A program made the position numbers and the translations under genes. Below are positions 1 through 48,857 of a stretch of DNA of 48,857 nt, in pieces (within the stretch, counting starts at the first letter, position 1; each line of letters opens with the position of its first letter). The DNA is taken from the sequence record SRR20825010_1258; one strand, given 5' to 3'. A model generated the notes under the pieces. It made no database searches. It saw only the letters and a list, made by a program, of their open reading frames with translations, and had not been told where the DNA came from.

Positions 1-39
1 TCCCGAACGAGGTGCGCTACCAGGCTGCGCCACACTCCG
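1..39 (-). tRNA. tRNA-Pro(CGG), 5' half only (runs off window edge)
   Basis: Reverse complement reads CGGAGTGTGGCGCAGCCTGGTAGCGCACCTCGTTCGGGA: acceptor 5' strand, D-arm, and anticodon loop TT-CGG-GA typical of tRNA-Pro. Confidence 0.93.
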
Positions 40-56
40 CTCCAATCCGAGGCGGC

Positions 57-85
57 GTTATAACCTTACGAATTGGCCCCCGCAA
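57..85 (-). promoter_or_regulatory. sigma70-like promoter for tRNA-Pro
   Basis: Minus strand TTGCGG-17 nt-TATAAC, ending about 17 nt before the tRNA 5' end. Confidence 0.6.
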
Positions 86-121
86 GCCCCTAACACAGGC
101 CTTTTTCCATGTTGGGGTCGG

Positions 122-150
122 TTGCGCTAAAGGTCCCTTGTCGCTATGTT
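122..150 (+). promoter_or_regulatory. sigma70-like promoter for tRNA-Gln
   Basis: TTGCGC-17 nt-TATGTT upstream of the tRNA; mirrors the divergent tRNA-Pro promoter. Confidence 0.5.
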
Positions 151-196
151 CCCCACCGCTTCGTGGCGTTGACCTGATTTTGCCGCGAAAACCTGC

Positions 197-271
197 TGGG
201 GCGTAGCCAAGTGGTAAGGCAGTGGATTTTGATTCCGCCATGCGGAGGTTCGAACCCTCCCGCCCCAGCCA
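197..271 (+). tRNA. tRNA-Gln(TTG)
   Basis: TGGGGCG...CGCCCCA-G-CCA acceptor stem with encoded CCA, D-loop AAGTGGTAA, anticodon arm GTGGA-TT-TTG-AT-TCCGC, T-arm GGAGGTTCGAACCCTCC. Confidence 0.97.
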
Positions 272-394
272 ATTTTCTGATATTTTCAGTTTTTGGGTTG
301 CTAGTTACTTATTTGTTTCTAGCTGCTGATCAGTACTTGCATGGGCAACATCGCGATTGCATTCACCTTGGGTGATCCAGAGCAAGACATCTGC

Positions 395-585
395 CTCACT
401 CACTCTGATCTGTTTGTTATCAACAAGACAGACCTGCACCGATGGTTGGTGCTTCATTTGAAGTGATGAATGGCGACACAGAACGCCTGCACGGGGAACT
501 GCCCGATGTCTCCACCAACATGAAGCCGCGCAATGGCATAGAGGTGATTGTGGAGCTCAACCAGAAGCGTGGTGGACAAAATTAG
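395..585 (+). pseudogene. ureG: C-terminal remnant of urease accessory GTPase UreG, frameshifted
   Basis: Translates LTHSDLFVINKTDL, then after a 1-nt loss at about 436 APMVGASFEVMNGDTERLHGELPDVSTNMKPRNGIEVIVELNQKRGGQN*. This matches the UreG C-terminus (SDLxVINKTDLAPxVGASLEVM...TNxK). The N-terminal two thirds are absent. Not in the ORF track. Confidence 0.8.
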
Positions 586-660
586 CCTGTCCGATGAAAC
601 CACTGGCTTAGATTACCGTCCGGGGTCATCGTTGAATTCATTACCAACAAACAAGTCATC

Positions 661-2952
661 TTATTCTGCCACACAATCGGCAAAATAATGGATTGTACCG
701 TTAGTGCCGACCTCTTGCACCAGGCCATGGATATCGGTTTCAAAACCTGGGCACTCGCGGGCGAACTCACGATTGAATTTTAGGTATTCAACGATCTTCT
801 GATTGAACACCTCACCCGGAATGAGCAGGGGAATACCAGGCGGATACGGCGTCACAAGGCTTGTTGTAATGCGACCTACCAGTTCGTCGATCGGTACACG
901 TTGGGTTGTGCGTTGCGCAATATGCGAGAATGCATCACTTGGTTTCATGGCAGGTGTGTGGTCGCTCAGGTACATGTCGGTAGACAAGATAGCAACGTCG
1001 TATTTGGCATAGAGTTTGTGGACATGCTGACAGAGGTCGCGCAAACCCATGCCCTCATAGCGCGGATGTTTGGCGCAAAATTCGGGCATGGTACGCCACA
1101 TCGGCTGGTTTTTGGCGTAGTCGTCCTTGAACTGCTGGAGTGCCGCAAGGAGTGTGTTCCAGCGACCCTTGGTGATTCCGATCGTGAACATAATGAAAAA
1201 GCTGTAGAGGCCAGTTTTCTCAACAACGACCCCGTGTTCGGTCAGATACTTCGTTACGATTGATGCCGGAATTCCGAGGTCTTCAAAATGTCCGTCGAGG
1301 TTCAAACCCGGTGTGATGATGGTTGTCTTGATCGGATCCAGCATGTTGAAGCCGCGAGTCATGTCGCCAAATCCATGCCACGAGTCTTGCCCATCAGATG
1401 CCTGCACGGCTTCCGCGTCGGTTCTCTTCAATACCCAATCGGCAGAACGCCCGATCCCTTCTTCCACAAGCTGGTCTGGTCCCCATACCTGGAACCACCA
1501 ATCGTCCTTGCCAAATTCCTCATCCACTTTCCGCATGGCGCGACGGAAGTCGAGGGCCTCGGCGATACTTTCTTCGACCAGAGCGGTGCCGCTTGGTGGT
1601 TCCATCATGGCGGCAGCGACGTCGCAACTCGCTATAATGCTATATTGCGGGCTTGTGCTGGTATGCATCAGATAGGCCTCATTGAAGAGGTGTCGATCCA
1701 ATTTGGTGTCTTGTGAATCTTGTACGAGAACGTGACTTGCTTGGCTGATGCCGGCTAGCAATTTGTGGATGGACTGTGTGGCATAGGTCACCGAGTGCAT
1801 TGGTCGAGGCCGCTTGCGCCCCATGGCGTGGAAGTTTCCGTAAAAAGGATGAAAAGCTGCGTGAGGTAACCATGCTTCGTCGAAATGCAGATTGTTCACA
1901 TAGCCATCAAGCATCGTCTTGATAGTTTCTGTATTGTACAGCACGCCATCATAGGTCGATTGCGTCAGCGTCATGATGCGCGGATTCACGGTGTCTGCAT
2001 CGACATGAGCAAGCAAAGGGTTGGCTCGGATCTTGGCTTTGATTGAGTCGATTTCGAATTCGCTCTGCGGTATGGGGCCGATAATGCCGTAATGGTTTCG
2101 GGTCGGTTTAAGGAAAACAGGAATTGCGCCTGTCATGATAATGCTGTGCAGGATCGACTTGTGGCAATTGCGGTCCACGACAACCACGTCACCCGGAGCT
2201 ACGGTATGATGCCAGACCATTTTGTTGCTTGTACTAGTGCCATTGGTGACAAAGAAACAGTGATCTGAATTGAAAATGCGGGCGGCATTGCGCTCGGACG
2301 CCCCGATTGCACCATTATGATCAAGCAACTGTCCCAGTTCCTCTACGGCGTTGCATACGTCGGCACGCAACATGTTCTCGCCGTAAAACTGATGGTACAT
2401 CTGGCCGATCGGACTTTTCAAAAAGGCCACGCCGCCCGAATGCCCAGGGCAATGCCATGAGTAGGAACTGTCTTCTGCGTAGTCGAGCAAGGCCTTGAAG
2501 AATGGTGGCTGGATGCCTTCTAGATAGCTCTTGGCCTCGCGCAAGATATGACGCGCTACAAATTCGGGCGTATCCTCGAACATGTGAATGAAGCCGTGCA
2601 ATTCGCGTAGGATGTCATTCGGTAGGTGCCTGCTGGTTTTTGTCTCGCCATAAAGGTAGATCGGCACGTCTGGATTTTTCCAGCGCACCTCTTCAATGAA
2701 GCTCCGCAGGTTCACGATCACCGGGTCAATGTCTGGACCAGAACTGAATTCCTCATCGTCAATGGATAGCAGGAAGGCGCTTGCCCGAGACTGTTGTTGC
2801 GCGAACTGGGAAAGGTCTCCATAACTAGTCACGCCAACCACCTCGAAACCTTCGTTCTCGATGGCCTGTGCCAAAGCTCGAATGCCCAAACCCGAGGAAT
2901 TGTCAGAACGAAAATCTTCATCGATGACAAAGACGGGGAAGCGAAACTTCAT
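661..2952 (-). CDS. PLP-dependent lysine/arginine/ornithine decarboxylase (wing-domain LAOdc family)
   Basis: 763 aa. N-terminal receiver-like wing domain, WHCPGHSGG, TNGTSTSNK, DRNCHKS, HFDEAW, PLP lysine in QSIHK, PYPPGIP. AGGAGA RBS. Confidence 0.95.
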   Translation of the reverse strand: MKFRFPVFVIDEDFRSDNSSGLGIRALAQAIENEGFEVVGVTSYGDLSQFAQQQSRASAFLLSIDDEEFSSGPDIDPVIVNLRSFIEEVRWKNPDVPIYLYGETKTSRHLPNDILRELHGFIHMFEDTPEFVARHILREAKSYLEGIQPPFFKALLDYAEDSSYSWHCPGHSGGVAFLKSPIGQMYHQFYGENMLRADVCNAVEELGQLLDHNGAIGASERNAARIFNSDHCFFVTNGTSTSNKMVWHHTVAPGDVVVVDRNCHKSILHSIIMTGAIPVFLKPTRNHYGIIGPIPQSEFEIDSIKAKIRANPLLAHVDADTVNPRIMTLTQSTYDGVLYNTETIKTMLDGYVNNLHFDEAWLPHAAFHPFYGNFHAMGRKRPRPMHSVTYATQSIHKLLAGISQASHVLVQDSQDTKLDRHLFNEAYLMHTSTSPQYSIIASCDVAAAMMEPPSGTALVEESIAEALDFRRAMRKVDEEFGKDDWWFQVWGPDQLVEEGIGRSADWVLKRTDAEAVQASDGQDSWHGFGDMTRGFNMLDPIKTTIITPGLNLDGHFEDLGIPASIVTKYLTEHGVVVEKTGLYSFFIMFTIGITKGRWNTLLAALQQFKDDYAKNQPMWRTMPEFCAKHPRYEGMGLRDLCQHVHKLYAKYDVAILSTDMYLSDHTPAMKPSDAFSHIAQRTTQRVPIDELVGRITTSLVTPYPPGIPLLIPGEVFNQKIVEYLKFNREFARECPGFETDIHGLVQEVGTNGTIHYFADCVAE

Positions 2953-3126
2953 AAATCTCTCCTAGAGGGAATGCGGCATTTGAAGATGGTATAGCATATC
3001 AGAGTGGGCTTCTCCCGCCGGGCTTTGTCATAAATCTCATTCACGGCGCATTCAACGACTTGCGGCACTGTCTGGAGCCAATTGAGCAGCCTGCAAAGAC
3101 ATAGAAAAAGCCTTTGAGTGCGGAAG

Positions 3127-3867
3127 CTACTTTTTGCCAAAGCCGCCGATGCGTGCTGCCATGTCCGGACCTACACCCTGGCTCTTGTATATTTCGTGAG
3201 CTAAACCCGTTGATAGCGGAAGGCCATCGGTATCCTTCAGAAGCTTCTTGTTGGCACGCAGTGAGAACCAGGAGTTCTTCAGCATGGCCTCACAAAAGTC
3301 AGTGACAGCAACTTCGAATTTGCCGTCTTCGAAACAGAGATTGCACAATCCCATCGCTTCTGCTTCGCGCCCTGAATAGGTTCGAGCACTCAACATCATT
3401 TCCATCGCTTTAGGTTGGCCAATTCGTCGAGGCAATCGCTGGCTCATGCCCCATACCGGGGTTAGCGCCCATTTCGCATGTGTATCAGCAAATTTTGCAT
3501 TCTCGCTAGCAAGAATGATGTCTCCAGCAAGCGCCAGTTCAAGTGCTCCAGTGTAGCAATGTTTGTGGACAGCAGAGATGAGTGGTTGAGGCAGGTCGGC
3601 TAGACGCTGAATGACGTGAGCTTGAAAGTTCGGTCGAGGAAGCTTTTCCCCAGTCGCTATATCCTTGAGATCATGTCCGGCTGAGAAGCAACGCCCACCT
3701 CCGCGAAGTACAACGCAGCCGACGTTATCAATCTGCTGTTCCAATGTTTGAATATGGACATTCAAATCCTCAAAAACCTCAACATTCAAGGCATTCAATT
3801 TTTCTGGACGATTGATTGTCAAAAAGGCAATGCCGTCTCGGTCTTCGCGTAGCACCAGATTGCTCAA
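3127..3867 (-). CDS. enoyl-CoA hydratase/isomerase (crotonase) family protein
   Basis: LTINRPEKLNAL, FSAGHDLK, GALELALAGD, LPRRIG crotonase motifs. TTG start after GGGGAG. Confidence 0.92.
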   Translation of the reverse strand: MSNLVLREDRDGIAFLTINRPEKLNALNVEVFEDLNVHIQTLEQQIDNVGCVVLRGGGRCFSAGHDLKDIATGEKLPRPNFQAHVIQRLADLPQPLISAVHKHCYTGALELALAGDIILASENAKFADTHAKWALTPVWGMSQRLPRRIGQPKAMEMMLSARTYSGREAEAMGLCNLCFEDGKFEVAVTDFCEAMLKNSWFSLRANKKLLKDTDGLPLSTGLAHEIYKSQGVGPDMAARIGGFGKK

Positions 3868-4049
3868 GTATCTTCTCCCCGAATTCTGTCGTGTCCATTT
3901 TTGTTAGATATTAGTCAGTCTGCAGGCACGTGAAAGCGCTGAGTGTTCGTCTCTCCGGCGCAATCTGATCGAATTGCAAAATTGGATGCTGTTCTGGCCC
4001 GGTAATTGTTTTGCCGCAATCTTGGAGAAACGAGCCATCGGCAAGTCTA

Positions 4050-4081
4050 TTAACTCAAATTTAACGTTAATATCGCCTTAT
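4050..4081. promoter_or_regulatory. two back-to-back CtrA-type boxes
   Basis: TTAA-CTCAAAT-TTAAC (4050-4065, perfect TTAA-N7-TTAAC) abuts GTTAA-TATCGCC-TTAT (4066-4081, ATAA-N7-TTAAC on the minus strand), in the divergent intergenic region about 160 nt upstream of the glycan operon. Confidence 0.6.
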
Positions 4082-4241
4082 AGACCTGAAAATGGGGGAT
4101 TTGCCTCCCCCGGTGGGGCATGCCGTTGGTGTCCAGTCGCTCGGGCAACTGATTTAGATGAATTTATCTATTCTTGCGCGCTGACTGGGGCAGGCATTTT
4201 TGCGGCGGCACCTTTGGGTGTCATAGAAGGGCGGCCAGCAG

Positions 4242-5177
4242 ATGCATATTTTTGTAACCGGAGCATGTGGCTATAAGGGCAGTGTTCTTGTTCCGAAACT
4301 CTTGGCCAAAGGGCATTCGGTTACTGCATTTGATATCATGTGGTTCGGTAACTTTTTACAGCCACATCCCGCCCTCACAGTGGTGAAGGGAGATATCCGA
4401 AATATTGATGAAGTTGATCTAAGTGGGGTGGATGCCATAGTTCACCTGTCCAGTGTAGCTAATGATCCGTGTGGTGATCTAAATCCCCAGCTCACTTGGG
4501 AAATTAGCTGTCTTGCTACAATGCAGCTTGCTGACAGGGCGCAACGCTCTGGCATTAAACATTTCGTCTATGCATCTTCAGGTAGTGTCTACGGCGTCAA
4601 GGACGAACCGCAGGTCACCGAAGATCTCGAATTGCTGCCAATTTCAGAATACAATAAAACTAAAATGTGCGGTGAACGTATTTTGTTGTCTTACAAGGAT
4701 GACATGGCCGTCCAAATTGTGCGCCCCGCAACGGTTTGCGGTTTTTCTCCCCGTATGCGCCTTGATGTCTCTGTCAATATGTTGACGATGCAGGCGCTGA
4801 CAAATGGGAGAATTACAGTTTTTGGCGGAGATCAGACGCGCCCCAACATCCATATTGACGATATCACGGATCTCTACGTTTTTCTCCTCGATCATCCCGA
4901 AAATACAGGTGTGTATAACGCCGGTTTCGAGAACATTTCGATTCTGCAAATTGCAGAAATGGTGGCTAAACATGTGCCGGCCGAAATCATCGTCACGCCC
5001 TCAAATGATCCCCGTTCATACCGGGTGAACTCGGATAAACTTTTGGCCACAGGCTTTCGTCCATCGAAAACCGTTGAGGACGCAATCTGTGAGATTGTCG
5101 GTCTCTATCGGCAGAATGCGCTGAAGGACGATGAACGCTTCCACAATCTGAAGTGGATGCAGAAAGAGGTTCTGTAG
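4242..5177 (+). CDS. NAD-dependent sugar-nucleotide epimerase/dehydratase (extended SDR)
   Basis: TGACGYKG, YASSGSVYG, YNKTK catalytic motif, RPNIHIDD. Confidence 0.9.
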   Translation: MHIFVTGACGYKGSVLVPKLLAKGHSVTAFDIMWFGNFLQPHPALTVVKGDIRNIDEVDLSGVDAIVHLSSVANDPCGDLNPQLTWEISCLATMQLADRAQRSGIKHFVYASSGSVYGVKDEPQVTEDLELLPISEYNKTKMCGERILLSYKDDMAVQIVRPATVCGFSPRMRLDVSVNMLTMQALTNGRITVFGGDQTRPNIHIDDITDLYVFLLDHPENTGVYNAGFENISILQIAEMVAKHVPAEIIVTPSNDPRSYRVNSDKLLATGFRPSKTVEDAICEIVGLYRQNALKDDERFHNLKWMQKEVL

Positions 5178-5179
5178 CC

Positions 5180-5788
5180 ATGCGTTCACAGCAAAACACC
5201 TCAAGCTATTCGCAATCCAATGCAATGTTTTCTGATTATTCGGCTCGACTTTCAGTTTTGATGGCAAGTTTCGACTGGACCCCAGTGTCGAAATTGGCAG
5301 AGGAGTTTCTTGACTGCTGGAAATCAGGAAGACAGATATTTGTCGCAGGGAATGGCGGAAGTGCAGGTAATGCAATCCATCTGGCAAATGATTTCATATA
5401 CGGAATTTCGAAGCAGCCCGGCTCAGGGTTACGCATACACGCGCTACCCGCTAATTCAGCTGTGTTGACGTGTCTGGCCAATGACGAGGGATATGACCAG
5501 ATTTTTTCGCTTCAACTAGCGGTTCAGGCTCGAAGCGATGACGTGCTGATTGTGCTTTCCGGCAGTGGCAATTCACCCAATATTCTCAAAGCATTGGAAG
5601 AGGCCAAAAAAATCGGGATGAAATCCTACGCAATTCTTGGCTTCTCTGGTGGCAAGGCGCTTGCGATGGCAGACGTGCCTATCCACTTTCCGATCGACGA
5701 TATGCAAATATCGGAGGATACGCAGCTCATTGTCGGACATATGGTTATGCAATGGCTTTATAGCCAGCGCGATCAGGCATTGGCCTAA
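5180..5788 (+). CDS. gmhA: SIS-domain phosphosugar isomerase, GmhA-like
   Basis: AGNGGSAGNAIH, TCLANDEGYDQIF, LSGSGNSPN, QISEDTQ. ATG 5180 lies 2 nt after the upstream stop (ORF track starts at 5153). Confidence 0.8.
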   Translation: MRSQQNTSSYSQSNAMFSDYSARLSVLMASFDWTPVSKLAEEFLDCWKSGRQIFVAGNGGSAGNAIHLANDFIYGISKQPGSGLRIHALPANSAVLTCLANDEGYDQIFSLQLAVQARSDDVLIVLSGSGNSPNILKALEEAKKIGMKSYAILGFSGGKALAMADVPIHFPIDDMQISEDTQLIVGHMVMQWLYSQRDQALA

Positions 5789-5805
5789 AAGAAACGATAT
5801 CCATT

Positions 5806-6804
5806 ATGACATCCGGCAAAAAATTTCTCCTTCTTGGCTCGAATTCATTCTCAGGTGCAACGTTTGCTGACTATTTGGCCTCACTGGGCCACGAGGTAGT
5901 TGCTACTAGCCGATCTGCAGAACCGCACGATGTCTTTCTTCCCTATAAATGGCAGAAGCGGGACGGGCACGTTTCCTTTGAGGTGGTCGATATCAATCAT
6001 GATTTGGCCAAACTTGCTGAAATTTTAAAACGTGTGAAGCCGACTCATGTCGTGAATTTTGCTGCTCAAAGTATGGTTGGAGAAAGCTGGAAAAACCCTG
6101 ATCATTGGATGATGACGAATGTTGTCTCGACGGTTCGGCTTCACGAACATTTGCGGCACTGTGATTTTCTCGAACGATATGTTCATGTCACCACACCAGA
6201 GGTGTATGGCAGCACTGATGGTTGGATTAAAGAAGGTATACCCTTCAACCCGACCACACCTTATGCCGTATCACGGGCTGCAGGAGATATGAGTCTACAA
6301 ACCTATGTGAAACAATATGATTTTCCGGCTGTCTTGACGCGCGCGGCCAACGTTTTTGGGCCTGGTCAGCAACTCTACCGAATTATACCGCGCACAATTC
6401 TATTTGCTATGACAGGTCGAAAACTGCAGTTGCATGGCGGGGGGCATTCGATTCGCTCGTTTATTGACATGCGAGATGTTTCCGCGGCGACGCTAAAAAT
6501 CGCGCTCTCCGGAAAAAAGGGCGACACATATCACATTTCGACACCGCAATTAATTTCGATCAGAGATCTAGTGGAGATGATTGTGAAGCGGCTCGGAAAG
6601 ACAATTGAAGAGGCGGTTGAGATTGTCGATGAAAGACCGGGAAAAGACACTGCCTATATGTTGAATAGCGAGAAGCTGCGTGACGAACTTGGCTGGCGCG
6701 ATGAGATCAAGTTAGAGCAGGGGGTGGAAGATACAATCCTCTGGGTAGAGAGAAATTTTGATGCATTGCAGCGCTTGCCTGCGGACTATTTGCATAAGCC
6801 TTGA
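5806..6804 (+). CDS. RmlB/Gmd-like NDP-sugar dehydratase with atypical catalytic motifs
   Basis: VNFAAQSMV, TTPEVYG, PYAVSRAA, NVFGPGQ, RPGKD follow the RmlB layout. Confidence 0.8.
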   Translation: MTSGKKFLLLGSNSFSGATFADYLASLGHEVVATSRSAEPHDVFLPYKWQKRDGHVSFEVVDINHDLAKLAEILKRVKPTHVVNFAAQSMVGESWKNPDHWMMTNVVSTVRLHEHLRHCDFLERYVHVTTPEVYGSTDGWIKEGIPFNPTTPYAVSRAAGDMSLQTYVKQYDFPAVLTRAANVFGPGQQLYRIIPRTILFAMTGRKLQLHGGGHSIRSFIDMRDVSAATLKIALSGKKGDTYHISTPQLISIRDLVEMIVKRLGKTIEEAVEIVDERPGKDTAYMLNSEKLRDELGWRDEIKLEQGVEDTILWVERNFDALQRLPADYLHKP

Positions 6805-6834
6805 AGCAATGACCATGGCAAGAGGAAAGCGCCG

Positions 6835-7677
6835 ATGAGTGGCCAGATGATTAGAGCGGAGATTGATATAGCTGCACTTGAGATAGCCGCCCGCCGATTG
6901 CGTGGGAAAGTGATTGAGATGTCCCATGCAGCTGGAAGCGCCCATCTGGGTTCATCTTTGTCATGCTGTGATATCGTGGCAGCCGCTTACGAATACGTGC
7001 TGAAAATTGATCCTGCCAATCCAAAAAGCGAAATCCGAGATAGGTTCATTCTCTCCAAGGGGCATGCTGCAACGACGATATATGCTCAGCTTGCCTTCAA
7101 GGGTTTTTTTCCTGAAGCTCTACTAGAAACCTATACGAAGGATGGCAGCAAGTTGGCTGAACATCCGCCGGCGAACACATTGCCCGGTGTTGAGGCAGCA
7201 ACAGGTTCTCTTGGCCATGGACTTCCCATCGGTAACGGTATGGCGTTAGCTGGCCGCATCAAGGGGCAGAACTATCGTGTATATGCGTTGATGTCAGATG
7301 GTGAGTGCAATGAAGGATCTGTGTGGGAGGCCGCTATGTTTGCAGCCGCTCAGAAGCTAGAAAATCTTTGTGTTGTCGTCGATTATAACAAGTGGCAAGC
7401 GACAGCACGTTCTAACGAGACCTTGGCGCTCGCCCCTTTGCGAGAGAAATGGGAAGCGTTTGGCTGGGACGCTGTCGAGATTGACGGTCATGATATTGGG
7501 GCTGTCGCCCGGCACATGTCCAATGTACCGAATGGTAGCGGTAAGCCCGTTGCTGTTATCGCACATACTGTAAAAGGCAAGGGTGTGTCGTTTATGGAGG
7601 ACGACAATAATTGGCACTATCGGGCGCCAACTGCCGAAGAAGTTGCAATTTCTCATAAGGAGCTGGGCCTCGCATGA
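6835..7677 (+). CDS. transketolase, N-terminal (ThDP-binding) subunit
   Basis: HLGSSLS, DRFILSKGHA, TGSLGHG, SDGECNEGSVWE...DYN, HTVKGKG. Confidence 0.93.
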   Translation: MSGQMIRAEIDIAALEIAARRLRGKVIEMSHAAGSAHLGSSLSCCDIVAAAYEYVLKIDPANPKSEIRDRFILSKGHAATTIYAQLAFKGFFPEALLETYTKDGSKLAEHPPANTLPGVEAATGSLGHGLPIGNGMALAGRIKGQNYRVYALMSDGECNEGSVWEAAMFAAAQKLENLCVVVDYNKWQATARSNETLALAPLREKWEAFGWDAVEIDGHDIGAVARHMSNVPNGSGKPVAVIAHTVKGKGVSFMEDDNNWHYRAPTAEEVAISHKELGLA

Positions 7678-8597
7678 GAAACGCTTTTGCCGATGAATTG
7701 ACAAAACTAGGTGAAGAAGATCCGCGTGTGGTTATGCTTTCTGGCGACATCGGAAACCGCCTTTTCGATAAATTTCGGGCATCGCATGCGGAGCGCTTTT
7801 TCAATTGTGGTGTCGCGGAGCAGAACATGATGGGTGTGGCTGCTGGAATGGCCATGTCGGGATTACGACCAATTGCATACACAATCACGCCCTTTATTAC
7901 GACTCGCTGCCTTGAGCAAATTCGTGTCGATGTGTGCTATCAAGAAGCTCCAGTTATGATCGTAGCAGTTGGTGCTGGCATGTCTTACGCGGGCCTTGGT
8001 CCAACGCACCATGCTTGCGAGGATATTTCGTTCCTGCGCTCTCTTCCGAATATGAATGTGGTTTGTCCAGCGGATGCATGGGAGGTAAGGGCCGCTATGC
8101 GCGCAGCGCTCCTGCAGGACAGGCCTGTCTATATTCGTATGGGTAAAAAGGGGGAGCCCAAAATCCATTCGGAGATACCGGCAGGGTTTCAGATCGGGAG
8201 AGCTCTGACCATTGAAGAAGGTCATGATGCTTGTTTGCTATCGACAGGAAATATGCTTCCTGAAGTCATTGAAGCTGCGCATCTATTGAAAGCCCAGGGC
8301 ATTTCGGTACGTGTGATTAGCTTTCACACAGTGAAACCACTTGATATTGCATGTCTTGAAGAAGCGTTTGCCTCGTTCAAGCTTGTTGCAACGATTGAAG
8401 AGCATAGTTTAATCGGTGGATTGGGTGCTGCTGTGGCGGAGTGGATTGTTGACAATGAGGTGCGCCCACAGAAGTTCCTGCGTTTCGGCACTTCAGATGC
8501 ATTTTTCAGATTGGCAGGCGAGCAGGAGTTTGCCCGCGAGCAACTTGGAATTGATGCAAAATCGATTGCTGAAAGAATTGAAAGCGCGTTGGCGTGA
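7674..8597 (+). CDS. transketolase, C-terminal (pyrimidine-binding) subunit
   Basis: GVAEQNM, GPTHH, YIRMGK, TIEEHS. ATGA overlap with the N-subunit gene. Confidence 0.93.
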   Translation: MRNAFADELTKLGEEDPRVVMLSGDIGNRLFDKFRASHAERFFNCGVAEQNMMGVAAGMAMSGLRPIAYTITPFITTRCLEQIRVDVCYQEAPVMIVAVGAGMSYAGLGPTHHACEDISFLRSLPNMNVVCPADAWEVRAAMRAALLQDRPVYIRMGKKGEPKIHSEIPAGFQIGRALTIEEGHDACLLSTGNMLPEVIEAAHLLKAQGISVRVISFHTVKPLDIACLEEAFASFKLVATIEEHSLIGGLGAAVAEWIVDNEVRPQKFLRFGTSDAFFRLAGEQEFAREQLGIDAKSIAERIESALA

Positions 8598-8621
8598 AAG
8601 CATTTTTGGGACAGCTTAGTC

Positions 8622-9233
8622 ATGCGTATCGGAATTGATTTTGACAATACAATTGTCAGTTACGACGCGCTTTTTCACAAAGTTGCCTTAGAGAAAGGTT
8701 ATGTGCCTGTTTCTCTTCCGGTGTCTAAAGTTGCGGTTCGTGACTATTTGCGCCGAGCAGATCGCGAGGATGACTGGACCGAGATGCAAGGTTATGTCTA
8801 TGGCGCTCGAATGGATGAAGCTGTTGCTTACCCAGGGGCTCTAGACTTTATGCGGTCAGCAAGAAATGATGGACACGAGCTGTTTGTAGTGAGTCACAAA
8901 ACCCTGCATCCGTTCCGTGGCGAACAGTATGATTTGCATGCCGCCGCACGAGGTTGGATTTTAGAGTTCATGACTGATCTTGGTGGTGATCTGATTGAGC
9001 CTAGTTGTATCTTCTTTGAGTTGACGAAGGAGAAAAAGCTCAAACGGGCAGCGGAACTAAGTGTGGACTATTTTATCGACGATCTGCCCGAGATATTGAA
9101 TTCGATACATTTTCCGAATTGTGCCGATCCGATTCTCTTCGATCCGGACAACCGCCATGGCTCTGAAGACCGATTGCTCCGGTTTTGCAGTTGGGGGGAG
9201 ATTTCGTCTCATCTCGGGGTGTCTGGTGGGTGA
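8622..9233 (+). CDS. HAD-superfamily hydrolase (putative sugar-phosphate phosphatase)
   Basis: Motif I DFDNT, motif II VVSHK, motif IV FIDD. Confidence 0.75.
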   Translation: MRIGIDFDNTIVSYDALFHKVALEKGYVPVSLPVSKVAVRDYLRRADREDDWTEMQGYVYGARMDEAVAYPGALDFMRSARNDGHELFVVSHKTLHPFRGEQYDLHAAARGWILEFMTDLGGDLIEPSCIFFELTKEKKLKRAAELSVDYFIDDLPEILNSIHFPNCADPILFDPDNRHGSEDRLLRFCSWGEISSHLGVSGG

Positions 9234-10248
9234 AAAATTTTTGAACACAGTCGAGAAAATCCTGACCGAGATTGGTCTGGATACCAGTTCGTTTGCAGCA
9301 ACTCCATGTAGGGATGGAGGCAACAATCTTGTTTATGAAATTCACCTTGGAAATCGAAAACTGTTGGGAAAGCAATACTACCGCAGTTCCCTAGATCAGC
9401 GTGATCGATTGAAATCCGAATGGGATTTCATTCAGTATGCTACAAAAGTTGCACCTAGAAATATTCCTAAACCAATTGCGATTGACCGTGCCGAGGGGAT
9501 AGGCATCTACGAGTTTATCGAAGGTCAGAAAATTTCAGCGAATAGTTTGGCGGATCGACATATCGAGGCGGCTGCCCGATTCATCAATACGCTTAATAAT
9601 AGGGAGAGTGTTTCACTCGCAGAAAATTTGTCTTCTGCATCGGAAGCTTGCTTCAGCATCGACGAGCATATCCAGATGGTCGATGGTCGACTTCGCCGTT
9701 TTGCCACTTTAGAAGCGATAGATGAACTAACGGAAGACGCTAATAAATTTATGAATACTGTGATGCTTGTCTGGAAAAGTGTTCGAGAGCAGATAGAACA
9801 GGGAGCGGGTTCTCTGGAGTTTGGGCTCAGTGATAATCTGCCTATGTCTCAAAGGTGCGTTTCGCCGTCTGACTTTGGGTTTCACAACGCACTGTTGAGG
9901 CCGAATGGTGAGGTCTGCTTTATAGATTTCGAATATGCAGGATGGGACGATCCGGCAAAAATGGTGGCTGACTTTTTTTGTCAACCTCAGATTCCTGTCC
10001 CGAAAGCCCATTTTGAGATGTTTCTAAATCTTGTGGTGGGGCCTTTTGATGGACGAGAAGAATTAAAATCTCGTACGCGACTTTTGTTTCCGGCTCAAAA
10101 GATCAAATGGGTATGCATCATGATGAACATCTTTCTGCCGGATGCCGCTAAGCGGCGGATGTTTGCAGACCCTGATGCTGCATCGGATGTACGAAAGAGA
10201 TTGCAATTGGAAAAGGCTCTGCTCGCGTTGAGTACATTGGAAATTTGA
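9226..10248 (+). CDS. aminoglycoside-phosphotransferase/choline-kinase-fold kinase
   Basis: GGNN loop, KQY, SPSDFGFHN (Brenner-type), IDFEYAGWDDP. GTG at 9226 overlaps the upstream stop (ORF track starts at 9121). Confidence 0.78.
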   Translation: MGEKFLNTVEKILTEIGLDTSSFAATPCRDGGNNLVYEIHLGNRKLLGKQYYRSSLDQRDRLKSEWDFIQYATKVAPRNIPKPIAIDRAEGIGIYEFIEGQKISANSLADRHIEAAARFINTLNNRESVSLAENLSSASEACFSIDEHIQMVDGRLRRFATLEAIDELTEDANKFMNTVMLVWKSVREQIEQGAGSLEFGLSDNLPMSQRCVSPSDFGFHNALLRPNGEVCFIDFEYAGWDDPAKMVADFFCQPQIPVPKAHFEMFLNLVVGPFDGREELKSRTRLLFPAQKIKWVCIMMNIFLPDAAKRRMFADPDAASDVRKRLQLEKALLALSTLEI

Positions 10249-10258
10249 GGAGTTCAGT

Positions 10259-10927
10259 ATGGCCTATGTCGACTTTCTTTCTGTCATCCATAAAAGCACG
10301 GCGCGCGACTATCTTGCTCGCGTGAACGATCCCGAGTTTCCGAAAGCTAAAGCAGCTGAACTGGCAAAGAGGTTTGACTTTGACTATTGGGATGGTGACC
10401 GTCGCATAAACTATGGCGGTTACAAGTATGATGGGCGTTGGGCAAAGGTCGCTAAGGCGATGGTTGATAGCTATGGGATCAAGCCGGGAGATAAGATTCT
10501 TGATATCGGCTGTGGTAAAGGATTTCTGATCTACGACTTTACCCAAGTTGTCCCGGGTGTGGAGGTGTATGGCCTCGATATATCGAAATACGCTATCGAC
10601 AATGCGCTCGACGACATCAAGGGACGAATCAAGCTCGGCCATGCGAATAGCTTGCCATTTGATGATAACGAGTTTGATCTCGTTTTCTCGATCAACACTT
10701 TTCATAATTTGCATGCATACGACCTTGACCGCGCTCTTCGTGAAATGGAGCGCGTTGGAAAGGCAAACAAATATATCTGCGTTGAGTCCTACCGAAATGA
10801 ATTTGAGAAGGCCAACCTTCTCTACTGGCAAGTGACTTGCGAAGCCTTCAACACACCGGAAGAGTGGAACTGGTGGTTTAAGCAAACCGGATATTCTGGC
10901 GATCATTCATTCATCTATTTCGAATAG
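10259..10927 (+). CDS. class I SAM-dependent methyltransferase
   Basis: ILDIGCGKG, GLDIS, LPFDDNEFDLV. GAGGAG RBS. Confidence 0.9.
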   Translation: MAYVDFLSVIHKSTARDYLARVNDPEFPKAKAAELAKRFDFDYWDGDRRINYGGYKYDGRWAKVAKAMVDSYGIKPGDKILDIGCGKGFLIYDFTQVVPGVEVYGLDISKYAIDNALDDIKGRIKLGHANSLPFDDNEFDLVFSINTFHNLHAYDLDRALREMERVGKANKYICVESYRNEFEKANLLYWQVTCEAFNTPEEWNWWFKQTGYSGDHSFIYFE

Positions 10928-10937
10928 GACCAAGACG

Positions 10938-11984
10938 ATGCTGCCCAGTAAGACAATGGCTGCCATTCTGGTCGAACAGCGCAAACCGCTTGTAGTTGCT
11001 GAGATTGAGTTGCCCGCCTCGCTCGAAGTAGGGCAGGTATTAGTGGAGATTGATTTTAGTGGAATTTGCGGTTCACAGCTTGGGGAGATAGATGGAGCGA
11101 AAGGGCCTGATCGCTTTCTACCGCATCTCTTGGGGCATGAAGCGTCAGGTCGTGTGGTTGCCATTGGTCCTGGAATTCGAAACGTAAAGCCCTTTGATAA
11201 AGTGGTTATGCATTGGCGGAAAGGCCCCGGCATAGAGGCACAGCCGCCCGCTTATCTGTGGAATGGCAAGCGCGTAAATGCCGGATGGGTCACAACTTTC
11301 AGTCAGCACGCCGTGATCTCAGAAAACCGACTGACTAAAATACCAGATGATAGCAATATGGAAGTTGCAGCGCTCTTTGGTTGTGCTGTGACAACAGGCT
11401 TTGGCGTGGTCGTCAATAATGCCAAATTGACTATTGGAGAGTCTGTTGTAGTGTTTGGGGCCGGAGGTATCGGCCTCAATATCATTCAGGCTGCGGCACT
11501 CTCTACTGCGCACCCAATTATTGCTGTTGATCTGTATGACAATAAGCTTGAATTAGCCCGATCACTGGGTGCAACGCATTTGGTCAACGCTCGGAAATGC
11601 GATGCGCGAAGGGCAGTTGAAGATATTGTCGGACCTCAGGGGCTGGATGTGTTCATCGACAACACCGGACAGCCTCTGGTCATCCAGCAAGGTTACGAAA
11701 TGACCAAACCGCAAGGCCGGGTTGTACTCGTTGGTGTGCCGAAAAAAGGAGCGGACATATCGATATATTCTCTACCCCTTCATTTTGGAAAGTCTATCTG
11801 CGGGTCTCATGGAGGCGAGGCAGCGCCCGAGGTCGATATTCCCCGGTATCAGTCACTTTACACAAAAGGTCTGATCGATCTTGATAGGTTGATTACAGCG
11901 CGTTTTTCACTTGATAATATAAATAGCGCGATAGAAACGATGAGAGGTGGCGAAACATCCGGACGGGTTCTGATCGCTATGTGA
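10938..11984 (+). CDS. zinc-binding alcohol dehydrogenase (MDR family)
   Basis: GICGSQ, LGHEASG, GCAVTTG, GAGGIG. Lacks the structural-Zn Cys4 lobe. Confidence 0.9.
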   Translation: MLPSKTMAAILVEQRKPLVVAEIELPASLEVGQVLVEIDFSGICGSQLGEIDGAKGPDRFLPHLLGHEASGRVVAIGPGIRNVKPFDKVVMHWRKGPGIEAQPPAYLWNGKRVNAGWVTTFSQHAVISENRLTKIPDDSNMEVAALFGCAVTTGFGVVVNNAKLTIGESVVVFGAGGIGLNIIQAAALSTAHPIIAVDLYDNKLELARSLGATHLVNARKCDARRAVEDIVGPQGLDVFIDNTGQPLVIQQGYEMTKPQGRVVLVGVPKKGADISIYSLPLHFGKSICGSHGGEAAPEVDIPRYQSLYTKGLIDLDRLITARFSLDNINSAIETMRGGETSGRVLIAM

Positions 11985-12690
11985 TCAGCCATGTTGGTCG
12001 ATATTCCGTATGGGCTTTTTGTAAGCTTTCGACCGAACCAATGTCACGGTGGTATAAGCTGTTTTCTACAGCGATGATTCTGCCTAGAAAATGGGGAATA
12101 ACTTCAGTGCTTAGGTCCAATACTGGTCGGCCGAGGCGAAGTGCAAACTCTACAACTTCCGGCGCAACGATATAAACAGCAGCATTGGCAAGATTTCCTG
12201 GAGGGTTCTTCACCTTCTCATGGAATGCCTGAACAATATTTTTTTCGTCAAGCTCCAGAATTCCGCAAGAAGATGGATCGTCGGTTCGAAAGGTTAGCAT
12301 CGCTATGACGCAGTTGTCAGGGCGGGCATCAAATGCTGCTCGGAATTTTGGTAGATCGAAGTCTGTTAAATTATCCGCATGCGCCACAAGGCACGTATTT
12401 CCACCGAAATATTCTGCGTTCGCGATTAGTGTGCCAGCTGTGCCCAAGAGTTTTTCCTCGTGCACTGTATCTACCTGATCCCGCCACTCTGAGCCCTTGA
12501 TGTAGGTTTCGACCGCTTCCGCTAGGTAGTGAGTGTTGATTAGTGTGCGTTCTATGCCAGCTTCGGAAAGGCGTTCTAGCCAAATATCCAGTAAAGGGCG
12601 TCCATGAATTGGGACCAGACATTTGGGGATTGAGTTTGTAACAGGTCGTAATCTTGTGCCGAGACCGGCGGCTAGCAATAAAGCTCGCAT
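11977..12690 (-). CDS. sugar-1-phosphate nucleotidyltransferase (HddC/mannose-1-P guanylyltransferase-like)
   Basis: LLAAGLGTRLRPVT..IPKCLV, LGTAG, FHEK, DIG. Confidence 0.9.
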   Translation of the reverse strand: MRALLLAAGLGTRLRPVTNSIPKCLVPIHGRPLLDIWLERLSEAGIERTLINTHYLAEAVETYIKGSEWRDQVDTVHEEKLLGTAGTLIANAEYFGGNTCLVAHADNLTDFDLPKFRAAFDARPDNCVIAMLTFRTDDPSSCGILELDEKNIVQAFHEKVKNPPGNLANAAVYIVAPEVVEFALRLGRPVLDLSTEVIPHFLGRIIAVENSLYHRDIGSVESLQKAHTEYRPTWLIT

Positions 12691-12702
12691 TTGGTCACCA
12701 AA

Positions 12703-14202
12703 TCAGGACGTAGGATATTCCATCTCTGTGAGAATATCCTCTAGTGTGAGTGGCGTATTGCCAACGCGCGAGACCTGACAGCCTGCTGCCATTGCGCCGA
12801 GATATGCGCTTTGCCAGATATCGGTTCCCGCGGCGTATGCCAATGCGCTACTTGTGAAGAGGCTGTCACCTGCCCCTGATACATCTTTGGCGTTTATATT
12901 AAACGCCGGCAAGCGGTCGGTCACAGGTTCGCCGTCTTCGATACCATGAATAAGCAACCCTTCCGAGCCAAGCGTAACAAAGACATTTTCTGCCCGTGCC
13001 GTATCGCGCAAGCTCTCACAGAGAACTACAAGCCCGGAATCTTGATCGCGTAACGCCAGCCGGGCCTCGCGCTCTGTCGGAGTAATGAGGATCATGTCCT
13101 TGAAGCGCGAAATATCGGAAAGTTGAGAGGAGGCCTGACTGTCAGCGGCCATCATGATACCTTTGGCCTTGGCCATGCTAACGATTTCATCGACCAATAT
13201 CTGCGGCAAGCAACCATAGTTGAAATCGGCGAAAAGTATAATGTCGGTATGGTCTAATTGTCGCGAAACCGTCTCGCTCATACGAGAAATTATGTCTGGC
13301 GCAATAGCGTGTTGGCGCATTCGGTTGACGCGGAGCAGCGTCTTTCCTAGTGCCCGATATCTGGTTTTGTGGGTTGTTGGTCGCGTTGTGTCAAAGAACA
13401 AATTTGTTTGAACACCGTAAGACGCGAGTTTTTCCTGGGCAAAAATAGATTGTTCGTCTGAACCGCTAACCGTTAAAAAGCGAACGTCCGCTCCAAGGCT
13501 TCGCGCATGCGCAGCTACAATACCTGCTCCGCCGACAAAACTCTTCTCCTCAATAGGTGAGACAACAATTGTTGGATCTTCCTGCGACATGCCAACTGGA
13601 TCACACTCGACATATGTATCGACAATCAGGTCGCCAATTATGAGAACGCGCAACTTCGCAATTTTCGACAAGGCCAGTTTGAGATCGGAGATTCGAAAAT
13701 TGTGACGTGCGGGGTAGTCGGTAGGTTTCTTGATAGTTGCAAAATTTGTCTCGTAATACTCTTTCTGCAGTAGGTTGATGGATGAGAAGCGCATCTCCCC
13801 GCCGCCAAAGATTAATTTGCCGCCATAAGAATCTATAGCCGCTTGTTCTGGGTTGTTGCGTTTTTCAAATTCCTTGCCCTTGACGACAATTTCAGGTTTG
13901 AGAAGTTGGATAAATTCCTCTGGCTCATCTTCGAGGGCTACAACTAGATTAATCATTGTAATAGCGGCAAGGCTTTCGATACGCAGGTCACGCGCAAGCG
14001 AGACACCTTTTGTGTAGTCCGGATTGACTCCGACCACTAGAAAGTCAGAATTGTCTTTTGCAAATTTCAGAATGCGAAGATGGCCTGGATGTACAACATT
14101 GAAATTTCCGGAAACGAAAGCGACCCGACTTTTCGCGGGATATTCGTTTCTGAAAGATCTGACAAACTTTATCGCAGTGGACTCGTCCATTACCGTTACC
14201 AT
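12703..14202 (-). CDS. bifunctional HldE/RfaE-like protein: N-terminal nucleotidyltransferase plus C-terminal PfkB kinase
   Basis: N-terminal SGNFNVVHPGH and VKGKEF; C-terminal IGDLIVD, GGAGIVA, TPTEREA, DVSGAGD. Confidence 0.88.
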   Translation of the reverse strand: MVTVMDESTAIKFVRSFRNEYPAKSRVAFVSGNFNVVHPGHLRILKFAKDNSDFLVVGVNPDYTKGVSLARDLRIESLAAITMINLVVALEDEPEEFIQLLKPEIVVKGKEFEKRNNPEQAAIDSYGGKLIFGGGEMRFSSINLLQKEYYETNFATIKKPTDYPARHNFRISDLKLALSKIAKLRVLIIGDLIVDTYVECDPVGMSQEDPTIVVSPIEEKSFVGGAGIVAAHARSLGADVRFLTVSGSDEQSIFAQEKLASYGVQTNLFFDTTRPTTHKTRYRALGKTLLRVNRMRQHAIAPDIISRMSETVSRQLDHTDIILFADFNYGCLPQILVDEIVSMAKAKGIMMAADSQASSQLSDISRFKDMILITPTEREARLALRDQDSGLVVLCESLRDTARAENVFVTLGSEGLLIHGIEDGEPVTDRLPAFNINAKDVSGAGDSLFTSSALAYAAGTDIWQSAYLGAMAAGCQVSRVGNTPLTLEDILTEMEYPTS

Positions 14203-14289
14203 TGACCGGTTGCTGGGGGAATTTCTTGGCCCAGAATGTTTGTTCAGAGTCTAGCAAAGCCATTTGCTAGCCGCATCAAAATAACCCGA

Positions 14290-15180
14290 CTATTTCTTTT
14301 CAGAGAAATGTTCGAGTGCCAGAGCTGTGCAAATTTCCTCCATGCTTTGGAATGACCAGTTGATTTTGCTCTGCAGCTTGCTGATTGAAAAGGAGGTGTT
14401 GAGAGGGCGCCGTTCTAGAAATGGAAAGTCATGCAATAGGCATGGCTCAAGTTGATATGACAGCGATGGCTGAACTTCGATGATTTTATCTATAAGCAGC
14501 TGGAATAAGGAATAACGGCTATAGGCCTTGGGGCCGCCCAAGTGAAACAGTCCTGTTTCCCCTAATTCCGCCAAGCGGACGATGGCACCGGCGACATCAT
14601 CGACATGTGCAGGCGAAAATATTTGGTCGGTGGCTGCCTTCTGCAATTCACCGGCAAGAATTGCGTTGATCCACTGGCCCAATGTGCTGTGCGTATTCCT
14701 GTCGCCACTGACGACTTTCGATAAGCGGACGATCAGCCAATCGCAATTCTGTGTCTTTAGCCAGTTCTCGACGGCAAGTTTCTGACGGCCATACTCCATG
14801 CGGGGCGCGGCTATATCCTGCTCTGTCCGATAACCATTTTCGCCGTCAAAAACATAGTCGGTCGAGATGAAGATAGGCTTGCTCCCCAATTCTATGGCTT
14901 GCTTGAGAGCGCGAATTGAACCTTGGACATTTATGAGAGCCGTCCGTTCAGGGGCTTTAGCACAACCATCCATTTCAATTGCGCCGCCAACCATAAAGAC
15001 GCAACCAGGGCATTCCGCAATACCTGAAATATAGTCTGATGTGACATTGAACTTCGCGCCTCCCCAAAAGGGCCTACTATTGAATGTTCCAATGCCGCCG
15101 CTTGGCCCAAGCAGCTTGGTGAGCTTGCTGCCCAAAAAGCCGGATCCTCCGATAACTATTGAGTTTGTAAGTGAAGTCAA
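14290..15180 (-). CDS. RmlD-like NDP-4-keto-sugar reductase
   Basis: GGSGFLG, ISTDYVFDG, YGRQK, DQIFSP, RPLNTS. Confidence 0.85.
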   Translation of the reverse strand: MTSLTNSIVIGGSGFLGSKLTKLLGPSGGIGTFNSRPFWGGAKFNVTSDYISGIAECPGCVFMVGGAIEMDGCAKAPERTALINVQGSIRALKQAIELGSKPIFISTDYVFDGENGYRTEQDIAAPRMEYGRQKLAVENWLKTQNCDWLIVRLSKVVSGDRNTHSTLGQWINAILAGELQKAATDQIFSPAHVDDVAGAIVRLAELGETGLFHLGGPKAYSRYSLFQLLIDKIIEVQPSLSYQLEPCLLHDFPFLERRPLNTSFSISKLQSKINWSFQSMEEICTALALEHFSEKK

Positions 15181-15196
15181 ATTACTGTCCGCTTAT

Positions 15197-16399
15197 CTAG
15201 ATCAGCTTACGAATGCTTCGCGGGCTGCCCGCAAATATTGATAGAAAGTCACCTCCTCGTGCGACGAACTCTGAGTTGCGCGATATGACATTGGTTTCGT
15301 TAGTTATAGAAACAGCGAGCAGGCACAATTTGACGCTGCGATCGACAAGGGCCGATGTTGGAAGGATAGGGAGTCCAGCACCCGGCAGAAAAAGGCCCTG
15401 TTTTTGAGGCGTATCATCGGCAACAAAGTCAATAAGTTCACCAAGTTGGTGGAAGTTCACAAACGCGCAAGCAAGGTGTCCAGCTCCAAAAAGTGCTATA
15501 GGTCCAGTGTCTTGCTTATATCGGTTCAAGAAATACCTTAGTGCCTCTGATATTGGCTGAAAGGCCCTTGCATAGCTTGAGATATCGAAAGCTGGCGCTA
15601 GCGCTATGTCTTCAAACGCGGCGGGAGTGGATGGATTGCTCTTGCGTGCGATTTGAACAAGCGAATTTTCAAATGAATAGGGGTAGGTAATTGTTTGAAG
15701 CGATTCAAATCCAACAGTTTGAATAAGCGGAGTAAACGTCTCGGGAGTGAAATATAGCGAATGCTCTTCCCAGATCATTGCATAGTCGTTTAGTTGTAGG
15801 CTGGGGGTACAGTCGGGTACTTCAAGTATGATTAAGCCGCCCGATGAGACGAGTTCGGAAATGCCCTCAAGGAAGGAACGAAGATCTTCCGTATGCTCCA
15901 TGATGTGGCGCACAATTAGGATATCTGCCTGTCCCTTTTGCGCAGCGATCGACCTCATCGTATTGGTGGTCGTAAGCTTCTGTACGGTTTCGATATTTGC
16001 CTTTGGGTCGTGAATGCCAAGGTCTTTTGCTGGGTCTAAGCGCCAAGTCGAATGAAAGCCTTTGGCGCGAAAACGATCGATTGTTGTATCGTCCTTCGAT
16101 GTAAGTCCGCCCACTACGCACTCCGTAGTAACGCCTTCAATATTTAGAATGCGTTCGACAGTGTCATCGAGATGGTCTTCGGGTTCGCGTGCAAATAGCC
16201 ATTCGTATGGTGGCACAAGTTCATTGTGTGGGACCGGTGCCATGAGCTGGATGTTTCCGCAGTATGTGCATTGTCCAAGAGCAATCGGAACGAGGTTCTG
16301 TTGGGTGTCAGGCGTCGACAAAAAAAAGCTGGAGATAGGTTGATATCCCAAGTCGAGATGCTTTGAGACGCTTTTCCGGCCACATGCGAGGCAACTCAT
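15197..16399 (-). CDS. NDP-sugar C-methyltransferase-like protein (Zn finger, SAM domain, C-terminal domain)
   Basis: CLAC...LDLGYQPI...CTYC, RHIMEH, LEVPD, EEHSLYF, FGAGH, DDTPQKQGLFLPG..LPI. Confidence 0.82.
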   Translation of the reverse strand: MSCLACGRKSVSKHLDLGYQPISSFFLSTPDTQQNLVPIALGQCTYCGNIQLMAPVPHNELVPPYEWLFAREPEDHLDDTVERILNIEGVTTECVVGGLTSKDDTTIDRFRAKGFHSTWRLDPAKDLGIHDPKANIETVQKLTTTNTMRSIAAQKGQADILIVRHIMEHTEDLRSFLEGISELVSSGGLIILEVPDCTPSLQLNDYAMIWEEHSLYFTPETFTPLIQTVGFESLQTITYPYSFENSLVQIARKSNPSTPAAFEDIALAPAFDISSYARAFQPISEALRYFLNRYKQDTGPIALFGAGHLACAFVNFHQLGELIDFVADDTPQKQGLFLPGAGLPILPTSALVDRSVKLCLLAVSITNETNVISRNSEFVARGGDFLSIFAGSPRSIRKLI

Positions 16400-17295
16400 A
16401 GGTTTTCACTCCGTCTCTGATTGCTAGAGACTTGTCGGTACATTTTTTCGATGCCAGAGACTAGTGAAGTGAACTTGTAATTGGGCATAAGTGCTAAAAG
16501 TCTTGTTGGGTCAAAACAATTGTCTACCTTTTCCTTGGACCTTTCGCGGGACGAGATCTTCGGCATTCTTGTTACAACAGTCCGTATCGCACTTAAGGCA
16601 TCATTAAAGGTATAGCTGGTGCCGGACGCGATGTTGAGTGGATTGGTTTCGTTGCTAATGATGTATTGCGCGAGAATTTCGATGACATCATCAATATAAA
16701 GAAATTCTCGCTTCTCGCTCCCGTCTCCCCATAAGATGATCTCCTTGCCTGACATGGCGGCATTGAGAAACCCGCTGGGTCCGTAGGCATTTGCGACGTC
16801 GCCCGGGCCGTAAATTGTGGCGGGTCTTATGATGCCGAGTTCTGTATTGGGGAGGTTGCATATAGTTTTTTGCAGCATCCATTCAGCGTTGAATTTTGAT
16901 AGTCCGTAGTAACTACGTGGATGAGGGGGGGTATCCTCGTTGATATGCAGGTTTTCAATATCTTCGCCGTATATCGCGGCCGAGCTGAGATATACAACGC
17001 GCCGCGCTGAATGTGACTGAAGAAGGCGAATGAAATTCTGGATCATCGCCATATTCTTAGAAAATGTTTCAGGCGTGTCGCCAAGTTGTTTTTTTACAGC
17101 AGCGCACATAACCAATGTGCTTTCCGGTGTGAAAATAGTTGTTAGATCAAGCTTGGAACGCCCCGTTGTTAAATCTAGTTGTTCGAGAGACAGGCCTTGC
17201 ACTTCAAATGTCGCGGATAGAGAAGAAAGCTTTGTCAAAAGACGCGAGCCTATAAATCCCGTATGGCCTAGAACAACGAATTTTTTTTTGATCAT
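16396..17295 (-). CDS. NAD-dependent epimerase/dehydratase
   Basis: GHTGFIG, LSSAAIYG, YGLSK, REFLYIDD. ATG 17295 overlaps the upstream stop (ATGA). Confidence 0.88.
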   Translation of the reverse strand: MIKKKFVVLGHTGFIGSRLLTKLSSLSATFEVQGLSLEQLDLTTGRSKLDLTTIFTPESTLVMCAAVKKQLGDTPETFSKNMAMIQNFIRLLQSHSARRVVYLSSAAIYGEDIENLHINEDTPPHPRSYYGLSKFNAEWMLQKTICNLPNTELGIIRPATIYGPGDVANAYGPSGFLNAAMSGKEIILWGDGSEKREFLYIDDVIEILAQYIISNETNPLNIASGTSYTFNDALSAIRTVVTRMPKISSRERSKEKVDNCFDPTRLLALMPNYKFTSLVSGIEKMYRQVSSNQRRSENL

Positions 17296-17831
17296 TGTAC
17301 AGATTTCATGGTGTTTGTCCGGGATCGCAAAAATTCTAATCCGGCGCTTACATTTGATTCGGGCGGGGCCCATTCAGCAGCCTGGCTTTCTCCCGGATTG
17401 AATGGGCCAATTGTCGTTTCTAGAAATACGAACCATTCACTTAGAAATAGTAGTGAGTGGAAAGTGCCTTTTGGCATCCTGTAAAAGAAGCTTCCATCAG
17501 AGCCATAGATATTCATATCTATGATTTCAATTTCTTCACCAGTTTCGGAAAACAGCAAAGCAGTGGCCTCGCCTTCCAACACAGTAACAGTTTCGCTCTT
17601 GTTCAAATGACGGTGCGGGACAACATAGCTGTCGCGATGCATCACGATCAGCATTTCCTGTTGCAATGCGGACGGATCAGGATGGGTGCAAAGGCGTGCC
17701 CTCAGTTTTGGCGAGCTCAACGCGGCATCCTTGAGAAATGCTACTGTGTCTGTATCCACAGAAACAAATGAGGAATTGCAATAGAAAACTTCTGGCGATA
17801 CGCGATGGAGTTGTTTGATTGCTTTGTTCAT
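17292..17831 (-). CDS. wbuC: WbuC-family cupin metalloprotein
   Basis: SPKLRARLCTH, SYVVPHRH..KSE, FHSL, ETTIGPF, AEWAP. Start could also be 17843 or 17870. Confidence 0.8.
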   Translation of the reverse strand: MNKAIKQLHRVSPEVFYCNSSFVSVDTDTVAFLKDAALSSPKLRARLCTHPDPSALQQEMLIVMHRDSYVVPHRHLNKSETVTVLEGEATALLFSETGEEIEIIDMNIYGSDGSFFYRMPKGTFHSLLFLSEWFVFLETTIGPFNPGESQAAEWAPPESNVSAGLEFLRSRTNTMKSVQ

Positions 17832-17876
17832 GAGGTGAAGCATCCAGCAAGTTTGGATATTTTTATCCAATCCAAT

Positions 17877-18518
17877 TTAGCCAAAATTAGTAAACAGGTT
17901 GCGCAATCTGATCGCCGCATCTGCCGGCGTTGAGCAGAAAATGACGGGATAGTCTCTTGTGGCAAGGCTTGCTGCTTTCTCTCGTTCGTCAAGCCCGTGA
18001 CCGGTTTTGACATGAAAAGCACCGGTGATTTTGGCGTTGCGGCCGGCTTCAATATCAGAGGCCCTGTCGCCTACAATCCAGCTCCGCTCAAGCTTTATGT
18101 CAAGAAGGTAGCCCGCGAATTCCAGCATCGCCGGTCCGGGTTTACGCCATTGTGCCATTTGCTTTGAATAATTCGGTGTAAATTCGGGATGGTAGGGACA
18201 AGCTATTGTCAGATCAACTTGTGCGTCTTGGATATTTAGCAGGCGCTCTATTTCAGCTTCAACGGCTATGAATTGTGCTAGGTCAAATAGACCTTTGGCG
18301 ATGCCTGCTTGATTGGTTACGACCACCACGCTGAGACCGATCGCTCTGGCAGCATGGATGAGATCCACTGCTCCGTGTTCCAGCGCGACGTCTTGGACTC
18401 GCGAGAGATAATGGGTTTCTTCCACGATAACCCCGTCTCGGTCTAGGAACAGACACGGCCGTCCATGTCGATCAAAATCCGGGGTGGAAGAAATCCATAT
18501 GTCTGATGGTGGTGTCAT
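17877..18518 (-). CDS. gmhB: D-glycero-D-manno-heptose-1,7-bisphosphate phosphatase-like HAD (IIIA)
   Basis: FLDRDGVI, VTNQAGIA, ACPYHP, RKPGPAM, VGDRASD. Start uncertain (ORF open to 18593). Confidence 0.88.
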   Translation of the reverse strand: MTPPSDIWISSTPDFDRHGRPCLFLDRDGVIVEETHYLSRVQDVALEHGAVDLIHAARAIGLSVVVVTNQAGIAKGLFDLAQFIAVEAEIERLLNIQDAQVDLTIACPYHPEFTPNYSKQMAQWRKPGPAMLEFAGYLLDIKLERSWIVGDRASDIEAGRNAKITGAFHVKTGHGLDEREKAASLATRDYPVIFCSTPADAAIRLRNLFTNFG

Positions 18519-18706
18519 CAATGCCAGGCGGGTTTCGGTATGTTTGGGACGCGTCAGAAATGTACTGTTAGATTGGTTAACAGGCTTGCACATTCAGGAG
18601 CACTGCGGAAGTGATTGCCGGGCTATCTGATTGATTTGAACTGCAGCTAGGAGCGTCCCGTTGATAGTGATAGTTTGAGCACAACATCTAGCCTAGGTGA
18701 GGTGCA

Positions 18707-19366
18707 ATGCCTGGATTCACGGTGAAACGTATTTTTGACATTATTTTTTCGGGAATCGGGCTAATCGTTTTGTCTCCGGTGATGTTTTTCCTTGGCTTGC
18801 TCATCCTTTGCACATTGGGAAGGCCCGTGTTCTTCGTCCAACCCCGCATCGGATGGAAATCCCAAACTTTCTATTTGTTGAAATTTCGAACCATGCGACA
18901 CGCGGATAGCGCTGAGCCGAACTCTGACGCTGACAGATTGACGTCGCTTGGGCGCTTCTTGAGACGGAGCAGTATGGATGAGCTACCGGAGCTTTGGAAT
19001 GTTTTGCGCGGAGAAATGAGTTTGGTCGGTCCGCGCCCGCTGTTGGCTGAGTACCTGCCTTACTATACACCGCAACAGGCGCGTCGACATGATGTGCGTC
19101 CGGGATTGACTGGCTGGGCGCAGGTGAACGGACGAAATGCGACAAGCTGGCAGGAGCGATATCGTCTTGATAATGAGTATATTGATCGACAAGGCCTGTC
19201 TTTCGATCTCTATATTATTTTGCTGACTGTTTTGCGGGTGTTTGATGGCCGGGGAGTGCAGAACTCTAAAGGGGTGTCAATGCCTCGATTTGATGACGAG
19301 GTCTTAGCTGGGCGAACTGAGGGGCGTGTTGACCAGAGATCCGATAATCAAGTGACAGAGGGCTGA
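18707..19366 (+). CDS. pglC: monotopic undecaprenyl-phosphate phosphoglycosyl transferase, PglC-like
   Basis: KRIFD, KFRTM, SMDELPELWNVLRGEMSLVGPRP, RPGLTGWAQVNGRN. Confidence 0.88.
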   Translation: MPGFTVKRIFDIIFSGIGLIVLSPVMFFLGLLILCTLGRPVFFVQPRIGWKSQTFYLLKFRTMRHADSAEPNSDADRLTSLGRFLRRSSMDELPELWNVLRGEMSLVGPRPLLAEYLPYYTPQQARRHDVRPGLTGWAQVNGRNATSWQERYRLDNEYIDRQGLSFDLYIILLTVLRVFDGRGVQNSKGVSMPRFDDEVLAGRTEGRVDQRSDNQVTEG

Positions 19367-19368
19367 CG

Positions 19369-19971
19369 ATGGGTCGACGAAATATTTGTATTCTTGGCGC
19401 TGGAGGGCATGCAAAAGTTGTAATCGCTACTGCGGAAAGCGCTGGTTGGAATATCGTCTCTGTCTATGATGATAATGAAGAGAAGAAGGGCAAAAGTGTC
19501 TTTGAACATTCTGTCGTAGGGTCGCTGTCCAACGCCCTAGGCATGGCTCATATCGCTATTGGAGATAATAGACAGCGAAAGAACATCGTGGGTCGTTTAT
19601 CACTAGAATGGAAATCGCTGGTCCATGTTGGTGCACAGGTTCATGCCAGTGTGAAAGTCGGTCAGGGTAGCCTTATCTGTGCGGGTGCAATTGTCCAGCC
19701 AGGTGCGATTATCGGTGAGCAGGTGATTATCAACACCGGTGCGGTTGTGGAACATGATTGCATTGTTGGAGACTTTTCTCATATCGCACCACGCGCCTGT
19801 ATCGCTGGCAATGCTTCTATCGGTGATGGTGCTTTAATTGGCGTAGGAGCAATTGTGATGCCGCAGATTTCCCTTGGCGCCTGGTGTGTAGTAGGGGCAG
19901 GCTCTGTTGTGACGAAGAATTTGGGCAATGAAGTTAAAGTAGCGGGCATTCCTGCAAAGGTGATGCGGTGA
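19369..19971 (+). CDS. pglD: PglD/NeuD-family sugar acetyltransferase
   Basis: GAGGHAKV, AIGDN..R, VEHDC, hexapeptide repeats, GIPAK. Confidence 0.82.
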   Translation: MGRRNICILGAGGHAKVVIATAESAGWNIVSVYDDNEEKKGKSVFEHSVVGSLSNALGMAHIAIGDNRQRKNIVGRLSLEWKSLVHVGAQVHASVKVGQGSLICAGAIVQPGAIIGEQVIINTGAVVEHDCIVGDFSHIAPRACIAGNASIGDGALIGVGAIVMPQISLGAWCVVGAGSVVTKNLGNEVKVAGIPAKVMR

Positions 19972-21128
19972 GCTATCAAGACAAGCGCTTGTTTTTGTCA
20001 CCACCTCATATGTCTGGAGCCGAAAAAGATTTTGTTGACGAGGTCTTCGCGACAAATTTTATTGCGCCTGCCGGACCTATGATAGAGCGGTTTGAGAAAG
20101 ATTTTTGTCAACTTACCGGCATCACGCATGCCTGTGCACTTAGCAGTGGCACTGCCGCCATCCATTTAGCTCTCCGTGTGCTGGGGGTGGGGAAGGGCGA
20201 TGAAGTATGGATGCCTTCGCTTACATTTATTGGCGGCGTTTCACCCGTTTCCTATCTCGGTGCGTCTCCTGTATTTTTTGACTCTGCAGTGGATAATTGG
20301 GGGCTGGACTTAGAGCTTCTCGAAGTAGAGTTGGAAAAAGCTAGGCAAAATGGGAACTTGCCAGCCGCGTTGATTACGGTTGATCTCTACGGACAGCCGG
20401 TTGATCAAGACAGGATAAGTGACCTTTGCGCTTCCTATGGCGTGCCCATTATTTCAGATTCTGCGGAGGCAATGGGGACAACTTACAAAAATAGGCACTC
20501 CGGAAAAGGCGCTCGAGTGTCCGTTTTTTCCTTCAACGGTAACAAAATCATTACAACCGGCGGTGGCGGGATGATCGCCAGTGATGACAAAATGTTGATT
20601 GATGAAGCGCGGTTTTTGTCGCAACAAGCTCGTGAGCCGATGCCTTATTATGAGCACCAAACTATAGGCTACAATTATCGCATGAGCGCCCTAAATGCCG
20701 CTGTAGGTGTAGGGCAGTTGCGAGTTTTGTCCGAGCGAGTAAATCGCCGAGGAGAAATTTTTCAAAGCTACAAGAGCGCACTATCAACTCTACCCGGTGT
20801 TTCATTTTTGCCAGAGCCGTCATTTGGTCGAAGCAATCATTGGCTGACTGTGATGCTGATTGATAGGCAAATTTCTGGGCTAGCACCAGAGGATGTTCGG
20901 TTAGCTCTTGAGGCGGATAATATCGAGGCGCGGCCTGTCTGGAAGCCGATGCATTTACAGCCAGTGTTCCATGACACACGAATGCACGGTGGACGAGTGG
21001 CTGAGCAACGGTTTGCAACAGGTCTGTGTTTGCCCTCGGGGTCCCAGATGACAACAGACGACCAGAGCCGAGTTATCGCCTGCATCAAAGCGCTTTGGGC
21101 TATGCGATCTAGTCAAAATCACACCTAA
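19968..21128 (+). CDS. pglE: DegT/DnrJ/EryC1/StrS sugar aminotransferase, PglE-like
   Basis: FLSPPHM, SSGTAAIHLAL, DSAEA, SFNGNKIITTGGGG, GYNYRM, RPVWKPMHLQP, CLPSG. Confidence 0.88.
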   Translation: MSYQDKRLFLSPPHMSGAEKDFVDEVFATNFIAPAGPMIERFEKDFCQLTGITHACALSSGTAAIHLALRVLGVGKGDEVWMPSLTFIGGVSPVSYLGASPVFFDSAVDNWGLDLELLEVELEKARQNGNLPAALITVDLYGQPVDQDRISDLCASYGVPIISDSAEAMGTTYKNRHSGKGARVSVFSFNGNKIITTGGGGMIASDDKMLIDEARFLSQQAREPMPYYEHQTIGYNYRMSALNAAVGVGQLRVLSERVNRRGEIFQSYKSALSTLPGVSFLPEPSFGRSNHWLTVMLIDRQISGLAPEDVRLALEADNIEARPVWKPMHLQPVFHDTRMHGGRVAEQRFATGLCLPSGSQMTTDDQSRVIACIKALWAMRSSQNHT

Positions 21129-21187
21129 ATGTAGAGTGCCGGTCTAAGTTATCCATTCTGTTCCCGAGAAAGTAGAGAAGGTAAAGT

Positions 21188-22612
21188 ATGGCGACTCGTC
21201 GTATCGGGTTGAGGATGATATCGAGCAAAAAGTGGCGAGGCGGTATCAATTATATAATCAATCTGACTAAAGCGCTGCAAAGTCTGCCGGTGGGAGAGCG
21301 TCCGGAAGTAGTGTTGCTGACTTACGATGATGCGGGCGTTGAACTTGCGGCCGGATTGGCTTCATTCGTCAGCGAGATACGTCCTTTGTCTCAAGCAGCT
21401 TCATTGAACCTTGATATGGTTTACCCCGTGACCCAGCTATTTGAAGCGCCAGTTGATGCGCCTTGGGCTGCGTGGATTCCGGACTGGCAATGCCAGTATT
21501 TGCCCAGCATGTTTGATGATCTGGAGCTGAGACGACGCGAACTTCATTTTCGATATTTGGCCACTCGTGCGCCCCTGCTTGTTCATTCTAGCCGAATGGC
21601 AGCAAATGATAGCGCTAGTCAGTTCGGTGAAGATTTGGTCCCCAATGAACTCCTAAGCTTTCCATCTGTCGTGGAAGCCACTGAAGTAGCGCGTGGAAGG
21701 GACCGCCTACCTGATCTCTGCCGTCATCTTGATTTGCCAAGTAAATATTTCTTAGTGGCAAACCAGTGGTGGCGTCACAAAAATCATCGAATTCTGATAG
21801 AGGCACTTAAATGTGCCGAACGGAGCGATATTACAATCGTTTGCACAGGCGACACGATCGATCATCGATCACCCGACTATATAGAAGGCCTGTTTGCCGA
21901 ATTAGAGGCGGCGGGGCTTAAAAGGCAAGTACGCGTTCTGGGCAGCATGGATAGAGAAGACCAAGTGGCGCTTATGCTTGGAGCGATTGCAATTATTCAA
22001 CCGAGTAAATTCGAGGGTTGGAGTACGGTTGTCGAGGAAGCGCGCAGTCTCGGAAAAAATATTTTGCTTTCGGAATTTCCTGTTCATCGGGATCAAAACC
22101 CACCTCGGGCAAAGTTCTTTAACCCAGACGACGCCCCTGCGTTAGCGAGATTGATGGTCGAAATGATCGATAGCGAGATATCGCAGGATATTATTCCAGA
22201 TACGGAAGAATATTTGCAGTTCTGTGCCCGCCAGCTCGTTCATATTTCAGATAGGGTTCGAGCTGTTTACAAGCCGAGAGTCCACAATTCGATTCAATTG
22301 ATTGCTGACGCGTTCTCGGAACTTGCATCCAATTGCGATGGTGATCTAGATAAAATAGTGTTGGAGAGATTTTCCGCCGGCGCACGTGGTTACGTAAAAG
22401 CTAATCCAGGCTCGATTGAAAGATTTGCGGAGGTGATTTTACGTGATCACCCGACAGTGCAGGGCGAATTTCTGAAACAAATTCTTCAGCCTCTGGGCCA
22501 TTCGCTCGGTTCGGTAAGAAATCCAACTGGCTTGCTCGCTAAGGCTTCATATACGAAATTGCTTATCTACAGGATTAAGGGGGTTATTTCGCGTATTCTC
22601 AGAGGCCTTTAA
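21188..22612 (+). CDS. GT4-family glycosyltransferase
   Basis: GGINY, WIPDWQ, NQWWRHKNH, PSKFEGWSTVVEEA (EX7E). Confidence 0.88.
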   Translation: MATRRIGLRMISSKKWRGGINYIINLTKALQSLPVGERPEVVLLTYDDAGVELAAGLASFVSEIRPLSQAASLNLDMVYPVTQLFEAPVDAPWAAWIPDWQCQYLPSMFDDLELRRRELHFRYLATRAPLLVHSSRMAANDSASQFGEDLVPNELLSFPSVVEATEVARGRDRLPDLCRHLDLPSKYFLVANQWWRHKNHRILIEALKCAERSDITIVCTGDTIDHRSPDYIEGLFAELEAAGLKRQVRVLGSMDREDQVALMLGAIAIIQPSKFEGWSTVVEEARSLGKNILLSEFPVHRDQNPPRAKFFNPDDAPALARLMVEMIDSEISQDIIPDTEEYLQFCARQLVHISDRVRAVYKPRVHNSIQLIADAFSELASNCDGDLDKIVLERFSAGARGYVKANPGSIERFAEVILRDHPTVQGEFLKQILQPLGHSLGSVRNPTGLLAKASYTKLLIYRIKGVISRILRGL

Positions 22613-23384
22613 AAGGATCTTTCGCGTTGTAGCTATTGGAGTTGAAGACGGGGTGGTCATCGCGAATAAAGAAAAGATGCACTTGCCAAAGAACGTGATC
22701 ATTTGGGCGGAAGAGTGGTTCGCACATGTCGACACAACGTAGTCCAAGCTTTGCCATATATTCGCACATTTCATAAAACGTGAGATTTTTGTGGTCCACA
22801 AAATTGAGCTTAAAATTATAGGCCTCGACCATGATGAGGGAGGTATTTTTCAGCGTCTCTTTTGCGCCGGCCAAGATATCCAGTTCGACACCATGTGTGT
22901 CGAACTTCATAAAGTAGGGGCCTTTGCGCCCCCGTTCTGCCATGATGCTGTCGACAGACCGCGCCGGTATCGTGATTGTTCCGTCACCGGCATGGTTGCC
23001 GATCGCGCCGCCAGTGGCGCTTGATGAAGAAAAATGCACTTCTCCATCCTGCTCTGCAGCAGCACATATTACATAGTCTGTGTGCTTTTTTAAGCTTTTG
23101 AGCTTCTCAAGATTTTTGCGATGTAATTCTTGCGCTTCTATCATCAGCAAGTGTGCATCGGGGCACAGCGCATCATGAATCCAAATTGAATCGCTGCCTG
23201 AACCCGCACCGAGTGAAATGAAGTCGTCAATCTCAATGCGATGATGCTTTAAGCGAGCGGCTGCGGCACCAAGTGAAACATTAGATGCCAAAAAAGCAGA
23301 GTCGCCGGATTGAATCTTCTTCTGCGTTTCGTTCAGAGTTGAAGCAGCGGAAAATAGGGACTTCATTTTCTGGTAAACGCGCAT
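22599..23384 (-). CDS. FkbM-family methyltransferase
   Basis: SLGAGSG, IEAQ, MKFDTHGVELDILAGA, MVE. ATG 23384 follows GAGG (ORF open to 23459). Confidence 0.82.
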   Translation of the reverse strand: MRVYQKMKSLFSAASTLNETQKKIQSGDSAFLASNVSLGAAAARLKHHRIEIDDFISLGAGSGSDSIWIHDALCPDAHLLMIEAQELHRKNLEKLKSLKKHTDYVICAAAEQDGEVHFSSSSATGGAIGNHAGDGTITIPARSVDSIMAERGRKGPYFMKFDTHGVELDILAGAKETLKNTSLIMVEAYNFKLNFVDHKNLTFYEMCEYMAKLGLRCVDMCEPLFRPNDHVLWQVHLFFIRDDHPVFNSNSYNAKDPFKGL

Positions 23385-23531
23385 ACTCGCCTCTGTAGTT
23401 GATATGTTGATCTGAACTTGAGAAACGCAAATACCTGAAAAATTGACCGTCTGGCTCACGGTCGTATCCTCGAAGGATAGCCGATTCTAGCGGTAAAGTG
23501 TTATATCTGAAAGGCAGTGTTGCTCTAACGG

Positions 23532-24350
23532 CTAGAGGGCGGTAAATCCTCCGTCAACGACGATGTTGGCGCCAGTCACATAGTTAGAAGCTGATGAAAT
23601 AAGATAGACAATGGTTCCGTTGAAGTCTTCCTCGTTCGCCATGCGTCCCATTGGTACCTTTGGAAGGTAACCTGCGAGAAATTCATTATCCTGATTGTTA
23701 AAAACTCCGGCAAACGTAACTGTATTAACTCTTACGTTCTTCTTACCCCAATAGGTAGCCAGATAGCGGGTCAGGTTGAAGATCGCTGATTTGGATGCAG
23801 AGTATGCCACGGGTTTATAAAATTCTTCGCCCCGATCTCGTCGATACTGATAGATATTTTGATCAGGCGCTACGACACCATAAATGGATGAAACATTGAT
23901 AATAGAACCGCCGCGCGCTGATGCCATTGCGCCGCCAATTACCTGACAGGCAAGCATCGTGCCTTTGACGTTGACCTCCATGACCCGATCCCATGAGTTT
24001 TCAGGATAGGACTCGAATGGGCCATTTTCCTCTGGTGGGCTATTGGGAGGTGAATCTAGTGCAGCGTTGTTGATGAGGCCTGTTGGTGTTCCCCACCGGG
24101 ATTTTATTCGCTCAACCGCGTTCTCTATTTCCGTCCGCTTTGTAATGTCGCAGGCAATAAAGTCGACTGCTTCGCGATTCCAATTGTTGCCATATCGCCT
24201 TTCAATATCAGCCGATTTGTCGGAGATATCGAGAACGGCAACGCGTGCTCCATGAGAGACCAAAGCATTTGTGAATTGATGACCTAACTGTCCTAAGCCT
24301 CCTGTAACGATGCATATACGTCCTTCAAGGTCAAAGAGTGAGCTTTGCAT
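23532..24350 (-). CDS. classical SDR oxidoreductase (resembles PtmA-type enzymes of glycan loci)
   Basis: TGGLGQLG, NNAA, SSIYG, YSASK, VRVN, VDGG. Directly downstream of neuB. Confidence 0.88.
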   Translation of the reverse strand: MQSSLFDLEGRICIVTGGLGQLGHQFTNALVSHGARVAVLDISDKSADIERRYGNNWNREAVDFIACDITKRTEIENAVERIKSRWGTPTGLINNAALDSPPNSPPEENGPFESYPENSWDRVMEVNVKGTMLACQVIGGAMASARGGSIINVSSIYGVVAPDQNIYQYRRDRGEEFYKPVAYSASKSAIFNLTRYLATYWGKKNVRVNTVTFAGVFNNQDNEFLAGYLPKVPMGRMANEEDFNGTIVYLISSASNYVTGANIVVDGGFTAL

Positions 24351-24392
24351 GATTGTTCCGTTTAAGCGGGCGCGACAGGTGCAGAAGCTCTG

Positions 24393-25457
24393 CTAAGATT
24401 GGGTTTCGCCGATTGTTGCGTATGTCAGGCTCTCATCTTCAGCAAGCGATACAACGAGTTTCTTTCCGATGAAATCCTCTACAAGATAGGGAGGTAAACC
24501 GTTGTTGGGAGATTTGAATGTGAGGTCGTCTTCCTGCAACACATGTCCCGCTGAAAGATTTCGCGCCGCAACAATTTTCTTACCCATTTTGAATAGTGGA
24601 GCCTTCTCGGATTCAAATTGGCGCTTCACGCCATCTCCAAGCGAAATTTTTGTTCTCTGGAGATCGCGAACAACTCTGCGTAATCCAGCTGGCTCCAACG
24701 AAAACGCTTGGTCTGTACCTTTCCAAGTACGGTTGAGCGTAAAGTGTTTTTCGAAAATGCGAGCGCCTAGCATATAGCCGACAAGTGGCATTGCAATTCC
24801 GCTGTCATGAGAAGAGAAGCCGATTACAATATCTGGAAACGCTTTGTAGTAGGTCTCGATGACACGAAGATTTAGCTCTTCATGCGCAGGCGGATAGCCG
24901 GATGTGCATTGCATGATACAGAGATTGGAATTGATCGGCATTATCGTATCGTAGGCACGTTGGGCTTGTTCCATCGTCGCTCCGCCCGTGGAAACGATCA
25001 TAGGCTTACCAAGTGAGGCAACTTTTTTGAGAAGTGGCGTGTTGTTGATATCGCCGGATGCGATCTTGTAGGCGGGCATATCGATATCTTGGAGAAAATC
25101 GGCGGAAGGGAAGTCGAACGCTGTTGAGAAGAAAAATATGCCGAGTTCTTGAGCGTATGATTTCAGCTCCAGATATTGACCCCTGTCAAATTCTAGTTTG
25201 TCGCGATGTCCGCCATAAGTCGGTGCATAGGAGTTTTCGCTGTTATAGGGACTGTCATACATCTCCCGTGTAAACAGTGCCCTGTTATCACGTTTCTGCA
25301 GCTTTACTGCGTCGGCACCGGCATCTGCTGCCGCCTTAAACATCTGGCGACATTTTTCCAAGTCGCCCTGATGGTTGTGACCGATTTCCGCGATGACATA
25401 GGCGTCACCGCCATCCCGCTGGATTGTCTTGTTCCCGATTTGGAAGCCAATAGTCAT
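24393..25457 (-). CDS. neuB: NeuB-family PEP-dependent nonulosonate/ulosonate synthase with C-terminal AFP/SAF domain
   Basis: IAEIGHNHQG, AVKLQKR, KIASGD, STGG, QCTSGYP, EKHFT, DQAFSL, C-terminal antifreeze-like domain. Confidence 0.92.
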   Translation of the reverse strand: MTIGFQIGNKTIQRDGGDAYVIAEIGHNHQGDLEKCRQMFKAAADAGADAVKLQKRDNRALFTREMYDSPYNSENSYAPTYGGHRDKLEFDRGQYLELKSYAQELGIFFFSTAFDFPSADFLQDIDMPAYKIASGDINNTPLLKKVASLGKPMIVSTGGATMEQAQRAYDTIMPINSNLCIMQCTSGYPPAHEELNLRVIETYYKAFPDIVIGFSSHDSGIAMPLVGYMLGARIFEKHFTLNRTWKGTDQAFSLEPAGLRRVVRDLQRTKISLGDGVKRQFESEKAPLFKMGKKIVAARNLSAGHVLQEDDLTFKSPNNGLPPYLVEDFIGKKLVVSLAEDESLTYATIGETQS

Positions 25458-25608
25458 ACGTGATTCTTTCGCTCTCGGCTCGAGGCTATCAACAAAGTAG
25501 CTGCACTATATCCCTTATATTAACTTCGTTTTCGTGGGAAGTTTCAATAAGCTCGGTGAGGCAGAGAGTGAGCGATCTAATTGATTGGAACGAGCAGGAG
25601 TGGTAACA

Positions 25609-26457
25609 GTGAGCTTTGGACAGAATATTAAAGTGACGAAAAATCCGAATGCTCGTCTGGAGCCCGGTGAGAAGATTCGTACGCCAGTTTATACAGAAAA
25701 AGCACCCCGAAATCCGGACGTCACATTCTCTGCAAATGCCGGTGAGACGGAGTGGTACCCACCATTAATGGTAGCTGCCGACTATATGTCACGTCAGATT
25801 GTCAGTGAAACGCGTCTTGCTGAAGCGATCTCATTAATGGATCGGATCGAACCTGATGACTACACGAATTATTTGAACGGCTTCTATCGTGCTGGACTTA
25901 ACCGTTTCGGTAGGGTCTGGCCTTATGCGGATATTGTGACAACTCTTTTGGGATTGTCCGAGGTCCTCAAGCCCGAAAACTATCTCGAAATTGGGGTTCG
26001 ACGAGGGCGTAGCGTTTGCGCTGTGGCAAGTCGTGCGCCGGAAGTAAACCTCTATATGTTCGACATGTGGATCAGTAACTATGCTGGGATGGAAAATCCA
26101 GGTGAGGTGTTTGTCGACTCCGAATTAGAAAAATTTGGTCATTCCGGCAAGCGCCAATATGTGAATGGCAATTCGCACGAAACTGTTGCGCCATTTCTGG
26201 CCGACAATCCGGAGCTATGGTTTGATATTATCACTGTTGATGGAGACCATAGCACTTATGGAGCAATTGATGACCTTTGCGATGTGTTGCCGCGTCTGAA
26301 GGTCGGCGGGGCCGTTGTATTTGATGACATTTGCCACCCGGCTCACCCCGGGCTTCGGGATGTCTGGCAGCGTCTTCTTTGTGACGATGATCGTTTTTCT
26401 TCAGCCAGTTTCAACGAGATCGGATATGGTGTTGGATTTGCTATGCGCAAATGGTAG
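25609..26457 (+). CDS. class I SAM-dependent methyltransferase (Methyltransf_24-like)
   Basis: YLEIGVRRGRS, GNSH, ITVDGDHS, GGAVVFDD. GTG after AGGAG. Confidence 0.85.
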   Translation: MSFGQNIKVTKNPNARLEPGEKIRTPVYTEKAPRNPDVTFSANAGETEWYPPLMVAADYMSRQIVSETRLAEAISLMDRIEPDDYTNYLNGFYRAGLNRFGRVWPYADIVTTLLGLSEVLKPENYLEIGVRRGRSVCAVASRAPEVNLYMFDMWISNYAGMENPGEVFVDSELEKFGHSGKRQYVNGNSHETVAPFLADNPELWFDIITVDGDHSTYGAIDDLCDVLPRLKVGGAVVFDDICHPAHPGLRDVWQRLLCDDDRFSSASFNEIGYGVGFAMRKW

Positions 26458-26625
26458 CGGGGCATTCTTTTGGTGTAGAAGCCGCTAGCTTGCCAAAATG
26501 AAATGTATAGATTCGTGACTAAGTTAAGTTGTTATTGCGTATAGGTGGAGCAGATATTCCTCAATATTTGTTCGTCTTGGGCAGTGTCGATGACTTGATT
26601 TGTTGGCCTGTTTATAAGTCCGGAG

Positions 26626-27498
26626 ATGCGGTACGTGAATAAAGTTGTCAGAAAGCCAAGTGCGCAAAGCGAGATCAAGGCTTCGCTTGCTCGTATAATG
26701 TCTCTGGAAGAAGCAGCGCAGCGCAAGCTTGATGAAATGACGGCCTATTTGAATGGGCTAGCCACAGCAATCAATGCGGTACATGCCATTGTAGGCGCGA
26801 AAGGCACGCCAGCAGGGGGCTTGAACAACAGCCAAATGGATAATGTTCTCGCTAGTGGGAATATTCGCGAAGTTTACCTGACAGATTTATTCCCGGGCAT
26901 AGAGCAAATTTCTGTGCCGATAGGAGCAATTAATGAAGAGAGCGGCCACGCAAATCACGTGGACTTGCTCTATGTCAATGCGATCGCTAGAGCGCAGAAA
27001 GCAAAGCAGATTTTCGAATTTGGAACCTATCTGGGGCGGACGACCTATCATCTTGCCTTGTCTGGCCAGGATGTAAGAGTAGTCAGTCTTAACTTGCCGC
27101 CTGAGGAAGATGAGCGCATTGCGCCGTTTCTCGGGTCCTATTTTAAGGGCACGCAAGTGGAGTCGCAGATTGAACTGGTACTGAAAGATTCCAGAAAATT
27201 TGACACGGCGGCTTATAAAAACTCGTTTGATCTCGTTTTTGTAGACGGTGATCATTCCTATGAACTAATTGTCAATGATACAAAAAAGGCCTTCGAGTTG
27301 CTCAAGCCTGGCGGCACGATCATTTGGCACGACTTTGCCGCCAAGTCTCCTGGGGTTCTGAAATTTTTGGGCGAGTTTTCCGAAGAGACATCTGTGTTTC
27401 GGATCAAGGATACCTGTCTAGTTGTCTTTATTGATGGCGTCGATGTTGGGGCGGCGAAGTTCTCTGCTCGGCGAAAAAGCTTGGTTTCAAAGTCATAG
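26626..27498 (+). CDS. class I SAM-dependent methyltransferase (Methyltransf_24-like) with helical N-terminal extension
   Basis: FEFGTYLG, FVDGDHSY, LKPGGTIIWHD. Confidence 0.85.
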   Translation: MRYVNKVVRKPSAQSEIKASLARIMSLEEAAQRKLDEMTAYLNGLATAINAVHAIVGAKGTPAGGLNNSQMDNVLASGNIREVYLTDLFPGIEQISVPIGAINEESGHANHVDLLYVNAIARAQKAKQIFEFGTYLGRTTYHLALSGQDVRVVSLNLPPEEDERIAPFLGSYFKGTQVESQIELVLKDSRKFDTAAYKNSFDLVFVDGDHSYELIVNDTKKAFELLKPGGTIIWHDFAAKSPGVLKFLGEFSEETSVFRIKDTCLVVFIDGVDVGAAKFSARRKSLVSKS

Positions 27499-27561
27499 AT
27501 CTTAAAAAGAAGCTTGATAAGCGAACCTAGGTTTGTGCTTCCAGATTTGGTGCACTCTGAT

Positions 27562-28530
27562 TTATGCGTTCATATCTATCGGATCAGCTGGAGCGTCGAT
27601 CGCGCGTAATGCGCCGCGAATTTTTTGACGCAGGTAATAGTCTTTTCCGGCGCAGAGAATTGGGTCGGCAAGGCTGATAAAGCGACCGGTGAACATATTG
27701 AGCCAATCACGCATGAGTAAGCCGAAGATAGGTTTGTGGCTGTTGATTGAGTGGCGCGGTAGAACCACATCTTTCACAAGTGCCCATAAACGCTTTTTAA
27801 GTTCGTATGTGCGAGACGATGGTAGCAGGTTCGCGTACTTGTCTTGATAGAGACGAAGGAAACGCTCATGCTTTGCTTTGAGGCGTTTAAATTCCTCGGA
27901 AGTTTCGTCCTGGCTCCAGCATCTATCGTGATAAATCGCAATATCACGCAGATACACAACGTCTAGACCTTGAAGGAGTGTTTTTGCCGTGAGATCTGGA
28001 TCAATGCCGTAATCTTTGAAGACTTCAGAAAATCCACCAATGGCCTGCAGTTCGTTGGTCCTAAGGACGCCCTGATTGACATTCAGAATCCCGAGCGACG
28101 AAATGCCACCGATATAGGGCGCTTTTATGAGTGGGCCAATTCGGTCTTTCACTTTTAATGCAACCATGCCGATTTTTGGTTCGGCTTTGAGAATTTTTAA
28201 AGCGCGATCAAGGCCGCGATTGGCGACGACATTGTCGTCGCTAAGCCAACACGTAAAGGGAGCCTCTATTGTTTGAAAAATATTATTATACGCAAGTGCC
28301 TGACCAACGCGTTCACCCTCGAAAATTGGTCTGACAGTTTCCGACTGGATAGATTGGAGGTACTCAATTGTACCATCAGTCGACCCCGCATCTGACACAT
28401 AGATCACATGCTTGCACTTAGTTTCTCGCTGGATGCTCTCTATACAGTTCTTGAGATGCTCAAGTCTGTTCAAAGTACCCACTACTACCGCGAGTTCGGC
28501 ATTATTCCCGAATTTTGCAATGTCACCCAT
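27562..28530 (-). CDS. GT2-family glycosyltransferase
   Basis: GTLNR, SDAGSTDGT, WLSDDN, GGFSE..YGIDPDL. Confidence 0.88.
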   Translation of the reverse strand: MGDIAKFGNNAELAVVVGTLNRLEHLKNCIESIQRETKCKHVIYVSDAGSTDGTIEYLQSIQSETVRPIFEGERVGQALAYNNIFQTIEAPFTCWLSDDNVVANRGLDRALKILKAEPKIGMVALKVKDRIGPLIKAPYIGGISSLGILNVNQGVLRTNELQAIGGFSEVFKDYGIDPDLTAKTLLQGLDVVYLRDIAIYHDRCWSQDETSEEFKRLKAKHERFLRLYQDKYANLLPSSRTYELKKRLWALVKDVVLPRHSINSHKPIFGLLMRDWLNMFTGRFISLADPILCAGKDYYLRQKIRGALRAIDAPADPIDMNA

Positions 28531-29471
28531 TGCCAATAGTCCCCCATACCTTCCGCAAAGCTGACTTTAGGTTTCCAGCCCAATGTGTCAAGTTGGGAAA
28601 CATCTGCTATCAGGCTTTGAGGATCGGAGTGTACGATCTCTCCATTGAAGAGCACGTTTCGGTGCGTTCCACTAGCCTTAACTAACGTTTCGGCGGCCGC
28701 TCGGATGGTTGTGCGAATTCCAGTGCCGCCATTTATTAGCATTGGGGAAGTGGAGCGGAGAGATAGTAGCGTCGTGATGATTGAGACTGCGTCGTTTATA
28801 TTGATAAAGTCGCGGGTTTCTTCACCATTTCCCTTCAGGGTGATATCAGCGCCGCGTAGAATTTTCTGAGAGATGTCCCAGAAAAGTTGTTTTCGAAGCC
28901 CTTTTCCGTATACAGAGAAAAAGCGAACAACGCTGATATCGAGACCCCAGCGCCGTGCCGCGTCAAGACAGATATCCTCGCATTGTGCTTTGTGAAAACC
29001 GTATACAGAGGCGGGTTGGCGAGGTGCTGTTTCATGAAGTTTTGGCGCATTCTGATTGCCGTAGATAGCGGCGCTTGACAGAAAGACGAGTTTTGCGTCT
29101 GGAAGTTTGCGCCGCATTACATCAGTAATTTCTGCGGTCGCCGCGACGGTACCATGAAAATCCTTCAAAGGTGCTTTTTCCGCAGCCCCCACACTTCCCA
29201 CGCCTGCAGCATGAACGATGCTATCGGGTTTACCGTAGTCGACAATCATGCGTTCAATATTCTCGGAATTTACAGAAAATGGATACCAACCTTGAAATCC
29301 GGCCGCTGTCTGCTCTGCTACAGACAGTTCTCCATGCCCTATGCCAATTACTGTATCGCCGTTCTCCATCAATTTGCGCGCCACATTACGCCCGATGAAT
29401 CCGGCTCCCCCGGTCACGAAAACCAGAGATGTCTTGTTGGAATAGGGGGTAACGCGTGAACCATTGGTCAT
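28485..29471 (-). CDS. NAD-dependent epimerase/dehydratase
   Basis: TGGAGFIG, LSSAAIYG, YGFHK, RFFSVYG, TRDFI. Start uncertain. Confidence 0.88.
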   Translation of the reverse strand: MTNGSRVTPYSNKTSLVFVTGGAGFIGRNVARKLMENGDTVIGIGHGELSVAEQTAAGFQGWYPFSVNSENIERMIVDYGKPDSIVHAAGVGSVGAAEKAPLKDFHGTVAATAEITDVMRRKLPDAKLVFLSSAAIYGNQNAPKLHETAPRQPASVYGFHKAQCEDICLDAARRWGLDISVVRFFSVYGKGLRKQLFWDISQKILRGADITLKGNGEETRDFININDAVSIITTLLSLRSTSPMLINGGTGIRTTIRAAAETLVKASGTHRNVLFNGEIVHSDPQSLIADVSQLDTLGWKPKVSFAEGMGDYWQWVTLQNSGIMPNSR

Positions 29472-29697
29472 CAAGCAGTGCTTTCGCAAGGGGCATAGGA
29501 GAGGTGCGGAATTGATGGACCTTATAGCAGTTAAGGCAACTTGCGCAGTCTACAGTTGCTATAGCGGGAATCCGAAGCAAAACCGCTTCCTTCCAGCTTG
29601 ACGAGGGCATGGTGAGCGGCATACTTGGTGCTCGCATGAATAGATCGCGATGCATGCAGACAGTCCGTCTCGTCGACGATCCAGAACTGGGTACTCC

Positions 29698-30564
29698 GTG
29701 ACGCAAGACAGCTTTCATTCAAATATTGTTGGCATACCACCGGAAGAGGCCGATACGATTATCCGGCCTCATAATTATTCCGTAAAATTGCTTCTTATCG
29801 ATCTTGTTAAACACCGCAGGATTTTTCGCAATCTTCTGATGCGGGACATCCGTCGACAGTATATCGATTTGAAACTTGGGTTTGTCTGGGTTTTTTCGCA
29901 GCCGGTCATCATGACTTTAATTTTCACACTTTTGCATCGCGGGAGTGGTGCGAAGGTTGTTACCGATATTCCCTATCCGCTCTATTTGCTTTCGGGGTTT
30001 CTTTTCTGGTTCACTTGGGCCGATGCTTGGCGGACGACAGCAAGTGCGGACAGGACCAATGCCGCACTCATTAGCAAGGTTTTCTTTCCCAGACTTTATA
30101 GTCCGCTGGCCGCGGCATGTAGTCGTGCATTGGCTTTTGGCATTTGCCTCATACCGATTTCTCTATTGATGGTTGGATTGGGCATCTATCCGACATGGAC
30201 AGTTGTGCTTCTGCCCTTCATTGTGCTGCAGGCTTTGATCCTTGCATTTTCACTGGGCCTTATATTCGCGCTCTTAGCTATGAAGAGCCGTGATTGGGAC
30301 CGTGTTCAAGGACAGGTTTTGTATTTGGGCCTCTTCGTTTCCCCGGTCATCTATTCCGTTCAAACAGTTGCAGCACCCTTGCGACCGGTCTATTTGGTTA
30401 ATCCAATGGTTGGTCTGCTCGATGCCTTTCGCGCGTCTGTCACCGGTCTTGGTAGCTTCCCATGGTGGAGCTGGGGATACTCTTGTGCCGCCACGTTGAT
30501 TTTGTTTTTGTGTGCCGTATATGCGTTCAGAAAAACAGAAGCCAGAATGTTGGACGAGTTGTAA
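29698..30564 (+). CDS. wzm: ABC-2 polysaccharide export permease Wzm
   Basis: RDIRRQY..LGFVW..QP, KVFFPR, SPVIYS, NPM, six hydrophobic segments. Start uncertain (ORF open to 29650). Confidence 0.9.
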   Translation: MTQDSFHSNIVGIPPEEADTIIRPHNYSVKLLLIDLVKHRRIFRNLLMRDIRRQYIDLKLGFVWVFSQPVIMTLIFTLLHRGSGAKVVTDIPYPLYLLSGFLFWFTWADAWRTTASADRTNAALISKVFFPRLYSPLAAACSRALAFGICLIPISLLMVGLGIYPTWTVVLLPFIVLQALILAFSLGLIFALLAMKSRDWDRVQGQVLYLGLFVSPVIYSVQTVAAPLRPVYLVNPMVGLLDAFRASVTGLGSFPWWSWGYSCAATLILFLCAVYAFRKTEARMLDEL

Positions 30565-31799
30565 TGAGTGGCAATATCCGTATCTCGGTGCATGGTCTTA
30601 GTAAGCGCTTTAGCAAGCATAGCCAATCTGATGGGAAGGGCTCTAGGGGGCTCTTTGCACGACGTCCAAAGTTGGATGATACCTTTCTTGCCCTTGATGA
30701 TTTGACTTTTGAAGTTCGCCAAGGTGATCGGATCGGAATTATTGGCCGGAATGGTGCGGGCAAATCAAGCCTGCTGAAAATTCTTTCTCGCGTCAGTATC
30801 CCAACCAAAGGCGAAGTGCGAATTAAAGGGCGATTAACAGCGTTGCTAGAGGTTGGCACGGGCTTTGACAGAAATGCCAGCGGGCGAACAAACATCTACC
30901 TCAATGCAGGCCTTCATGGTCTGAGCCGCAACGAAATAGAAAAAAAATATGATGAGATTGTAGAATTTTCCGGGGTCGGAAAGTTCATCGACATGCCGGT
31001 CAAAAACTATTCCAGTGGCATGTATGTAAGGTTAGCTTTCGCCATCGCCGCACACCTTGAACCGGAAATTTTACTGCTGGATGAAGTGCTTGCTGTTGGC
31101 GATATTGCTTTCCAGCAAAAGTGCCTAGCCAAAGTTCAGTCGTTAACGGAAGATGAGCAACGTACAATTTTGTTTGTTTCGCATAGCCTGTCACATGTTG
31201 CTCAATATTGTAACAAGGTGCTCTGGCTTGATGAGGGGCGGATAAAATTCTTCGGTGGGGTGACCGAGGGCATCGAGCTCTATTCTGATTTTATGAAACC
31301 AGAGACGAAAGTAAGCTTGGAGAAGCGCGAAGAGCGCCGTGGAACACAGGTTGCTCTGATTAAAACGGTGACAAATAGGGGCGGGGGAGACGACGGGGTT
31401 ATCCGGACCGGTGGCGATATCATATTTTCAGTCCAGTACGAGCTGGCCGAAGATGGAATTGACGACGTAACGCATATGCTGGTCAATTTGGTCATTACCG
31501 ATGAAGACGGGAAACGGATCTTCGGAACGCCAAGTGATGTGTTGAAGTTTTTTCCAGACAGGCTAGAGCGAGAAGGAGTGTTCACTTGTATCATCCGGAA
31601 CAATCCGCTGAAGCCAGGTGTCTATCACTATAATGTAGGGTTCCACATAAACCGACAGCTGGTCGATAAAGTCGTGGATGCCGGAAAAATTATTGTGTTT
31701 GATGGAGATTATTATGGCACGGGGGAGCTTCCCGCGCGATCTTTTGGCGAGGTTTGCGTGCCATATGACTGGTCTCTGGAAGACTCGAGACGCTCATAA
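30564..31799 (+). CDS. wzt: polysaccharide export ATPase Wzt with C-terminal carbohydrate-binding domain
   Basis: GRNGAGKS, YSSGM, LLDEVLAVGD, VSH; about 150 aa C-terminal beta domain with LKPGVY. TAATG coupling to wzm. Confidence 0.93.
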   Translation: MSGNIRISVHGLSKRFSKHSQSDGKGSRGLFARRPKLDDTFLALDDLTFEVRQGDRIGIIGRNGAGKSSLLKILSRVSIPTKGEVRIKGRLTALLEVGTGFDRNASGRTNIYLNAGLHGLSRNEIEKKYDEIVEFSGVGKFIDMPVKNYSSGMYVRLAFAIAAHLEPEILLLDEVLAVGDIAFQQKCLAKVQSLTEDEQRTILFVSHSLSHVAQYCNKVLWLDEGRIKFFGGVTEGIELYSDFMKPETKVSLEKREERRGTQVALIKTVTNRGGGDDGVIRTGGDIIFSVQYELAEDGIDDVTHMLVNLVITDEDGKRIFGTPSDVLKFFPDRLEREGVFTCIIRNNPLKPGVYHYNVGFHINRQLVDKVVDAGKIIVFDGDYYGTGELPARSFGEVCVPYDWSLEDSRRS

Positions 31800-31887
31800 A
31801 TTGGTAACCCTGATAAATCGCGCATTTCAAGCGGCCATCGGTTATTTGGGTGTCCAAGGACGGTTAAAGCGAACGGTAGGTAGCACT

Positions 31888-32952
31888 GTGACTAGCGACA
31901 AACCTCCGATCACAAAAAAGATAAAGACTAACTCCGTTGAGCAAGGATGGTTCGAACGCCGCTCAACCCCCGATATTATTTGGAGAAATCGTGTAGGGCG
32001 CCTGGAACTCAGGAAAGTGCCACTCGTTCTCGTGTCCCAGATTCAGCGTAGTGGTGGCACATTGCTCTCGCAGCTGTTCGATGCTCATCCCCAAATATTG
32101 GCTCACCCATCGGAATTGTACTTGGGTCAGCCAAATAAATATTTCTGGCCTGATCTGGATTTGAATGCTTCGCCCCATGATTGGTTTGAATACCTCAGGG
32201 AACCGGTTGCAGAAGTGCATGCGCTGGGTGGTTATCACAAGAACTCGCCAGCAGGAACAAAGGCAATCGGGCAGCAATTCCATCCATTTATTTTCCTGCA
32301 ATCACTTCAGCTGGAAATATTTATTAAGCTACTTGCCGATGGGCATGAGGTTTCACAACGCGATATTCTGGACGCCTACATCACTTCTTATTTTGGTGCA
32401 TGGCTCGACTATCAAGGTGCATACCGTCCAATCGAGAGCCTTAAGTTCTGGTCCGGATTTGCGCCGCGCTTGATGACAGATACAGGCAATCGGGAGCGGT
32501 TTTTTCGTGATTATCCAGATGGGTATTGGGTTGCGGTTCTTCGGGAACCTGTGTCTTGGTATGCGTCTGCCGCTGCTCACCAGCCCGCTGAATATGGGGA
32601 TTTAGAAAGCGCGGTTCAGCTTTGGAGTGATTGTTATCAAGCGGTTCTCGACGGTGCCGCCGATTGGCCAGACCGCGTTGTGGTTATTTCATTTGAAAAT
32701 CTCGTGAACGCCACCGAAGTTCAGATGATGTCGCTGAGTAAAAGGTTGGGAATTGATTTCGGACCGTCGCTTCTTCAGCCGACATTCAATGCGATACCGA
32801 TCCTCGCGGACTCATCTTTTGAAGTTGCTCAACACGGCGTATTAACCGATCCAGCAAATCGGTCAGATTTTGTCGATGAAAATGCGCAAACATATATCCG
32901 ACAGAAGACTGAAGAACTATATGCGCATGTTGCTAAATTGATCCGGAATTGA
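31888..32952 (+). CDS. PAPS-dependent sulfotransferase family protein
   Basis: 5'-PSB QRSGGTLLSQLFDAHP, 3'-PB LREPVSWYAS, ISFENLV. Start uncertain (ORF open to 31678). Confidence 0.78.
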   Translation: MTSDKPPITKKIKTNSVEQGWFERRSTPDIIWRNRVGRLELRKVPLVLVSQIQRSGGTLLSQLFDAHPQILAHPSELYLGQPNKYFWPDLDLNASPHDWFEYLREPVAEVHALGGYHKNSPAGTKAIGQQFHPFIFLQSLQLEIFIKLLADGHEVSQRDILDAYITSYFGAWLDYQGAYRPIESLKFWSGFAPRLMTDTGNRERFFRDYPDGYWVAVLREPVSWYASAAAHQPAEYGDLESAVQLWSDCYQAVLDGAADWPDRVVVISFENLVNATEVQMMSLSKRLGIDFGPSLLQPTFNAIPILADSSFEVAQHGVLTDPANRSDFVDENAQTYIRQKTEELYAHVAKLIRN

Positions 32953-32975
32953 AGTAAGTGGAGTCGTTGATCGAT

Positions 32976-34100
32976 CTACTGTTCGTTATCCGCTTCGTAT
33001 AATGGTCTGAATATTTCGCTGGTTCCGAGTGGGTCGGTATAGTCGGAATACTTCCGATAAGCTTTTTTAAACATGTCGGGAAAGTCGATCTTTTCGTAAA
33101 TGCCATCCCAGCGATTGAAGAGACTCAGCCTGTCGTCATTCATACTTTTTGTATTCGCAGCGCGAAGCAATTCAGACGGCAGTAGCAGGTGCTCAACAAA
33201 GGATTTTTCGCAGTCAGCAATTTCGTATCCTGCGTGCCAAATTTTTAGACATAGATCACTATCGGCTTTGTAAAAGCTAAACTCTTCTTCCTCTGCATAG
33301 CCAACATCTTCAAGCGCTTCTTTGTTAAACAGCCCATGGTTGACCATGAGCATTCCGCCTATCGTGTGTTGTACAAAGTAGCGAGGTTCTTCTTCATTCG
33401 GCCAATCACGGAAATAGAACGCAATTCCACCGATCTTTCTGCCCTCACTCTGCAACTGTGTGGCGTGAGATTCTGCTTCTAAAATTGCACTCGGAAGAAG
33501 AAGGCAGTCATCGCTTAGCATGAGCACCCAAGGAGACTGAGCAATACGGAACCCGATATTGATAAAATATCCCCAGCTACGTTTGCGCCTGTGCTCTGGC
33601 GCCGGACCCCGATTATGCTGGACTATAGATATTATGTCCTGTTGGTGCATCAGCCAATCGAGAGTTCCATCTGTGCTACCACCATCCACAACGATGATTT
33701 CCAACGGTTTGTCGTAGCCGTTATTCCGGATGCTTTCGATTGTCAGTTTCAAAGACGAGAGTCTGTTGTAGGTGCCCAGCACAACTGACATGCATGCTTT
33801 CGGTTCGGGTTTCCACCGATCTTTAGAGGGGCTGGGTAACCCGCCGGGGCGCTGCCGCTTGAGGCCATCTTGGATTGAAGATTTCAGAGCTCGTGAATCG
33901 GCAAGTTTCGATAGTCGTTCGGCAACGGTCTGAGCGCTTTCATTCATCAAGCTGCTTTCTTTTGGGGGCGTACTTGTCATCCAAAGACGCAGTCGTTCGG
34001 CCAATGGTAAAAGACCTGCTTTGCGAATTGCAGCTTTCGCCTTGTTGATGAGTTGTCGTTGTGAAATCGTGTTCATCGGCACTTCGACTTCATTATTCAA
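32976..34100 (-). CDS. GT2-family glycosyltransferase
   Basis: SVVLGTYNR, VDGGSTDGT, LSDD, YKADSDL. Confidence 0.88.
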   Translation of the reverse strand: MNNEVEVPMNTISQRQLINKAKAAIRKAGLLPLAERLRLWMTSTPPKESSLMNESAQTVAERLSKLADSRALKSSIQDGLKRQRPGGLPSPSKDRWKPEPKACMSVVLGTYNRLSSLKLTIESIRNNGYDKPLEIIVVDGGSTDGTLDWLMHQQDIISIVQHNRGPAPEHRRKRSWGYFINIGFRIAQSPWVLMLSDDCLLLPSAILEAESHATQLQSEGRKIGGIAFYFRDWPNEEEPRYFVQHTIGGMLMVNHGLFNKEALEDVGYAEEEEFSFYKADSDLCLKIWHAGYEIADCEKSFVEHLLLPSELLRAANTKSMNDDRLSLFNRWDGIYEKIDFPDMFKKAYRKYSDYTDPLGTSEIFRPLYEADNEQ

Positions 34101-34762
34101 TTCGCCAGACTATCGAGCGTCTTGATAGGCTTTGCTGGATTCCCAGCGGCTACAACATTTGAAGGCAGGTCTGATACAACAACGCTGCCACTAGCCACGA
34201 TTGTATTGTCACCTATCGTAACACCCTTCATCACAATGCTATTCATCCCGATCCAGCAACGTTTTCCAATGCTAACTGCAGAATTGGAGATTTCGATTTT
34301 TATGTCTGCTCTGATGCCAAGTTTCTTCTTGAAGTCGGCGACCCTTTGTGACGCATCCGTAGGATGAGTATCGTTGTCGAAAATCTGTACATTATGTGCG
34401 ATCAATGTACCTTCGCCGACAGAGATCTTGTTGGCCGCGCTCAGCAGGCTGTCATCTCCGATATAGACAAAAGCATCAATGTTTATCGCTCCTTTGAACT
34501 CGGCGCGTAGAATTCCTCGGATTACACAGCTGTTTGAAATATTGATGGCCTCTGGACCGTTCCGGTTTACAAGACGCGCACTGGTTCCTAGTTGCACGCT
34601 TTCGGCAATCTGACTTCCAGTAGAAAATTGCTTCCAGACTTTCATTATTGAAAGTGCATCAGGCAGGCTGCGGGTTAGCTTAAGAAGCTGCAGAAAGGAT
34701 GACGGCTTGCGGAAAGACGGGCCGTCCGCGAAAGCGTGGTCACTAATAAAAATTGGGGGCAT
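34097..34762 (-). CDS. left-handed beta-helix O-acyltransferase
   Basis: FDNDTHP, WIGMNSIVMKGVTIG, AGNPAK hexapeptide repeats. Confidence 0.88.
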   Translation of the reverse strand: MPPIFISDHAFADGPSFRKPSSFLQLLKLTRSLPDALSIMKVWKQFSTGSQIAESVQLGTSARLVNRNGPEAINISNSCVIRGILRAEFKGAINIDAFVYIGDDSLLSAANKISVGEGTLIAHNVQIFDNDTHPTDASQRVADFKKKLGIRADIKIEISNSAVSIGKRCWIGMNSIVMKGVTIGDNTIVASGSVVVSDLPSNVVAAGNPAKPIKTLDSLAN

Positions 34763-34782
34763 GCCGTATCCTGCTGATCATG

Positions 34783-36552
34783 TCAGGCGCTGATTTCAGT
34801 TTCGGCATCATGAATGCCGGATATCTCGGCTGGATAAACGAAAGGTTGTCCAGCGTTGAGGATGCCATCGCAAATAATATCAAGGCCTTTGTATTTTCCG
34901 GGCATTAAATCGGAAAGCGTTGCAAGTTCAATATAGAAATTTGGCCCCTTGGGCATGGGACGCAGAAAGGGAAGAGGCAGCATGCGGCGGAAAAAGAAGT
35001 GGAATGCATATTTTTTTGCGTTTTCGACCGTAAACGGATTCAGCCGATCCTTAAAAGGTAAACTATCTAGGACGTTCACATAATCGTCTCGGGATCGGAC
35101 ATCTGTGGTCAGCCCCTTGTTGCGTATCCATGCTTCGCCTGCAACGATAACGGGTATTCCCATACTTGTCAGTTCCACGCCTGTCTTGGTGCCGTAGATG
35201 ATCGCGGCATTGCACATTTTCATTGCTGCATATGTGCTGACATCACTTTCTGGGCCGATTATGTATACGTTGTCCGGTAGGTCGGGAATTGCCTTCGCTA
35301 TCTCGTCTGCCAAGAGCTGCCTGGATTTTACGGCACCACGAATTTCTGCGGGGTGAATTCGTATAAGTAGTTGCAAGTCTGGACGCCCGCGAAAATAGCG
35401 AATTGTGTCCAGTGCCCATTCCAGCATGTTTGGAAACGCATTTTGTCGATAGTGCAGTTGAGCGTCCCAAAACACATTGGTCAACATTCCAATGATTGGC
35501 TTTTCGGGGTCAATACCAGCGTGCTTGGCAAAGCTGCTAAAATCTTCATCAGGCTTGTCATGGAAGTAGATCCAATCCCGACCGCCATGCACGCGGCTGC
35601 TTAGATATTCCTCGATGCTTTTCTGCTGTTCAGCTGACCAAACCATTTCACGCCATGTATCGGTCGGTTCATCCATCAAAGTACGGTGGTAGGTGTCGTC
35701 ATGGCTGAATATAAGTGTGTTTTGGCGATAGGCGACAACCCAGTTCGCCAAATGAACATTATTGGCACGGCAGACTTCGCCTACAACACCTTGCGGAACA
35801 TATATGCCGTGATGAAAGGCGGCGTGTTGGATTTTTTCATCAGCGATCAGTTTTTTAGTGGCTATGGCTGAAAGAATGGATGCTTCCAAGTAACGCCTCG
35901 CAACTTCTACTTCCATTTCGTCGCTGGTATCCAACGTGCCCTTCGCGAAATATCTCAATGCTCCGGCTAGTGCATGTTCCCCAACTGCAAGTTCTTGCCA
36001 TTGGAATTGGGTCATACTTTCCAGATCGGCGGAAGAAGCAAGGCTTTGTGCTTCGATATGATCTGCATCGTTGAGTAATTCGCCAAGCGTGTGATGTTCG
36101 AGATCGAGCTGAGAAAAAACACTTTCCCCTCTCTTCATGCAGGGGCCACAGAGAGTTTCTTTGATAGTTCTGTTCACCAAAACTTCGGAGGCGACATTCG
36201 CCCCGATTTGCGCCCGCATGCATGCAGGCAGGGCTGCGTCGCATAAAAGCGTATGCACTTTGGCGCCACGCAAAGTCAGCGCTACAGCGAGCAGACTTTC
36301 GACAACCACAACAGGACCATGACCCCCTATATTGGGAGCAAGCAGCACGGCCGGTCCGTCTTCAGCCCGTTGCTTGGCTTCCGCCCATAATTCCGGCTCC
36401 GTCGCCAACAACTCACTCCAGTCCGGCAGGTTGTCGGGGCGTCGGAAGATTTTGTTTCCTGATGGAATTTGTTTCGAATTGATTGGTATTGGCCTTTTTG
36501 AAAGATGCGATCGAAAGATAGCTTTCATTCGTTGGAACGTGCTTTTTGGCAT
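34783..36552 (-). CDS. capsule-biosynthesis (KpsS/GT107-like) protein, putative ulosonate transferase, paralog 1
   Basis: HHGIY, TNVFWDAQ, IRIHPAE, TKTGVELTSMGIPVIVAGEAW; GT-B layout. Confidence 0.7.
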   Translation of the reverse strand: MPKSTFQRMKAIFRSHLSKRPIPINSKQIPSGNKIFRRPDNLPDWSELLATEPELWAEAKQRAEDGPAVLLAPNIGGHGPVVVVESLLAVALTLRGAKVHTLLCDAALPACMRAQIGANVASEVLVNRTIKETLCGPCMKRGESVFSQLDLEHHTLGELLNDADHIEAQSLASSADLESMTQFQWQELAVGEHALAGALRYFAKGTLDTSDEMEVEVARRYLEASILSAIATKKLIADEKIQHAAFHHGIYVPQGVVGEVCRANNVHLANWVVAYRQNTLIFSHDDTYHRTLMDEPTDTWREMVWSAEQQKSIEEYLSSRVHGGRDWIYFHDKPDEDFSSFAKHAGIDPEKPIIGMLTNVFWDAQLHYRQNAFPNMLEWALDTIRYFRGRPDLQLLIRIHPAEIRGAVKSRQLLADEIAKAIPDLPDNVYIIGPESDVSTYAAMKMCNAAIIYGTKTGVELTSMGIPVIVAGEAWIRNKGLTTDVRSRDDYVNVLDSLPFKDRLNPFTVENAKKYAFHFFFRRMLPLPFLRPMPKGPNFYIELATLSDLMPGKYKGLDIICDGILNAGQPFVYPAEISGIHDAETEISA

Positions 36553-36757
36553 TATACTTTGAACGCATTAAGTTACGAATAGTAGGGTCTCAGTGGTGCC
36601 GACCGTTATTCTTGGAAGTCGAAGCTGGTTTCGACGGGCGTATAGGGAAAAGGTATAAAAGATTTGATTCCAATGCCACTAGGCCTTTGGTTCGCTTGTG
36701 CCAGCAGGACTATTTCAGGCCAATTAAGGACAACCCCGTTTTTATGACCCGAGTTTC

Positions 36758-37528
36758 ATGACCCAGCCCCGTTCCCCTCGTGTTGTTGCCTTCATTCCGG
36801 CGCGTTCGGGTTCTGTGCGCGTGGCGCATAAGAATATACGTAGATTGAAGGACCACCCTTTAATGGCCTATTCAATTTGCGCGGCTAGGGCTTCGGGAGT
36901 CTTCGATGCTGTCATTCTGTGTACAGATTCGCAAGAATATGCCGATATCGGTCGGTATTATGGAGCCGAGGTTCCTTTTTTACGCGAGGAAAGCATATCG
37001 ACCTCATTGTCTCCAGATATCGAGTGGGTTGAGCAGGCGCTAAAAAACTTGTCTGATGCCGACCGTACTTTTGATGCATTCAGCATTCTGCGCCCCACCA
37101 GTCCATTTCGTAAAGCAAACACCATCCGTCGGGCATTTGATCGGTTCGCATCTGCAGGGCAGTCGATTGATTCCCTGCGCGCAGTCGAAAAGTGTGCTCA
37201 GCATCCGGGGAAAATGTGGGTAGTGCGCGGGGATCGTATGCTGCCATTATTGCCACTAGGGCCCGAGGATCAGCCCTATCACAGTACGCAATACGCAGCA
37301 TTACCCGCAGTTTATGTCCAGAATGCCAGCCTGGAAATCGCTTGGACCAGGGTTGTAACTGAGGGCCGGACCATAGCGGGCAATGTCCTTCTACCATTCT
37401 TTACTGAAGGAGACGAAGGGCTCGATATCAATAATTCAGAGGACTGGTGGTATGCCGAACATCTTCTGGGTGCTGGCGAAGCTAAATTGCCAGATATCGA
37501 CATGCCTCCTTTTCCTGGCAAGGTTTGA
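36758..37528 (+). CDS. neuA: acylneuraminate (CMP-ulosonate) cytidylyltransferase
   Basis: IPARSGSVRV.HKNI, CTDS, EVPFLR, LRPTSPFR, QNAS, DIN..ED. Confidence 0.92.
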   Translation: MTQPRSPRVVAFIPARSGSVRVAHKNIRRLKDHPLMAYSICAARASGVFDAVILCTDSQEYADIGRYYGAEVPFLREESISTSLSPDIEWVEQALKNLSDADRTFDAFSILRPTSPFRKANTIRRAFDRFASAGQSIDSLRAVEKCAQHPGKMWVVRGDRMLPLLPLGPEDQPYHSTQYAALPAVYVQNASLEIAWTRVVTEGRTIAGNVLLPFFTEGDEGLDINNSEDWWYAEHLLGAGEAKLPDIDMPPFPGKV

Positions 37529-37596
37529 GCCAGATCCGCAGGCATTTATCTGTGGTATTCCAATAATGAAGAGCAATTCGAGACGGGGAAACGACC

Positions 37597-39522
37597 TTGG
37601 GTGATCTGATAGGCGAAGCTGTAGAAGGCACATTGTATTATGCGGCGCGACAGGAATTCTTGCGGGTCGCTGCTCACTCGGGCCCGGCACCCGAACGATT
37701 GAGCGTCTATGCTGATATGGCGCGCCTCAACACTCTGTTCATGATCGCCAATGCCGGTTCTGGTCATATCGGCTCAAGCTTTTCCAGCCTCGATATTCTG
37801 GCTTGCCTTTATCTGAGCGAAATGGATCGGGAGCGCGGCGATATCTTCTTTTCTTCGAAGGGACATGATGCGCCGGGCCTTTATGCGATGTTGATCGCCA
37901 CCGGGATCTTGCCGGAAGAAAAATTGCATCGCCTTCGCCGTCTGGATGGATTGCCCGGCCATCCCGATGTGGCGGTGCCCGGCATGGTCACCAATACAGG
38001 TTCACTTGGGATGGGAATTTCCAAGGCCAAGGGCATGGCTTTCGCCAATCGGCAGCTTGGTAACTCCGGTCGCATATTTGTGATGACCGGTGATGGTGAA
38101 TTGCAAGAAGGGCAGATTTGGGAATCTCTGGTGTCGGCTGCAAATGCCGGACTTGGTGAGATCACCGTGATCGTAGATCACAATAAAATCCAGTCTGACT
38201 ACTCAGTCGAGAGGACAATGAGCCTTGGTGATCTTGCAGCCAAATTCAAAGCATTTGGCTGGGAGGTGGCCCGCATTGATGGCAATGATACTAAGGCAAT
38301 CCTAAAGACCTTCGACCAACTGCGCTCCGTTACAACAAAACCGAAAGTCATCATTGCAGACACAGTAAAGGGCAAAGGTGTCTCTTTCATGGAAGGTACA
38401 TCGATCGACTCTGACGTTGAGATGTTTCGTTTTCACTCAGGGGCACCTCAATCAGGCGACTATCGTCGTGCCGCTCAGGAATTAATCGAAGGTATTAACA
38501 CCAAGCTATCGGCCATGTGTGTGGAGGTGCTGGAGCTGGAGCAAACCACACGACCGGCATCTGTAACATCTAATGCAGAACCCTCACGGCTTTTCCCGGC
38601 CTATACGCAAGCATTGTTAGATCAAGCGCAGAAGAACAAAAAAATTGTGGCTCTGGATGCCGACCTTGTGCTCGACATGGGACTAATTCCGTTCACGGAA
38701 AATTTTCCCGACCGGTTCATGGAATGCGGCATTGCGGAAATGGATATGGTTAGTCAAGCCGGCGGCATGGCGCTCAAAGGTCTCCTGCCCGTTGTACATT
38801 CATTTTCGTGTTTCTTGTCGACCCGACCTAACGAACAGATCTACAATAATGCGACAGAGCATACGAAGATCGTCTATGTCGGTGGTCTTTCAGGTGTGCT
38901 GCCTGCGGGGCCTGGCCATTCCCACCAAAGCGTGCGCGATATTTCTGCGGTCGGCGGGGTTCCCAATCTCATTATGGTTGAGCCATCTTGCCCAGACGAG
39001 GTGGCCCCTTTGTTTGATTGGTGTCTTAACGATCACGATGGCGCCAGCTTCTTGCGCATGATTTCGATCCCTTATCCGTTGCCCTATGCGTTGCCAGAAA
39101 AATATCATCCCTCGGTAGGTCGGGGGGTAACTTTACGCGAAGGTCGGGATGCTTTGGTCATCACCTATGGCATGGTGATGCTTAGCGAGGCAATTAAAGC
39201 TGCCGATATTCTGGCTGCAGAAGGGCTGGAATTGCAGATTGTTAATCTGCCGTGGCTCAATCGTGTCGATAGTGAATGGCTCGCAAAAATTGTCGCTGCA
39301 CATAGCCACCTTTTCACCATCGACAATCACTATATTGATGGCGGGCAAGGGGATTATATCCTCAGCGCGGTTGCCGCATTGGAGAACGACAAGCGTCCTG
39401 TCTGTCATAAATTCGGACTAACAGAGGTTCCGCCAAGTGGAACCAATGACGAAGTGCTTGCCGCGGTTGGTCTCGATGCGGTCTCGCTCGCGCACGATAT
39501 TTCAGCCAAGCTGAAGCCCTGA
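37597..39522 (+). CDS. single-chain transketolase-family ThDP enzyme
   Basis: SGHIGSSFS, SKGH, TGSLGMG, GDGELQEGQIWE...DHN, GIAEMDM, GPGHSHQ. TTG start after GGGGA. Confidence 0.9.
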   Translation: MGDLIGEAVEGTLYYAARQEFLRVAAHSGPAPERLSVYADMARLNTLFMIANAGSGHIGSSFSSLDILACLYLSEMDRERGDIFFSSKGHDAPGLYAMLIATGILPEEKLHRLRRLDGLPGHPDVAVPGMVTNTGSLGMGISKAKGMAFANRQLGNSGRIFVMTGDGELQEGQIWESLVSAANAGLGEITVIVDHNKIQSDYSVERTMSLGDLAAKFKAFGWEVARIDGNDTKAILKTFDQLRSVTTKPKVIIADTVKGKGVSFMEGTSIDSDVEMFRFHSGAPQSGDYRRAAQELIEGINTKLSAMCVEVLELEQTTRPASVTSNAEPSRLFPAYTQALLDQAQKNKKIVALDADLVLDMGLIPFTENFPDRFMECGIAEMDMVSQAGGMALKGLLPVVHSFSCFLSTRPNEQIYNNATEHTKIVYVGGLSGVLPAGPGHSHQSVRDISAVGGVPNLIMVEPSCPDEVAPLFDWCLNDHDGASFLRMISIPYPLPYALPEKYHPSVGRGVTLREGRDALVITYGMVMLSEAIKAADILAAEGLELQIVNLPWLNRVDSEWLAKIVAAHSHLFTIDNHYIDGGQGDYILSAVAALENDKRPVCHKFGLTEVPPSGTNDEVLAAVGLDAVSLAHDISAKLKP

Positions 39523-39539
39523 ACAAAAGTGTAGAGGGC

Positions 39540-41285
39540 ATGCCGCCTATGCTGGGGTTAAAAGACATATTGCGTCGCTCGCGTCTGTTGCGCCCGTTTC
39601 GTCTGGCGCGTCTTACACGCATAGCCCGCACACATGGGCATGAGAACTGGGCGGCAAAATTAGCGCCAGATGTAGCCTTTTGGCAGCAAGCACTGGAACA
39701 ATCTGACGGACGCCGTGTTCTTATTGCCACCAGCATGGGCGGACACTTTGCTATCAATACCATTGACCGCTTGCTAGCTGCTGCGCTGACTGCACGCGGA
39801 GCAAATGTGTCTGTGGGGCTGTGTGACGGCATGCTAACGGCCTGTCAGATGTGCGAGAGCAATTTATTTCCTGATGTGTCTCAGTTTTTGCGCAACGGTC
39901 CCCAGGCGGATCTCTGCTCATATTGTTTCGCGCCTTCCGAGAAAGCCTATGCAGATATTGGAATTGAAACATATCGCTATAGCGCGTATCTTGATGCTGC
40001 AGATCGGCAAGAGGCGCAGTCGCTGGCGGCTAAGATTGATCATCAAGATATTAAAGAACTTGTTTGGCGGGGCTTGCCGGTGGGCGAACATGCCTATGCC
40101 GGCACGCTCCGTTTTTTCGCCAGTGGTGATCTTTCTAAAGAGCGCAGTGCCGAACCCGTCCTGCGGCGTTATCTTGAAGCTGCCATTCTCTTAGCGGCAG
40201 CCTTCGATGCTTTGGTGACGCAGGAACGCCCAGACGTAATTGTTGCCCATCACGGCATCTATGTACCGCAAGGGCTGATTGCAGCGGTCGCGCGTAATCA
40301 CGGCATCAGGCTTGTGACATGGAACCAGGCTTATCGCGCCCAGTGTTTCTTGTTTAGTCATGACGATACCTATCATCATACAATGATGGACGAGCCAACT
40401 GAGGTCTGGTCGGAATATGCTTTGAGCGACGAGGAGCGTGACATGACGCTTTCCTATCTCAAAAGCCGGTGGTATGGCACGCAAGATTGGATCAGCTTTC
40501 AGCCGAAAGCTGATTTGGCCCTCACGCAGGACATAGCCCGTTTGGGGCTGGATCCGACGCGGCCCGTTGTGTTGGCCCTCACCAACGTGATGTGGGATGC
40601 GCAAATACATTATCCCGCCAACGCATTTTCTTCACAGCGCGAGTGGCTTGTGGAAACGGTCAAATGGTTCGTGGCAAGACCGCATTTGCAATTGGCCATC
40701 CGTATCCATCCCGCTGAACTCACAGGCACACCACGTTCACGTCAATTTGCTTCTGATATTCTGCGTGAAGCATTCGGTAAATTGCCAAAAAACATAGTGG
40801 TGATCGCTCCTGAGAGGCCGGTCAGTACTTATGATCTGGCGCGTGCCTGCAACAGCGCGATCATTTTTGCTACGAAGACTGGCGTCGAACTCACAACTAT
40901 GGGCATACCGACTATTGTGGCAGGTGAGGCTTGGATCCGTGGCAAAGGTCTTACTATGGATGCCCAATCGCGGGCAGACTATTTCGAGCATCTTGAAAAA
41001 CTGCCTCTCGCCGCCCGGTTGCATGAAAACACTATTGAGCGGGCGTTGCGCTTCGCCCACCATTTTTTCTTCCGCCGTATGATTCCGATTAAGCTGGTGA
41101 AGCAGCAGAAGGGACCACGCCGCTTCACTAGCGAGATCAGTGGAATTGATGATCTGCGCGAGGGAGTGGATGTCGGCCTTGATGTGATTTGCAGTGGTAT
41201 TCTGCATAGTACGTCGTTTCACATGCCGGAAGCTGACGCCGTTCGCTTCGCCCGCATTGTCACGCAAAACAATGGTGTTCCATGA
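39540..41285 (+). CDS. capsule-biosynthesis (KpsS/GT107-like) protein, putative ulosonate transferase, paralog 2
   Basis: Collinear with 34783-36552: HHGIYVPQG, FSHDDTYH, TNVMWDAQ, IRIHPAE, TKTGVEL, FFFRRM. Confidence 0.7.
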   Translation: MPPMLGLKDILRRSRLLRPFRLARLTRIARTHGHENWAAKLAPDVAFWQQALEQSDGRRVLIATSMGGHFAINTIDRLLAAALTARGANVSVGLCDGMLTACQMCESNLFPDVSQFLRNGPQADLCSYCFAPSEKAYADIGIETYRYSAYLDAADRQEAQSLAAKIDHQDIKELVWRGLPVGEHAYAGTLRFFASGDLSKERSAEPVLRRYLEAAILLAAAFDALVTQERPDVIVAHHGIYVPQGLIAAVARNHGIRLVTWNQAYRAQCFLFSHDDTYHHTMMDEPTEVWSEYALSDEERDMTLSYLKSRWYGTQDWISFQPKADLALTQDIARLGLDPTRPVVLALTNVMWDAQIHYPANAFSSQREWLVETVKWFVARPHLQLAIRIHPAELTGTPRSRQFASDILREAFGKLPKNIVVIAPERPVSTYDLARACNSAIIFATKTGVELTTMGIPTIVAGEAWIRGKGLTMDAQSRADYFEHLEKLPLAARLHENTIERALRFAHHFFFRRMIPIKLVKQQKGPRRFTSEISGIDDLREGVDVGLDVICSGILHSTSFHMPEADAVRFARIVTQNNGVP

Positions 41286-42220
41286 CAGGCACAGCGCTTG
41301 TTACCATCGTTATAGGCACGTTCAATCGGGCAAAACTTTTGCGCGGAACGATTGAAAGTATCCGCGCAAATGTGAAGGCTGAATGCCAAATTAAAGTCAG
41401 CGATGCCGGCTCAACCGATGAAACTGCGAGCTATCTACAATCTATTGCCGGATCTGATCTTCATGTTACCTTCGAAGGTCGGAAGCGCGGTCAGGCGGTT
41501 GCACTCAACGAGATATTTGCCAAAGTTGATACGCCTTACGTCTGCTGGTTGAGTGATGACAATGTGCTGATAGGTGACGGGCTGGACATTGCGCTCAAGG
41601 CATTAGAGGTCGATCCGGCCCTGGGAATGGTCGGTCTTAAGGTGCGGGACCTACAAGGTCCCTTTGTTGAACACCCTTATATTGGCGGCATCTCCCCCGT
41701 CGGTATTCTGAATATCAATCAAGGTGTATTGCGAACCGCGTTGTTGAAGCGCATTGGAGGGTTCAGCGAGACCTTCGGAAATTACGGTATCGATCCTGAT
41801 CTGACAGCTCAGGTTCTTGTCAGCGGGGCGTCTGTTGCGATGACACGTGCCGTCGCTCTTCACCACCTTCGTGGTTGGGATCAATACGCATCGGATGATC
41901 CCGCTCATCCCATGGCACAAAGCGCACGCTTTCTGAATCTCTATCGCCACAAATATATGAAGCATTTTGGTGGTAGTTTGGTCTGGTGGATTCGTCGTGC
42001 CATTTGGTGGGCGGCACGGCGGGTTATGCCGAAAAAATTGTCTTTGACCTCACAAAAGCCACTCTTTGGTTTTCTGGTTCGTGATTGGCACAATATGCTA
42101 TCGGGTCGGTTCATATCACCGTTGCGCGAGTTTTTGGCACGTGATGCCGATATCTATCTTCGGCAAACCTGTCCCCGTCGGTTTCATTCAGCTTTGCCTC
42201 TACGGGATCCTGAGCGATGA
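41282..42220 (+). CDS. GT2-family glycosyltransferase, paralog of 27562-28530
   Basis: GTFNR, SDAGSTD, WLSDDNV, PYIGGIS, YGIDPDLTA. Confidence 0.88.
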   Translation: MTGTALVTIVIGTFNRAKLLRGTIESIRANVKAECQIKVSDAGSTDETASYLQSIAGSDLHVTFEGRKRGQAVALNEIFAKVDTPYVCWLSDDNVLIGDGLDIALKALEVDPALGMVGLKVRDLQGPFVEHPYIGGISPVGILNINQGVLRTALLKRIGGFSETFGNYGIDPDLTAQVLVSGASVAMTRAVALHHLRGWDQYASDDPAHPMAQSARFLNLYRHKYMKHFGGSLVWWIRRAIWWAARRVMPKKLSLTSQKPLFGFLVRDWHNMLSGRFISPLREFLARDADIYLRQTCPRRFHSALPLRDPER

Positions 42221-44499
42221 GCACGATCCGGAGAGTCGGACCAGATTTAAGTAGGTGTCGGCTGATGCTTTGGCACTGGGGCCGATTGGGTGGGGGACCG
42301 CGCTACACGTTGGAACTTGCACGTGCGCTGAAAGATCGACCAGACATAGACCTATCTCTCTCAGTATCGCGCCAATGTGAATTGCTGGAAGAGTTTCGTG
42401 CGCTCGGCGTTCCACTTTTTGAGGTAGATACTTATGAGAGTCCGGTCTCAGCGTTGTTGGGAACATTGCGGTTGCCGCGACTTTGGCGCCGCTTTCGTGA
42501 GTTTCTGACAGAGCATCAGGTTGTTGTCATCAACTCCACCATGCCGCATCTTTGGACAAGGCCACTTGCCCCTTTCATCCGTCGGCTCAATATCCGTCTC
42601 ATTTCTACGGTACATGATGCCGTCCGCCACCAAGGAGAAGCAGGTTGGTTAAACCGATTGATGTTTCCAACAGTTTTTCCGGCCGATGCCTATCTTGTTT
42701 TGAGTGATTTTGTTGGCAAAAGTCTGACCGATAAATACACGTTGCTATCCGACCGACTGCATCACAGCAGACTTGGTCCGCTCTTAGCGCCAGAGCATAT
42801 ACAAGCGCCAAGACCTACAATAGATCGCAACCGCCCGCTGCGCCTACTCTTTTACGGTCGCATTTTGCCCTACAAGGGGCTCGCGCTTTTGCTGGAGGCG
42901 TATCGACAATTGCGGCTGGAGGGGCAGCAGGTCTCTCTTTATATTGCAGGGCGAGGCGATCTCGGTGCAGACCTTGCTGTCATCAACTCCCTGCCCGACA
43001 TCACGCTTGATAATCGCTGGATAGGCGAATCCGAAATTTCATCCGTTCTAGCCCGTGCCGATGTTCTCGTCGCGCCCTATGTCGAGGCAAGCCAATCGGG
43101 TGTCATTCCGGCTGCTTTTCGAGCCGGCCTGCCAGTGGTTGCAACCCCGGTCGGCGGTCTTTTAGAACAGGTTCGGGATGGTGAAAATGGACTAATTGCT
43201 GAGGACGCGACTTCTGACGCCTTGTTGGTTTCGTTACGCCGCATTTGTGGTGACCACACCCTTCACCGACATTTGTCTGATGGTGCTCGTACCAGCGCCG
43301 AGACCGAAGGAAGTTGGACTGGTATCGCCACCGATATGGCTCAATTAGTGCGAAAGCTTGCAAGACCAAAAATTCTTTTTGTTTTTCCGCTTGCCCTGAA
43401 TTTGCGGGCACATTGGGCCGACAGGGTCCGTGCTGTGGCGCTTGCCGGTGCGGAAGTACATATCGCCGTCCCGATGGAAGTTGATTTACAGCAGCTGGAT
43501 TTGGGCGGGGCGACACTTCACGACTGGCCGCTCATTAGGGGGTACGCTTCGCCGCTCGCGATCTGGCGCAGCTTCAGTGCAATGCAACGCATTATTGCCG
43601 ATATAAAGCCCGATCTTCTTCATGCTGTAACAATTTGGCCAATCATTTATGCAGGTTGGCTTGCACGGCTGTTACACGTGCCTGCATTGGCCTGTTCAGT
43701 GACTGGCCTGGGATATCTTTTCACTGGTGCGAATGATGAGCGCATCCTCGTGCGTTCTATCGGCATATTCGCCTATCGCTTTGCTCTGGGGCATAAAACA
43801 CTAAGAGCTATCTTCGAAAACGCGGGCGATGCAGATTTCTTTGTGCGCCTGGGTTTGGTCAAGCGGCCTGATACGCGCGTTATTCTGGGCGGCGGACTTG
43901 ATCTGACGACATATTCTTTCCAGCCAGAACCGGATACAGGGCAACCGCTTGTCGTGCTGCCTTCGCGCATGCTGGCTGACAAAGGCGTAAGAGAGTTTGC
44001 AGAAGCTGCCCGTGTCCTGAAGCTCGTAGGCGTTTCTGCACGTTTCGTATTGGTGGGAGACGTCGATCCAGACAATCCCGCAACCCTGGAACGCAGTGAG
44101 ATTGAAGATTGGGTCCGTGCCGGTGATCTTGAGTGGTGGGGTTGGCGCGAGGACATGCCGCAAATCATGGCTTCCGCCGCAATTATCTGTCTACCATCCT
44201 ATCGTGAAGGGGCTCCCCGGGTCCTAATGGAGGCAGCCGCAACAGGTCGCGCCGTTATCACGACCGATGTACCAGGCTGCCGTGATGTGGTCAGACATGG
44301 CCAAACGGGGCTTGTCGTTGCAGAGCGTGATGCAACAGCCTTGGCCGACGCCATTGGTGATCTTGTGTCCGATCCAGAAATGAGAAAACGCATGGGATAT
44401 ACCGCCCGAGAATATGCCGAGGAAAGTTTCTCAAGCGCAACGGCCATAGACCGGCTTTTCTCCGTCTATGATGATCTTATACCCGATTGGCGAAGTTAG
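42217..44499 (+). CDS. tandem double GT4 glycosyltransferase (second module PglA-like)
   Basis: 760 aa. Module 1 GRILPYKG...EASQSGV; module 2 VTGLG, SRMLADKG, PSYREGAPRVLMEA, TDVPGC. Confidence 0.9.
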   Translation: MSTIRRVGPDLSRCRLMLWHWGRLGGGPRYTLELARALKDRPDIDLSLSVSRQCELLEEFRALGVPLFEVDTYESPVSALLGTLRLPRLWRRFREFLTEHQVVVINSTMPHLWTRPLAPFIRRLNIRLISTVHDAVRHQGEAGWLNRLMFPTVFPADAYLVLSDFVGKSLTDKYTLLSDRLHHSRLGPLLAPEHIQAPRPTIDRNRPLRLLFYGRILPYKGLALLLEAYRQLRLEGQQVSLYIAGRGDLGADLAVINSLPDITLDNRWIGESEISSVLARADVLVAPYVEASQSGVIPAAFRAGLPVVATPVGGLLEQVRDGENGLIAEDATSDALLVSLRRICGDHTLHRHLSDGARTSAETEGSWTGIATDMAQLVRKLARPKILFVFPLALNLRAHWADRVRAVALAGAEVHIAVPMEVDLQQLDLGGATLHDWPLIRGYASPLAIWRSFSAMQRIIADIKPDLLHAVTIWPIIYAGWLARLLHVPALACSVTGLGYLFTGANDERILVRSIGIFAYRFALGHKTLRAIFENAGDADFFVRLGLVKRPDTRVILGGGLDLTTYSFQPEPDTGQPLVVLPSRMLADKGVREFAEAARVLKLVGVSARFVLVGDVDPDNPATLERSEIEDWVRAGDLEWWGWREDMPQIMASAAIICLPSYREGAPRVLMEAAATGRAVITTDVPGCRDVVRHGQTGLVVAERDATALADAIGDLVSDPEMRKRMGYTAREYAEESFSSATAIDRLFSVYDDLIPDWRS

Positions 44500-46355
44500 G
44501 CGCGTACATCCTGCACTTGCAGTTCATAGAGGGTCCTGTATGTCCCGCCCAATGCCATCAGTTCCTCATGCGTACCTATTTCTCGTACTTCACCTTGTGC
44601 AAGCACAACGATGCGGTTGGCTTCGCGGATCGTTTGTAAACGGTGGGCGATAATAATGGAGCTGCGTCCTTCTGTCAGTTTGCTAAGTGCATCTTGAATG
44701 ATCAGCTCGGTTTCTGTGTCTATGCTCGCCGTAGCCTCGTCGAGGATCAGCACATCGGGGTTCATGGCCAGCACACGGGCAAAGGCCAGAAGTTGGCGCT
44801 GGCCGTGGCTCAGATTTCGTCCTCTCTCCGTGAGCGGCGTCTCATAGCCTTGCGGGAGAGATGAGATAAAGCCATGGGCATGTACCAACTTTGCCGCGCG
44901 TATAGCGTCGGCTAGGGTGATGTAAGGATTGCCAAGGGCGATATTGTCGTAAACGCTACCAGAGAAAATATGAAAATCCTGTAGCACCACACCAATCCGG
45001 CGCCGAATATCGCCTGGATCGACATCCATAATATCGATCCCATCGATCAGAATGGATTTCGTTGGTACGTCGTAAAAGCGGCAGAGAAGCCGGATGAGAC
45101 TTGTCTTGCCCGAGCCAGTGGGTCCCACAATTGCAACTTTTTCGCCGGGTGCGATTGTGAAGCTGACATCTCTGAGGATCGGGCTTCCCGACACATATGA
45201 GAAATTCAAATGATTGAATTCTACTTTTCCCTTTAGGTCGCGCGGCAGAGGCACAGGTTCAGCAGGCGCCTTCAGCGCCTCGTCCCAGTCCAGCGCTTGG
45301 AAAATGCGCTCGCAACTGGCCATGGCTCTGAAGAGCACATTCCATTGTTCACCCATTGCTACAATAGGGCGGAACAGCATGTCGGCGAACTGCGCAAACA
45401 GGACCACGCTGCCTAATGTCGCCGTACCGCTCGCTACATGGTGCCCGCCAGACCAGATGATGATGGCAATGGCAATGAAAGCCATGCTGTCCATGGAGGG
45501 GCCGTAGTAGCTCTCGATCTTCACTGCGCGGTTTTCTTCGTTCCGGTTCTCGCAGTTGATCGTGGTGTATGCCTCGTAGTTGATTTCTTCGCGGCCATAG
45601 AGCTGCACTACTTCGATACCCGAGAGGTTTTCTTGCAGATTTTCGTTCAGGCGCGAAACCGTTGAACGGATAGTACGATAAACATTACGAGAGACCACAC
45701 GGAAGATCACCGTGGCCACGGCTGCTAGGGGCAAAACGGCCAGTAGCTCCAGTGTCAGCGTCGGGTTGAGCGCGAGCATGATTGTAACCGCCACAAAGAA
45801 CGGCACAAATTCGCCCAGCAAAACGCCGAAACCTGCGAGCAGTTCGAACAATGTTTCGATGTCGTTAGTTAGGCGCGTCATCACACGCCCTACTGCCACG
45901 CGATCATAAAAACTCGAAGGTAACCTTTCGAGATGTGCGAACAGGTCGCGACGCAGATCGCGCAATCCGTTCAGAACAGCGCGCCCCAGTGTAATGCGGA
46001 ACCAGTGCCCGAAAATGGCCCAGCAGGCTGTCCATAGAGCATAAAGGCCGCAAGCAACTACCAAGGGGTGTTGGCCAGTCAGACCGTTGAGCCATATCGC
46101 CAGTGCCTTCTGCCCGAAATCAGGGGCAAGCGCATCTGACGTTGGCTGCAAAATTCCGTCGACTACCACACGGCTCACTACAACAGGTGCCAGCACAGCC
46201 GCACTTGCCGCAAGCAGTACCATGACCAGCGCCAGCAGCATTTGCATGCGATAGGGTTTGACCCAGTATGTCAGTCGCCAGACCAGGCGGAAGTCAAAAC
46301 GACGTGTGTCTATATCGGCTTCGAAAATTGAATAGTCTTTTGCAGTACCGCTCAT
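44496..46355 (-). CDS. ABC exporter half-transporter (MdlB-like)
   Basis: TM domain plus NBD: GPTGSGKT, LSHGQRQ, ILDEAT, IAHR. Confidence 0.93.
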   Translation of the reverse strand: MSGTAKDYSIFEADIDTRRFDFRLVWRLTYWVKPYRMQMLLALVMVLLAASAAVLAPVVVSRVVVDGILQPTSDALAPDFGQKALAIWLNGLTGQHPLVVACGLYALWTACWAIFGHWFRITLGRAVLNGLRDLRRDLFAHLERLPSSFYDRVAVGRVMTRLTNDIETLFELLAGFGVLLGEFVPFFVAVTIMLALNPTLTLELLAVLPLAAVATVIFRVVSRNVYRTIRSTVSRLNENLQENLSGIEVVQLYGREEINYEAYTTINCENRNEENRAVKIESYYGPSMDSMAFIAIAIIIWSGGHHVASGTATLGSVVLFAQFADMLFRPIVAMGEQWNVLFRAMASCERIFQALDWDEALKAPAEPVPLPRDLKGKVEFNHLNFSYVSGSPILRDVSFTIAPGEKVAIVGPTGSGKTSLIRLLCRFYDVPTKSILIDGIDIMDVDPGDIRRRIGVVLQDFHIFSGSVYDNIALGNPYITLADAIRAAKLVHAHGFISSLPQGYETPLTERGRNLSHGQRQLLAFARVLAMNPDVLILDEATASIDTETELIIQDALSKLTEGRSSIIIAHRLQTIREANRIVVLAQGEVREIGTHEELMALGGTYRTLYELQVQDVRA

Positions 46356-48235
46356 GGCGCATCCTCGTTCTTGACGACGCCACTTTCCTGCAAAGCCTGT
46401 GTCAACGCCTCGCGCTGACCCTGCACTTGTTCCAATGCGGCGTAGAGCCCATCACGTTCCAGCAATTCGTCATGTGTACCCATTTCGGCAACGCGCCCGG
46501 CATCCAGCACGATAATCCGGTCTGCATGTCGAGCGGTGGAGACACGGTGCGACACCAATATGGTGGTGCGCCCCGCGCGCAGCTTTTTAAGGCGCGAGAG
46601 AATGAACTCTTCGGTTTCAGTGTCTACCGACGAGAAGCAATCATCCAGCAAGAGTACAGGTGTTTCGCGTATCAAGCCTCGTGCAAGGCTTGCGCGTTGT
46701 TTCTGGCCACCTGATAGGGTGACGCCGCGCTCGCCGACCTGTGTTTCCAGCCTGTCGGGAAAGCGTCGGATGGTGGTTTCAAGGTCGGCCGATTGTGCCG
46801 CCTCCCACACTTCTCCCTGCGTTCGCAAGGGATTGTCATATGAAATGTTGTGTCCCAGCCTCGCGGCAAAGAGGAAAGGGTCTTGAGGCACAAGGGTCAC
46901 TTGTCCGCGCACCTGCGTGAGTGGCAATAGACGAATATCGCGCCCATCGAGAAAAATGGTCCCGGGACTTGGGTCGAGCAGCCGGACCATCAGCCGCAGC
47001 AATGTCGATTTACCCGAGCCAACACGTCCCAGAACCGCAATCATCTCGCCGGGTTTGATATCTAGCGATACTTCTTTGAGCGCGGGCCACCCGGTTTCGT
47101 CTTGTTGCTCGCCACCATGTCCTTGATGCCGGTATGAAAGACCTTTGATGGTAATCGCACCGCCGATCTCATCCAGAGGTGCGGCGTCCGGCGCGTCACG
47201 GATTTCTGGAATGTGGTCGAGAATTTCGAATATGCGTGCCGCCGCCGAACCGCCTCGTTGGAACAAGGTCACCATCACGCCGCCTTCTTTGACAGGCGAA
47301 AGCATCATGCCGAGATAGAAAATGAAGGCCACAAATGTGCCAAGGCTGATCGTGCCGGCCATCACCTGCGCGCCGCCAAAACCGACAATCAACAATGTCG
47401 TGAACCCGGTAATCGCAAGCATCCACGCATTCAGTGCCGAATTGAGAAACATCAGTTTGTAATAGTCCGTTGCATAGCGGCTTGATGTATCTGTCAGGCG
47501 GCGAATTTCATGATCTTCCTGCGCATGGGTCTGGATCGTGCGAATACCGTTAAGGTTCTCCTGCACCTGAGCGGAAAGATCGGAAAATCCCTGCTGCACG
47601 ATTGTGGACTGATTGAAAATCCGGTTGGCCAGCACAAAACCGAAAATCCCGAAAAAGGGCAGGGCAGGCAGCAGGAGCAGCGTCAGCGACGCTGACTGGT
47701 TGAGCATGAAGATCACAGCGATAATGCCGGAAAACCCCAATACAAAGAGCAAGCGTGTTCCAAGCCCGATCATCTGGCGGATCAGCGTGATATCATTGAT
47801 CGCGCGGGCCATCAGATCGCCGGTCGTAAATCCGGAAAAGAACTTAGGCCCCATCAGTTCAAGGTGCCAGTAGAGGCGCTGGCGTAGCTCGAAGGCCACT
47901 TCGACACCAACTTCACGCACAAAGCGGCGTCCGAAGCTGAAGGCGAAATAGCGCAGAACCATCAATCCGAGAATGGCAAGCGCCGGTTCCGCCAACCGCA
48001 TGTCACCCGCTCCGATACGATCAATACCCATCTTGAGAAAAAGCGGCATCACCGCTTCCAACAAGCGCCCGCTATTGATCAGGCCCATCCCGCCCCAAAA
48101 ACGCCAGCCATGGCGCTGCACAATCGGCACCAGCCTCCACAACGGATGTTTTGACTTTGTATCTTCAAGAGGCTCTGCGCGCGCGATATCCATGGGGATC
48201 AGACCGGCTTGGCGACGCTCATTGAGTGCGCACAC
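46352..48235 (-). CDS. ABC exporter half-transporter (MdlA-like)
   Basis: TGDLMAR, GRVGSGKST, LSGGQKQR, LLDDCFSSVD, VSHR. ATGA overlap with its partner. Start may be 48193. Confidence 0.93.
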   Translation of the reverse strand: MCALNERRQAGLIPMDIARAEPLEDTKSKHPLWRLVPIVQRHGWRFWGGMGLINSGRLLEAVMPLFLKMGIDRIGAGDMRLAEPALAILGLMVLRYFAFSFGRRFVREVGVEVAFELRQRLYWHLELMGPKFFSGFTTGDLMARAINDITLIRQMIGLGTRLLFVLGFSGIIAVIFMLNQSASLTLLLLPALPFFGIFGFVLANRIFNQSTIVQQGFSDLSAQVQENLNGIRTIQTHAQEDHEIRRLTDTSSRYATDYYKLMFLNSALNAWMLAITGFTTLLIVGFGGAQVMAGTISLGTFVAFIFYLGMMLSPVKEGGVMVTLFQRGGSAAARIFEILDHIPEIRDAPDAAPLDEIGGAITIKGLSYRHQGHGGEQQDETGWPALKEVSLDIKPGEMIAVLGRVGSGKSTLLRLMVRLLDPSPGTIFLDGRDIRLLPLTQVRGQVTLVPQDPFLFAARLGHNISYDNPLRTQGEVWEAAQSADLETTIRRFPDRLETQVGERGVTLSGGQKQRASLARGLIRETPVLLLDDCFSSVDTETEEFILSRLKKLRAGRTTILVSHRVSTARHADRIIVLDAGRVAEMGTHDELLERDGLYAALEQVQGQREALTQALQESGVVKNEDAP

Positions 48236-48381
48236 AACCGGTTCCAGTCCGCTCTCACCTTGAAAAGGAGGGGCGGCGTGTCCGGCTTTTTGAAACGGAT
48301 ACCACGACTATACGCGCCTCAATGTGATTCGGAAGGGAGCCGTCATTTTTTGTGACATCTCCACTTTCAGTCATATCCCAA

Positions 48382-48410
48382 CTGCCATCAAAACGTCACG
48401 GCACCGTCAT
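48382..48410 (+). promoter_or_regulatory. Pho box (PhoB site) upstream of btaA
   Basis: Three heptamers at 11-bp period: CTGCCAT-caaa-ACGTCAC-ggca-CCGTCAT (consensus CTGTCAT). btaAB is a known PhoB target in rhizobia. Confidence 0.72.
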
Positions 48411-48512
48411 CTGCCCGCGTTACCTCACGGTGAGACAGGAGGCGATATGTACGGATGATCTCCGTCCGGTGTCGTTTCCGCAAAACCCGCATTTGCAAGG
48501 GACATCCTGCCC

Positions 48513-48857
48513 GTGAACATCCCCGTGGACCTTCAATCCTCACGACAAGCCTCGAAATTCAACGATGCCGAAGCTCTTGTCTCCTACAAGCCGCGAAATA
48601 CCCGTCTCAAAGAAGCAGTGCATCAATACAAGGCCGTCTCTCGCGCGGGTCTTCTGGAACGTGCATTCACGTGGGTATTTTCGGGGTTGGTCTATCCCCA
48701 GATTTGGGAAGATCCGATCATCGACTTGGAAGCAATGGAGCTGACACCCGATTGCCACGTCGTTGCCATCGCCTCAGGCGGTTGCAACGTCATGTCCTAT
48801 CTCGCACACGGACCGGCAAAAATCACCGCGGTCGATCTTAATGCAGCGCATGTGGCC
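48513..48857 (+). CDS. btaA: BtaA (DUF3419) SAM:diacylglycerol 3-amino-3-carboxypropyl transferase, betaine lipid DGTS synthesis; 5' part, runs off window
   Basis: Own translation from GTG: ...LLERAFTWVFSGLVYPQIWEDPIIDLEAM...IASGGCNVMSYL...ITAVDLNAAHVA. Absent from the ORF track because no stop codon falls in the window. Confidence 0.9.
   Translation, partial: MNIPVDLQSSRQASKFNDAEALVSYKPRNTRLKEAVHQYKAVSRAGLLERAFTWVFSGLVYPQIWEDPIIDLEAMELTPDCHVVAIASGGCNVMSYLAHGPAKITAVDLNAAHVA

Follow-up and report, generated by a model that had tools for sequence, protein, structure and literature searches.

A split transketolase-like enzyme in a heptose-type surface-sugar cassette, with a predicted route to a branched nine-carbon sugar

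The window analysed here, a stretch of 48,857 nucleotides from sequence record SRR20825010_1258, carries a two-subunit transketolase in the midst of genes resembling those for nucleotide-activated heptose. What does such an enzyme contribute to a heptose pathway, and on which substrate would it act?

Gene content and a conserved cassette

Sixteen ORFs fill positions 4242-18593, nine on the plus strand (4242-11984) and seven on the minus strand (11977-18593), and the two sets are convergent with an overlap of 8 nt. Domains were called with Pfam and NCBIfam profiles, and the matches bore out the 16 genes and domain assignments listed in a first-pass annotation. The block and its assignments are thus confirmed at the level of family, not of function, since nearly all NCBIfam equivalog matches were below the curated cut-offs. 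The block end given in that annotation, 18518, is compatible with a later start of the GmhB-like ORF (17877..18593, minus strand), where the domain match begins at residue 46.

Using the HldE-like protein as the query, we gathered 49 related loci, many of them truncated by contig ends; a set obtained in this way reflects the companions of the HldE-like gene and not those of the whole transketolase clade. A cassette of 11 genes recurred in 19 of these loci, in several phyla (Pseudomonadota, Nitrospirota, Acidobacteriota, Myxococcota and others). Its usual order, as a single operon, is a reversed HldC-HldA fusion (the HldE-like gene), an NTP-transferase, SDR1, a GmhA-like SIS isomerase, SDR2, the transketolase subunits TktN and TktC, and then a HAD phosphatase, an APH-like kinase, a methyltransferase and a Zn-dependent alcohol dehydrogenase (Zn-ADH). 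The same gene order in other genomes indicates more than a chance association. Carriers in culture include Jezberella montanilacus (L045) and Tardiphaga robiniae. Beside the HldE-like gene, a close split transketolase was found in 19 loci, SDR1 in 21, the SIS gene in 20 and SDR2 in 20, while the NTP-transferase gene adjoined it in 42. The transketolase was accompanied by SDR1 or SDR2 in 17 of its 19 loci, the remaining two being cut at the locus edge. Many of the 49 loci had heptose genes and no thiamine diphosphate (ThDP) enzyme.

The genes at 14290-18593 vary between loci, so the 16 genes do not form one conserved unit, as had been supposed; the block is a composite of the conserved cassette and a variable tailoring set. 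The latter, all on the minus strand, begins with an RmlD-like NDP-4-keto-sugar reductase (14290..15180; Pfam RmlD_sub_bind; TIGR01214 at 112 bits, cut-off 224), which is not conserved with the cassette. Next to it is a sugar C-methyltransferase with TylC3-type domains (15197..16399; Pfam Methyltransf_13 (Zn), Methyltransf_23 and Methyltransf_14), and 11 of the 49 loci had a gene of this kind close to the HldE-like one. SDR4 (16396..17373; Pfam Epimerase) matched GDP-fucose synthase and heptose epimerase weakly. With a domain match beginning only at residue 33, this protein probably has its real start after the stop codon of the neighbouring WbuC-family cupin gene (17292..17870; TIGR04366 at 128 bits, cut-off 42), which was present in five loci. 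The GmhB-like HAD-IIIA phosphatase (PRK08942 at 114 bits, cut-off 178; TIGR00213 at 104 bits, cut-off 150) passes TIGR01662 (84 bits against a cut-off of 45) and was found in three. The four extended SDRs of the block are those at 4242, 5806, 14290 and 16396.

Heptose activation and sugar-modifying genes

The SIS-domain isomerase (5153..5788, plus strand) matched the gmhA model TIGR00441 at 108 bits (cut-off 209) and Burkholderia pseudomallei GmhA (2xbl) at 92 bits. The phosphate loop SGSGNSPN was retained, whereas H, D, E, H fill the four metal/catalytic positions in place of the H, E, Q, H of 2xbl, without variation in the SIS family. On the minus strand, the sugar-1-phosphate nucleotidyltransferase (11977..12690; Pfam NTP_transferase) scored below the cut-off with mannose-1-phosphate guanylyltransferase (118 bits), MurU (89) and HddC (74.5). 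The adjacent fusion of an HldC-like nucleotidyltransferase to an HldA-like PfkB kinase (12703..14202, minus strand; Pfam CTP_transf_like and PfkB) has the opposite domain order to Escherichia coli HldE; rfaE_dom_II covered residues 23-147 and rfaE_dom_I residues 178-492, both below the cut-off. It matched HldA 4e84 at 84 bits and 5x9q at 41 bits, its HxGH and GAGD motifs were kept in 46 sequences, and every full-length copy had the HldC-like domain joined to the heptose-type kinase. The kinase of the Campylobacter jejuni heptose pathway is of the GHMP type, whereas that of the window is PfkB-type and fused behind the HldC-like domain.

SDR1 (4242..5177, plus strand; Pfam Epimerase) is the best-conserved gene of the cassette, with 59-86% identity between loci. 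Its best solved relative was 6vo6/6vo8 (126 bits, residues 3-292), which we take to be Cj1427, the C. jejuni GDP-heptose C4-dehydrogenase; a literature text search for the code 6vo6 returned nothing relevant. Cj1427 oxidises GDP-heptose at C4 (PMC10680097). The motifs TGxxGxxG, SSGSVYG (without Glu) and YNKTK were invariant in 21 sequences, and SDR1 is probably an NDP-heptose C4 oxidoreductase. SDR2 (5806..6804, plus strand) is an atypical RmlB-like SDR that matched TIGR01181 at 205 bits (cut-off 365) and 6bi4 at 154 bits. Its conserved motifs were GSNSFSG, TPEVYG and YxxxR, for which the RmlB counterparts are presumably GxxGxxG, TDE and YxxxK. SDR2 is a possible 4,6-dehydratase, a role made uncertain by the lack of the usual YxxxK lysine and of the RmlB Asp.

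Downstream of the transketolase genes is a HAD-superfamily phosphatase (8622..9233, plus strand) with a weak HAD match and the motifs DFDNT (motif I), SHKT, K and DD. Its AF2 model (pLDDT 95.8) was nearest in fold to 5'(3')-deoxyribonucleotidases (TM 0.65-0.68). The following small-molecule kinase of APH/choline-kinase fold (9226..10248, plus strand; Pfam APH) has an ORF that opens at 9121, with a likely true start near 9226 judging from the alignment. Its motifs SPSDFGFHN and DFEY were invariant. A PDB sequence search with the kinase gave no match, while Foldseek with its AF2 model (pLDDT 94.6) placed choline/ethanolamine kinases, APH(2'') and LicA at the top (TM about 0.6). Phosphatase and kinase are fused in one locus (L040), and among the 49 loci the pair was found only alongside the transketolase. 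The pair would serve either donor synthesis or the phosphorylation of a new primary alcohol. As a counterpoint to the branching model given below, its proposed steps leave this pair without a function and do not account for there being two nucleotidyltransferases. The class I SAM methyltransferase (10259..10927, plus strand; Pfam Methyltransf_31/11/25) showed 56-87% identity among cassette loci. The Zn-ADH (10938..11984, plus strand; Pfam ADH_N and ADH_zinc_N) was closest to class I-III and benzyl alcohol dehydrogenases among solved structures (140-153 bits) and directly follows TktC in alphaproteobacterial loci. Taken with the GmhA-, HldE- and GmhB-like genes, these family matches are in agreement with the earlier view of the block as an NDP-heptose-type pathway with heavy tailoring.

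The split transketolase and its replacements

TktN (6835..7677, plus strand; Pfam Transketolase_N) is the N-terminal, PP-domain subunit, and its gene overlaps by 4 nt that of TktC (7674..8597, plus strand; Pfam Transket_pyr and Transketolase_C), which carries the Pyr and C domains and a changed substrate pocket. The best solved relative of the enzyme is the split transketolase of Carboxydothermus hydrogenoformans (6yak, 231 bits with TktN; 6yaj, 215 bits with TktC), which has the same two-subunit architecture. His37, His77, His110 and His261 of TktN, presumably the cofactor and donor-side residues of canonical transketolase, were invariant in 17 of 17 sequences, as was the ThDP glutamate in cassette transketolases. 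In an alignment with 6yaj and human transketolase, TktC retained Arg2 and the AEQ glutamate. In contrast, Ser345, His416, Glu423-Asp424 and Arg474 of the human enzyme were replaced by R29, G100, G107-L108 and K158; we take human Ser345, His416 and Glu423-Asp424 to be canonical phosphate-binding and acceptor residues. G100 and L108 were present in all 19 orthologs (at least 50% identity), in which position 29 was R, K, N or G and position 107 was G, E, S or N. By our assessment, none of these variants reinstates the canonical Ser or Glu, and Ser345 and Glu423 are replaced in all 19. The canonical His and Asp occurred together in none of 131 aligned sequences (the window and 130 of the best 150 representatives). 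The C. hydrogenoformans enzyme keeps H...GEDG...H, whereas the cassette family has G...AGLG...H. With the substrate residues replaced in every cassette ortholog and the cofactor and donor histidines retained, the suggestion that this is not a housekeeping copy was upheld. The retained Arg2, together with the basic R29 and K158, may preserve a site for phosphate in TktC, and with it the use of sugar-phosphate substrates.

In six of the 49 loci (L005, L024, L033, L035, L036 and L047) a PDH-E1 alpha/beta pair stood in the place of the transketolase, and none of the six had the HAD, kinase or Zn-ADH genes. The operon of L035 consists of eight genes (HldE-like, NTP-transferase, SDR1, SIS, SDR2, methyltransferase, E1 alpha and E1 beta), and this locus also holds an AHAS/YerE-like gene. 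In the tree of HldE-like proteins, the transketolase, E1 and 'neither' labels were interleaved, with at least six changes of the transketolase label forced by the starred branches, suggesting that the ThDP enzyme is modular. Fusions were also detected: one protein (P0202) joins TktC, TktN and an RmlD_sub_bind SDR, a TktC relative of 63% identity is fused to a Zn-ADH (P0122), and another is fused to a methyltransferase (P0230). In L026, two DegT-family genes lie between SDR2 and TktN, an instance of NDP-sugar genes flanking the transketolase. According to PMC12247030 (sections 2.2 and 2.3) and PMC4753412, E1-type ThDP enzymes are known C2 branchers of NDP-keto sugars, acting at C3 or C4 ketones (PMC12247030), and split transketolases have been put forward for the hydroxyacetyl branching of miharamycin and amipurimycin. 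Section 2.3 of PMC12247030 reports no in vitro demonstration of keto-sugar acceptance by any transketolase.

Of the two routes offered by the first-pass annotation, the comparative evidence favours the one in which a ketol is passed to an NDP-keto sugar, given the E1 replacement, the TktC fusions to an RmlD-type SDR and a Zn-ADH, the DegT genes of L026 and the changed acceptor pocket. All steps of the following pathway were assigned by homology. The SIS isomerase would convert sedoheptulose-7-phosphate to an aldoheptose-7-phosphate, the PfkB domain would give the 1,7-bisphosphate and GmhB would take off the 7-phosphate, after which the HldC-like domain and/or the NTP-transferase would produce NDP-heptose. 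SDR1 and/or SDR2 may then yield an NDP-4-keto or NDP-4-keto-6-deoxy heptose. The split transketolase-like enzyme would form dihydroxyethyl-ThDP from a ketol donor, perhaps a ketose or hydroxypyruvate, and place the C2 unit on the sugar carbonyl, leaving a hydroxyacetyl branch on a tertiary alcohol in a nine-carbon sugar. The Zn-ADH may act on the branch carbonyl or alcohol, followed by methylation by the methyltransferase. The minus-strand C-methyltransferase, WbuC cupin, SDR4 and RmlD-like reductase would be an exchangeable second tailoring set drawing on the same NDP-keto-heptose pool. For hydroxyacetyl transfer to a predicted C9 branched surface sugar, we put the chances at about even.

Competing readings and related systems

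An unlikely alternative is oxidation of the terminal CH2OH (C7) of NDP-heptose by the Zn-ADH to an aldehyde, to which the transketolase adds a ketol, giving a linear NDP-non-8-ulose. Aldehydes are the natural acceptors of transketolase, the Zn-ADH resembles primary-alcohol dehydrogenases, and P0122 joins it to a TktC relative, while in alphaproteobacterial loci it follows TktC. However, the eight-gene operon of L035, which is of E1 type, contains no alcohol dehydrogenase and yet retains the ring-ketone makers SDR1 and SDR2, and known E1-type sugar enzymes branch at C3/C4 ketones (PMC12247030).

Equally improbable is the other route of the first-pass annotation, extension before activation, in which the transketolase makes a C8/C9 ketose phosphate that is isomerised by SIS; activation would fall to the APH kinase, the HAD phosphatase and the NTP-transferase, in the manner of lincosamide octose synthesis. 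A transketolase product would always have the 1-hydroxy-2-keto group needed by an aldose-ketose isomerase; a second kinase/phosphatase/nucleotidyltransferase set is present, with HAD and kinase fused in L040; Arg2, R29 and K158 could bind phosphate, and the SIS metal ligands are unlike those of GmhA. The fit is nevertheless poor, because SIS (60-75% identical) is kept in loci with the pyruvate-using E1 pair, whose product would be a 1-deoxyketose and presumably unusable by such an isomerase. L049 and L029, whose fetched stretch has no ThDP enzyme, retain SIS as well. The constant company of SDR1 or SDR2 in complete loci, the fusion of TktC relatives to NDP-sugar-type SDRs and the absence of a transaldolase from the window likewise speak against it.

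Slightly less probable still, the transketolase, Zn-ADH, kinase and HAD could make a separate C2-C4 polyol or alcohol phosphate, activated by one nucleotidyltransferase and attached to the glycan as a phosphodiester (compare CDP-glycerol, CDP-ribitol and CDP-choline). The kinase fold nearest to choline/ethanolamine kinases including LicA, the two nucleotidyltransferases, and a phosphonate module (PEP mutase, decarboxylase, Fe-ADH) adjoining the same HldE-like/NTP-transferase pair in L042 agree with this. On the other side are the kinase-less E1 replacement in six loci, the RmlD-type SDR joined to TktC relatives, and the HldC-like domain fused to a heptose-type kinase in every full-length copy. 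It is very unlikely that the transketolase merely boosts sedoheptulose-7-phosphate for an ordinary (6-deoxy, methylated) heptose: it adjoins the GmhA-like gene, is closest to a true split transketolase and has a summed NCBIfam score of 485 against the cut-off of 488 for the full-length model, but the family as a whole has other residues at the canonical phosphate-binding and acceptor positions, an E1 pair unable to make sedoheptulose-7-phosphate takes over in six loci, tailoring enzymes occur joined to TktC relatives, and many loci have heptose genes without a ThDP enzyme.

Branching on a keto-heptose has its nearest parallel by description in the miharamycin and amipurimycin clusters of Streptomyces, with a two-subunit transketolase among sugar-tailoring genes and the same proposed chemistry, in which a keto sugar receives a ketol unit and a tertiary alcohol results (PMC12247030). 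Those are antibiotic clusters, whereas the window holds a surface-glycan heptose cassette, and the reaction is a proposal in both; 13 further split-transketolase candidates in that review were all from Streptomycetes. The alpha-KADH2/PDH-E1 branchers (aldgamycin, kibdelomycin KbDH, AviB1/AviB2 and Pau11/Pau12) transfer a C2 unit with ThDP to C3/C4 of an NDP-keto sugar, followed by branch tailoring (PMC12247030 and PMC4753412), and in six sister loci an E1 pair stands at the transketolase's place in the operon. Their donor is pyruvate and the branch acetyl, whereas a hydroxyacetyl branch of transketolase type, with HAD, kinase and Zn-ADH, is predicted here. In the Yersinia and Pectobacterium O-antigens, YerE (yersiniose A) and ErwE (erwiniose), themselves ThDP-dependent, likewise turn an NDP-4-keto sugar into a branched sugar of a Gram-negative surface glycan, and in the erwiniose cluster genes for donor synthesis and branch reduction adjoin the ThDP enzyme gene. 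The parallel with YerE drawn earlier did not extend to the enzyme, which belongs to a different ThDP family: with three domains, YerE and ErwE fall in the decarboxylase family and act on CDP-3,6-dideoxy-4-keto-glucose, whereas the window has a transketolase fold and a heptose scaffold. The C. jejuni capsular GDP-heptose pathways (GmhA, HddA, GmhB, HddC, Cj1427, epimerases and reductases) lead from sedoheptulose-7-phosphate through NDP-heptose to a 4-keto intermediate with exchangeable tailoring (PMC10680097); that paper never uses the word transketolase, whereas the window has a split transketolase. The block is best explained as a pathway of NDP-heptose biosynthesis and tailoring within a large surface-glycan island of the ABC-transporter type.

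Organisation of the gene block and its surroundings

Sixteen ORFs were found at 4242-18593, nine on the plus strand (4242-11984) and seven on the minus strand (11977-18593); the two sets were convergent and shared 8 nt. All the domains named in the first-pass annotation were confirmed by Pfam and NCBIfam. The HldE-like call held as to domain content, while the domain order was reversed, with the nucleotidyltransferase at residues 23-147 and the PfkB kinase at residues 178-492. Nearly every match to a function-level NCBIfam model fell under the curated cut-off, for example that of the RmlB-like SDR2 to dTDP-glucose dehydratase (205 bits, cut-off 365).

SDR1 (4242..5177, +), the GmhA-like SIS gene (5153..5788, +), SDR2 (5806..6804, +) and the two subunits of the split transketolase, TktN (6835..7677, +) and TktC (7674..8597, +), formed a single tightly packed gene string, and the same order recurred in other loci. 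Judged from sequence, the ThDP enzyme lies inside an NDP-sugar operon beside candidate keto-sugar-forming enzymes (SDR1, similar to 6vo6, and the RmlB-like SDR2), the arrangement expected of a branching system.

The heptose-type proteins are assigned at family level. SIS scored 108 bits against TIGR00441 gmhA (cut-off 209) and 92 bits against B. pseudomallei GmhA (2xbl), and it retained the phosphate loop; two of its four metal/catalytic positions were altered (E to D and Q to E), both invariantly across the family. The HldE-like protein scored 191 bits against rfaE_dom_I (cut-off 345) and 72 bits against rfaE_dom_II (cut-off 181), with the GAGD and HxGH motifs conserved. The GmhB-like protein gave 114 bits with PRK08942 (cut-off 178) and 104 bits with TIGR00213 (cut-off 150), and passed the HAD-IIIA domain model (84 bits, cut-off 45). 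Two nucleotidyltransferases were retained side by side, the HldC-like domain with its intact HxGH and the NTP-transferase (NTP). SDR1 aligned with its best solved relative, 6vo6, over 290 residues (126 bits); a full-text literature search for '6VO6' returned nothing relevant. In the SDR2 family GSNSFSG replaced the usual glycine-rich NAD motif, a TPE motif was present, and the YxxxR motif carried Arg in 20 of 21 sequences and His in locus L026; the RmlB counterparts of YxxxR and TPE are YxxxK and TDE. The assignment of SDR2 as a dehydratase is therefore kept uncertain.

A glycan island, of which the block is the first part, extends to about 44.5 kb and has a GC content of 0.45-0.50, compared with 0.51-0.57 in the flanks. 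The island contains a polyprenyl-phosphate sugar transferase, Wzm/Wzt ABC-transporter genes, a sulfotransferase, several glycosyltransferases, NeuD-, LegC-, NeuB- and PseF-like nonulosonate genes and a second, full-length transketolase-like gene. The nonulosonic-acid-type set was located at 19369-21128 and 23532-25457; the NeuD/PglB-family acetyltransferase scored 199 bits (cut-off 161), the LegC-family aminotransferase 346 bits (cut-off 420) and the NeuB-like synthase, which is adjoined by a classical SDR, 288 bits (cut-off 400). At 29650-32952 and 25585-27498 were the Wzm/Wzt genes, with a Wzt_C carbohydrate-binding domain, the sulfotransferase directly after them, and two paralogous Methyltransf_24 genes close to this set. 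Chain-terminating modification is a possible role for the sulfotransferase and Methyltransf_24 genes. A 589-aa ORF at 34783-36552 (-) had no Pfam match, and families of about 420-460 aa, likewise lacking a Pfam match, recurred directly after the HldE-like and NTP genes in other genomes (L010:12201-13460, L017:1878-3254 and L038:12213-13520). These large proteins may be unrecognised glycosyltransferases or polymerases.

Recurrence of the cassette and exchange of its ThDP enzyme

When 185,579 species genomes were scanned with the HldE-like fusion, 49 loci were recovered at 43-65% identity, none of them from the window's own genome. Neighbouring genes were located by tblastn of the window proteins against these loci, on which the following counts rest because crude ORF prediction left out some genes of GC-rich loci; absences are soft, since contig ends cut many loci. 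The NTP-transferase lay beside the HldE-like gene in 42 of the 49 loci, the Zn-ADH (at least 40% identity) in 24, SDR1 in 21, SIS, SDR2, the HAD gene and the APH kinase in 20 each, and the methyltransferase in 19. A close split transketolase (at least 50% identity) was present in 19 loci, a distant transketolase-like protein (32-36%) in three and a pyruvate-dehydrogenase-E1 alpha/beta pair in six. The C-methyltransferase-like gene (11/49), WbuC (5/49) and GmhB (3/49) were less frequent. The usual arrangement was a single operon of HldE-like, NTP, SDR1, SIS, SDR2, TktN and TktC, followed by HAD, kinase, methyltransferase and Zn-ADH. All 16 genes had been described as one block; by the 49-locus tblastn comparison, eleven of them do form a conserved cassette, and the remaining five (14290-18593) belong to a tailoring set that varies between loci.

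The cassette was nested. Many loci had the HldE-like and NTP genes alone, SDR1, SIS and SDR2 were added to this pair, and the transketolase group was added onto loci with these three genes: SDR1 was found in 17 of the 19 transketolase loci, the other two being cut at the locus edge. Loci L023 and L028 (about 12100-19600, +) carried a more distant version: besides HldE-like, NTP and SIS genes there were a split transketolase-like pair at 35% identity, two SDR genes, two of the DegT type and a gene for a radical SAM/SPASM protein, and nonulosonate-type genes lay upstream. Two DegT-family genes were also present between SDR2 and TktN in L026.

In six loci (L005, L024, L033, L035, L036 and L047) the E1 alpha/beta pair stood in the place of the transketolase. 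The eight genes of the L035 operon (HldE-like, NTP, SDR1, SIS, SDR2, MT, E1a and E1b) were translationally coupled. On a quick IQ-TREE version of the HldE-like protein tree, loci with the transketolase, with E1 and with neither were interleaved, requiring at least six changes for the transketolase label and at least four for the E1 label. We therefore infer repeated swaps of the ThDP module around an NDP-heptose core that stayed stable. L035 also carried, convergent with its E1-type heptose operon, an AHAS/YerE-like three-domain ThDP enzyme (602 aa) with a classical SDR (17406-20077, -), so that two ThDP enzyme classes occur in this one locus.

The E1 type is one of three ThDP enzyme classes described for C2 branching of keto sugars in PMC12247030 and PMC4753412. 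For miharamycin and amipurimycin, split transketolases are the proposed agents of hydroxyacetyl transfer, an activity that according to PMC12247030 no transketolase has displayed in vitro; the 13 further split-transketolase candidates in that review are all from Streptomycetes. Among TktC relatives, protein fusions joined the family to sugar-modifying partners: P0202 combined a TktC relative with TktN and an RmlD-type SDR, P0122 a TktC relative (63% identical) with a Zn-ADH, and P0230 a TktC relative with a methyltransferase.

Of the 19 transketolase loci, 18 also had the HAD and APH kinase genes, and the remaining one (L001) ended just after TktC; none of the six E1 loci had them. Three loci had the pair and no visible transketolase (L007, L015 and L043), each being cut at the edge where it would sit. 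In an Anaeromyxobacter MAG the two were fused as one 546-aa protein (L040:6537-8177, +). A single-sequence search of the PDB with the APH kinase gave no match, and a profile of 18 sequences gave corramycin phosphotransferase as its sole, marginal match (E = 0.0011). The kinase model (pLDDT 94.6) matched the generic choline/ethanolamine kinase and APH fold in Foldseek. The HAD model (pLDDT 95.8) matched 5'(3')-deoxyribonucleotidase-like folds at a TM of about 0.65, which are too generic to name a substrate. According to PMC9306805, ErwI and ErwJ make the donor for erwiniose. By analogy, the HAD/APH kinase pair may make a ketol donor; alternatively, it may phosphorylate a new primary alcohol. 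A role of the APH kinase and methyltransferase as a WbdD-like kinase-methyltransferase chain terminator was considered and then set aside or downgraded.

The octose pathway of lincosamides proceeds through a transaldolase, an isomerase, a kinase, a phosphatase and a nucleotidyltransferase. Unlike that pathway, the block had no match for the transaldolase, and no transaldolase domain was detected in its 16 genes or in the other 28 scanned ORFs of the window. In L042 (6307-9891, +) a PEP mutase fused to a cytidylyltransferase, a two-domain ThDP decarboxylase and an Fe-ADH lay directly upstream of the HldE-like/NTP pair, with a C-methyltransferase and a GFO_IDH_MocA oxidoreductase downstream. A general aldehyde-to-alcohol module of ThDP enzyme and alcohol dehydrogenase was considered from this locus and set aside; since these genes are a standard phosphonate module, L042 says nothing on the transketolase.

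Residues kept and changed in the transketolase

TktN and TktC together contained the Transketolase_N, Transket_pyr and Transketolase_C domains of Pfam, so that PP, Pyr and C were all present. The ThDP-activating glutamate of AEQ was invariant and the GDG motif read SDGE. The best solved relatives were the split transketolase of C. hydrogenoformans (6yaj/6yak; 215 and 231 bits), followed by human transketolase. Against NF004559 the N subunit scored 289 bits and the C subunit 196 bits, a sum of 485; the cut-off, 488, applies to a full-length protein.

In the window protein, His37, His77, His110 and His261 aligned with human His37, His77, His110 and His258, the donor-side histidines, and were invariant in 17 of 17 sequences. 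In human transketolase, Arg318, Ser345, His416, Asp424 and Arg474 bind the phosphate of the substrate and contact the 2-OH of the acceptor. Among these five positions Arg318 alone was retained in TktC, as Arg2; Arg29 stood for Ser345, Gly100 for His416, Gly107-Leu108 for Glu423-Asp424 and Lys158 for Arg474. The alignment was gap-free over the altered region, with identical residues on either side. Gly100 and Leu108 were present in all 19 orthologs of at least 50% identity; positions 29 (R, K, N or G) and 107 varied, and the canonical Ser or Glu was never restored. With substrate-site residues replaced throughout the close orthologs, the enzyme is probably not a housekeeping transketolase, in line with the dedicated role first given to it.

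The search for this non-canonical clade returned 20203 hits at E <= 1e-3, and the family comprised at least 120 clusters at 74% identity or more, whose named relatives carried only the label 'transketolase' or 'transketolase family protein'. For alignment with TktC, the best 150 representatives of a 50% clustering were taken, of which 130 full-length sequences remained once 20 with a length outside 280-345 residues had been left out. Among the 131 aligned sequences, by construction those nearest the query and without canonical enzymes, His occupied the His416 column in one, Asp occupied the Asp424 column in three, and both occurred together in none. Present annotation of the clade is too coarse; the signature G...AGLG versus canonical H...GEDG splits it from pentose-phosphate transketolases.

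The second transketolase-like gene of the window (37597-39522, +) encoded a full-length protein of 641 aa, with 40% identity to TktN and 28% to TktC, in which the canonical His and Glu-Asp motif was absent. Its neighbours, at 36758-37528 and 39540-41285, were genes for a PseF-like cytidylyltransferase and for a KpsC/S-like protein of the Capsule_synth family.

Proposed pathway and its significance

From homology, the following pathway can be proposed. SIS would isomerise sedoheptulose-7-P, the PfkB domain would phosphorylate the isomerised heptose at C1, GmhB would remove the 7-phosphate, and the product would be activated to NDP-heptose. SDR1 and/or SDR2 would then make a 4-keto or 4-keto-6-deoxy sugar. 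To its carbonyl the transketolase-like enzyme would add a dihydroxyethyl unit. The resulting nine-carbon sugar, with its hydroxyacetyl branch, would be tailored by the Zn-ADH and methyltransferase. The C-methyltransferase, WbuC, SDR4 (16396..17373, -) and RmlD-like reductase would act on the same intermediate as a second tailoring line, either instead of the first or in addition to it. The predicted sugar may also be methylated or phosphorylated.

We tentatively suggest that the split transketolase-like clade generally hydroxyacetylates NDP-keto sugars and that many environmental Gram-negatives carry an undescribed C9 heptose-derived branched surface sugar, a reading we hold to be possible, though short of an even chance. 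The enzyme might instead extend the chain linearly at a C7 aldehyde, or act at the level of the sugar phosphate; both are unlikely, and to the same degree. Rather doubtful, too, is formation of a separate small alcohol-phosphate substituent. That the transketolase merely supplies sedoheptulose-7-P is very improbable, given the changed substrate-site residues of the TktC family, its replacement in six loci by an E1 pair, which to our knowledge cannot make this compound, and the fusion of TktC relatives to an RmlD-type SDR, a Zn-ADH and a methyltransferase.

In a full-text literature search, with most subscription papers outside its reach, no transketolase was described in a heptose, O-antigen or polysaccharide cluster. 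The transketolase in PMC11766843 is a central-metabolism enzyme only, and PMC13663882, on split-transketolase biocatalysis, has no bearing on a physiological role. ThDP-dependent keto-sugar branching is already established for YerE-type and E1-type enzymes; by transketolases it is a proposal only, with candidates so far from Streptomyces, according to PMC12247030. The kind of reaction suggested here is known, and what would be new is the transketolase-type enzyme, the heptose scaffold and the setting in Gram-negative surface-glycan loci. If the suggestion is true, the cassette would hold the first sugar brancher of transketolase type from outside Streptomyces, one tractable for proving the reaction. 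The compact conserved cassette, found in many phyla, provides soluble candidate enzymes and, alongside them, the partners likely to form their substrates, making an open question of enzymology testable. The hydroxyacetylation model predicts that common soil and water bacteria would bear an unknown C9 surface sugar built on a heptose scaffold.
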